DNA of 64,000 nt, from the NCBI GenBank assembly GCA_951406725.2, contig OX597825.1, positions 41,540,001 to 41,604,000 of the forward strand, given 5' to 3'. This document shows positions 1-64,000 of the stretch, one piece after another; position 1 is the first letter of the stretch, and each line of letters begins with the position of its first letter. This DNA comes from Octopus vulgaris. Lineage: Eukaryota. A model generated the notes under the pieces. It ran no database searches and was not told the origin of the DNA. It saw only the letters and a program-made list of their open reading frames with translations. The translations under genes and the position numbers were made by a program.

Positions 1-157
1 AGTGGCATTAGGAAGGGTATCCAGCCATGGAAACCATGCCAAAACAGACAATTGGTGTATGACAGCTCCCTAGCTGGCCAGATCCATGTCAAACCATCCG
101 ACTCATGCAAGCAGAGAAAACGGGCATCAACTGATGATGATGATGATGATGATGATG
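1..157 (+). mobile_element. 3' end of high-copy RTE-clade LINE (3' UTR plus (GAT)n tail)
   Basis: ggcattaggaagggtatccagc...catgccaa...tcaaaccatcc...(GAT)n matches the 3' end attached to RTE coding sequence at 37760-37926. Confidence 0.8.
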
Positions 158-529
158 ATATATATATATATATATATCACCTGCTAGTAGGGACAGTACA
201 TTCTGTTATGCAACATAATATACTACCAAGTATATTAAAGGCTTATAAGGCAATATTGTATTCTATGTGTGTTAGCAGTGCAATTCAATAACTTCTAAAA
301 GTTTACTGCAAAATTTAGTGCCTATTTAAGCAATATGTTCATGGATAGTCAAAGGGTTGGATGTGGTGCTGAAGAAGGAACAATAACTCCTGAAATATGG
401 ATGTACACCCATTACCTGTATTTCTATCTTTCACTGTATTGTTTACATAGATGTATTCATATACAAAACATCATAACTGTCAATGCTGGCTTTAATTTCT
501 ATAGAAAATCTGTAAAGATAACCTTAAAA

Positions 530-569
<40 letters not shown>

Positions 570-572
<3 letters not shown>

Positions 573-812
573 TTATAAATTAGAGATAAAACCACTATTA
601 TGTAATTCAAACAGTGATAGACATAAACCAAAACATAAATAATAAATAATATATATTTTTATAAAACATACAACTTATCTCATACAAAAAGTATAAATAT
701 AAATGATCCCTATATAATATAAGTAAAAAAACTATGTAAGTTTCATGGCTACAATTAAATTCGAATTACAATAAAGTTTAAATTCGATTTAGAATTATAG
801 TCAATCTTACAC
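570..812 (-). mobile_element. AT-rich pLTR-like repeat fragment with long hairpin and degenerate hammerhead-like end
   Basis: Lies between (TA)n and (CA)n. The minus strand has a stem gactataatt..tcgaatt/aattcgaa..aattgtagcc followed by GAAAC. The terminus aattagagataaaaccact resembles the reverse complement of 60385-60406. Confidence 0.4.
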
Positions 813-844
813 GCACACACATGTGTGTGTGTATGTATAAACAC

Positions 845-3070
845 ATTATTCCGTTATCCTGGTCCTTCATGAGGTTTAAAGTCTTGAAATTAGCCATCAC
901 CAATTGTTCCATGTCTTCTGGATCTTCTCCATCTGCAAACTCCTTCCACATTAAGTGATCAGCACTTCTTTACTGCTTCATACAGTTATTCTCATCCATA
1001 AAAATTATATATCCTTACCAGTGCACATTTCTCTTATACCCAGTATTTCTCTGAGCATATTGTAGGTTCACTAACATTGCACATACAACAGAGTGAGCTC
1101 ACTTCATTTCTTTCCAATCTTTCCAAGTACTTTACATTCGAAGCTTATGTCTTACTACCATGCAGTATCACAGTTCAGCCACAGGTGTCATACAGTCTAT
1201 CCTTCACTCTAAGAGAAAAGACACTTGTAGCAGCATCAAAAGGTCCTGGAACTTTCTGAAAATCATTCTTAATCTGGCAGCTATACTTTCAGAGCAACCT
1301 TCTCGTTAACTTTAGGGAAACTATTTCTGGTACACTCATAATGCATAAAGTTCAAGTGCATCTATCGCATATGAAGTTTATTTCCAACTGTTGCTCCGAC
1401 ACTATAATGCAATGGGTTGATGACTGAACACTAAATCATTGTTAACTCACACTTTACTTACTGCATTTTATGTGTAACCTGTACTGCCTTCGCAAGCTTT
1501 TCATCTCTGATTTCCTTGCTGACCACAAATTACTGAGTTAGGTACCCTATCAAATGCCTTTTCCAAATCAACAAAAGCCAAGGATAGTGGTTTACTCTTA
1601 GCCAAGTTTCCTCACTTGGAAAACTGCATCTGTGTACCTATCCCCAAGACAGTGAAAAGCTACAACTCATCAAGGTCTGTTGTATCACTGATCAAATGTG
1701 CTATGCTTCAGTCAAAGGTCTATTAGTTTGATTCCCCTATGGTTATGTCTCTCTAATCCATCGCCTTTGCCTCTGTAGATGTTTACAATGATACTGCTAT
1801 GTCAGTCATTTGGATTGATACCTTCCTATATAACTTTATCAAGTTTCCTGGTGATACTCATGTATCTTACCTCACCAAATATTTTCAGCATCTCTAGCAC
1901 TATTCCTCATAGATCCATAGCTTTAACTCATTTTATGTTCTTGGCCCCTTTATCTACCACATTGCTAGCAACTTAAATTGTTGGTCCCTCTGTAGATCAA
2001 CATGAGATAACTCCTCTTTATCTCATGCATTTTCTATATTCAGCAGTGTTACTTCCTAATATCACCTTTCTTCTAGGTTTACAAATATTGTCTCTTAATT
2101 TCTTCCATTTTATCAATCATATTATGCCACTACCATATTACTTTCACAATGACAAGGACTTTGCTCCATCTGCATGTCTGTTCTGTATTCCTATGCAGGT
2201 AATTTCATTGAAATTTGCAGTTGCCATCTATGGCTATAGACTTCTAAATTTTCCTCCCTACACCCATAAGTATCATTTAATGTTTTGCTAAATCTATTTC
2301 AAATTGCAGGATGTTTTAATTCCCATATCTTTTTCACCATGTCTTCTTTTGCTTCTGTTCCTGCCTTGCTCTGTAGTTACTAGCCACTAATCTATGCTGC
2401 ATAGTGCATTGTTTATCAGGAACGATTTTGTTATTTACAATAGCTTTTCCATCCTGTTTACTTTTGAGAATGTTATCTGACTAATGTATTTTACCAGATT
2501 GGTAAGCAATTAAGTATTTTCCCTGGTTTCCTAAAGTGTGTGTTGCAAATAGTTAGATCGCTTGCATCACAGAACTCCAGGGGCTTTACACCTACCTTAT
2601 TTTTTTAATCAAAATCATAGCTTCCACATATGTCATAGAAGCTATCAATGTGTTGGCCAACAAACTCATTGAAGTGGTTGATCATGATGTTGCTGTCAGT
2701 TGTCATTAAGGTTGTCTGCAGAAGAGCTTCACAGAAATAGTCCTGTTCTTCAGGCAATCCTGTTTATATGGTATATGTTGTGATAAAAGTTGCTCTTGAG
2801 TTGTTTATAATTAATCTCAACTGAATCATCCTTTTGTGCAACCTCAGTTATTTCATTTATCCTTTTCTCAGCTGACAGTATGTCTACCTCACCTCTGATA
2901 TCACGGTTACTCACCCAGAGGAATTTGTGCTGCTCTCTCTTACCTGTGAGGAATGTTGTTAAGGATCCCTCTCATCCTATCTCTTACAAACAACACACAT
3001 CCATTCATTTCTGTTCCAACATTTCCACAAGTTCACCAGAACTACCTTTTATCATACCTTTGTTTATGGC
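845..3070 (-). mobile_element. Decayed RTE-clade LINE (APE endonuclease plus RT remnants)
   Basis: The minus strand reads LAKSKPLSLAFVDLEKAFDRVP (RT, ~1543-1605), EFCDASDLTICNTHFRK (APE, ~2528-2577) and KGSSGELVEMLEQ (APE start, ~3010-3050). Many stops and frameshifts. Confidence 0.85.
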
Positions 3071-5679
3071 TGCTACCCAAAAGTTTTGAAATTTACCAAA
3101 AGAGGGTATGTATCTTTGGTGGTAAAACCACTTGGTTGTTGATTCATTACAGTCTGATGGCAACTGTGTCTGTGGAGGATTAGAAAAGATTTTAGGTCTG
3201 CACTTTTCCATTGTAAAATGTTTGGGAATCCAGTTACTTGTCGGTTTTAATAACTGAATACATATATTCTGCAAAATAGGAGAATTTCAGAATCACTGAG
3301 TATATCAAGATGTAAGATATTATATGGCTTAAAGTACACCAAATGGAATGAAACAACATCTATATAAAGTACATTTACATGAAGTACATTTAAACCAGAA
3401 CATGAAAAATATCTACATCTGGAGGGAAAACCAAGTAAGCAGCTAACAATATGGCTGGGAAATGGTTTCTAAATCCAGATTATTGAAGAGAAAGTTGGAT
3501 ATAAGATATATAAAGAAAACAGAATAGTACTTGAAATATGTACTTGAAAATTAACTGATGAGCTAGGTGTTATGTTTACTTAAATAAGTGAGAAGCTCTG
3601 TGAGATAATTAGGGATGCAAGCTGTTTAGGAAATGAGAAAAACTACTGACAGCAATAATAGAAGTGAACTAGTACTCAATCATTAAGGAAAATAAAGCAG
3701 ACTGGATATGCTATTCTTATTGATTTCCTGGCAAGTTATGTGATTTAAATAAAGATAATGTGTTGCTATTTAATTCAACAGTTAAGCAATGCATATAAAT
3801 TATTTGAAAGACATTGAAGTATTTTCAAAAGTACTGAAAACAAGTTTTCTAAGAAGTGGCTATAGTCACTTGATTAGCTAATCAGATATCAGGACTAAAA
3901 GCAAATTTGATTAGAATTTCAATGTGGAAATAAAGTTAATAAACCATAGCAAGAAAAATCATAGCATAGAACAACCAATAAAGAAAGGCTAAATATTTAG
4001 TTTTTCTCTAATAACCACTAGATTATAAAACATGAAACTAAAGATCAGATGACAGGCTAAAAGTGCAGAAGTCTGCCACATTGAAGACAATTTAGCTTTG
4101 TAGCGTAAAAGGCTATAATTGGAGACAGGAATGAACAGCAGTTGATGAAATTAAAACAAAACGAGAAAAGCAAAAGAAAAAAAGATTTCATCCACAACCT
4201 GCACAACTCGTGGGCTGACTATGTGCGGAAATAATTTTAAACCAACAGTGATTCTTCTCAGAACATTATCACAGAAATTCTTTGAAAGATAATAATAATT
4301 GCCTTCAAAAAGTAAATTAATAGAAGGAAGGTGAACTGCTTCAAGCTGCAAGAATTGTTTGAATATGGAGGCTTAAAAGCAGTTATATAAAGATAGTATC
4401 TCCAATATGAATAAGTTATTTGTTCTTTATATCTTAAAGCCTACTATATAGACTTTATTTAAACATAGAAAATAGAAATAAATTAGCTTTGAATAGTTAC
4501 ATCAATAATGGTGAAGAAGATCATTCTTAGGTCAGATTCAATCATCAATATAATTTAAACAGACTGGCTTTATATTATAATAGATAGACTAGATTTTCTT
4601 CTAAAGTAGGTATAAAAAAATTAAAACAAGATGTTATTAAATAAGCTTATATTAAAGGCTCTACATGAATTTAGTAAATGATTGATTTCAATATTTGTAA
4701 ATTTCCTACTCAACAAATAACAATGGTTTATAATTTGGTCATAAAATAATGTATTTTATTTTAATGTTGGAAAATGTTTTGCTATAAACAATAAAACTGC
4801 AGTAAAATAGCAGAATCAGAGGAAACTAATGATGTTATATGGTAGGCAAAAAATAATATAGCTAACATAACAGTGAAAAAATTTATGTGGTGAGGGTGAA
4901 AAGAAGTTTAGTATTTCGTTGGAGAGAGATAAATTATAGAGTTGTCATTAATTTAGGCAAAAAACTGTTAGGGCGGTGTAAAATAGTAGAGGAGTGATGT
5001 GGAGCAGCTAGTATGAGAAGAAAGTAAGAGAGAAAACAAAGGAGATGTAGTGTGATTAGTTTGTGAGTTGCAGGATGAGGGAAGAAATGAAGAGTCTGTG
5101 AGGATACGGTAGAGCTTGTATAGGTCAGGTCAAGTGAGAATACAAGACATGATATGGACAGGATGACAAATACATAGTAACAGAGTCAAACACACACATA
5201 AAAGCAAAAGAGAGGATAGTTACAAGAGATTTGTACAAAATTTAGAGAATATAAATAGTTAGAATTATAAAGACAAAATTGTTTAATGAAAATATTAGCT
5301 GTAAAATGTAATTTGTTGAGTAGAATATATATCTTTCTGTTATTGAGAGCTTCTCAGAGACCATGCATTGAAATTCAACTTCTTCAAGATATCCAGTTTC
5401 TCAGCAATTTTTCAGTATTTGGCAAGATTCACCTTCAATGACACTTTAGTTTAAATATCACAGAACCTGGGATAAATGCCCTCTCCTATAGAACAGGGCA
5501 GACCAATGCATTTGTAAGTGAATTTGGTAGATAGAAATTGTGTGGAAACATGTCATATGTGTATATATGTTTGTGTGTGTGTGTGTGTCACACTCAAGAA
5601 GACCCATACTCCGCAGCACCAGTGTTAAGACTGTTTACCCCCACCCCTTTGGTGAAGATTGACCTGCAAGAGTCTGGGC

Positions 5680-5887
5680 TGGTACCACCTAAAAAGCATT
5701 CATGGCAGTACCACATAAAAGTACCCAGCACACCCTTTAAAGTGGTTGGCATTAGGAAGGGTATCCAGCTTTAGAAACCATGCCAAATCAGAATGAAGTC
5801 TGGTGCAGCTTTCCAGGTTGCCAGCTCTGGTCAAACCATCCAGCTCATGCCAGCATGGAAAATGGACGTTAAAGGATGATGATGATA
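5680..5887 (+). mobile_element. RTE LINE 3' end fragment with (GAT)n tail
   Basis: gtggttggcattaggaagggtatccagc...catgccagcatggaaaatggacgttaaa(GAT)n. Confidence 0.8.
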
Positions 5888-6135
5888 CACACACACACAC
5901 ACATACATAATAACAATAATACTAGGATTGAATTTATAGACATTTAATGCATTGCTATGTGCATTTACATGAATCACATGTCTTTTACGATCACAGTCTG
6001 TATTCCTGGGATGATTACCTTGGAGTCTGTAGTAGATTCATTTCTTCAGGCGATATAACATTAATGGATCTACAACAGGGGGATGCTTATCCCTTTTGAC
6101 CAGTAAGAAGGTTGACTGAGTTATGTCAACAAATT

Positions 6136-6223
6136 GTTATTATTATTATTATTATCATTATTATTGTTATTATTATTATTATCATCATTATTATTGTTAT
6201 TATCATTATTATTATCATTATTA

Positions 6224-6254
<31 letters not shown>

Positions 6255-6285
6255 CATTATTATTGTCATTATTATTATTATTATT
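6136..6285. repeat. (ATT/ATC)n microsatellite
   Basis: Directly visible; source of the poly-N and poly-L ORFs. Confidence 0.95.
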
Positions 6286-6730
6286 GAGTGAGAGAGCAGT
6301 GCATGCCATCAAAGTGACACTGGGGTAAAATATACGAACACCAGTATACCCATCATGACTACCCGTCTGATAAGGGTACACTAGGCACACACATCACCAC
6401 CATATGTGCGTGACATGATGATCTCATATCAAGATAAACAGCACATGACCTTGCAGGTGGGGCCCAGTTAGAATTTTGTTCTGGTCGAGTAGCCCATCTC
6501 ACTCAAAAGGTCCCTGAATAAGGGTTGTTTAAGGATGTTGAACGAAACACCCCTGTTTCCAAAGGTGAATTATTCAAACCCCAAAGAATCCCTCTCAACA
6601 CATGGCTATGATGCTCCCCCCACTACTTCTGCTCGTGATCAGAGATGCACATATCGTCAGCCACTAAGGGACATGCTCAACTGGTTAAGGCCAAACAACT
6701 GACAAGCAAATCTGTGGTATTGAGCAGATA
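6286..6730 (-). mobile_element. Young interspersed repeat embedded in (AAT)n; candidate 3' UTR of an R4/Dong-type non-LTR element
   Basis: Complex, CpG-retaining ~445-bp block flanked on both sides by (ATT)n. Dong/R4 elements are known to target (TAA)n. No coding motif seen. Confidence 0.45.
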
Positions 6731-7129
6731 TTATTATTATTGTTATTATTATTATATTTATCCTACATTACATCAATACAGCTCGATGCAATCCAAAAAA
6801 AAAAAACTGGCTCACCAGTCAGCATCATTAGACTGTGGCCAGCATAATGGAATATAAGATTTATTTGCATACTAAAAACATCTCGCATAAAAAATTTAAA
6901 AGATGTGTTTGTGAGTGTGTATTTACGAATATCTATAATATAAAAGACAGAAGATGTGTATGTATATATGTGACCAGCCATTACATTGATCCTATGTAAA
7001 AATCAATATTTTTCTTCCGAATTTGTTCGCACTTGGCAAATACATCGCTTATGTTCCATTGATGGCTCTACACTATTTAGAATTTTTTTACTTATGGAGT
7101 AATGGGGGTTCTAGGGTCAGAAGGTCCGT

Positions 7130-7720
7130 ATTTTGCGAAGAAACAGTCAGAAATTGATTGTCTCCCTTACACAGCAATCATCAAAAGGTCATAACCAGGT
7201 ATTTTTTGTTGAGAATTGGTGGGTCATACCCCACAACAAGATGCTCTGCAAAACATTTCATTCACACATCAACGTAGACTTCAACGACGAAAATAAGGCC
7301 CACCTATGCAGTTGGATTCAGCAGTGTGCAAAGGCGACACAATCGGATGCATTTACACAGTTCACCTCCTGAACTCCGAATGCTTCCATCTGTGGCTCTT
7401 CCTGTCATTAAGGGACCGACCTCCTTCGATGACCTTTGCACTGTGGACGGCCACTTATGTGGCACTTTCAAAGATGCCTGTTCCAAACAGATTCAGATGG
7501 TCAATAAGATAATGTACTTGAAGAGGCCTCTCTGTGTCATTCTCCACACAAGCGCCAACACCTTTTCACAATTATGCTGGTTTTTCTGCAACCTGACAGA
7601 TGCACATTCACTTTGGAATAAATACAAAGACTCAACGTGCCATGACACTTTGCAGCAGATTCACCAAATCACAGGTAGCGTTGATACTCCCACTACCTAT
7701 GAGAAGATGTATACAGATGC
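7130..7720 (+). mobile_element. Helitron RepHel pseudogene fragment
   Basis: NWWVIPHNKMLCKTFHSHINVD, DTIGCIYTVHLLNSECFHLWL and KGPTSFDDLCTVDGHLCGTFKDAC resemble the Helitron motifs N.WVVPYNP.L...F.AHINVE, GR.YTVHP...ECFYLRLLL and GPTSF.DLRTV.G....TF.EAC. Frameshifted and internally deleted. Confidence 0.85.
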
Positions 7721-7944
7721 ATATATTAGACATGTATATATATATTTATATAGATATTTATATATATCAATATCTACATATACAACTCGTACTCATATGT
7801 ATATGTACACATACACATCCATATATACGTGTATCTGTATGTATAATCGCCCCTGTACACGCAGGTGTATATACCTTGTATACATACATTCACACACACA
7901 TACATATACACACACATATGCCTGCACTTATATACACACGAATA

Positions 7945-8900
7945 TAATTAGATGGTTGTGATATTCGGGTATGAGTGAGATTAGGTGTTAAAATGTAGAT
8001 TTATAGAGTTATTGGGATTATCTAAGGGGTATTGTGAAATTATATTGTATGGTCGTTTAGGCATTTGGATTTGTGGTAGAATTTGAATTTGTGAAAAAAA
8101 TGGTGGTTGCATGTGCTTAGTGCCTCGTTATATTTATTTAGCAATGCTGGAGAGTTGTGCTTTAATATGTGAAGTGCCTCCTTCAGGCAAAACTTGCAGG
8201 AAGAGCGTTGACCTCAGTAGGGAAGCCCTTTTAGGTTGATCCTATGTATATGGCTGTAGAGTTGTGTAATAGATTGAGGATAGTGCATTTGTAAATTACA
8301 TTATATCTTCTGCACTGGGTTTGTAACAGTTCCAAGATGGCAATTGCAATTCAGGGAATTATGGGGAAATTCTTCAGGAATAGAGGAGGTAATATCGTCA
8401 GAGGAGAGGTTAGAGAAGGGGTTGAAGATTCTAGATTATTAGTATTATTAACGTTACTATTACCATCATTGTTATTATTACTATTGTTGTTATTAATTGT
8501 ACTATTAGTAAGGGCGGTAGAGATTGCGGTGGTGTTCTGCACAGCGTCAGTAAGATGGGTTGTGTTGTGGTTGTTTTCTAATGTAAGGGTATCTGTGCTA
8601 GAACTGTGTGTGTGTTGAGTGTTCATATGACTAGAGTTGTAATTATGTGAGTTTTGATACTGAAGAGAAAGGTTTTGCTTATTAGAGGCTGCTACAATAG
8701 ATTCGAAGTTGGGTGGGGTAGAATAAGATAGTTTCAGGGCGGATCTATTAAAGATAGAATGATATTTATGTTGCCAAGGGAAGTTGGAGTCTAGTATTTT
8801 AAAGAAGGAGTTAACTCAGTTCTTAACGTTAAGTTAGAATTGGAGTGTGTCAAAACCCTCGATTCAATAGCACTGTGTACAAACTCTATACTCGTATGTT
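7945..8900 (-). mobile_element. Penelope-like element C-terminal remnant (RT-EN linker plus GIY-YIG endonuclease)
   Basis: Manual minus-strand translation gives SFFKILDSNFPWQHKYHSIFNRSALKLSYSTPPNF (~8810-8705), an Asn/Thr-rich spacer, then CRRYNVIYKCTILNLLHNSTAIYIGST*KGF (~8313-8222). Confidence 0.8.
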
Positions 8901-9017
8901 GTTGGTAAAACATGTTCTATATCTATCTCCTTACTCTCTTGGCGATTTTGGATATATATAGAACAGATGCAACAATCAGACAAATTACAGAAGCTACACA
9001 CATAATAGAAAATAAAC

Positions 9018-9076
9018 CTAGCCTGAAGAGAAAACTAGAATGGAACACTAGCACACACCAAAACATATGACGGTAG
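9018..9076 (+). ncRNA. Degenerate type-I hammerhead-like motif
   Basis: ctagc-CTGAAGA-...ctag..ctag..-cAAAA-CATATG-ac-ggtag. Stem I and the palindromic stem III are present; GAAA and UH are mutated. Confidence 0.45.
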
Positions 9077-9460
9077 AGGATCCCGAAAACATAATAAATA
9101 CACAGATAAATAAACAAATAGAAATAAATAACTATTTTTTTCTTTTTTTATCGATTTATTATTATTATTACTAGTATTGTTGTTATACATCCATACATAC
9201 ATACAAGCATATGTAATGATAATAATAAGTGGATGTAAACACATGAACAAAATAAGAATAAACAAAAACAACAACAACAAAAGCAAATTACATGAACGTA
9301 TATAAACAGAAGATACAAATATTACAGGCATCCCCCACACACTAAATAAACATAGATGCACATAAAGATATAAGCATGTGCAAATGAAGACATACAACAG
9401 AAATACAAAATGGCTGACGGTTAGTAAGGAGAGACACAAATAAGAAAGAAGAAAACAAAG

Positions 9461-9505
9461 GACCACTGATGCGGTCACAGGAGTGTGACGAAAGAACTCT
9501 GGCCA
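9461..9505 (+). ncRNA. Minimal type-I hammerhead-like motif (variant core)
   Basis: cca-CTGATGCG-GTCACA ggag TGTGAC-GAAA-gaac-TC-tgg. Confidence 0.6.
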
Positions 9506-9618
9506 AAATAAGATTAAGATTAATGTAAAAAATAAATAACACTGAAGCAAAATAACACCAAATATATAGTGCATATGTTTTTATTGGCTAAACTGGCAAA
9601 ATGACCATTCCGAAATAT

Positions 9619-9668
<50 letters not shown>

Positions 9669-12007
9669 TTCCTCAGTATTAGAAAATATGCTATACTCAC
9701 ATTTGAAAATGACCAGATGATATGTTTTCCTATAACTTCTACTTTTACTTCAACACAAAATTATGTCAAATTAATTCTTTACTAAATTGAGTTGCCTAGA
9801 AAAGTCTTAGAAATGACTTGCGAAGATGATTGAATTTGCAATCACCTAGCTGTACTTTTCCCCCTCCCCACCCACTATACACTACTTTGTTGAAGTTTAT
9901 TATACCTACGGGTTGATACTGAGTAGACATAAATTTTGCAGAAGCCTATTGAACTGATTTATACTTATTCTTTGGTGTTTCTTAATATAACACCATCATC
10001 TGGTCTTTAGGTAATTTTGGCAAAGTTCACACATTGGTAACAATTTGAATTAGGTTTTTATTCTGACAAAAACCAAAGAGAAATACTTTCTTCCTCTCTT
10101 TCTTTCATTATTTTCAGAGATCCATTATTTTCAGAGATCTTCTATGTCATTAAAAAAGGAGTGTGTACTTCTCAACATGTAATGTATCCACTTTTTGTAT
10201 ATGCAATTGAAATAACTACTATGAAAAATAAGAAATGTATTTTTACTTGTCAGAAAGAAGCAAAGGATCCAGTAAACACACTATTTATTGTAATAGGTTA
10301 TTGCCAAAAAAAAAAAAGGAAAAGAAAGAGAAAATAAATACTTCAAATGGTTGTTTCATAATCGGATTGAAATGATTTACTTCTTACTGAAGTCTAAAAC
10401 TTTTGCCATGCCATTTACAGAATTGCCATAATTTACATTTTTATAACGAGGGGTATTGATCTTCATACAGCTAGTTTAAAACCATTATCAAAGCAGTTTC
10501 TATGATGTTATTTCTACATCAAGCAAGAGGTTTGTGCTTATAACCCCATATACTGTACCTATGGTTACATACTGCATTTGATTTTCTGTCTTCAATTGTC
10601 CACAGGTTAGAGACTGTCCATCAAAGAAATATTACTCAAATAAGCAGCAATCATTCAAGCTGAAAAATGCATATTTAAACACACCATCAAAATGCTTCTG
10701 TTAATAATAGATAAAGACTATCATCAGAGAGCTTAATTTAGTTAAATCTATTGATTTTATACTTTTATCCAATAAAGAGTACCATCCTGTAATATTATGA
10801 TAAGCTAGTGTATGCTTCAACTTGTGATTTATCACATACACAGTAACCTAGATAAATATACGTCTTCTTTCATACAACCACAAAACAGAAAACATACACA
10901 TTTAACACACACTCTCTCTTTCTTTCTGTCTCTCTTGTCCTCTTTCTTTATGTACACCACATAATGCATACTTACAATCATGCACACACACACATACATG
11001 CATGTATATATATATATATATATATATGCATGCATGAATACATACATGCATACACTCATTCATACATACATATTCATACATATTTACAGCCCTTCTCAGA
11101 TTTGAATGACCTCCCATCTTGACCAAAATAATAAAAATCTGTCGGTTGGCCATGAAGAAAGGCCAGAACGTTTAATGTTGTATTGATGAGAAATATTTTT
11201 GCACCAAAGTCTAGAGCCATGAATTTATAGACAAACTGAATGTGGCAATGGAATAGTTGGGTCTTTGTTGAAGGTAATAGTGACACAGCAGACACTTTGC
11301 TCACCCACTGATATTTGTATTGATTTCTGTGAATGAGGGGAAAAATTCTTACAATAATACTACATTTCTTTAAACTATTTATTTATAAATATTCATAAGA
11401 ATGATTTTGAAAGTTGATTATTGTTATTAAAAGTAGCAGTGGAAGAATCAGGAGAACGATTGACAATAAACCTTAAGCAATTTGGTATGTTCTGCATCCA
11501 AATCTTTGCCTTTCATTTTTTGGTTTTGTTGCTGTAGTAAGTATAATAAACTATGGTGATCATTTTAATCAACTGCTCTCTCCCCACTAAACTTGTGGTT
11601 TTGTGACTGTGTTAGAAATTAATGGAAGTTTTAGAATATTTTCATTTATATATTTGTTATAATTTGATCATAGTACAAAGATTCTTTCAGATATTTCCAC
11701 TAATATAAGAAAGAATTTGATCAAACATACCAGCATCTAATATAATTTTATCTTTCAATAATGTTCTTACCCACACTTGCTTTATAAGTAACTTTTTGAT
11801 TTATTTTTGTATGTGAGAGTGGTTATTGATAAAAGCACCTCTGGTCCTAGATACCACACAAACCATGCCAATATGTGAAATGGAGGAGAAGGCAACAACT
11901 TTACAATGATGATGGTAATGATAATGACAACAACAGCAGTAAGAATGCTTACCATTCCATCCGATTTCTAAAGTTCACACTGAAATAATTTTGGATTGCT
12001 ACTTTGT

Positions 12008-12143
12008 TTAACCCTTTCGTTATCAACCCAGATGAAACTGCCTCTGGCTCTGTAGTACAAATATCTTTTTTGCATAAGTTTTGAATTAAGATCTTCCACC
12101 AAACCTTAGTCAGTCACATTTAATGTTCCTAACACTAGCTTAA
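12008..12143 (+). mobile_element. piggyBac-like MITE end
   Basis: TTAA-CCCTTTCGTTATCAACCC terminus; related inverted copy at 54310-54509. Confidence 0.55.
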
Positions 12144-12929
12144 TGGTATGAAATGTAACTTTCATCATTTATATCAATCATTTAAAAGTATTTTGGATTT
12201 TCAGTGAAGATAGTGATTGGGATGAAGTGGTGAAGACTGATCACACCTGATAAGTGTCATAAGGGAGATGACAAGTGACCATGGCAATAGGTAACATGTT
12301 ATACTGGTGAAAACTTTCTTCTGAAGACAAGCATGGCAAAAAAGAATGTCTTACTTGTCTGAAAGTGTTGGTTGCTAGGATGCCATACTTGTTTGAGAGT
12401 GTTGGTCACTAGGACATTTTGCTTCAGTTTACCCACTAACATCTCCCTGCCTCTTTTCCAGTACTTTTGTCCTATGCTCTCACACCACTCTGTAATATCC
12501 TTCTCCTTACCTCCTCTTCTTATCTCACTGCTCTTGTTGATTCCATCTTCTATTCTCTCTCATCTCTAGGGCACCCTACAGTCTTTCCATTTATCACAGC
12601 CTTTTCCTACATTCATCCACTGGTCACTCCTATCTTTTTCTCTTACTATATTCTCCCACAGCTTCTCCCACCTGTGATACTTTCTTTGTTTTCCCACTCT
12701 GCTCTTACCCTCTACCTCTAAGGTATCCCCTAGTTTCTTTTTCCCACCCTTCTCTTGCTGCACTAACTCACTGCTCACCTACCTTCTGCTTCATTTTATC
12801 TCACTATCCTGTCCCTACAACTCCTCTACCACCTCAATACCCTCTCATCTCTCCATTTCAGGGATACTGTCATGACACTCACACTTCTCTTTTCTTCAAT
12901 GACTCTCTCCAAAATAGATATATAAGTGC

Positions 12930-13338
12930 AAACAATTTCTATGTACTATGCTGGATACATGTGGTGTTCATCTGGTATGTTGATTTTTGTTTATTTTTAT
13001 ATGTCTTGACTACGCTGTCACTGATGAGTAAAAAGTGCATTTTGTGCACTAATTACGAAATCATATGATATGCACCTGAGTCTGTTTCTAGGAGGCTCGC
13101 TTTGAGAGTTGCATTTCCTTGCGTTTGGTACAATGTGGTTATTATGATGGTTTTAACTTTAAGAGTCCCTCCTAGCATGAGGCATTTGTGTATAGTAATG
13201 CCCTTAATATAAATAGATATATTTATAGGGAATAATTAACAAATTTTTCCCTTATGAGCTTTTTCATGCTGATTACTTGATAAATTCTTATAAAGATTTT
13301 ATCCAATATTTAAATTGTACATATGTAAACGATGGTGA

Positions 13339-13340
<2 letters not shown>
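12930..13340 (+). mobile_element. Solo pLTR-like element carrying a hammerhead
   Basis: Preceded by a C-rich tract like a PLE 3' UTR, contains the hammerhead at 13017-13075, ends at (TA)n. Confidence 0.5.
13017..13075 (+). ncRNA. Type-I hammerhead ribozyme motif with canonical core; predicted cleavage after 13070
   Basis: gtca-CTGATGA-GTAAaaAGTGCA ttttg TGCACTaaTTAC-GAAA-TCATATGA-TA-tg(c)ac. All core positions canonical, long stem II, palindromic stem III ATCATATGAT. Confidence 0.8.
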
Positions 13341-13374
<34 letters not shown>

Positions 13375-13622
13375 AGAGAGAGAGAGAGAGAGAGAGAAAA
13401 AGAGAGAGGTTAGGAGAGGTAATGGTGTCAATGAGACCCAAAAGTGTCAGGTAATGCTGAATAAGTGCTATGGATAGACCATGGTTAAACTCCAGGTTTG
13501 GTGATTACGCGAATAAGGAGCCCAATGTAGGTCATATATCAGCATACGTATATATAAAAAATTTTTTCAGAATGAGATAAAAAAGAAAGCTGTGAAGATT
13601 TTAGAACATTTATAAATAGAAG

Positions 13623-13670
13623 GTCTTACAGCTGTTTCCAGGATATTTATTATATCCCTTCATAGGAGAC
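13623..13670 (-). ncRNA. Hammerhead-like motif, left palindrome arm
   Basis: gtct-CCTATGAA-gggata..tatcct-g-GAAA-CAGCTG-TA-agac. Confidence 0.6.
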
Positions 13671-14058
13671 AGTGTGAGAAAATGGTTAAGTAATAGTTAA
13701 TTTAGATAAGATACGAAATAGAGTGAAGTGGAGGAATGAAAATAGATGTGAGATATGCAGGCATATTGCATTTGTAGGTCCATTATTTAGGCAGAATGGT
13801 ATACATATAAGATTCCAATACCTTGTGAGTAAATTCCAATAGTATTTAAAATTGGTCATTCCAATGAATTTACAATGACCAATCTTAAATACTATTGAAT
13901 TTACTCACAAGGTATTGGAATCTTATACCATTCTGCCTAAATAATGGATCTACAAATGCAATATGCCTGCATATCTCACATCTATTTTCATTCCTCCACT
14001 TCACTCTCTATTTTGTATCTTATTTAAATTAACTATTGCTTAACCATTTTCTCACACT

Positions 14059-14103
14059 GTCTCCGATGAAGGGATATAAATATCCTGGAAACAGCTTTAA
14101 GAC
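14059..14103 (+). ncRNA. Hammerhead-like motif, right palindrome arm
   Basis: gtct-CCGATGAA-gggata taaa tatcct-g-GAAA-CAGCTT-TA-agac. Confidence 0.65.
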
Positions 14104-14168
14104 CTTCTATTTATAAATGTTCTAAAATCTTCACAGCCTTGGTTTTTTTTATCTCACTCTGAAAAAAG

Positions 14169-14200
<32 letters not shown>

Positions 14201-15057
14201 CGAAGAGGTACCCACCAAAAAACAGAAGTTTTCAAACTTATTTTATTCACTTAGTTTTACACTTTTATCGTCTACAAAGTATTCTCCATTTGAAGCAATG
14301 CATCAGTCCAGACATGTTTTCCACTGTTCGAAGCAGTCCTGGGACTCTTGTGAAGTGATGTTTTTAACACCTTCATCGTTTTTTTTCCTTCACCTCTTCC
14401 ACATCTGGAAATTCCATAGCACCAGCTACCAGCTTTCATCACCAATGATGACTTTCGAAAAAATGGTTTGGATCAACTTCCAACTCTTGTTTCAGTTCAT
14501 GATATGCATTCAGTCATGACTGCTTTTGATCTTCCATGAGCAAGTGAGGCACAAATTTTCATTTGCAATTTCTCACTCATATCAACAAATTTGTCAATTG
14601 TACAGTGATGGTCCTCCAAAATCAGTTTATTAATTTTCATGAAGTTTTCATTTGTTCAGGAGGTTGACTGTTTCCCTGAATGAGGTTGGGTCTGAAGTGA
14701 CACGTGATAATTCCTAAAGCATGAAAACCATTTGTAAACTTGTGTTTTACTCATGTCAACATTGTTGCAAACTGTTTGAAGCATGACAACTGCTTTGGCC
14801 ACCGTTTTCCCCAGCAGAAAACGGAATTTCATGGAAGCACATTGTTCCTTTGCTTGAGCCATCACAAAAATCACTGAACAGGAGAGAATCACTGCAAAAC
14901 AAAGACACAACTCGTGAAAGTACAACTTCACACAATGACACCAGTCAGCAGACTGATATCTGAGGGTCGCATCAAGTGGCTTCTAGTGGTGGAAGCCTGA
15001 ACTACAATGGGATTGTTCCACAGAGAACATTTCCAGTTATTTTTGGGTGCCTCCTCT
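14201..15057 (-). mobile_element. Internally deleted mariner transposon
   Basis: Imperfect TIRs cgaagaggtaccc../..gggtgcctcctct flanked by TA. N-terminal HTH EQCASMKFRFLLGKTVAKAVVMLQT..MSKTQVYKWFSCF..QPHSGKQSTS, plus C-terminal DVEEVKKKT. Confidence 0.9.
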
Positions 15058-16059
15058 TATACTTGCTGAATACAGCATGACCAAGGGAGTATAGGGGAAA
15101 GAGAAGAACCAAGACAATAAGTTAAGGTATGATGGTAGAAAGTCATTGGGTCAAGAGGAGGAGGAAGAGTGATGACTGGTAGTACAGAAAGGGTGAGTGT
15201 GGTTTATATTAGTTGCAACAAGTCCAATGTAGTCTTTTACAATAAGCGTTGTAACAGGCAAAGATTGTAGAGTGATGAGGGTGGTGGATGGGAGACTGAT
15301 ATGTATGAGTCCTTTACCAATTTATTATAAACTAAATGGCATGAGTGACAGATGAATTGTAGAGAGATGTACAGGTTTATTTCCACATTTTCCCACCTGT
15401 CTATTCTAAAGTAATGCAAAATGGTGATAAGCAATATAGATTTAGAGTTTGTGTATTAGACAAGAAATAAATGTAATATATTATATGAAAAAAAAGATAT
15501 ATTTTCATATGTTCAGTATGAAATATTGTCAGATTTAAATTAGATATGAATTACTCAGCAAAACATAGGTTTTGGAAATAACAACATTTATGAGACCGGA
15601 GCTTTATATCTGGATTACAATACTAGATCATTCTGAATGTCAAACAACTGGTGTAGGTAATTTCACAATTGTAAAAATGAGAATGAACATCTTTTGGAAA
15701 TAAACGGCAGATTTTTCAGTTAAGCTCCCATTTCACACTAAGACTAACTGAATGAATAGTTCTTTTATCAACAGTGATACTGTTGTAATGGACAAATGGA
15801 TGTGTAACTCACAGTGAATTGTGAAATGGTTGTAATTACTGTGAAAGCTGCAAAATTGCTTACAGCAATGATAGCTGCAAAATGGCTTGTGGCTGTGATA
15901 GCTGAAAAAGCTACAAATAGCCTGTTGCTAATGTTGTGCATTTCTTCATGCTTGTAATACTTATGAAACTTACTGGAGTTGATTTAATTAATGCAGGGAT
16001 AATGAACAATGTAAGTTAAAATTAGCTGTAGAGTCTCGTGAGTTACATGGCAACCTCAC

Positions 16060-16248
16060 TAGTGCATGCATCATGGAAAAAAGCACTCAGAGCATTCAGT
16101 AAGATGGTTAGGATAAGGAAGAGCGCCAGTCATAGAAACCATACCAAAGTAGATACAGAAGCATGATGCAGTTTTTTCGCATGTTAGGTCTTGTCAAACC
16201 ATCCATCCCATGTCAGCATGAAACATAGACATTAAAGATGATGATGAT
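16060..16248 (+). mobile_element. Old RTE LINE 3' end fragment
   Basis: Diverged copy of the family 3' end finishing in gacattaaagatgatgat. Confidence 0.65.
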
Positions 16249-16463
16249 ATTGTGGATAATAATATACGAGCAGCATAATGACTGTTGTAATGCAAGTGAT
16301 TTTACAAGTCTATTCTATGTAGCAGCTAGTAAAAACAGACTTGAATGGTGATAAATAATGTGCCCCACTGGCAACGTGATTGCCTGCAGACCAGTCTGTG
16401 GAAAAGCCAGGGAGAAGTACTAACCAGCAGAGAAGCTAGAGCTTGCTCAATAAAGCTTTTGAT

Positions 16464-16692
16464 CAGTGCTTTTCAACTGGGGTCCATATAAGATTTTGTT
16501 GTTAAAATTTATCTGCAATAAATTGCTTATACTGCTTCAATATACAAAATATTTTTTTATAATTCCATTTAATATTTAATTACAAAAATGCAGTAGGATT
16601 GTTTCCATATTCATTGAATAGCTATGGAGGTCCAGCAGATTAAAATAGGAATCAAAGGAATCCATTGGTAAAAGAATGGTTGAGAAGCAGTG
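16464..16692. mobile_element. hAT (Charlie-like) MITE
   Basis: TIRs CAGTGCTTTTCAAC / GTTGAGAAGCAGTG; right flank ctctagag resembles the NTCTAGAN target. Confidence 0.7.
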
Positions 16693-16957
16693 CTCTAGAG
16701 TGAACTTGTCTGTTGAAAATCATGTGAGTAAATTGACTAAGAAGAGCCCATAATCTCTTGGTTAGTTCATTTCTTCTATAGACTTCATTTTTTGATAGTG
16801 GTATTAGCATAGAAAATGTTCAAAACAGAACATGCGTCAAATCTGGGTCACAAAATGACATCTTGATAATACTTTTGAGATGTTTGAGTGTACCCAAAAT
16901 ATCTCAGAAATAATATATTTTATCTTAATTTTTTTTTGCATATTTATTTTTACATCA

Positions 16958-18805
16958 TGTACATTATTTACATTCGATGGATATTTGTCCTCATCTTGTT
17001 TGTTGTTAACATAACATTTCAGTTGATATACCCTCCAACCTTCATCAGGTCTTGGGAAATTTCGAACCTGGGTTCTCATTCCTAAGGTATTTTTCAACGT
17101 TGCTATTGTTGTTGTTGTTATTATTATTCAGGTCACTGCCTGAAATTGAACTCAGAATCTTGGGGTTAGTAGCCCGTGCTCTTAACCCATGCCATATACC
17201 CATGGGCAATTATCGAGTGAATTCTAGGGATTATAAATCTAATATTCACCTGTCCTTCCTTAATGCCGGTTCCCATATGCTGTTCATATCGGCACTCAGT
17301 CTGCTTAGGAGGTTGTTGTGTCCTAGCATATGTGCTGCTTCTTTTAGTTATGTATTTTCCTGTGGTGTTCTCTGTCTATTATTGTAACTTCATCCCACAG
17401 GGAGAGGTGGTCTCCATTTTTCCATACATGATCAGCTATACCCGATTTATCAATGTCTCCCCATATCACAACTTTGTGATGTTCATCTACCATTATTTTG
17501 AGGGGGCAGCATGTTTCGCTTTTGTATAACCTACCACAGTTTCATGGGATGGAGTACACACAGTTCTTAGTCATATTCTCTTCTATTGGTGGTTTTACTC
17601 AAACAAAATATTTGCAAAGCATTGTATTACTTTTGAATACTGTCTTGATGTCATGGGCTGCATATCTTTTGTATCTTTTCAGAGAGGCCTTTCACATAGG
17701 GTAGACAGATTGTGGACAGTACATCAGTTTCATCCTCCCTTTTCTTCATAATTCAAGTGAATAGTATGGTTTTGGGGTAGTTGTTGCTTAATAGATTGTT
17801 ACTGAGCTTGACCATTTCTTTGTGGTGAGTATCACGATCGCTACTTATATTCATTCTTGATGTTTTAGGCACTGAGCAATCCCACTCTTTACACTGTATG
17901 GATCGTGGGAGTTGAAGTTGAGGTATCGTCCAGTGAAGGTCGGCTTACGAACATACAGATGTCTTGAATCCATACTTGGTGCATGTTATTAATATGTCCA
18001 GGAATGTTAGCTGATTGTCTTTTCTTTTCTCCATTGTGAATTTTTGGGGATAGCTTTATTGAGTTCACATGATCTAACAGCACTTGGACATCTTCCTGGT
18101 GGGGCCAGAGTATAAAGGTGTCATCAACATATCGCAGCCATAATGTTGATTTTAGTGGTGTTGATCCTAAAGCCAAATTCTCAAAGTATTCCCTGGATAT
18201 ATTGGCTATTATTGGTGATAATGGCAAACCCTCATCTTGTCGATATATATCAGTGTCCATACGGAAGTATGTAGTTTCTACACTGAAGGTCAACATTTCC
18301 ATCAAGTTTCTTATTGGTATACTAGTGTGTTCTTTTAGATGGGTGTCTGTCACTAGTTTTTCTTGTATCACTGATAGTGCTTCACCAGTTGGGACTTTGG
18401 TGAACAGACTTATCACATCTAAGCTCACCATCTGGTTGGATTCAATGGGGGTATCCTTGATCAATTCTGTGAAGTGGGTAAAATTCTTCACGTATGATGT
18501 TGACTTTCCTGCTAATGGACTGATTATATCCACAAGGAAGTGGCTGAGTGGATGACATGCTGAACCTCTACAGCTCACTATAGGTCTTAATGGAATACCA
18601 TCTTTGTGAATCTTAGGAAGACTGTACATGTGTACTAGTTTACTGTAGTGTTGAGTCAGTTGTCTGTAATTCATTGATGTAAAGTGATCCTTGTTCTTGA
18701 TCAAGATCTGTGACATCTGCTTCTCTGTTTTCAAAGTAGGGTCTTTCTTTACTCTCCTGTATCTGCCATCACTTATAAGACTTGCCAGTTTTTCAGCATA
18801 GTCTC
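16958..18805 (-). mobile_element. 5'-truncated Penelope/Poseidon-type element: RT, GIY-YIG and pLTR
   Basis: ORF 17889-18914 contains YSLPKIHKDGIPLRPIVS, MVSLDVISLFTKVP, LSPIIANI and WLRYVDDTFILW. Downstream frameshifted NCVYSIP..CGRLYK and IADH.W GIY-YIG remnant; pLTR at ~16958-17250. Confidence 0.95.
17008..17052 (-). ncRNA. pLTR hammerhead-like motif, left arm
   Basis: ac-CTGATGAA-GGTTG gagggtatat CAACT-GAAA-tg-TT-atgt. Confidence 0.6.
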
Positions 18806-19335
18806 CACTCCAATTATAAAGTAAAAAGAAAGGATGAAACTGATAAACTGTCCACAGCCTGTTTACCCTATGTGAAAGGCCTCTCCGAAAAGATACAAAA
18901 GATATGCAGCCCATATGACATCAGGACAGTATTCAAAAGTAATACAACACTTCGCAAATATTTTGTTTGAGTAAAACCACCAATAGAAGAGAATATGACC
19001 AAGAACTGCATGTACTCCATCCCATGCAGCTGTGTTAGGTTATACAAAGTTGGAACATCGCAAAGCTGTGATATGGAGAGATACTGATGAATTGTGTATA
19101 GCTGATCATGTTTGGAAAAATGGAGACCACCTCTCCCTGTGGGATGAAGTTACAATAATAGACAGAGAACACCACAGGAAAATACGTAAACTAAAAGAAG
19201 CAGCACATATGCTAGGACACAACAACCTCCTAAGCAGATCAAGTGTGGATATGAACAGCATATGGGAACCAATATTAAGGAAGGATAGGAGAATATTAGA
19301 TATATAATCCCTAGAATTCACTCGATAATTGCCCA

Positions 19336-19408
19336 TGGGTATATGGCATGGGTTAAGAGCACGGGCTACTAACCCCAAGATTCTGAGTTCAATTTCAGGC
19401 AGTGACCT
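19336..19408 (+). promoter_or_regulatory. tRNA-like module (Pol III A/B box-like) inside PLE pLTR; mirror copy at ~17130-17202 (-)
   Basis: TGGCATGGGTTAAGAGC (A-box/D-arm-like), GGG-CTACTAA-CCC anticodon-like arm with a 7-nt CU..AA loop, GAGTTCAATTTC B-box-like. No acceptor stem. Confidence 0.65.
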
Positions 19409-19494
19409 GAATAATAATAATAATGATATTAATAATAATAATAACAACAACAATAGCGACATTAGAGAACCCAGGTTCGAAATTTCCTAAGACA

Positions 19495-19542
19495 CCTGAA
19501 CCTGATGAAGGTTGGAGGGTATATCAACTGAAATGTTGTGTT
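19495..19542 (+). ncRNA. pLTR hammerhead-like motif, right arm
   Basis: ac-CTGATGAA-GGTTG gagggtatat CAACT-GAAA-tg-TT-gtgt. Upstream gacac complements gtgt but is displaced by a short duplication. Confidence 0.65.
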
Positions 19543-20044
19543 AACAACAAACAAGATGAGGACAAATATCCATCACATGTAAATAATGCACATAATTTCT
19601 CATCTCTTAAATACAGAACTGTAATATCTATTTTTATACTTACCTTCAGCAGTGCAGTACAAATTTTTGAGATATTTGGGAAAATGATTAAACACAAATT
19701 TTGTTTGTTATTTCTTGACAAAAAAACATGGTATCCATGATATCAATACACATATACAGATATAGAATACACACGCATATAATGAATGTAATGGCATGTC
19801 AATCAACACAAACACATGTCCGCTATCTGTGACATATACACACACATAGTCTTCACACTCTTTAACAAGGAGAAAAAGCATCGACTTTTTGACATATATA
19901 GCATTTTAAGCATTTAGAAATGTCTTTAACTGAATGTGATTTTAAAAACGTAAGATGTTTGTACAGTAAGTATCTATATTTTAGCTTACAATATCTTGAA
20001 TTTTTTAAAAATGATTTTCATGTGAATGACAATATTTTGCTTAT

Positions 20045-20500
20045 CATCTGGAGTTCGTTAATTTCCATAAAATTTTTTTATTCATTTACTTTTGTTTTAA
20101 AGTGAAAGGGAAGAGAAAGTGAAAGATGTATGCATGTGTATATGAAATGGATGAGCATGTGTGAAAGAAAGAGAGAAAGAGAAAGAGGAAGAGAAAGATA
20201 GAATGAAAAAGAGAGAGAGTGAAAGGGTGTGTTGTCATATACGTACATGCATCAATACACGTGTACATCATTTTTGTATGTACGTGTGCATGTGTGTGAG
20301 AGAAAGAGAGAGAGACAGTGAGTGAACATGTGTGTTCTCATGTATGAGTAAGTGGCACTCTTGCTCTCTCTTATACACACACACACACGTCTATTTCATA
20401 TACACGTTCATATATCTCACTTTCTCCTCTCTTTCCCTTTAAAACAAAAGTAAATAGATAAAATTTTTTTACAGAAATTAATGAACAAGACCAGCTGATC
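20045..20500. repeat. MITE-like fold-back with ~100-bp imperfect terminal inverted repeats
   Basis: gttcgttaatttc..tttacttttgttttaaa..gagaaagtga..gtgtatatgaaat versus atttcatatacac..tcactttctc..tttaaaacaaaagtaaa..gaaattaatgaac. The interior is (GA)/(GT) low complexity. Confidence 0.75.
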
Positions 20501-20569
20501 TGGATGACAGTTCTGAGAGTCAGAGCAAAAAATTTTTTTGAGTGCCTTTAATGAGTCTCAACCCCAAAT

Positions 20570-20680
20570 AGTTGGCTGCTATTTCTAGCATGCCTTGCTA
20601 CCATGTAGCAGCTATTTGCGATAAAGGACCCAAAGTACTTGCTACGTGGTAGCAGAGCATGCAAGAAATAGCAGCCAACT
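20570..20680. repeat. Hairpin with 41-bp arms (37/41 match) and a 29-nt loop
   Basis: agttggctgctatttctagcatgccttgctaccatgtagca / tgctacgtggtagcagagcatgcaagaaatagcagccaact. Confidence 0.9.
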
Positions 20681-21149
20681 CTTTCCTTTTCTGGGGAAAG
20701 TAGACGCTTACGCATGACTTCAATGTCACATTCGTTGAAAGCATGTGAAATAACCTGGAAAAGAAAAAAAACCCATGAAAGAAAACTCTATTGCTGGGAA
20801 ACTCAGACTTTCCAGATGACCCAACGTGTCATGGGTAGCCTAGTTAGCAAATAATTTTATTGAAAAGAAGTTGGCATGCTTCTATTTAACAAGTTCAGGC
20901 AATTCATTTTGACCATTGCCACATTGGAGAATTGCTACTGCTGACTTTGTAATTGACAAATAGGTAAGGCATTAGCAATATTAAAATAAATATATTGCGA
21001 GATCAAAAATGAAGGTGTGAGTTCATATCATTTGTAGTTCAAAAATAAGATTTTCCATATTTGATATGATTCACTGCAAAGCATTTGACATTATTCATCA
21101 ATTGTTCAGGGAATAATATGGAAACTAAGTTGCTATATTGTGTGTATGT

Positions 21150-21245
21150 GTACATACATACATACATACATATATACATACATACATATATACATACATA
21201 CATATATACATACATACATACATACATACACACACACACATATAC
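21150..21245. repeat. (TACA)n/(CA)n microsatellite
   Basis: Directly visible. Confidence 0.9.
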
Positions 21246-21673
21246 ACAATGCTTCAACCACTACAGGCTATACAACCAAAAAGAGAGGGAAAAATAGAGG
21301 TCCATCATAGAGAACAATGCTAATGGGATCTACCCACTATACAGGAGTAAATCCTGGAACAGCGTAGAAAGAACAAAGAAGGTAGGTCAGGCCAACTCAT
21401 GGCAAAACAACAAAATATACCAGAGTGACATGTTTGTTGGAGCTACTCCTGAAGACAAACTGGCATATCTTTTTAGAAAAAACTCAAGTAAGATGCATTT
21501 ATGGATTAAAATAGTTGATTAGGAATTAAAGTAGAAGACTAGGATTTTCCATAAAATATGTTTTGTAGAACATGCCCATTTGAAGAACTCCCTTTATGGA
21601 CAGGAGATGTATAGTGTGTAGAGTGATGCCATAGATAAGCTATAAAAGTAGGAATATAATCTATAGTCTAAGG

Positions 21674-21863
21674 CAGTGGTTCCCAACTTATTCACAATAG
21701 TTCCCAACAGTGGTTCCCAAACCTTTTTATTTAAATGAGTTTTCCCATGGACCCTTTTTAATATGCTTACTCTTATGTGTGTGTGTGTGTATATATATAT
21801 ATATACCCAGTACTACCTTTGCAGACCACCAGGGGCCCACAATCCCCAGGTTGGGAACAACTG
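21674..21863. mobile_element. hAT (Charlie-like) MITE with 8-bp TSD
   Basis: TIRs CAGTGGTTCCCAAC / GTTGGGAACAACTG; flanks gtctaagg / atctaagg; the left TIR is tandemly reiterated at ~21708. Confidence 0.88.
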
Positions 21864-22139
21864 ATCTAAGGTGTAAAGAACATTGCAGAGAAAGGATGTT
21901 GACATACATTGCAGAGACAGTATGTAGCATAGATGAGCAGATAAGTGAACACTGGTGGGAACTCAAGGAGGAGAACAGCTTATAGGTGCTCTTCCACCAT
22001 GGAGGCTAGTTGACAACATGTACATTTGGATCTTATCAATATGTAGAACAGACATGACACTCAGACAGATTATGGAGGTCACACATATAATAGAAGATGG
22101 ACTAAGCCTCAACAGAAAATGTGAATGAAGCAATAACAC

Positions 22140-22460
22140 TCATCATCCCCACACCACTACACAACCTGATGATTAAAGACATGGGTACAAATATTGTAAT
22201 ATACAAACCCATAAATACGCAGACAGGATACACATGAATACAGATATAAGCACAAATGCAGACAGAGATACATACCACAGAAGGACAAAATGGAATGGGC
22301 AGGGCAAGAGAAGACATAAGAGACAGAGAGTCATTTTAGAATTTACAGAATGTGTGATGAAAGAACTTTGATGGACAAATAAACTAAAAAATAAATAAAC
22401 ACATAGTGCATGTGTTTAATTGGCAAAAAGATGACCATCTCCAATTTTAACAATATATAT
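22140..22460 (+). mobile_element. Older copy of the pLTR family at 9320-9625
   Basis: Shared collinear motifs catcccc.cac, acagaa..acaaaatgg, gtgtga.gaaagaact and tagtgcat.tgttt.attggc..atgaccat..taacaatatatat. Confidence 0.6.
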
Positions 22461-23087
22461 ATGATGAAAGCAATTTATTAGCGATATATGGGATTTAAAA
22501 ATTTACTGTAAAAATAAGAAGTTGAATGTTCACCACATGATTAACAGCTTAAATTATACTTATGTCATTGCATTCTATTCTCATCTATTTTTAGAAGGGT
22601 GAATGGCTATGTGGAGGGTCACTTGATGACTGTGAAATATAATAATCTGCTCAATATTATAAGTAAATGCAGTATTACCGCTTTAGTTTGTTCATGTGAT
22701 ATACTCATGTGATATACTCCTTAAATTTGGAGCTAGACATGTTAAGATACACATGCAGTAATTCAAGAACCAATGTTACTTTGTTCAAAAGAAACCCCAG
22801 ATTTTCTTTTGTTTGTGTGTTACTTTTGTTAAAGTGAAATCTTCCTATTTTGTTTTTTGTTAATGGTCATTTATTATTTGTTTTTATAAATTATTTATAT
22901 CAGAGTCCTTATGGACCAATCAGTGGATCATTACATTTCTTACAGCATGAGTGAAAAAGGAGTGGGGAAACTGATACATAAGATTTTGTTCCATTCACAA
23001 AACAACATTATTTCTTTTATTGTTCTGCCCTAAATTTATTTCCAACACTAAAATAAATTAGCAAATATTGTACATTAATACATATGA

Positions 23088-23247
23088 CAGGCATACTCAC
23101 AGTTTCCAGCCATCAATTTTTCTCTTACTAAGTTATTGATTAGGACTAGGTTTTGGTTGAAGACATATATCAAATATTCTGTGGAAAAGGATCACAACTA
23201 AAACTACATGATTGCAAAATGAACTACTTTATGGTATAGCCATGCCT
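23088..23247 (-). mobile_element. Old tRNA-headed SINE
   Basis: Diverged reverse complement of the SINE head at 28106-28260. Confidence 0.55.
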
Positions 23248-23314
23248 ATTTTTATTACTGAAATATGATTTAATATGGTGCTTAAACTTTCACACACTTG
23301 CTTATATGTCTATG

Positions 23315-23425
23315 TCGTCATCATCATCATTATTGTTTAACATCTATGTTCCATGCTGGCTTAAGTTGTATGATTTGACAAGTTCCAATGGGTCCAAGAA
23401 CTGTATCATGCTCCAGTGTCTGCCT
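23315..23425 (-). mobile_element. RTE LINE 3' end fragment
   Basis: (CAT)n-gtttaacatc..ttccatgctggc. Confidence 0.65.
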
Positions 23426-23439
23426 AAACAATATATAAA

Positions 23440-24650
23440 TATGTGCATATATACATACATATATACATACATATATGTACATACCTACATATATATGGGT
23501 ACTACTTAAGAAGAGTGGTCTCAGTGTGTGCACTCGAGCAAGCTAGTCGTGACTAGTCGATCTTTACTTTGTGTTTTTTTGTTTTATTTACTTTGTTTTA
23601 AAAATTATTTACTTTGTGTAAAAAATTATTTATTTTGTGTTTTATTTACTTTGTTAGGTAGTCGTTGTAGGATCGACTAGTCACGACTAGTTCACGTGGA
23701 TGCACGCACAAGGACCACACTTCTTAAGTAGTACCATATATATGTATATACACATGCATATATGGGTACAGGATATAAAAAAACGTTGAACACAATGAGA
23801 AACGAACTTGTTTTCAAACAACAACAAAAAAAACAGAGAAACGAGACATAAGGAATATTCCCCTTCTTCAGTTGTCCCTGATTCATCTACTCCACATTTC
23901 AAAGGTAAAGACAAGATGTGACTTCGTTGAAACAGTCCTTCCCGCAAAGAAAATTAAATAAAATTTGGCATTTTTTGCGGAGGGTGAAAGTGGTACCAAA
24001 AACAGGACATTGAGAACAAAACAGTAAAAAAAAGAAAAAAGTAAAAACAGTATAAGACAGGACAATGAGAACAAGACTGTAAAAACAAACGATGCAGGTT
24101 TTTAAGCCAAGACGATGGAAAAATTATTCTGAACGCTTAGGGAGACAGCTTATGAAGAGACAGGATAAGCTGGTCTGGGCTTTGTGAAGATAGTAGTTGG
24201 AAAGATGGCTCTCCTCTGATCATGTATCAGCGACGAGAAAGTCGAGGAGAAGGAGGAGGAGGAGTAAAAGAGTGGGAAGGGTGGGAGAGAAAACCAGAAA
24301 GGATGAAGAACAAGAGAGGGAGAGAAAACCAGAAAGGATGAAGAACAAGAGAAGGAGAGAGATAGACAGAAAGTGATAGTAAAGAAGGAGAGTGCGCATC
24401 GTAATTATTACGATAAAACCTACTTGGAAAAGGATGCATGGCATTCGATATAAATATATGCATATATACATATATATATATGTACATACCTACATATATA
24501 TGTATATATACATGCATATATGGGTATAGGACATCAAAAAAATTTGAACACAATGAGAAACGAAAACATAAAACAAAAACATAGAAACGAGACATACAGC
24601 ATAAGGAATATTCCCTTCTTCAGTTATCCCTGTTTCATCTACTCCGCATT
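23440..24650. mobile_element. Non-coding element with partial direct terminal repeats (pLTR-like tandem)
   Basis: 23440-23897 (excluding the nested MITE) is repeated at 24450-24650 (tgaacacaatgagaaacgaa..taaggaatattccc.ttcttcagtt.tccctg.ttcatctactcc). TA-repeat flanks. Confidence 0.65.
23498..23735. mobile_element. Mutator-like (MULE) MITE with ~65-bp TIRs and 9-bp TSD
   Basis: GGTACTACTTAAGAAG..CTAGTCGTGACTAGTCGATC / GATCGACTAGTCACGACTAG..CTTCTTAAGTAGTACC. ATATATATG on both sides; single-copy empty site at 24494-24502. Confidence 0.85.
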
Positions 24651-27649
24651 ATATATATATATATATCGGTATTGCTCACTTAAAATTTTTAATTGGTGGT
24701 AATCATGTATAGCACTATTTCATTTTTTTTAGAAATCATCGTCAAGATATAACTTGACATTAATTAGACATTTTATGAAGTGAGGCTTTCATTAAAAATG
24801 AAGTTAATTATAATCTGGAGGAAATTTATGTGTTTTTCTTTTTCATAGAACGTTAGTAGTTTAGAACTCAAGAGAAAATATAGAACATCGTTAGTATTTA
24901 CATACAGAATAATAACAGTTTCCAAGGGAATACTACCTTGTCAAAACGTCTTGCCAATAATTTCAACTTCAGTGGCAAACAATTCTCCAAGATGTTTTCC
25001 ATTATGTTATTTGAGGTGTAAATAATTGTTTCAAGCTGCTATTTCTTATTGGTAATCCTTTATGTACGTAGTCAAACGAACATCTATTCAAAAACAGACA
25101 AAAATTGACCATTGTTAAATTCTCGTGAAGGCAACTGCAATTTTTCAAATACATGTGGTTCCCTCTAGTGATAGCAGTAAATATAATAATGATAATGAAA
25201 TTATTGTATACACGGAAGATAATCATTCACTACCACCATGCCGTGGGATGGAATTAAAAATTTGTATTTGAAATTAAGGAATTATGAGGAAAAAGATGCA
25301 AAGAATTCACATATTTAACTTATGCTTTATTATGAAGTTTAAGCACACACACACACACACATTTCAATTTAATTTGGGTATTAACCTTCTAGTTTGCTTT
25401 AGAAAGCCTGTTTATTGGTATATATATTCATTTATATAGGTACATAGATCGGTAGATAGATAGATAGATATATATGCTGCAAAAGTATGCTCTTACACAC
25501 ATGTACATATTTTTAAAAATGTACCGCATGTAAATACATAATACATGTGACCATATTTTCTGTACTTTCCATCTTCATTCACTTCTGTACATAAATTTCT
25601 TACCTAACATAAGTCGGCCTGTTCTTATGATTGAATAAAACCTTTGGTTGCCACATTTTCGGCATCTAGATACATACAGCACACTTTATTCAATCTTAAA
25701 AACAATCATGGGTTTGAAAATTTTCTGGAAAACACTTGTTGATGAGCTACCTGACATTTACATTTATTGGCGCAAAATGTGACATGTGTACACTGAGCAA
25801 ATAAAAATACCTGCTGAATTGCATTTAGCTGTTATTTTAGTTCTCTGCAGTGATAAAGCTTATCAAGTTTTCGAAGAGTATCCCTCACTTCACGAAGACC
25901 TCTATTTCCTCGATAAAATGTATATTGTTAACTCGTAGTTATCTTGATAGACAGCACTAGTCCAAGTGGTTATGCAGCCTTTAACACTGCCATATTGTTT
26001 CTCAGAAAAATTTCACGAGAACTGCCAATATGGTAGAACAAATATATGGCAGTCTTCTCTGCCAGCAAAAAGATCTGCTCATTCATGCAATAGTCTTGTA
26101 AATATTTGTGTTTGCATATTTGTCTGCCTGTACAGGAAGTATGGAGTTGCCATTAGTATCACTGGTTTCAGCTAAGGCTGGCTGATGGGGTCATCTTGTT
26201 TTGCTTGCAGTTCATGATCTGCCTCCATTATGGTCCAGCACTTTCTGTGATGCACATCATTGGCTGACTTTTAGTAAGTCCAATTCATCATAGCTGGAAG
26301 CAGGATACAGAAAATGATGACTAGGAGGCAATGACCCTAAGAGTCCTGGATCCTGACTCTTTATAAATAGCACCAGATGTTGGATGTTGAGTTGAGACTG
26401 TGTCTGTGTGACTATCTCTGAACTCCACTCTGGCAAATTGAGCTGAGATAGTTTCTTTGAGAGTTATCTTCTAAACCCAACCTTTTTCTTTCCTCAGAAT
26501 GTGATAACAATGTAGAACTGTACTCGTACTCTCCTTTTGTTGCAGAAATTCCAGAAGAGTTTGATCAAGAGTTTGATTGTCCTGCAAAGCTCAGTAATCT
26601 TACATGAGGAGTCTGGTTTGTTGCCATACAAAGCAAACACCAAAGAGAAGAAAGCACAATATGTAAAACAGCTTCCCAATGTTTTGAGTCCAACCAAAAT
26701 TTTGAAGGGCTAATTTGAAAGTTTGTGGCCAAATCTTGTTAGTTCATTCACACTAGCCATTGTTTGGGGATAAGTATAGTATTGTATATGTCCTACTTAT
26801 GCCATTTCTTCTCAGAATCTCTTCTACCTTTTTACTCTCAAACTCTGTCCCATGATCTGAATGTAGACAAAAGGGTGACTCAAACATGGTAAAAAACAAT
26901 AGCAGATGATCTATCACTGTGTCTGATGACATATCCTAGCAGATGAAGATGAAAGAATATCTTAAGTATTCATCTACTGGGAGAATTGTATACATAAGAT
27001 GACCTTGTGGTGGTTTATGAAAGTTAGGCTTAAATTCCTAGCAAATGGCACAGTTGTCAGGAGTGGATCGCTGACAAAGTGAATGTGACTTGGTGAGATC
27101 TCCAACAAGGCGAGATTGTGTCTTCGACAGTCATGGTATGGCTATGTAGAGCCAGGATGGCACAATTGGTTGTCTTTGTTTCTGAGGTAACTCAGGCCTT
27201 ACGCAACATTACATCACGTTTGTGCATCTGAACTGTAGACAGGTGAATTTGCAAAGTTTTCCAGAGGCTTCAAATGCAGTTGGAGAATAATCAGATGGTT
27301 GAAGTGAGATTTGATAGCTGATGTATTTTATGTCAATTATCGAAAATATGCAATGTCTTGTTACCTTACGGTGGATGTCTTTGTTTGGGTTGTACAGTCA
27401 GGCATCTAATTTTATATATTTTTTCCGAGTATTCAATAGTTGAGCATGGCTTTTTATTGAAGTTAGCTACGAAACATTGAGTATACCACGGACTTCAATT
27501 GTACTGAATCATTCCTTCATTTTGTAGACGCTTTATTTTCGTCTTAATAAAATGTTCATGTTGTCTATTATTTCTTGTGGAAATTGGTTTAATTTCCTCA
27601 ACGTCTACTCCTGACATGAGACACAGTGCTCCCTTGTTAAGTGTTTTAA

Positions 27650-27960
27650 GAATGAGCCAGTACAACGTAGGTGGTAATGTACTGCCAAACTGCAGTTAAA
27701 CTGAAGTGTGAAGGTACCATCTCCCCCATTTAAAGTCAGGACCAGGTACTGCAATAGCCTAGGGTTCAAAGGCCTACAGCTCTTTAATGTTCAGCCAAAA
27801 AAATTAAGACACCTACACAATGTGCACATGGATGTCATCATAAAGGAACTAGATATTCTCTTATACATGATATTGGATGAACCAAAGGTCCAGGATGAGG
27901 TATAGATGAGGACAGCAGTGTCAAACACCCTTGTACACCAAATGGGCCATTAACCGAGGA
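27650..27960 (+). mobile_element. CR1/L2-group LINE 3' coding end
   Basis: RTRYCNSLGFKGLQLFNVQPKKLR..VIIKELDILL..ILDEP resembles the C-terminal G..LFN.LP..LR...FK..LD..L...PDEP motif. Confidence 0.7.
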
Positions 27961-28105
27961 AGAAACAGAAACAGGAGTGGTGAAATGAAATCCCACCATC
28001 CTGAAGAAATCAGCCAAAGAAGAATGATATTTAAGAGTACAAAATCATGGTGGTGCTCCCACATGTGAACTACCACATGGCTGAAATGAATGAAAGGATA
28101 GAATA

Positions 28106-28258
28106 GTGGCTGTGTGGTAAGAAACTTGCTTCCCAACTACATGGTTCCAGGTTCAGTCCCACTGCATGCCACTTTGGGCAAGTGTCTTCTACGCTAGCCT
28201 TGGGCCAGCCAAAGCCTTGTGAGTAGATTTGATAGACAGAAACTGAAAGAAGCCTGTC

Positions 28259-28303
<45 letters not shown>

Positions 28304-28492
28304 AATAAGTATTTATCTATGTTTGTGTCTGTGTTTGTCCCCACCATCACCAATTGACATCCCTGTAATCTAGCGGTTCAGCAAAAGATACTGATAGAAT
28401 AAGTACTAGGTTTAAAAAATAAGTCCTGGGGTCAATTTGTTTGAAGAAAACCCCTTGAGGCAGTGCTCCAAATGACTGAAACAAGTTGAAGA
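28106..28492 (+). mobile_element. Bipartite tRNA-headed SINE (head, internal (TA)n, tail)
   Basis: TGGCTGTGTGGTAAG A-box, GGTTCAGTCCC B-box, ttgggcaagtgtcttcta, internal TA repeat, tail tagcggttcagcaaaaga..gactgaaacaag. Multiple copies in the window. Confidence 0.85.
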
Positions 28493-30798
28493 ATATATAT
28501 ATAGTATTTCCTGGGTTCAATTTATAGCATTGCATGTTAAGTAAATGCTACTGTCTATAGTTTTGAGTAAAGGCATGCCCTATGAGTGAAATTTGGTAGA
28601 CAGAGGTGTTTTTAAATTATTGTTGCCCCCATATTTCATTTGATACCCCTATGTCACACACCACTGTGTCATACTAATTCTGCCTGAAAATTTCATAAAA
28701 GTCTTGTAGGTCTGTTGAATGCTGACCCACTTACACATTAATCCAGGAGCTGATAATTCAGTTGATCAAACAAAGGAAACCTATTGTCAAGAGGCAAAGA
28801 TACATATACACATACATGTATGAGACTGAGAGAAAGAGAGTGGTAAACAGACAATCTGGAAGATAGACATATAAGCATATACATAAATACAAAGACACAC
28901 ATGACTACATAATCTATAAAATTATATGTGCATATATGTTTCTTACAGGATAAAACATATGTGCATGTGTGTCTGTTTGTGTTTATACACATGCATAGAA
29001 ACATGAAAGACAGAAGAGAGAGTGAGAGAGAAGTAAAGTTGTTGCTACAGAAAATGTTGTCCATGTTGCAGTTCTTCAAAGCTAACATTACTATTGAGTT
29101 TATTGTTCCCTTCAAATCAAAACAGCAACATGGAGAATTTTGTGTTTCACTGCCGGAATTCTTTTCAGATTGAATACTTTCAAGATGATTTGCAAAACAT
29201 CATTCATTCAGTACTAAGAGGCCAAGAGAAAGTAGAAATTCTTTGAGGAAAGGGAAAATATATTATTTAGTTATATCACTGTATTGATGTGATGTTGCTA
29301 CAAAGATATTGCACACTGAATAATAGCACCAGATGGTATTTAAAAAAATGTCATTAATTTGTGATTCTGCTGTACATAACTGAAAAAAATATATATATGG
29401 CAGAGAAAAATATTCATTCACTGTCAGTTCATTATCCATAGAAAAAAAACAACCACATATTTCAAAGAAACATGGATATATACAGATTCTAGTCTTATTA
29501 TTTTCTTCTTTTTATCATTTAGATGTCTTCAGTTTTGTGCAATTATGGTATTTTCGTTTTGTTGGTTTGCCAGGAAATTCTGCAGTAATTTTCTTTTGGG
29601 GAATCAATGATACAGGAAGTAATGGGAAAGTTGTGTCTTCACTGTAAAAAGATTCAAATTATTTCTAATCAGAAATATATGAGGTCTCTTAGGAAGGTGA
29701 ACATTAATGCAATTTAGATAACAATCTTTGATTAGTGCACTTTCGGAAAGTGTATTTTCAAATGTTTTGTCATGATATATTCAGATAAAAATCTTTGCAA
29801 CTACTGATTATAACAAAAAAGTGTGTAAATCAGGGATCAAAACCTTCCTTCTCATTTATTTATTAAAGATAGTTACTAGTTTCCATTTCCTTGTCGAAGG
29901 TTAACAATTGCTAACTATATCTGCACTAAATCTGTATTCACATAAAAACGTATTGTATCATTTTCTTGCATGATGAGTAGCAAATTTGTAGCCTTCTCTT
30001 TGGTGTTGTGTACTCTTGTATACATGATGCTGGACTTAATTTCCATTACTTATCTGCAAGCTGAGGCGAGAGAAAGACAGACAATTTGAGTGTTAGATAG
30101 CAAGGGAATAACTCTAATATTTCAGGACTAACCATTTCTATAATTCTGCCTCATTCTCCTACTTAATTGTTTACATTTCTTACCTTAAACAAGGTCAAGG
30201 TCAGAACATCTAGTATGAAGGAAATAAGTGCTAGTTATGTAGAATAAATTTCATACATGAAATAAATTAAGCATATCCCTTAATAGTAACTGTTGTAAAG
30301 TGACCTTTTAACACTGTTGTATCTATCTTTTGATGATGGTTGTTGCTCTGACAGATATTGTTATATTCCAAAGTCGTTGATAGAATGGTTCTATCGGGCC
30401 CTGTACAACCCCCAGTCACACAGTGTTATTATCCCCAAAAGGTTGGACTGTTATAACATCCATTCACTATCACAGTTTAATTATTATATCAGCACAGACA
30501 TGACTATCAACACAGTCTACACTTATTCTCAACCTTCTACCTTCTTCCTGTCGACTGGCTACTGGTCTGTTTGTAATGGCTGGTTACTTCCACTTTTTAC
30601 TGGGAGGGGTGTACAGTTTCACTATACAACAGTATCTTAAGCCTTGTATCTATCATGGCTCTACAGCATCATTAGGCAAGAGCTAGTTCCTTTCTGTTTC
30701 TGTTGAAGAAAATACAATATTCTCCTATCCTCAGTATGCCACTTCATCCCAGGGCCAACCCGCTGCTGTTGCTGGTGCTATTATTAACTGAGTGGGTT

Positions 30799-31035
30799 AT
30801 CATCATCATCATTGTTCGACCGTGGTCGAGACAATGGAATTTACCATGTTGCGCCAGACTTCACGGTCCATCATAGCATCCTGTTGTTGGATGCCTGTAT
30901 CCCTGGAGATTACATCAGGGTAGGAGAGTGTGCGCCCTCTGGTGTTGCGAGTAGATGGCTTCCAGAGAAGAAGAGTAGAAATTACTTCTTTTTCAGCTCT
31001 ACAACAATGTCCAGCAAACTGGACTCTGTGGGTTA
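30799..31035 (-). mobile_element. 3' end of a second RTE-like LINE family
   Basis: RVQFAGHCCRAEKEVISTLLLWKP..RGRTLSYPDVISRDTG..AMMDREVWRNMV followed directly by (GAT)n. Confidence 0.8.
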
Positions 31036-31042
31036 TAGCAAT

Positions 31043-31128
31043 GTGAAATAAAAAGTTTTGCCTCAAGAACACAACACATACCCTGTCAGAGAATTGAAAC
31101 TACAACTTTACAATCACAAGTTCAATAC
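31043..31128 (-). mobile_element. SINE head fragment
   Basis: Reverse complement resembles 41060-41150 (tgtgttgtgttcttgag.caa.ac). Confidence 0.5.
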
Positions 31129-31423
31129 CAGTGTAGGTTTTGCAATATTTGTATTTTAAGTTCTCTTTTTCTTTGTCTTCTTCTCTCCAGGTAATCTACA
31201 TTAGAGCATATTAGTAATTAGTATGAGAGGTTTACTGTAAGCTGTATCAACTACAATATTTTATCTTCACCAGAAATTTTAGCAGATCAAGGATGTTCTT
31301 GAGTCTTATCACTCATTTTTAGACTTTCCTGAGGATGGATCAGCAAAACTGATCTCTTACCTTCTTTATTTATAAATAGATTCCTGGCCTTACATTTCTA
31401 GAAACTTGACTGATAACTTTACA

Positions 31424-31512
31424 CAAACACACACATGCTCACTCACTCACTCACTCACTCACTCACTCACTCATTCACTCATTCACTCACTCACTCTCCC
31501 CCTCTCACTCTC
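31424..31512. repeat. (CTCA)n microsatellite
   Basis: Directly visible. Confidence 0.9.
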
Positions 31513-33969
31513 TTAAACTTAGTGGGATTGAGCCTGTGTTTTCTCAGGCTACGTCTAACTTAATAGCTTTACTTGATGAAGTTTTTAAGTCTTATTTTAG
31601 GGCACTACAGCACATTCAGTAGAAAGTTGTTGATTGAAACATATCTAGATCTCAGTCTGAAGAAATTGTCTAGATAGTCTTTCAATGTTGTTTTCTATTT
31701 CATTGGTTTGTTTTGGAATAGTGCTCAATACAACAAGGCCAGCTGAACTAAAACCTGTGTTACAATGTAGTTACATAATGTGAGCTTGTCTTTTTTGCAG
31801 GAGAACATAGCACAAGTGTTCAGCTGTAACTGTTATTTAAAATTGATGCTAATATTACTTGGTCATTGCTAAGGTGACGAGCTGGCAGAATTGTTAACTT
31901 GCTGCACTAAATATTTAGCTGCATTTTGTCTGGGATGTTACCCCCACTCCCTTAGTAGCTAGCCTTGGGCCAAAATTTGAAACCAGTGTTACTTGGACAT
32001 TGTTGACAAACTATTTCCTACAATGTACAAATGAAATTATGCTCACAGTGACTCTGGAGAGAATAGAGTTGCATTGTTTTTTTTTTCTTTTTTGAAATTG
32101 CGGTCAGAGTTACTTAACTTCTCACAATATTTTGTTATAAATCTGTTGAATCCAGAGTAAGCAATATTAACCAAGAAAAGATATTGCAAAGGTAGAAAAT
32201 AAAACGACAATAGCATCATGATCTCTGAGTTTCTTGGGTATAAGGATGCAGGGGCATGTCCTGTAAACTATGTTGACCTTATCATCAATATAAGTGCTCC
32301 AGCTAAGGTTGTTGTCAACAGTTATACCTAAATTTCTAACATAATTGAATGTTACGAAAGGGAAGATAATATTGTTCTTTAATTGAATCTTCTCTTCTAA
32401 TGTGATTGCATTTCAACTTTTCCTGCTTTTGTTTCTTTTTTCCTGCCCATTCACAGCAAATAGAGTGGAATAAAGTTAAACTTGATCACTTACTCTGCTG
32501 ATGACTTTCTGAAGTTTAGAGTCAGCTGTGAAATTTGCATTTAAGAATCTTTGACTACATTTATGACATTGTTTATATAAATTACAAAGTAAAGTGTGCA
32601 TAGCAACATACCTTGAGGGACACTACAAGTAGTGAGTTTGAGTGGACTTGATATAGGACATTATGTGCCTGTTTTATTTGAAAACATTGCAATAGATTTC
32701 CATGAAATCAGATGATGAATAGTTTTTCAAAAGACTGCTGTAGTTATTTATGACAAGTTTTTGATGGTGTCAAGGTTTTTGTACCCTCTTCAAAAGTGGT
32801 GTAGAAGCTACCCTACTTAGTCTCTGCCATGGTTAAAGCATGTTAGGATTTTTCAATTTTTTTTTTTTTTTTTTTTTTTTCAAGTCAGTTATTCTTGATC
32901 TTTTCACCTTCTCAAATCCTCATCATCATCGTTTAACACCTGCCTGCCATATTGGCACGGGTGGGACAATGATATCAGAGAAGATAATTCAGATAGTAAT
33001 TTATTGCAAAAGAATTATTTCTATTTTTGAAAAGTGTGACAATCATCTGTGATAAAAAATGTTCAGATCTGTAACATGCATTCAGTGATTATAGCTAAGG
33101 AGGATGTATGAAGACATAAAACTTCCATCAGGATGTGAGCAGTGAACTTATAAGAGACCACTACTGTGTTATATTTAATTTTATTTGTTTTATTTGTTAT
33201 TTAATTTAATTTATTTATTTATTATGATGTCCAGGGTGCCAAAATTTAAGCTCAGTAATGATATGTTGGTGGGGAGAGGTTGTAGTGGTGGTGGTTGCAG
33301 GGGTGGGGTGGTGAGGGTTGTGGTGGTGGTGTGGGTTGTGGTGCTGGTGGTAGGTTACTCCTTTTACAAATTCTCACATCAGGATTGTTAAAAATAGTAC
33401 AGTATCGCATCTGCAAAATGTCCTCCATTTTCTGAGTATTGTGAGAAATAATATTTTCATAAATCAATTGGACTAATACATGACACACAGTCATATGCTT
33501 TCTATCAAATGAGTAGAATACTTTGGGATTCTATTTAACATTATGCTGACTCAGTCTTCCTCAGCAGCCTTTGCCTTGGTATTGATAGCTCTCGGGTTGT
33601 TCTGAAGATTATATTTCTTTTTAAGTGTTGCTTTTGATGCAACATGTGTGTGTGTGTGTGTGTGTGTATGCTGCTGGTAGTATTTTAGTGGAGTTGATTT
33701 TCTTTTGTTTAACTTTATTTTTCTAATGGTGGTGGCCCTCCTTGGGAGCCTGAAGCTATTTTTCTTTGTGAGTCATGCTGGGGGCATGATTTAAATGTAT
33801 GCTGATGACTGCATCCTCAAATGTCTGCCAAAATATTCTGACATCAAAAGAGCTGAGTGTAAAAGATAAGTGATAGTTCATGTATAATTCCTCACCATAT
33901 TTTCTTCATGCAGGTTCGCATTGCTGAATGCTTGGGTGAGTTGGTTTGATGCTGCGATGAGTGGCTCCA

Positions 33970-33989
33970 TATGTGTGTGTGTGTGTGTG

Positions 33990-34025
<36 letters not shown>

Positions 34026-34037
34026 TAATTATATATA

Positions 34038-34073
<36 letters not shown>

Positions 34074-34140
34074 CTCACACACACACATATATATATACAT
34101 ACACACATACACATCATATATGTATATAATTATGATATAT
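33970..34140. repeat. Compound (TG)n/(TA)n/(CA)n microsatellite
   Basis: Directly visible. Confidence 0.9.
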
Positions 34141-34689
34141 AAAGAAACATGTGTACACACCTACCTTCTTCTTTTGAGGCAATTAGATTGTCGTTCTATT
34201 AATGGTAATATCAATCTTAGAATATTTTTGATTTTTTTCTCTTTTGCATTTTGTCTTAATTACTACCAGACAATTTTTCTAACCTTCTTTGAAAGTGGAT
34301 GAATATAATTTTAATAAATCAAGACTGTATCATATATGCTTTGTTATTCACATGTATAAGAATGGGTATTCTGATTTATCATAGTTCATTTGATTTTTAT
34401 TTACTCTCTCTCTCTGTCTATCTATCTCTCACACAGCCATACACAAACATATATACACACAAAAGCAGCATGTGTGTGTGTGTGTGTGAATGTATGCATG
34501 AATGTATATATGTATGTACAGAAAAGAGAAAACAAGAGTGATTAATTTAACTATTTCATTCTTTTAGGAAGATTTGAATGACTCAACTTTACAAATACTA
34601 TATTTTTGGATGGAATAATATATCACAGCATGTGTATGTACATATACACGCATGCACACACACACACACACATAGCTTGATCACTAAAT

Positions 34690-34856
34690 CTCCAGGTTTT
34701 TTTGTTATTTCTCTGTTTATTTTCTCTTATTTCTTTCTGTTGAAGAGCGTAGGCTTGAAACATAAAAGAGTTCTCTTTCCTGAGAGTCAAACTAATACAT
34801 CTGTTTATTGTTCATACACCTGTCTTCATCTTTTGTTTTACTGTAAATTTCAGCTC
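34690..34856 (+). mobile_element. Solo pLTR of the PLE family at 44791-46246
   Basis: Collinear with the reverse complement of 44791-44950 (ctttctgt.gaag.g.gtaggct.gaaac.taaaaga..ttcctgag..actaata..cacctg.cttc.tcttttgttt). Confidence 0.8.
34732..34769 (+). ncRNA. Hammerhead-like motif with non-canonical core
   Basis: tcttt-CTGTTGAA-GAGC gtag GCTT-GAAA-ca-TA-aaaga. Confidence 0.6.
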
Positions 34857-34860
34857 TATG

Positions 34861-34919
<59 letters not shown>

Positions 34920-35372
34920 CCCATCCATGCTAGCATGAAAGGCAGATGTTAAATGATGATATATATATATATATATATATATATATGACCCTGAATGGGA
35001 AGATCTGCAAACAGATCTCTGACTTATTTTGGAGAATTTGCTGCAATTACCTCCTCCAGAGTCATATCCCTATGATGATCATATTCGTCACAAAAAATTA
35101 TATACAAGAAATCACTGTAAACAATTGCAGTAATGGAAACATAGGAATGAGAAATTTAAGGATTTAAGGATTGCATATTTTTGTAACGTTCGAAAATTAA
35201 TAATTCATTCATACCTTTGAAAATGCTTGTTTTGTGTTCCAAATTTGTTTAATGCTTGCATGTATAATATAATTTATTCAGTATAAATTTCATTGGATTT
35301 CTTCCACGGTTATCAGAGTAATGGCAATTTTACTGAAATTTTTTAGGGGTGTAATGTCTCTCCTGTGAGATA

Positions 35373-35375
<3 letters not shown>

Positions 35376-35428
<53 letters not shown>

Positions 35429-35600
35429 GCATATATATATGTGTGTGTGTGTGTGTATATGTGCATGTATGTATATGTTCATATATATGTATGTATGTAT
35501 ATATATATATATACATATATAGATACATATATACGTACATATACATACATGCACACACACACACACACATATATGTGTGTGTGTGTGTGTGTGTGTGTAC
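35376..35600. repeat. Compound (TA)n/(TG)n/(CA)n microsatellite
   Basis: Directly visible. Confidence 0.9.
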
Positions 35601-36419
35601 ATGTTTCCAACCTAATCTAAACCTCATTTTACAGAGCAAATTATAATAACTATTATTATTCATTAATTTATCTATGTACCTGCACAGTTTCATTCATTCA
35701 TTGCTGTATGTTATAATAAACTTAAGAAACCCCATGTTCAATTCAGTTCTTTCTCACTTTGACACTCATTACAATTATTATTGTTGTTATCCATTCATTT
35801 ATTTCTCTGTCTTTGTCACAATGTTTGGCTTACTCCATTCTCTGGGGTTATAGACATAGTTAAAGGTAAGAATGCAAATTTTCAATTGTTTCACTCTATA
35901 ATGCTCTTTACAATTATTATTGTTATTCATTTAGCAGTATGTTATAGCAAAGTTAAGAAATCCAATGTTTCAGTTCTGTTTACTTTTGCTCTAAATCTCG
36001 AAAATTCCATCTCTTCATGTTTTGCTTTCGACCAGCCCTAATTGTGGAAAATTTCACTGCTCTCCCTCTCTCTCTCAGTTTCATTAACCAGTTGCTTTTC
36101 CCATGTTGATTGTCAATTAGTTGCTCGCTTTGTCTTTGGCTATGCCACATCGGCTTCTTCTAGGTAATAGGGCAGCCACAGTGTTTTGCCAGTCGCTGTG
36201 TGCCCCCCTCACCATCCTACCCCACGCCCACTACCTATACTGGAAGTCTTTATCCTTTGACTTCTACTGGATGTCTTTTTCCTGAACACCTCTAATAGCT
36301 TACTATAGGGAATACTTACTCCCCCCAACTTCCCACTCCATCCCTACCTAGTGTCTATCTCCTGTTGAATGTAGTGATTATGTAGCAAATAAAATGGTGG
36401 TGTAGTGTATGCTGGTTGG

Positions 36420-37926
36420 AGGCTACTTGTATGTTTATGAGATCTGCCAAACGTGAGCTTTCTTTTCAGATGCATACTGCTGCTGTTCCCCACCCCAGGG
36501 TATCATCGGCCCATACCTTCCACACCCTCAGAGTTGGCTCACTTAATGTTGGCACATTGAAAGGTAGGTCTGGTGAGATTGTTGAGATGCTTGAACAAAC
36601 AAATGTAGATTTGTGCTGGATCCAAGAAGTAAGGCGGAGAGGAAGTTCTGCTAGGTTCCTCACAGGCAAAGAACATGAGTATGAGATTTTCTGGGTAGGG
36701 AACACCGATGGGGTTGGGAGCATGGGTATACTCCTTGCATAGAAATGGGTTGATAAGGTAATCGATGTATTTAGAGTCTGTGATAGAATACTTAAGCTTT
36801 GATGAGGGCAACAACACGGATTAGCAAACATTATCTTGGCCTATTCCCCTCAGCCAGGGCTATCTGATGAACAGAAAGACTGATTTTATGACATCCTTTT
36901 GCAGACTACCTCATCGATGAATGACAGGGACCCTCTCTTTGTGGGTGATGACTTCAATGGGCATGTTGGACAACATCCACGGAGCTTCCATGGTATATAT
37001 GGTGGCAATGAATTTGTTTCTTGCAATGAGGAGGGAACCAGGCTGCTGGAGTTCTGTGATGCAAATGATCTAATGATCTGTAATACTAGCTTCAGGAAAT
37101 CTGCTAGTTAACTGTTAACCTACCAGGCTGGGGAGCATATTGGTGAGATTGATTACATTCTCACCAGGAAACAGAAAAGATGGCTACTTATAAATGCCAA
37201 AACTTTCCCAGGTGAAGAATGCACCCCACAACATAGGTCAGTAGTTAACAATTTCAGGATCAGGGCTAAATGGCTGCCAACAAGATGACCAGCATGGAAA
37301 GTGTCACACCCTAACAGTGAAGGGAACCTGTGGAAGAGGTAGACCCAAGAAGACCTGGAATGAGGCAGTGAAGAAGAATCTTCAAATGTTGGGCCTCACA
37401 AAGGCAATGACAAGCAACTGTGACCTTTGGGGATATGCTGTACTGGAGAAGACCCAGAAAACCAAGTGAGATTGTAGCCATCGCCAATGCCAGTGTCACA
37501 TAACCACCCTGTTTAAAAGTACCCTTCAATTGTCAAGCAATATGCTGTGCTTGAGAAGACCGGTTGAGTCAAGTGAAATCGCAGTCGTGACCAATGCAAG
37601 TGCCGCCTGACTGGCACATAAAAAGCACCATTCGAGCATGGCCAATGTCAGTGCTGTCTGACTGGCTGTTGTGCTGGCAGTACGTAAAAACCATCGCTTG
37701 AGTGTAGTTGATGCCAGTACTGCCTGATTGGCCCCTGAGCCAGTGGCACGTAAAAAGCACCCACTACACTCTCAGAGTAGTTGGTGTTAGGAAGGGCATC
37801 CAGCTGTAGAAACCATGCCAGATCAGATTGAAGCCTGGTGCAGCCTCCTGGTTTGGCAGTTCTCAGTCAAACTATCCAACCCATGCCAGCATGGAAAGTG
37901 GATGTTAAACAATGATGATGATGATG
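36420..37926 (+). mobile_element. Internally deleted RTE LINE: APE endonuclease joined to the C-terminus and 3' UTR
   Basis: LRVGSLNVGTLKGRSGEIVEMLE..IQEVR, GDDFNGHVG, NEEGTRLLEFCDANDLMICNTSFRK, IDYIL. At ~37300 it jumps to GTCGRGRPKKTWNEAVKK..LWGYAVLEKT, then the repeat-containing UTR and (GAT)n. Confidence 0.92.
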
Positions 37927-38336
37927 CATATATATATAAATATATATGTATGTATATGTGTGTATGTGTATGTGTGAGTGTGTGTGCATAGTAACATATA
38001 CTAAGGAAATAGTATAGACACAATGTTTATTTTTTAAAGGCTTCGAACAGTACATTGTAAATAAATCAACAGAAATGTCAACAACAGAGCGAAAGAGACA
38101 CTGACAGATAAAGTTGCTCATTAAATTGTGAATTTGTGACAATATAATGAACCTATGATCTAAAACAATGGTTGAACCAAAAGAAATGTAAATGTGGGTA
38201 TAACCTTTTCGTTAACTGAAATGGTTTATTTGAATTACACATGTTGGTAGAGTATTTCTTTATCTATACAAAGGTACAACTCAACATAATCTCTGGCAAA
38301 ATGTGCATTTGCAGTGTCATTGAACCCAACACATGA

Positions 38337-38530
38337 ATCATCATCATCATCACCACCACCACCATCATCATCATCATCATTGTATGTCTGTTTTCCATGC
38401 TGGCATGAGTTGGATAATTTAACAGGAGCTGGTTAAGCAGAAGGCTGCACCAGGTTTCACTGTCTGTTTTGGCATGGTTTTTATAACTGGATGCCCTTCT
38501 TAACACTAACCCCTTCACTGATGCACAGTT
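38337..38530 (-). mobile_element. RTE LINE 3' end fragment
   Basis: (CAT)n..ttttccatgctggcatg..ctggatgcccttcttaac. Confidence 0.8.
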
Positions 38531-38569
38531 GTATTCACATCTTAATAGCCACTTCTGTCTCATCTGAGT

Positions 38570-39658
38570 CTTTGAACCACTGTCTCTAAAGATTGTCCTT
38601 CATTGGACTGAAAAAGTGAAAATTGATGGGTCTCAGATTCAAGCAGTATTCGTGATTGAGGAACCACTAACCAGCTCACTCTGTTGCTGAAAATGTGTGG
38701 TAAGGAATTGTCATGATTATGTGGATCATAATTATGTGATTCTTGTTTGGTTTCTCCCTTCTAATGGTTTCGCTAAGCATGGGTGAGGGAAACCTTTCTT
38801 GAGAAACAAACTGCATGATACATGACTCATCATCAGGTGAGCTGCACAACTAAAAATTTTCCCTGTAATTTTTCATTGGCCACCCATCCAGAAAGTCCTG
38901 CAGATTGCAATGAACTTATGATTGCTCTAAGCATATCTCACTGTTCATGGTACAGTTACTTTCTAGAAAGTCATGAAGAAAAAACACCTTTATCATCCTT
39001 TCAAACAGACAACATCACTTTTTGATTGTTCTTGAATGTCCAAGGCATTGGACAAATGGTGTAACACCATTCTGTTGATTAATCCTTTGTTTCAGTATCA
39101 TAAACATATGCCACATTTCTCCTTGTTACCAGACCTAAAAAAACAAAAATGCATCTTCGTTAACTTCAAATTCTTCCAATTCTATTCTTCTCTCAAATTG
39201 AGTCATTTGCTGAGAAACTCGTGTTAAGCACACTTTTTGATACCTAAAGTATATGGAATGCATTATGACAATTTTCCAATTGTTCAGCAAGCTCACAGAT
39301 TGTAAATTGTCTGACCATGTAAATCAAACCATTCAGTCATAGGCAATTCATGTTAATAGTCACAGCAGATGGTCTCCTACTGTGTGGTTTGTCTTCAATG
39401 CTGGTTTCCCCTTTATTAAACTTCATTCATCTGCATATATTGCTTTTGTCAGCATGGGGTCTTTTCCATCTATTATATGTCCTGGCATGATATGATATTA
39501 AAGAGAGCAGAGCCAGTTGAAGTGAAACAGTTCTGACTTAGTGTTGTGATGTGATGTGAGCATGAGTTTTGTAGAAGATTATGCCAACATTATTTGGCCA
39601 CTGTTGATGAAATATTTTCCTCTATTGTACCAACATTTGGAATTTGAACATCTTGTAT
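38570..39658 (-). mobile_element. Heavily decayed mariner transposase remnant
   Basis: The minus strand at ~39410-39360 reads GETSIEDKPHSRRPSAV (mariner S.ED.PRSGRP motif). Boundaries uncertain. Confidence 0.55.
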
Positions 39659-41044
39659 CAATTAACCAAAAAATTATACCCATTTTTGCATTAAAGTAAA
39701 CACACACACACACACACACAGATATGAGCTTAAATATCCATTGAATATTTAGAAATATAGAGAAGTACTAAAATCATTGATAAAAGGAAAGGGAAGAGAG
39801 AGATCTATATCATAGACAGCAACTTGAAGTTCCTACAGGGAAACTTGCTGAGGGCTACCAATTAGGCTGGTGCAAGATTCCAGCCAAATCAAATGTGTAC
39901 TGGTGGTGGACAGGCAAGGTAGACAAAACTGGAGAGACAGACTTGGAAAGACTGGAGGACAGGCACACAGTAGAAAGCTATACTAGGAGGAAACCTAAAT
40001 GGTAAATGTACTTAGAAAGAAGAGAAGCAGAACGAATGAAGTTTGATAATATTCTGTAATGTAAAGATCTCCTTCGTGATCATTTCTCCATCACTCACTT
40101 TTCTATCTGCTCTATTATTTTACCACTGTAACTAATGAACACAGAACTTTTAATTACATATCATTGCCCTTTCAATACTTCCAGTTATCACTTCCTCTCT
40201 TCTAAATCACACTCTGTTGATATCCATCTCTCTCTTATCATTGATCACCTGCCATTCATAGATACCATCAACCACACTTGCTCATATTCACCATTTGCCA
40301 CCCTTATTATTTACCTCTGATTACTTCTGTCTCCAGTTTTATCGATCATTCTGTCTTATGCATTCATATATTTGAAATCTCCATTTTCTCTTCCCAATAT
40401 TTCTTGGACATTCCAGCCATGCCTATCTGCCCATTTATAACACAAAGGAGTAACAAGTTGCATCCTACACAACCCGCTCACGTGTGCAAGCATGCACATG
40501 CACACACACACTCACACACACACACACACTCTCTCACTCTCTGTCTCTCTCTCTTAGTAAGCTCTGATACTACTCTTTTCCTTTCCTTTCTATTATCCCT
40601 TTCCTGAACAATGTCTCTCTTACTCCCTCCATTACCATCTTCTTCTTGGCAATAAACTTATGCCTTTTAACTTACTTTAACTTCTCTCAGTACTTCATCT
40701 TAAGTCATCAGCTTCTTTCTTATCCCCCTCTCTCACTCTTTCTCACTCTCTCTCTCTCTCTCTCTCAGTTGTAGGTGAGGGTCTCTTTTGGGTTGTGATT
40801 TTCTTAGTAATCTCACAAATGCTGGAGTTATGACAAACTTTCTTGCATACGTACCAAGGAAAAATGCACCCAGTACAATCTGGAAAGTGGTTAGAGCAAG
40901 GCAGGGAATCCAACCATAGAAACAACATAACAACTGAGATATCCAAGCCAAACTTGATATTTTGAGACTCTGGGGAAGGCTGTAACTCCAATAACTATTT
41001 ATTTTACCTCTTGATTGTGAGCCTGATGCAACATCATGACTGTG

Positions 41045-41370
41045 CAGGCACAAGGCTCAGAAGTTAGAGCATTGGGCTCATAGTCATGAGGTAGTGGGTT
41101 TGATTTCCGGACTGGATTGTGTGTTGTATTCTTGTGTAAGACATTTTAGTTCACATTGCTCCAGTTCACTCAGCTGTAGAAATGAGTTGCAAAGTCAATG
41201 GTGCCAAGCTGGATCAGTACTTGCCTTTCCCAACTATGGCATGGAGAGGGGAAACTGGTATGTATGAGAAGCTGTTGAACTTCCATAAACAACCTTGCCC
41301 AGACTTCTGAGTCAGAGGGTAACTTTCTAGGTACAATTCCATGGTCATTCATGACCAAAGGGAATCTTTA
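41045..41370 (+). mobile_element. tRNA-derived SINE, second family
   Basis: GGCTCAGAAGTTAGAGC A-box, GGTTTGATTTCC B-box, central ttgctccagttcactcagctgtagaaatg. Confidence 0.75.
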
Positions 41371-41381
41371 CCCATTTTATG

Positions 41382-41421
<40 letters not shown>

Positions 41422-41424
<3 letters not shown>

Positions 41425-41945
41425 TCATCATCATTTAACGTCCGTTTTCCATGCTAGCATGGGTTGGACGGTTCAACTGGGGTCTGGGAAGCCAGGAGGC
41501 TGCACCAGGCTCCAGTCTGATATGGCAGTGTTTCTACAGCTGGATGCCCTTACTAAAGCCAACCACTCCATGAGTGTAGTGGGTGCTTTTTATGTGCCAC
41601 TGGCACAGGTGCTAGGGGAGGCTGGCAACGGCCATAATCGGCGCTGGCATTGGCCACATTTGGAAGGTGCTTTTTATGTGCCACCGGCACAGGTATCACA
41701 ATTACAATTTCCATTTGAATTTTTGATGTTGATGTACTTCACTCAATAGGTCTCCTCAGGCACAGCAAGTCACCCTACGATCTAAGGTAAGCACAGCAGG
41801 CCGTTCTGCAATCCAAGGTACTTTGTATGGGCTGGGGCTTCTATGTGAAGCTGGTGTAGGAAACAACCATGAACTCATGTTATTTGTCAGGTCTTCGCAG
41901 TCACAGCATATCTCCAGAGGTCTCGGTCTTTCGTCGTTGCCTCTG
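41422..41945 (-). mobile_element. RTE LINE 3' end (UTR plus tail)
   Basis: (CAT)n-ttaacgtccgttttccatgctagcatgggttgg..gggtgctttttatgtgccac..cacagcatatctccagaggtctcggtc. Confidence 0.85.
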
Positions 41946-42987
41946 TGGGTACAATATATGCTATGGACTACTTTATCTGAAATGCATGTCCTCTCAAAAG
42001 ATAGTACCTTGTGAGAGAAAATTCACTGCTATTTCTGCAGGTGAGATGACCAGACAAGGGTTTCCTTCCTGAATCTGTGTCAATGAGTTTGCAAGATGAC
42101 AGTTCAATATAGTAGATAGACTATTAAATCTTAGTTTGCCTGATAAAAAGGTATGAAATCTCTACTACTGCTACTAACTGCTACTACTGTTGTTACTTAG
42201 TCCCAGGCCAACTTTTAGTAAACAGACCTGAAATTAATGTGCTCCAATCATGACCATCATGCCTTATTACCATATAGTGTATCCAGGACTTCATTACTCA
42301 ATGACTCTTCCTTTTTCCACAATAGTAACTTCTGTATGAGAAGAATTTGGCCAACCAAATATATTTTTTATATTGGTAGAGGAACTCAATCTGGGAATTC
42401 CACTAAACTATCATAGCATTTCATGGTCTTCAGTCTATGACTGCTTGTATACATCTGTTGCAACTTTTGTTTCCTTGTCAATATTTCAGATATCTTATTT
42501 CACTGTAAACTAAGCATAGACTTACTATATGCTTTCTCTCTATTCATAAATTAAACAATTTTCTCTGTGCTTTTAAGAAAATAATTAAATTTTCAATAAT
42601 AGAAGAAACATGCATTTTGAAATTAGGATCCTTTGAGAAAAGTAATTAATGAAAAAGTAGCAGCATTTTTGTCTTAGATTGGTGGATATCCCAACAGACA
42701 TAATAAAATCAGAATGAATAGAGGTCTTTATTAAGAATCAGAAATATGTCAAACATGTCCATACCCAAACTGTGTTTAAAAAAATGGTATGTTTATATAC
42801 ATAAACAATTGAGCAATATGAAAGACAGAAAAGAGCACATACTTATTAAAGAAATATATTCTTCCAATTATTGAATATATTTTGAGCATATCTACCATAT
42901 TTATGGCACCTTTGGAAGAAGTTTGGTGATGAAGGTATACAGTATGGGTTTAGTGATATTTCTTAGAAGTGAGAGAAAGAAAGAAGA

Positions 42988-43075
42988 ATAGATAGATAGA
43001 TAGATAGATAGGTAGGCAGATAGGTAGGTTGGTAGGTAGGTTGGTAGGTAGGTAGGTAGGTAGGTAGGTAGGTTG
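42988..43075. repeat. (TAGA)n(TAGG)n microsatellite
   Basis: Directly visible. Confidence 0.9.
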
Positions 43076-43636
43076 GAGAGAGAGAGAATGAGAGAATGCA
43101 ACTGTTTATTCTCATTAAATATATTGACTGCTACAATTGAAGTGTGTATTGTATACGAGTCAAGCAACACATTCAATCTTGAAAATATCTTTAAACAACA
43201 CAGTGGGATTCTGAATATATAATTAAGAAGTATTCTTTACTGAAAATTCTTCACTCAGAAATTAATATAAATCTTTGTCATTCAGTCAAACCTCAAATTT
43301 GAAAAGAAAAATTCTAAGATCATCCAACATGTATATGAATAACACTGTTATGGCTGCATCAATGTAATCTTTAATTATTTGGTTCTTCTTCCTGGGAAGT
43401 TCAACCTTAACATTGTTTATGATGTTCCCCTACTACCACCATCACCACCATCATTACCATCACCACTGCCACCACCACTACCTCCACCACCACCACCAAC
43501 AGAGACTAGAAAAGTCAGCATTTAAGAATGGGTGTGAAATGATATTTCACATACAGGTAACATTGCCAATAGATAAACATTTAGACTAGTTTCTCAAATG
43601 TTTGGGGTTCAAATACTATGCAGGTATTTATCGTTT

Positions 43637-43910
43637 ATCTTTTACTTGTTCTAGTCATCTGAGTATGGCCATGCTGAGATACCACCTTTAAAGGTTTTAG
43701 TTGAACAAATCATCTCACCCTAGGACTTATTTCTTAAGCCTAGTACTAATTCTACCAGTCTCTTTTGCTGAACTGCTAAATTACTGGGATATAAACAAAC
43801 CAACACTGGTTGTCAAGTGGTGGGTCAGAACAAACACAGACTCAAAGACACTCACACATAGATAAACATTCATACATATATGTATACATACATACATACA
43901 TACATATATA
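43637..43910 (-). mobile_element. Tail half of bipartite SINE (head at 46247-46394)
   Basis: Reverse complement of 28325-28492-type sequence. Confidence 0.75.
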
Positions 43911-43911
43911 A

Positions 43912-44512
43912 ACCTGGGATGCCCAGGAAAACCTGGGATGAGGTGGTGAAGCACAACCTTCAAATGTTAGGCCTCACCCAGGCAATGACTAGTGACCGAG
44001 ACCTTTGGAAATATGCTGTGCATGAAAAGACCTAGCAGGACAAGTGATACCATAACCTGTGGCCTTTACCAGGGATGTAGCCAGCCCACTTATGCATACC
44101 TTTCCTTCTTTGGACACAAAACTCTGCTTGCGAAGACCTGTTGAGGCAAATGAAATCGAAGTTGAATTCAAAATTGAACCAAATTCGATGACTGGCACCC
44201 ATGCCAGTGGAGTGCAAACAGCTCCATCCGAGCGGGATCACTGCCAGAGCAGCTGTCTGGCTTCCGTGCCGGTGGCACATAAAAAGCTCCATTTGAGTGT
44301 GATCGTTACCAGTGTCGCCTTACTGGCACTTGTGCCGGTGGTACGTGAACAAAACATTCAAGCGAGGTCATTGCCAGTGCCGCTGGACTGACTCCTGTGC
44401 AGGTGGCACATAAAAAACACGACTTTGAGCGTGGCCGTTGCCAGTACCGCTCGACTGGCCCTTGTGCAGGTGGCATGTAAAAGAATCCACTTCATCCTCG
44501 GAGTGGTTGGTG
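43912..44512 (+). mobile_element. RTE LINE 3' segment with ~66-bp internal tandem units
   Basis: PRKTWDEVVKHNLQMLGLTQAMTSDRDLWKYAV, then about five gactggc..gtgc.ggtggcac.taaaaa..gccagt units. Confidence 0.88.
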
Positions 44513-44732
44513 TATGTATATAGATATAGATAGATAGATAGATAAAACTTACTTGGAAAAGGATGCATGGCATTCAATCATATAATAATATAAATAATAT
44601 ATATATGCATATATACATATGTATATGTGCATACTTACATGTATACAAATATACATATGCATATGTATATACATATATATGTAAGTATGTATGTATGCGT
44701 ATGTATGTATATATATATGCATATATACATAT

Positions 44733-44772
<40 letters not shown>

Positions 44773-44790
44773 TTATATATATATGATGGG

Positions 44791-46246
44791 TAGGTTTACA
44801 AAAATAAACAAAAGACGAAGGCAGGTGGAGTACAAACAAACAAATATATTAGTATAGCGCTCAGGAATAGAAATAGAAAAAGTCTTTTACGTTTCGAGCC
44901 TACACACTTCGACAGAAAGATACACAGAAAAAAACAAGGAGAGCAAAAAATGCATGTAGGAGATAACGATCTATGATGGCGTCCAGACTTCGGACAGTGG
45001 TCAGACGCGAGAGGGACAGTAGGGGAGATAACAGGGTCAAGTGACTTCCAAAACGAAGGTGCCCCAATACAAAGGTTCGTGTGTGTATAAGAGAGTATGT
45101 ATGTGCATGTGAAAGAGGGCTGTGGGGGAGAGGTTTGGGATAGGGGTGAGGTGTGTAGGGGAGGGTGTGGGGTAGAGTGGGGGAAGTGGTGGGAAAGATA
45201 AGGAAGGGGGTGGGAAGGATAGAGAAGGTGGAGTTGGGGCGGGTGGGTTTATAGGGGGAAGGTGGGTGTATGAGGAGAGAAGAGAGGGGATGGGGGAGAG
45301 TGAGAGGAGAAGAGAAGAGAGGGGAGGGGAGGAGGAGGAGGGGAGAGAGGAGAGGAGAGGAGATGAGGGGGGAGGAGGTGGGAGAGGCGAACGAGAAGCA
45401 GTTAAGAGAAAGGACAAGTTCGGCCAGACAAATGAGCGTGGAGGTGCCGGGTTCAGGGTTGGAGCAGAGGTCGAGAAAGTGTTGAAGTGCACGTAGTCTT
45501 CGGGGTGAGGGATGACGGTATAGAGGCTCTGGAAGTCCATTGTAAAGAGGAGTTTGGAGGAGCCGGGAGGAAAGGAGAAAGAGTTGAAAAGCCGGAGAGC
45601 ATGGTTGGTGTTGTGGATGTGAGAGGGAAAAGACACCACTAGGGGGGCAAGGACACGGTCGAGGTACTTTGAGATGAACTCTGTAGGGCAGTTACAGGCG
45701 GAGACGATGGGGTGGCCAGGGTTGTTGGGTTCGTGGATTTTGGGGAGGAAGTAAATGGTGGGGGTGCGGCTGATCGGACAATGAGGTTGGATGCGGTGTG
45801 GGGGAGACGGGAGGATGAGATGAGATCATGGATGGTAGAGGAGACCGTCTGTTGGGCGTGGGGTCAGATGACAGAGGGCAGTAGAAGGAGGTGTCATTGA
45901 GTTGGCGGAGCGCCTCGGCCCTGTAGAGGTCCGCGCGCCACACTACCACAGCTCCACCCTTGTCGGCCGGTTTAATGACAATGTCAGCATGCCGTCGGAG
46001 GGAACAAAGAGCCGAGAGCTTGGCCAGGGAGATGTTGAGGCGGCGGTGGCGCCTGGAGAAGTTGAACGGCTCCAACGCGTGCTGACAGGCACCCGCGAAA
46101 AGATCCACTGCTTGGAACTGACCGGGGGCAGGCGTCCACTGGGATGGTCGGCGGCCCAGATCAGTGAAGCAGTCCTCCTCGTTGGATGCGGGTGGTATGT
46201 CATGGAAAAACGCACCCAACCGGACGCTACTGAGAGAAACAAGGAG
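44791..46246 (-). mobile_element. GC-rich Penelope-like element, internally deleted (N-terminal RT, C-rich UTR and pLTR)
   Basis: DIVIKPADKGGAVVVW..YRAEALRQLNDTSFY, NNPGHPIVSACNCPTEFISKYLD, LLFTMDFQSLYTVIPH. YxDD and GIY-YIG are absent. pLTR at 44791-44980. Confidence 0.93.
44883..44920 (-). ncRNA. Hammerhead-like motif with non-canonical core in pLTR
   Basis: tcttt-CTGTCGAA-GTGT gtag GCTC-GAAA-cg-TA-aaaga. Confidence 0.6.
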
Positions 46247-46394
46247 AGTTTCCATCAACCAAATCAGTTCACAAGGCTTTGGATGACCTGAGGCAATAGT
46301 AAAAGATGCTTGCTTAAGGTGCCCAGCTGTGGGACTGAACCTGGAACCATGTGATTAAGAAGCAAGGTTCTTACCACACAGCCATGCCTGCACC
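46247..46394 (-). mobile_element. Head half of bipartite tRNA SINE
   Basis: Reverse complement ggtgcaggcatggctgtgtggtaag..ggttccaggttcagtcccac..aaagccttgtga..gatggaaact. Confidence 0.85.
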
Positions 46395-48469
46395 CATGTT
46401 TCTGTATAATTCTAGGCAGAAAACATTATTCTCTACATTGCTTCAGTTTACCAAACTTTTTCGAATAAGTACTTGATCCTCTGGGATGTTACCTGGTGTA
46501 GGTGTCACATTTATATTGTAGTTTGTCATGGAACGATAGCTTGGTTATGTTGGATTGCCATTGTTGCATAAGATGGTTTGGTCTTCATTGTTACTGGGAT
46601 CTTGGGTGTAAGATTATTATGGTTTAAACTGACTATGTATGTTGTAAACAGAAACAACACTTGCAATCATTTTATAATATATTTATTAAAGGTATCTTTT
46701 CAAGTATTCATTGTAAAGAATCTTAGAATAAGGCTTTTGTAATGTCTAAATTCTGCAGTCATTAATTTGAGATGATGCTCTGACTTTGTAGCTTGAATCT
46801 TCTGCTAATCAATTGCTCAATAAATAGGACATACATGTGACAATTGTATGCCTCAATTGTGATACTAGCTTGTTAACTTAGCAAAGGGGTTCAAATTCTA
46901 GGTCTCATTACATAAGCAAGTGTTCGGTCTTGAAACGAATTTATTTCTTAACCATTTAATCTAATCAATATGGAGCTAGTCACCAGCCCTTAAAAGTTCT
47001 CTTGATCTTAGATAATGATTATAACATAGAACATGAGCCAGCAAGGGTACTGTTATGTAGTCCCACAGCCTACTACAAATAGCAACCAATTCTTCCTAAA
47101 AATCACATTCTACCATCTTAAAAGAATGAAAGACACATCAAAAAGGATAAAAAGGGTCAAAGCTGGAATGCCTTGTATCATATGCCTATAGAACTTGAAT
47201 CATTTGGGGTTAAGCATCAAGGACATTATATTATATCACAATATCTAATTACAAGATTTTATTTAATTGTTAACATTTGTATATTCAATGATGGGGTGGG
47301 GGATAGGAATAGGTAACTGGGGCAAATTGAGTAATTTCTGAGTTGTCATTATTTTCTCCCTGCTTGTTTGAAACCATTACATTGCAAGTGTTGCATCATC
47401 GCTTTTGACTGCTGCATCATCTTTAGAAACAAAAATTGGTCAGCATAGTTGTTGCTGTCGAAATTGAGACAGGTTGAAACATAATCAAGAGATTTTTCAA
47501 GAAATTTTTCCCCAACTTTAACCTGAATGTAATTGAGGTAGCTAATAAACTATGTGGGTAATTTTTGGTGTTTGACAATCAATATTCTTTTTCTATTAGA
47601 TTCCAAGTCAATTTTTTGCCATACTAACGTCTAATTTTATGATTTTCAAGTTACGTCTACAAAGGGGCAAAATGAGTAATGACTAATTTCAATAATTTCT
47701 GTTTTTTTAACTGTATGTTGTGTACATATATCATGAAGGGAGCCACTCCAGGAGATAGTAAAGAAGTTATAGAGGCTATTTTATGTTGAGGTTTTAGATT
47801 TAGCTGAGTTTTATTTATTTGATATTGTGCTATTTTTCCATGATTCTCTTTCATTTGACCTAGATATGTTAATTTTTGTGGTATTTCTGATCTTTCTGAT
47901 GTCTAAGGATGGATATTGATATGTATGAGGCTTTTTTTCAAATGTAATTCTGGAGAATTGAAGAGGTAAGTTTACTTTTTCTTGTCTTACTCTTTTGCCC
48001 CTTCTAAAATTATCCTTTATATGCTCAAAAAGAATAGAGATAATTTTCTGAAATAGTGTTCTGAATATGTTATAGTATTTTAATGCATTTAGAAAAGGTT
48101 ATTTGCTTAGCTGATATATCTTTTGTAAGGTAATGAGCATTTATAAAAAATATTTTTTTCTCGACATAAAAAATGCAGTAAATATTACTCATTGTGACCC
48201 CCACCTGTGCTTTTAGTGATTGGCTGTTCCTTCAAATGCACACAAAATTAAAACCAATGTAGTAATTAAAGAAATGAAATAATGCATAGATGTATAATTG
48301 ATGTTTATAATTGGTATGTTTTGCCTTATGTACTTCGTTTTTCTGGAACATATTTAATTAAGTTAATATGTTATTATATTTATTCCTTAGTGCATTTTAG
48401 TTAACTTTTGATTAAAATAAGATATTTTAAGCTGATATTCTGAATCTTAATTTATTCCACGTAGCACTT

Positions 48470-50560
48470 TTCTCATGGTGAACCTACTTCACCAGGCATG
48501 GCTTGAAATTTTTCCTAATTTTTCAACTGCATCTGAAGAGGAATTATTGAATGTGCTTCTTCAATAACTTCATCACTAAATGTGGAACACATGTACAAGA
48601 TAGACATTGCTGCATATTTAGAAAATATGCTCCCCTTATTCTTTGTCAAGATTTTCAGAAGCAGCATAATTGTATTGTTATTGAGTATGACAGTTTCTCA
48701 CCAGATTTTATAGCAAATGCTAAACATTAGTGTGTCATAGTATCACCTATCAAAGCACCTGCACTTTTCCTAATTTTCCCCAAAATCACTCATTTCAATG
48801 ATTTACTTAACTTGACAGTGAAATTATTCATAGAGCTTTATAGGCTTTTATTTGAGAGCATCACTGAACCTGTCATGTCACCTTGGTATGCATAAGCAGT
48901 AGTAATAAAGGATAAGTTTAACCTACTGACTTGTATGCATATACACTCCCACAGATCAGTGATATGATACATAATCTTTCTGTATTCAAATTTTTCTCTA
49001 CCTTTAGCCTTAAGATTGCATATCACCAAATATCTCTTACTAAGCCAGATAAGGAACATGCTGCATTCAAAGAAAATCAAGAATGTGTTAATTTTTGCCA
49101 TATTCCTTTTCTTGTTTCTGAAGGCTTATTGATATAGTTGTAAAGGAAGAAAATATAAAAGAACATCTCTTTATTTAGATAATATAACAATAGGTAAAAC
49201 GAACAAAACTGAACTGGATTTGAATGTGCAAATGTTTATAAACGCCTGCAAAAGCCTATACTTAACTCTGAATGATTCCAAGTCTGTTATATCAAAATAC
49301 TTGTCTATTTTATTAGGAACAGGTTAAATCAACCAGAAGTTGAAAGATTACACCCTTTGGAAGAGCTGCTACCCCCATCAAGGCTTACGTCACCTTGCAG
49401 AACTCTAGGCATATTCATATATTATCCAGTAATACACAATAAACTCTCAGATAAAATCAAAGTCTTAGAAGAAACACAGCCTTTAAATACTTTGAAAAGG
49501 GAATTTCTGAATGTCATCTTAGTAACCATTGGGGAAATTTGACCTTTCCTAGTTAAATGTGAAGTATCAGATATTACAGTTTCATCTTCTCTATATCAAG
49601 AAGACAAATCAGTTGCTATCATGTCAAGAACTCTATTTGACAATGAACTGCTCTATCCATCAATACAGAAAGAAGCCACTCCAGTTATTGGGGCTGTTCA
49701 GAAGTTGAAACATCTTTTTGCTGAACTCCATTTTACTCTCAACAGAGATTGATGATGAGCTGTTAATATGCTGGATAACTGACCAAAATACTAAATAAAT
49801 GAAATGAATTGTCTCAGCAGCATTGACACATGCCAAATGTGCATCTATTTTGCAACCAAATTATTTAAAATACATGAAAGTTTCTTCTCTTCAGAAACAA
49901 TGAGGGTGTTTCATTTTATTTTATCTAAATATCTATCCCACTCTATTGATGATGTTAAATGAATTTGTGCTTGTTGATTATGTGTCAATCTTATGCTCAC
50001 TCCTTTCACCCACTTGAAATTACTCTAATCAATGATGTTCAACCTAAGGAGCATCTTAGTGTTCACTTTAAAGAACTATCAGTATGATCATTATCTCACA
50101 GAAAGTATCATTTTGGGGACTAATAATGAATTCTCATTATTTCATTTTTGAATGTCCAAATATAAGTTATGAAACAGTTAATTAAGTATCAAATGTTCAA
50201 GCGCATTACATTTAGTGGCACTGTTGAATACATTCACTCTGAATGTCAATCATCATTGCTCAGAAAGAATGTGAAATTCATTTAAATAAATGAGAAATTG
50301 CTGCATGAAAAACTACACCTTACAATTCAGATGGAATTTACTTATTTGGGAATAAAATAGGATTATTGTATAGCTGAAAAATTATTAAAATTAGCATCTG
50401 AAATATATAATCTATGATACTTTTGAAAAACAGTATTTCTGATACACTGTTCTCAATAAGACCTCTTTTCTAAACAGTTTGAAATGATATGCCCCATAAA
50501 AGGGATTTTTGAAAATTCTCCTGCTGGCAATACATTTCTGGCTTAATTTTAATTTCCTGA
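48470..50560 (+). mobile_element. Decayed Ty3/Gypsy pol (RT and RNase H, probably integrase)
   Basis: YAYTLPQISDMIHNL..FSTFSLKIAYHQISL..DKEHAAF..FCHIPF (RT). PFLVKCEVSDITVSSSLYQ..VAIMSRTL..ELLYPSIQKEATPVI..HFTL (RNase H, ~49545-49745). LTRs not identified. Confidence 0.85.
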
Positions 50561-51129
50561 TAAATTTCTATTTCTCCAATATATTTGTGAAAACAAGAAT
50601 GAATCATACAGTAATGTAAAATTAACTGAGGCAAAACTATCATATAAACACGTTAAATGTCCAAATAGTTGAGAACCAGTGGTATCATTGAGTGATTTTT
50701 CACAATGTTCACTATCAAGTAATGCTAAAATTTCTAGAAAATCACATACTGAAAATACAACATCTGCAGTACAAGATATTCAAATTGTTGCATCACCACA
50801 ATCAATGCAAGAGTTATCTTTTCTTGGGTAATGAGTTGCATTACCCAAGCAAAAGAAGGTTACAAAAACTTGTAAATGATCACTTCAGTAATTATTTCAG
50901 GATGATGACTCTGGCTCCAGCTGACATTACATGAAGTAACCTCTGTATCAATTCCAGTCCATGAGGGGTCTGTAACCCCTGTACATAGTTACTCAACTTT
51001 GAAATTCAGTGCTGGAAATAAGTTGTGCATAACAAAGAGAATAAAATAAAATAAAAACACTAGTTTTCAGTGACCTGAAACTGATTTAGGAGTAAATGGG
51101 CTTACTGCTGTCCTGATTTGTATCCCTTT

Positions 51130-54120
51130 TTGGATACGCATAAATGCCACAAATACTCTTCTTATGTACAATGTTGAACTCTAGTCTCTTCAAGTTTAAA
51201 TCATTTTTTCATGACTGAGGAGTTTGGTGTTTAAGAGCAATGTTTCAATGTTACTTCTTGTTAGGAGTCTTGGTATCCACATTGGTCCAAATCTTCCAAT
51301 CATTCATGAGTCTAGGTTTGAGTCTGCTGACCATTCTTTCATGCATTTCTATTTGGTTGTCCTACGTTCTACCATTCATCTTTTCTTCCTCCATCACCCT
51401 CAGTCCTCTCATAATTGCATTTATTGATGTTGTATCCATCAACATTGACCAAATCATTTCTCTTTGTCCTTCAACAAATACTTTACTCTTTAACAATTTC
51501 AGAGTTCATTCTATTAATAGTTCAATTCTAAAATCACTACTTTTACTGGTATCTGTATTGTATTTGATCCTAGCATTTAACCTATCACTTCTCATGATCC
51601 AATAAACAATTCTAACCATATTGGAGTTTCTCTAGCAGTGATCCTCCATTTCATCAAAGCTTTTATAACTGTTAACTATGTGACTGGTATTCTTTCAAGA
51701 TTTTCTTTATGATGCTCAGTGAGATAATTCTTTGCCTTCTAATGTTCATACCTCTAAATTAGTATCTTGGATTGAAACTGGTGTTACCTGTAATTCCTTA
51801 TTGGTGATACTAAGTTGAGCCACACTCCTCTATTTTTACCTTCTCTATCATCAAAGCAACTTTTCTTAGTAAGAAACACGGCAAACGATTTTCTTTCAGA
51901 TGTTAAATCTCCAGATATAGAGTTGACCATATCCCAGATTACTTCTCAAAAGCTAGGCTTTTGAGTCTTTTAGAAAATTCATAGCAGTATATTGAAAAAC
52001 ACTAACTCTAGCTTTCTGTGTCTTTTCAATGGTTATGCCACACTGACTTCTAACTAAATATAGAACAGAATTACTTGCTTTGTTGTTTTCTTATAATTCT
52101 ACATTTGAGTCATCTGATCATTCCCTCTCAACATGATATTCATGTATTTCACTTGCAAATAACTTCTAAATTCATGATAAAGGCAATTTATAGCCTTAGT
52201 TCTTACATGGCTTCTAGTCATGCGGTAGTATTGCAGATGTGCTTACCTGAACTTTCCTTGTATCTGTCTAAACTCTTCAGAGTAGTCTTTCTTTCCAATC
52301 TGCTAGAAATCACGCTTTGTGATTCCTGTTTTCATAAACTCTAATGAATGTTTTGATCTCCTAAATTACTGCCTAAATTGATTTTCTTCCTGCCAAATTT
52401 GATGACACCACCACTTGACTGACATCCATGCTAGTGGAACACTAAGAGCACCATCTGAGCATGATCGTTGCTAGGGCTGCTGACTGGCTCCTGTGCTGGT
52501 GGCACATAAAAAGCACCATTCGAGCGTGGTCATTACCAGCATCGCCTTACTGGCACGTGAAAGACAACATTTGAGCGAGGTCATTGCCAGTGCCGCTGGA
52601 CTGGCTCCTGTGCAGGTGGCATGTGAAAAACACCATTTGAACGTGGCCATTGCCAGTACTGCCTGACTGGCCCTTGTGCTGGTGACATGTAAAAGCACCC
52701 ACTACACTTTTGGAGTGGTTGGCATAAGGAAGGGCATCCAGCTGTAGAAATTCTGCCAGATCAGACTGGAGCCTGGTGCAGCCATCTGGCTCACCAGTCC
52801 TCAGTCAAACCGTTCAACCCATGCCAGCATGGAAAGCGGATGTAAAACGATGATGATGATAATGATGCCCCTAGAGTTAGCAAGGTCTTTGAATCTCTGA
52901 TCAACCAGATTGTTTTGTATTTCAAAATCATTCAATATTGTGATGATTTTTCACAATTTTTTTTCCACTGCAGATCTTCAGATTGATACAAATGAATGAT
53001 TCTACAGAGCTTTAGATAATTCCTCAATAGAAAATACTTTTGCCCTTGATGTATCAAAAGCAGGTGGCTGAATTTGGCATGCTGGCCTAACCCACTTGCT
53101 TAAGTGAAAGTTGTAATTTCTGGTCAAATTCACTAATTTTTATTGTACAAACGTAGGCATTAAAGGTGTTTTAGATGGTTATCATTGTTCTATGGAGTCT
53201 ATCTTAACTAAGGCTCTAGATTCTATTCTCAGTTTGATCTTTTCTTTGTTTTTATTAATGATCTTCTTGGTGATATCATGTCTAAATTTGCTAGATTTGC
53301 TGGTAATAGTGTTGTATTCTTGCCTCAATGAGAAATCTGATTTGCCAGATATTGGGTGAAAATTGGTGATTACTTGACTTGCATTCAGTAACTTGCCAAT
53401 ATACTCAGTGGTTGATTACTTTTAACACAGCAAAAAGTAAACCTATTTACATTGTTATAGGATCATTGATGTTATTCTTATTTCTGTGTCTGATACTGTT
53501 CATCCTAGATTTTGTAGTGTTTGTTTTTAGGTTTAACTGTCTCTAAAAATCTTACTTAGAACGATTGTATTAAATCTTTTGCTAAAACGCTGGGTTATTT
53601 GTTTTGTATCAGTGTTGTCATTTTCTTTTCTATGACTGCACTCTTTATCTTTATAAGTCACTTATTTGTTCTTGTATTAAATACTGTTATACTCTTATCC
53701 CAGTTATGCCAGTGTTTGTGTTAGTATTCTTTCTTTGCTTTATTAAGTTCAATATTGAGTTTCCTTCATTTTTGGTTTTATCACAGCAGCTAGATTCTTC
53801 TTTTGCTGTTGGGACACAACTTCTTTATTTCTATTCTGTTAATATTTCCATGGGATTTCTTCAGCTGAAATTTCTCCTCTTGTTCCTCATATTAAGCTTC
53901 CTTATTGGGTAGCTCATCTTTCTACTAATTCTCATTGTTTTCACTGTTGTTGTCTGCTTTCATCAGAAGTGCTTCTAATCTAGCAGTTTTTTTTTTTCAT
54001 GGAACTCTTTTCTGTTTCCTGTTTCTCTTATAATCTTAATTCCTCTAAATTTTCCATTTATTTTATATTTTTCAAGAAAGGTTCTCATAAAATTTTCTAT
54101 TTCTTTCGTAACTCCCAACA
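51130..54120 (+). mobile_element. Decayed CR1/L2/Jockey-group LINE interrupted by an RTE 3' insertion
   Basis: FALDVSKAGG*IWHAGL (~53040-53090, cf. ALDISKAFDRVWH.GL), SILS..F.FFINDLL..ARFAGNS (cf. YADD), and VSKVFESLIN immediately after the insertion. Confidence 0.72.
52398..52867 (+). mobile_element. RTE LINE 3' UTR with five tandem units and (GAT)n tail, nested in an older LINE
   Basis: Low-divergence family copy that splits the NYRPISLLP/VSKVFE motif of the host LINE. Confidence 0.88.
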
Positions 54121-54309
54121 AACTAAATAATTCCTTTAGATTTTATTTCATATTGCTTGCATCTTTGTTGGGAATGACTTCCGACAAAAACAAAAAATAA
54201 AATCAAGTTTGAGGACTCTTCACAGGAACTAATAAAATAATGTATATTTGTTTATTTAGTATTTATTATTATTATGTTTTGTATAGTATACATTGTTCTT
54301 TTTTATTGT

Positions 54310-54509
54310 TTTGTTACCATATTTCTGTTGGAATAAATTATTCTTATATCTATTAATTTTGATAGAAATGAAAAATTTAGTAAAATAACTGCTATTAAGT
54401 TGGTGTTTGGAACATAAATCAAAGGTTTTAATTTAAATCACTTTAAAATGTAAAGTTTGTATGATAGAATCTGGGGCAGTCTCAGATGGATTGGTACCAA
54501 AAGAGTTAA
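54310..54509 (-). mobile_element. piggyBac-like MITE fragment
   Basis: Ends ttggtaccaaaagagTTAA; homologous to the reverse complement of 12008-12143. Confidence 0.5.
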
Positions 54510-56384
54510 ACATATTTATATATTGTATTTATAATATTTCAATATATTATAGATATGATGTTACTATACTTGTTATATTTTAGGTTTTGAATAAAATAAA
54601 ACTTTTTTAATTAGAATTCAACACCTCTGTTTTCACACATATTTGTCTTGATATAAATATAGTAGGATTTCACATGTATAATATAGTGAATTGAAAAATG
54701 TTTTTTTTATGAACAAAGATAATCCACACAATTAGTAGACAAAATTTATCTCTAAGTGTGTTTGAAATTTAAAAACAAGTGACTTAATTCTTATAAAATA
54801 ATTTCTCTGAAAATTGGGAAATTATTGAAACTTCAGTGTATTCACTATTTGCATTAATTATCTCAGATAACTGAGGTGTTTTAACTCACTTTATTACATT
54901 TGTGAAACTCCACAATATTTGTATTTTTTATTTAGAATATTGCCCTGGTGAATTTTTAGTTCTGCCATATTGTTAAGTTGATACTGTTTGAAACATCTAA
55001 ATCTTCTATTGTTTTAAGTCAGTAAAAATTGTAGTTGCAAATAAACATGCAAGTGAAATCATGTTCTAATTACAGAGAAATGAGAACTAAAAGAACCAAA
55101 CTATACAAGTCATAATGTCTCTTATGTTCTAACTTAGATCTAAAAGTGTTAAAATCAAATTATGTCCTTAATTGTGGCAATTATAGTGAAATTTGTCGAA
55201 ATGTAGTGAGTCTGTATCTAATCTAGTATAGTTTAGCATGAGACCATATCATAATTGCTATTTCCTGTTCTCTCTTATGGGCAAAACAAGTCTGTTAGTT
55301 CATCATATATAATACACATGTTACTTGACACATATCACAGAGGTGACAATACTTCTAAACTTAATATTTGTATAAATCTAAGCTCTGATTAGTTTTCTTC
55401 ATAATCATTCTGTAGTTTGCTTGCATAACTATCAGGATAATGCAGCCAATCTATCTTGTGTCATTATAAGTTGGTAACTTGAAAATCTGTCTATATATGT
55501 CCTCTCTGACACTGCTTCATTATTCTCCCACTTCTCTTGTTCTCCGTCTCTCTTTCTCTTCCTCTCTCTTTCTTTCTCTCTCTCATGCACATTCTCTCTC
55601 TCTTTCTCCTCCCTCTCTCTCTCTCTCTCTCTCTCCTCCCTCTCTATATCTGACATATAACATAGAAACTTATAGAAAGCAAGTTACAGAAACATTTTAT
55701 TCAATGCAGTTATATAGATTATTTTTAGGATGTTAGAAGTTTAGTTGATCCATGATTAATATAAATAGGTTAGTACTTGTTTACAAAGCTCTGTCTTACA
55801 CTGTCAAATATAATCTTTCCATAAGTTCAATAACAGAAGAAATTTTTATGCAAATTTCATCAAACTGCTATAAATTTGATACTGAATGTCAAATCTGGTT
55901 TATTTATCCTTTTGATAAAAATTTATGTCATATAAAATGAATAATCAAAATATATTTCACTTAAATTATGGACAGCAAAGTAAATATTTACAGAAGTAAT
56001 CTTTAAAATGTGTCAGGGAATTTTGATTAATGAAATAGCAATTTTTACTCTATGGAGGATCTAGATGGCTTCAGGATAAGCTGGTTGGAATTTATTTCAA
56101 TTGTTGGTTCCTATGTAAATGGTGGATTCAATCTTGACATTGTTTTTCAATTCATACATTATTCTGTCATCAAGTTCACATTTTCTTTGTGTTTCTTTAT
56201 CCATTTAGTTATTAGTCAATTTCAGCCAGAGTACAGTGCACCTGCATTCATTGCTAAAATACAAAGAACTTTTCAATAAACTGACAGTCTCATGAAAAAT
56301 GTAACTTCTCATTACAATTAGTATTTACAAGGTGCAAGATCAAACATAACATTATATTAAACTTCATCCTCTCTCCCTCCCCCA

Positions 56385-56426
<42 letters not shown>

Positions 56427-56823
56427 CCTGTTAAGTGGAAAATAAAACTCACTATGGATGCTTTATGGCCAAAGTGTTTATTGATTTAAATTTAAATCCT
56501 ATCACACTCTTTCATATCTAACAAAGTTAACAAAGGATCCTCTATGTAACTGTTAATCATGCTAGAAATAGTAGCAAAATCTCTCAAATTATAAAGTACT
56601 ATCTTAAAAATAGAATGATACATTGAACAATGAAGTTCACTCCCTGAAAAAGCACAAAAATAATAACATTGCTTATAAGCCTGCTTCTTCTGGGCTGACC
56701 TGCTTTAAACAACAATTACAAAGTTACACTGCTGTGTCCTCACTAAATTAATGGTTATAGAAACCGAATTAACAAAAAAAATAATCCAGATTAAAACATT
56801 TTCTAATATCTATCCCGAGAGAA

Positions 56824-57042
56824 GGTGGGGGAACTGACAGAATCCTTAGTACGTCAAGCAAAGTGCTTTGCAGCATTTAGTCTGTTTCCACATTCTAAGT
56901 TCAAATTCCACAGAGGCCCACTTTGCCTTTTATCCTTTTGGGGTGGATAAAATAACTACCAGTTGAGTATTGGAGTTGATGAAATCGATTTACAGACTCT
57001 CTTGAAATTGCTGGCTTTGTACCAAAATTTGAAATCAATATT
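56824..57042 (+). mobile_element. SINE, third family (fragments also at ~11460-11620 and 31870-31990)
   Basis: ctgacagaatc.ttag..ttctaagttcaaattcc B-box..ctttgccttt.atcctttt..ccaaaatttgaaa. Confidence 0.65.
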
Positions 57043-58225
57043 TAGCCTCAGAAAGAAATAGACTATCTTTAACCTTTCAAGTTCTTTTAGGGTGATTATA
57101 TCAATGCAGCTGGCATTCAATTTGGTCCAAAAGGCAGCTGAGTCTTAAGCCAGAATGTGGACAAGAATGCATATTTTGCAATGGTCTGTTCAGTGGAAAA
57201 ATTCATTGGTCACAAAAGTAGAAGAAAGAGGAACACTAGGTGTACTAAGATCAAGAGATCCATTGCTTGCTGGAATAGAGCAGCAGAAACCTGAACTTAA
57301 AAAGTAGAAGAGAAAGACTAAGGATACAAGAGAGTCATTGAGTGTAGTGTGTTGAAAAGCAAGGTTTTGTCACTCAAATAACACCCATATTTTGGATGTG
57401 AACTAAAATACTTGTGTGGATGCAGCAACACTAATTTGGATTACACTTGTGTGTAGCAAAAACTCAGAAACTTTCTAATATGAGTCAACCTCATCATTAC
57501 TCTCATTATCATCATCATCATCATCATCATCCACTCACCTTGACCACCACCCCATCAACCAGTCCTACAACTACTACCACTGCCACTATCATCACTACTG
57601 TCATTGTCATCATCTTCACCATCATCACCAGTGTCATTGCCACAGCTGCCAGCACTTTTGCCACTGCTTTTTATTACTGTTTTATGTCTGCTTTCCATAT
57701 TGGTATGGGTCAGAGAAGTCATTATTGTCAGAGTAAATTTTTATTTGGAACTACTGTTTCCCTACCAACATCATCACTCTTTTAATTGCTCCCTCTTCCA
57801 TGTCTGCATGGGTCAGATGTAATTTGTTGAGGCACAGTTTGGAATTCCCTCATGGTCAGATATGTTTACATGGAAAATTGGAAATGAAAGACACCACTTG
57901 CATGAGGATAACACTCATTTATAAATATCACATGATGTCAAGTCAAGGAAAGAGATTCTCACACACACACACACACACACATACACCCAGCCATGCAGAC
58001 ATATACACAAGGTGATTGCTCCATCTTCACAGATGATAGTCATCTCTTTGTGCTTCATCTTTGTCCATGGAATCTCTGACTTCCCATCTATGATCTCTCA
58101 GATGACTATTTAGTCCCTCTGCAGATCTGCATGGTTTAAAGTATAAGTGACAGACAAAAGTTGTAACTTCCACATTGTCTTTGTGTACTGCCTTATGCCT
58201 TGTCAGTCCTGAATAAGATTGCTTC

Positions 58226-58340
<115 letters not shown>

Positions 58341-58357
58341 ACCTGTGTTTGTGTGTG

Positions 58358-59586
58358 TATTGGGTTGGCTGAAAAGCATGTTTGGTTTTTGTCAATATTC
58401 AAGTTCAAGTACTTTAATAAGTAGTTAGCTTCAGCCTGCCACTTGCACATACACACTCTTTAGATACTTGACATTTCAATGTAGCTTGATGTAAATATGC
58501 AATGAGACAGGATGTATTTTGTGTGCCTGAGATCACCCTCAAAATGGAGAACCAAAACAAACATTATTGACACCTAATGCTTCTTCATTTTAAAAAAGGT
58601 TAGAAAGTGGCAAAAACCTGCAGGAAGATATGCACTGTACATGTAGAGAATGCTGCTATGGAATATATATACCAGAAATGGTTTTCAAAATTTTAGTTAG
58701 GAAATCTGGTTCAAGATGCAACTTGTTCTGCCCAGCCAACTGAGATTAACAGGAGCAAAATGAAGGAATTGACACCAACTCCCATTTTATGACCAGAGTG
58801 ATTGCAGATATTCTCCAAATATCCAAATCATGTATTGAAAACCATCTGCATTGACTTGGTTATGTTAGCAGACTCAGTGTTTGGGTCCCATATTGCAGAA
58901 ATGTGAAGAAAATTATCCTATTTTGAAGAGAGCAGTGACAATAGGTGAGAAATGGATAATCTATAACAATATGCAGTGCAAACTATCGTGAGGAAGCATG
59001 GTGAACCAACACAAGCTACCTCCAAAGTGGGACTTCAACTGAGTCACACTTTCAATTTGGTGGGATTGGAAGAATGTTGTCTTTTGCAAACTTCTGCCTA
59101 CAGACAGAACCATCAATTTGGATGTGTACTGAAACCAGCTGGACAAATTAAATGCAGCAATCCACTAGAAGCATCCAGCACTTGCTAATCGTAAGGGTGT
59201 TGTCTTTCATCACAACAATGCCAGACCATACACTTCTTTGAAAAAGTGGCAGAAGTTACTTGGAGCTTGGCAGGAAAGCTTTGCTGCCCCCTCCATATTT
59301 ACTGTGAATTGCACATTCAGATCTCTAATTCTTTTGCTCTTCAAAATTCATTGAATGAACAGACCTTCAATTCTGAGGAGGATGTGAAAATTCATGTGGA
59401 AGTGGGTTTTTTTTCCAGTTAATGCAGGATATTCTTTGTACAGGGAATAGTGAATCTGCTTACAAGACAGCAGAAGGTACTGGAACCAAACTGTAATTAT
59501 ATCATTGACTGAATAAATCACATTGTGTTTAAAACTTGTCTTATTTTTGTTTAAAAACAACTAGATGGATTTCTTGACCAACCTTA
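58358..59586 (+). mobile_element. Near full-length decayed mariner
   Basis: TIR-like TATTGGGTTGGCTGAAAAG / ttcttgaccaacctta. MENQNKHY*HLMLLHFKKG..KICTV..QKWFSKF, VWVP, VTIGEKWIIYNN, VVFHHNNARPY and PPYLL*IAHSD correspond to WVP, GDEKW, HDNARPH and YSPDLAPSD. Confidence 0.9.
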
Positions 59587-59819
59587 CATCTATGATGGGT
59601 TTCTCTCAGTTTCCATCAACCAAATCCTTTCACAAGGATTCACACAATTTGAGGGTCTCAGGGAATTTTCAAATGAAGCATTAAAAAATTTGAAAACAGA
59701 TGGAGAGAAGTTATAGAAAATGAGGAACATTATATAAAGGATAAAATTTGCAGTATTGGGTATCATGTTTGAATTTTCAAATTAATACTGAAAATTTGGC
59801 CAAGACTTTCTATACAACC

Positions 59820-59958
59820 TGTGGCTGTATAGTAAGAAGCTTACTTCCCAACCATATGGTTCTGGGTTCAGTCCACTATGTGGCACCTTGGGCAAGTGTC
59901 TTCTACTATAGCCTTGGGCCAACCAAAGCCTTATGAGTGGATTTGATCGATGGAATGA

Positions 59959-60004
<46 letters not shown>

Positions 60005-60034
60005 ATATATATATTATATGAAACTGAACGAAGC

Positions 60035-60040
<6 letters not shown>
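59820..60040 (+). mobile_element. tRNA-headed SINE head split by (TA)n
   Basis: Same family as 28106; gaaactgaacgaagcccatc resumes at ~60020. Confidence 0.8.
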
Positions 60041-60100
<60 letters not shown>

Positions 60101-60102
60101 TA

Positions 60103-60137
<35 letters not shown>

Positions 60138-60406
60138 AATAATTGTTTGAGGGAATATAAATCCAAACTTACAGGGAAAATATTCAATTTAGAAATACTA
60201 ATATCAATGATTAAGTAAATTGCAAAAAAATAATAAAGGCGTATATAATTGGTATATACATTTTTATTATTTTTTGGGCAATTTACTTAATCATTGATAG
60301 TTTATTGTTATTTTAATTTTAATATTTCTATTATACGTAATTTTCTAGATGGTGTAATTTAATTGTTCATTTTGAACTGATAAAAGGTGGTTTATTTCTA
60401 ATTTTA
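60138..60406. mobile_element. AT-rich pLTR-like insert in (TA)n with central hairpin
   Basis: (TA)n on both sides, hairpin at 60202-60299, right end related to 570-600. Confidence 0.5.
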
Positions 60407-60422
60407 TATATATATATATATA

Positions 60423-60545
60423 GGCACAGATGTGGCTGTGTAGTAAGAAATTTGCTTTCCAACCACATGGCTCTGGGTTCAGTCACATGGCATGGCACTT
60501 TGGAGAAGTGTCTCCTATTTCTAGAGAAACTGAAAGAAGCGCATC
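60423..60545 (+). mobile_element. tRNA-headed SINE head
   Basis: gtggctgtgtagtaag..gggttcagtc..ggcactttgg..gaaactgaaagaagc. Confidence 0.8.
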
Positions 60546-61069
60546 ATATACATACATATATAAAAATATATATATATATATACATAGACACACACACACA
60601 CACACACACACATGTATATATATATACATACATATCTTAAATGCATAAAACAGAGTTAGTGTGTGAGATAGTTTTTCTCAGAATATTTTTGCAGAATAAT
60701 TTTTTAAGAAATCTGGACATCTTTTTTTACTGCTAACCATACAACTTCAAATTAAAATTGTTAATTGTTGGAAGTCAAGTAGACTGAGATGTACGTATAG
60801 TGATATTGTATAGAGTGGAAGTTTTGAACTCATTAACTTGTAGTAATCCATTACCTTAAATTTGAAGCCATTTAGTTGTTAAACATTATTTTACTGGGCT
60901 TAGTCTTTTGACTGTCACCATGATGGTGTATCACCAATACTCATTTCAGTACATATTTCAATCTGGCATTTATTTTATAGATTTCTGCTTGATGAGCTGC
61001 TAACTTTGAGACATAGTGGGACATAATACTTAATTTAGCAACAACTGTAAACACACACACGTTAAGTAC

Positions 61070-61379
61070 AAGAATGACTGTATGGTTGAGAAGTTTGCTT
61101 CCCAACCACATGGTTCCATATTCAGTCCCTCTGCATGGAACCTTGGGCAAGTATTTTCTACTATAGGCCTATGCCAACCACAAACTTGTGACTGGATTGG
61201 TTGAATTGGTAGATGGAAACTGTAGTGTTGTTCATCAGCAAATGACAGAAAAACATGTTTATAAAGAAGAGTAGTTTGCTTCATAGTCCTCGTGTGCCAA
61301 TTCTGCCCATAAGAAAGGAACAACTAATACAATGTGACTGTAGGTCATAACACCCTGGCAAAGCTGGGGTGCATTGGTA

Positions 61380-61444
<65 letters not shown>

Positions 61445-61570
61445 TGTGTACACACATATATACATATGTGTGTCCCTGTGTGTGTCTTTGTGTCTGTGTT
61501 TGAAAACCAGAGTTGGTGTGTTTACAGCCCCATAAGTTAGAGGTTCAGCAAAAGAACCTGATATATTCAG
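61070..61570 (+). mobile_element. Bipartite SINE (head 61070-61222, internal (TG)n, tail 61485-61570)
   Basis: Homologous to 28106-28492. Confidence 0.7.
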
Positions 61571-61928
61571 CATATTCTTTACATGATAAATAAACTTAAG
61601 ATAAATAAAACTTTCTGCCTGTCATATTTTCAGCCTTATTTTATTTTCAATTTGCAGTATCAAGTGACATTAAAATCTTTGTCGAATGCATGTAACTGAA
61701 TTTAAAGAAAGGAAGAACATTTATATATATTTCTTTATTCTACCCATTAATAAGCTAACCACCTATTCATCTACTTTGGCTTTGCATCCTTTCATCATAT
61801 TTCCATTTATTTAATCCTGTGATTAATGCTGCTTTTATAGAAGTAACCAAAGACCTCTTTAAAGCATGTTATACAAACCTTGACAAGTAGTCCAATATTA
61901 CAAACAATTAGGAATTATTGGTAGACAA

Positions 61929-62032
61929 TCATCATCATCGTCATTGTCTTCATCATCGTTGTTTAACGCCCATTGTCCATACTGGCACTGGTTGGATGGT
62001 TTGACTGGGACTGAAAAACTGGAAGGCTGCAC
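61929..62032 (-). mobile_element. RTE LINE 3' end fragment
   Basis: (CAT)n-gtttaacgccc..ggttggatggtttgact. Confidence 0.7.
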
Positions 62033-62271
62033 AAAAAACAACAGTCAAAGGACGTGATTTTCACAATTCAGTAAGCTTTGTTCACTTCTTCCTCCCATAC
62101 TGCCAATAACTAGCTCAAAGCTACCTTTAAAATATAAACAAAAATGTGTATATATACATATATGTTGATAAGTTTGTGTCTAGGCCCATTCGTGTTGAAA
62201 TTTTAATTACTATCAGGAACTGTGGAAGTTTCTTAACATTTATGAAAATTGAAAGATTTAATATCCTTATA

Positions 62272-62645
62272 TCATCATCCTCGTCGTCGTCATCATTATC
62301 ATCATCATCATTTAATATTCATTTTCCATGCTAACATGAGTTTGATGGTTTGACCAGAGCTGGAAAGTTGGAGAGCTGCACTAGGTTCCTGTCTGATTAG
62401 GCTTTGTTTCTACAGCTGGATGCTTATCCTAACACCAACCACTTTACAGTGTGCACTGGGTACTTTTAATGTGGCATTTCCATGAGTGCTTTTTACGTGG
62501 CGCTGGCACAGGTCTCTTGCAGGCCAATCATCTTCACCACGGAGAGCATCCTTAACACTTCTGCTGTGGAGTATGGGTCTTCATGAGTACAGCAAAGTGC
62601 CAGATATCTTAGTCCTTTGTCATCTCATCTGAAGGTTCAGCATCC
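62272..62645 (-). mobile_element. RTE LINE 3' end fragment
   Basis: (CAT)n-ttttccatgct..ctacagctggatgc..gtgctttttacgtg. Confidence 0.75.
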
Positions 62646-62663
62646 AATATATATGTATATAGG

Positions 62664-62747
<84 letters not shown>

Positions 62748-63799
62748 CACACACATAAGGATGTAGAACCATGAAATATATAATTTCTTTTGAAACTGTA
62801 TTTTTCTTTGAAACATTTGACATTTAGACAGTGTAAAAGTCCACATAGGATATACTGAATGTGCAGACATAGCAGACATCATTTCTGAAAGTTACAATTC
62901 TTCTTATACCTTTGTCGACTTTTCTATTGTGAGTGTTGTCATTTATTACTTTTCTTTTATGTTAAGAAGTAAACCATTTTATCTGTAAAGCAAAATCGAA
63001 GGCCTGACTTATGTATAATATCATTCTGTGATGTTATTGAATAATATTAACCATAATGTTTATATTAGCTATAATACAGTATATTAAGTTTATTAAAGCT
63101 TTACCATCTATGTTGGAAAAGCTTTAACAAATCTTAATATACCACATTACATCTTTATTTTCATATTGGAAATAGTTCATATGGCTATATTTCATAAACT
63201 AATATACAATTCATAAACTCTTCAAACAAAGAGAGAAAGGAGTTAAGAAGGGAGAAAGAGTAAGAGACTGAGATAACTAAAAATGCAGTGATGTCACAAA
63301 CTTTGCTTTGTCTTCCTTCTCCTCCAGCTCTTCATTTCTAAATCTCCATATTGCTTTCAGCCACTTTCTTTTGCATGTTTGCTTTAACTTCCACTTTTAC
63401 TCAGCTACTCACTTTTAGAATCCTTTCTCCTTCTCTCTCTTTCTCTCTTCCTTTTCTTATCATGTTTTTTTACTCTTTCTCATTATTGATTTCACTATAT
63501 TTATTTCTCTTTCTTCTCTCTTCTTCATCTATCAATTTCCCCGTCTCTCCCACCCTCTCTCTCTCTCTTTCTTCACCATTATCAACACCAACATCACTGC
63601 CAGTGTCTCAGCCACCACCAATGCCATAATTACCAACTTTCTATTTCTTATTTTATTTGAGTTACTCCCCTTAGTGTTGCACAATAGTTATGTAGCAACA
63701 TACTGTTGTATCAATATAGACATTTCAGATGCAAGCAGCAGCAAATTAGGAGGAGGACAATTCTCTAATTTTAACAATGTCAGCATTCCTATACTGAAG

Positions 63800-64000
63800 T
63801 CATCACCATCATCATCATCATCGCTTAACGTCCACCTTCCATGCTAGCATGGGCTGGACAGTTTGACAGGAACTGGCCTAGCAGGAGCCTGCACCAAACT
63901 TCTGTGTCTGTTTTGGCGTGGTTTTTATGTCTGGATGCCCTTTCTAACACCAACTGCCAAGTAGAGTGGACTGTGTGCTTTTTACGTAGCACAAGCATTG
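63800..64000 (-). mobile_element. RTE LINE 3' end fragment
   Basis: (CAT)n-cttaacgtccaccttccatgctagcatggg..ctggatgccctt..gtgctttttacgt. Confidence 0.8.

Follow-up and report, generated by a model that had tools for sequence, protein, structure and literature searches.

The locus considered here, a 64,000-nucleotide stretch of Octopus vulgaris contig OX597825.1 (positions 41,540,001 to 41,604,000, hereafter the window), raises the question of whether the short hammerhead-like motifs scattered along it are genuine, which elements carry them, and whether their cores are still those of a self-cleaving RNA. A sequence-only reading had listed about eleven such motifs in at least six families, with a shared CUGANGA core and an often palindromic stem III, and had taken them for a dense population on the pLTRs of Penelope-like elements (PLEs), with many non-coding, retrozyme-like units mobilized in trans. 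We conclude that the real sites are probably the decayed ends of seven high-copy families with a minimal type-I hammerhead layout, three of which end coding PLEs, and that the parent motif is predicted to cut RNA slowly, as a dimer or with the help of a protein. The host genome comprises 2.8 Gb in 227 contigs; the window is AT-rich and dense in microsatellites, which dominated the repeat search.

The possibility that AT-rich repeats match the motif by chance was judged against shuffled and reversed controls. A strict descriptor gave two window matches, compared with an average of 0.017 over 60 shuffles (an earlier strict descriptor matched 365-409 alone), and with one mismatch allowed per core half there were six window matches against 4.9 in shuffles. 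Because the loose descriptor performs like the shuffles, motif counts alone are no proof of the window sites; the proof comes from the families, whose majorities close all helices, with helices I and II closing around the core in type-I order in all seven. Family patterns returned thousands of matches, compared with 0 to 2 for reversed-pattern controls. When a perfect palindromic stem III was required no window copy passed, and the same descriptor applied to 600 kb (60 stretches of 10 kb at round coordinates) detected 12 motifs with a canonical core and 17 with one mismatch, compared with 0 to 1 in eight shuffles. One of the 17 one-mismatch motifs, at locus L152, resembles a chance match. An Rfam scan of the window with E values up to 5 contained no hammerhead family among the matches listed (150 of 151), which were mostly microsatellite-driven miRNA matches. 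Chance does account for the listed site at 9018: its CUGANGA is due to a rare base that is absent in 24 of 24 other aligned copies, and it lies within the C-terminal codons of a PLE GIY-YIG ORF (8939..9067, forward strand, identified by tblastn). For the other ten listed sites a chance origin is ruled out, and as a general reading it retains almost no probability.

These ten sites are real type-I minimal hammerhead relics, as judged from genomic copies of each family, and the alignment of the sites' families with those copies supports the PLE-type minimal identity originally proposed. Together with 365-409 they make eleven real window sites, which correspond to nine insertions, since 13623/14059 and 17008/19495 each represent the two arms of one inverted insertion. 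The estimate of at least six families holds, with six in the original list and seven when 365-409 is counted. All window copies except 9461 are damaged in the core or helices relative to their own family. The relic unlisted at first (365..409, forward; 1113 genome candidates) has a canonical core, and the 8-nt palindromic stem III of its family is broken. The copy at 745..808 (reverse; 979 genome candidates) is 5'-truncated, has lost CUG and has a broken stem III; its family has a canonical core, a 6-nt palindrome and a long stem II starting with U.U. The motif at 9460..9504 (forward; 330 genome candidates), whose core is A9C and whose stem III palindrome is interrupted, equals its family majority. 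At 13016..13074 (forward; 892 genome candidates) a canonical-core hammerhead with a damaged stem I lies in a partial copy (12914-13322) of a unit of about 490 bp. The two arms of a fold-back insertion of the U4C family are found at 13623..13670 (reverse, inverted arm), where the window copy has an additional change at G5, and at 14059..14103 (forward; 2731 genome candidates), where stem III is broken.

The remaining sites lie in or derive from larger elements. A canonical-core minimal hammerhead at 17008..17053 (reverse), with stems I and III damaged, lies at one end of an inverted, truncated coding PLE, whose second hammerhead (19491..19542, forward) carries a 6-nt duplication between stem I and core; a PLE reverse transcriptase (RT) remnant (17892..18920, reverse; PF00078, E 3e-7) lies between these inverted ends. 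The alignment of this family contains nine copies from loci retrieved by other queries. An old 3' end of a PLE, with a relationship to the 9461 family (21301..22370, forward), consists of a decayed endonuclease (EN; 21301-22146) and, downstream of it, the 3' half of a hammerhead (about 22352-22370); this remnant was placed by eye, and a direct blast with it gave no match. Finally, the A6U family is represented by a solo pLTR fragment (34732..34769, forward), in which position 11.1 and stem III are damaged, and by a motif with two private changes in stem II (44883..44920, reverse), at the 3' end of a Neptune/Nematis-type PLE that has undergone deletion. The RT remnant of the latter element (45383..46225, reverse) is homologous to an intact ORF at a second locus, L291 (E 7e-65).

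The canonical core (C3 U4 G5 A6 N7 G8 A9 / G12 A13 A14 A15.1 / U16.1 H17) is the majority in the 365, 745, 13017 and 17008/19495 families. Many individual sites lack the proposed CUGANGA, among them 745 through its truncation, and the sequence-only reading overlooked that the majority sequence of three families deviates from the consensus of the catalytic core, with family-wide changes of A6U (34732/44883), U4C (13623/14059) and A9C (9461). Other parts of the fold also differ between families. In the 745 and 9461 families helix I is just 3 bp long, and the G10.1-C11.1 pair is found in four of the seven (13017, 17008, 34732, 9461), with A-U, U.U or A.R in the other three. The palindromic stem III was confirmed for six of seven families and is interrupted in the 9461 family.

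As to the elements involved, of the ten real listed sites six can be assigned to families forming the ends of coding PLEs. The hammerhead is located in both pLTRs in the A6U family and 3' of RT or EN in two more. The RT between 17008 and 19495, the EN before 9461 and the long RT ORFs matching the remnant beside 44883 identify three families as ends of autonomous-type PLEs. In particular, 24 of 24 loci retrieved with the adjacent 9018 query match a GIY-YIG ORF, a result that partly follows from the query, and the 9461 motif is placed after the endonuclease C-terminus. Non-coding units mobilized in trans are thus not the general rule, since the 34732/44883, 17008/19495 and 9461/22350 families end RT or endonuclease ORFs.

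The retrozyme-like description fits the 13017 family, and weakly the 365 family, but not these three. Direct repeats at 487-493 bp were observed at five independent places among 24 loci of the 13017 family, in which no frame exceeds 64 stop-free codons; a period of about 400 bp occurs in 2 of 18 loci of the 365 family, and locus L151 contains a 359-bp tandem array with canonical motifs. A search of 1.5-kb flanks with a small protein library revealed no ORF in the 365, 745, 13017 and 13623/14059 families. The direct repeats and the array favor the view that self-cleaved circular RNAs are copied in trans and that the majority of units are non-coding passengers of this retrozyme-like kind; against it stand the six sites in coding-PLE families, the absence of a tandem hammerhead array among the listed sites, the ragged 5' ends of solo copies and their variable inversion centers, and we regard it as unlikely. 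Inverted partner copies were present in 4 of 19, 9 of 24, 6 of 18, 9 of 29 and 7 of 19 loci, and the centers of the fold-backs vary among copies as in the 5' inversions described for ordinary PLEs. The window copies would instead stem from target-primed reverse transcription that started at the 3' end and left them dead on arrival, with the 13017 unit as a likely non-autonomous passenger.

The A6U family was followed most closely. A pattern that fixed the flanks only and left the 28 motif bases open had 19,602 exact genome matches against two for the control. A count by eye of the first 100 of these gave U at position 6 in 96 copies and A in none, a mixed N7 (A33/C21/G11/U34), and A74/U22/G2/C1 at H17, hence A or U in 96 of 99. 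The canonical A6 version of the pattern matched 197 times compared with 16,491 when positions 4-7 were free, and with N7 mixed among those 197 a sizeable A6 subfamily is ruled out. In a flank-built tree of 79 copies, changes on internal branches fell on N7 (six), H17 (two) and one distal stem-I base (one), which are the positions that a hammerhead allows to change. The other 35 of 38 motif positions had no internal-branch change, against changes in 58 of 115 flank columns, a comparison in which alignment of T-rich flanks inflates the flank rate and the search anchor covered 21 of the 38 positions; for these 21, the flank-anchored count is the fairer view. Contigs under four organism labels all had a variable N7 and no alternative base at or above 5% at position 6, in a table that misses variants, since the H17 variation is absent from it. 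A sister pLTR lineage of 14 copies, assigned by eye because it has the downstream block and stem II in common, carries A6 and in most copies C4; its loop II has 3 nt, and a C-G pair of stem I is replaced by G-C in a compensated change. U6 is therefore likely derived. Coding constraint was rejected as the cause of a U6 next to a free N7: in one frame N7 falls on a wobble position, but so does U4, which is nevertheless U in 97 of 100 copies, and the ORF does not include the motif.

Of 2,875 candidates for the RT fragment next to 44883, 150 were scored as matches, and many of these lie in open frames of more than 1,000 aa. Twenty RT loci were chosen for long frames, and all 20 hold the A6U motif, in 11 of them on both sides of the ORF, corresponding to a partial tandem with direct pLTRs; U6 was present in 32 of 32 motifs of these loci. 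At L291 a 1082-aa ORF (PF00078, E 1.4e-7) is accompanied by repeats that are 99.7% alike, and the first Met lies about 750 nt downstream of the hammerhead motif. A DKG motif, a Zn-finger linker and, at the C-terminus, a GIY-YIG can be read in the translation, the GIY-YIG profile itself falling below the cut-off (PF01541, E 0.006). Judged by these features, the A6U motif sits in the pLTRs of young, intact Neptune/Nematis-type EN+ PLEs.

Counts were also made for the other two variant families. Among the first 100 of 1,052 matches to the 13623/14059 family, about 85 have C4 by eye; U4 and A5 occur at similar low counts, the pattern expected from CpG decay. In the 9461 family, whose copies are 98-100% alike and hence young, 40 of 43 descriptor matches have C9.

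Cleavage by minimal PLE hammerheads is weak and confined to multimers (PMC4209133). We consider it most likely that the parent elements use a slow, assisted hammerhead. As such an element needs only weak, assisted cleavage, its selective bar would be low, and single substitutions in the turn could become fixed while the helices, G8 and G12 are maintained. With one normally invariant core base exchanged and the remainder of the motif kept, the A6U family is likely a slow or protein-helped predicted ribozyme. It is quite possible, if short of probable, that a recently active PLE lineage relies on a CUGU turn and its sister on CCGA, both still cleaving because dimerization or their own RT-endonuclease supports a core that is almost inactive by itself; this would be a natural protein-dependent ribozyme of at least 20,000 copies missed by CUGANGA searches.

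The main rival to slow cleavage is a fold retained for binding alone: the fold of the variant families would no longer cut and would be kept as a cis signal of the pLTR, for protein binding, RNA folding or as a promoter element. Mutants at each of the changed core positions are slow, such a change is present in three of the seven families, and the invariant loop II of the A6U family fits a binding site. Pairwise mutagenesis found low activity for mutants of the CUGA turn except a C3-G8 swap (PMC9901934), and a natural A6C hammerhead cleaves at less than 0.1/min (Perreault et al. 2011, PMC3088659). The hammerhead of an Anolis PLE requires the element's protein for cleavage, and insertion in vitro does not depend on that cleavage (PMC11167929); Naiads have no described hammerhead and spread all the same. 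None of eight long A6U copies has its 5' end at the predicted cut (+28), the starts being +40, +74, +167, +329, -487, -608, -709 and -880 in a sample ascertained on the motif and from an output swamped by microsatellite matches. No stem II covariation was detected within the A6U family, and in 16 copies folded in a 175-nt context the probability of stem I was at most 0.27 in all; both results weigh against a catalytic reading. A conserved downstream helix blocking the core found no consistent support in these 16 folds.

Against a kept but non-cutting fold it counts that the two freely changing core positions are N7 and H17, the latter remaining A or U in nearly all copies, that no subfamily-level change occurs at G8 or G12, and that U4C occurs naturally in a viroid and is viable in vivo (PMC3088659); we regard such a fold as possible but somewhat doubtful. 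That the core changes are neutral damage hitchhiking in a few master copies, with conservation reflecting recent common origin, would suit the very young A9C family, two more diverged relatives of which have A9, and the youngest A6U subfamily, whose copies are 96-99% alike. It is at odds with A6U subfamilies that differ in half of their flank columns and share the same motif, and with the presence of U4C in three clusters when the retrieved loci were clustered by descriptor; we consider neutrality improbable. Selection on master lineages would then have kept an A6U-tolerant hammerhead fold, and whether the need behind it is weak, assisted cleavage or binding only is about evenly balanced.

The general picture agrees with known systems. 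The window family alignments match the published minimal hammerhead plan of PMC4209133 in core layout, an extra base after A9, a short helix I and palindromic 15.2-16.2, and that study likewise reports many families per genome, mostly as single motifs from truncated PLEs, with some opposite-strand pairs. Its core variant is U3-A8, whereas U6, C4 and C9, the variants seen here, are absent from the rows consulted in its Fig. S3. Natural variants described in PMC3088659 include the slow A6C, U4C and U10.1-U11.1, but as rare single cases, in contrast to A6U fixed in a family of about 20,000 copies; 'A6U' and 'A9C' have no match in the main text of that paper. The Poseidon element PAc of Anolis (Frangieh et al. 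2024, PMC11167929) resembles the A6U element in having a pLTR hammerhead in an intact PLE and offers a model for protein-assisted cleavage; its ORF begins inside the motif, unlike that of L291. The Neptune/Nematis EN+ PLEs (Craig et al. 2021, 10.1101/2021.04.23.441226) share with it an RT with DKG, a CX4CxxC linker and a GIY-YIG at the C-terminus, as well as partial tandems, inverted 5'-truncated copies and a pLTR hammerhead, from which the A6U element differs by its variant core; its type is assigned from features rather than a reference tree, with Neptune and Nematis undivided. The 13017 unit and the L151 array, non-coding tandems with canonical cores, resemble animal non-LTR retrozymes (Cervera and de la Pena 2020, PMC7229834; Li et al. 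2026, 10.64898/2026.07.22.740005); three window families differ from these in being coding.

Family-diverse Penelope pLTR hammerheads and their link to retrozymes have thus already been published for other animals (PMC4209133, PMC7229834, 10.64898/2026.07.22.740005), and the hammerhead population itself is ordinary PLE biology; the variant-core families are its unusual part. The literature searched, a coverage ending short of supplements and of Lünse et al. 2017 (PMC5785218), which may describe such variants, contained no report of an A6U hammerhead; terms for core variants had no match in the accessible text of PMC11014351, and that of PMC6765202 added nothing. For the role of PLE hammerheads, an intact young element with a core change that slows isolated hammerheads is well suited to asking whether cleavage is required, takes place with the help of protein, or has been lost.

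The proposal that the genome hosts a large, family-diverse population of hammerhead motifs is borne out by 194 descriptor matches in 875 kb of retrieved loci, which form 19 clusters, eight of them single matches. In the 600-kb sample, a union by hand of descriptor and family searches gave at least 29 sites, seven of them in one tandem array, or one per about 21 kb, which extrapolates to the order of 100,000 per genome. The window, with 11 sites in 64 kb, has about three times this density and in that sense may be called dense, but the comparison is tilted toward the window because its own families served as queries. For comparison, more than 6,000 motifs in 16 families are described for a coral and up to 120,000 for the axolotl (PMC7229834). 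CUGANGA descriptors undercount hammerheads and miss one very abundant family entirely; one octopus family exceeds the 4,000-9,000 motifs per genome reported in PMC4209133.

A tandem array of 359-bp units was located on the forward strand of a genomic locus outside the window (L151:3082-4512, G000:C1:20.00 Mb), together with two additional copies on the opposite strand. The units of the array are 99% alike and each carries a canonical hammerhead with a stem I of 6 bp, and the array is likely a classic retrozyme. The A6U element, a Neptune/Nematis-type Penelope-like element with U for A at hammerhead core position 6, was found as three near-full-length units arranged head-to-tail (L300-L301, G000:C6:117.39-117.41 Mb), with four motifs at a spacing of about 4.47 kb.

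A sister lineage of the terminal repeat (pLTR), with C at core position 4 and a 3-nt loop II, was found in L050, L179, L184, L292 and other loci; L148 is one diverged copy of this lineage, and its core is canonical. Further hammerhead families were identified at L005, L035, L069, L226, L243, L244, L263 and L310, all combining a canonical or near-canonical core with a long stem II and a stem III formed by a 6-nt palindrome of differing sequence.

Within the window, a repeat present in two copies, both on the reverse strand (23786-23898 and 24541-24660), carries GAAA 5' of CUGANGA, and in seven aligned copies the pre-core bases appear to covary with a strand following stem II; the repeat may represent a hammerhead in rearranged order. 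The window also contains an open frame at 7278-7961(+), without a match in a Pfam search, which may be a fragment of a Helitron helicase, and a helix-turn-helix (HTH) fragment of a mariner transposase (PF17906) at 14659-14982(-).
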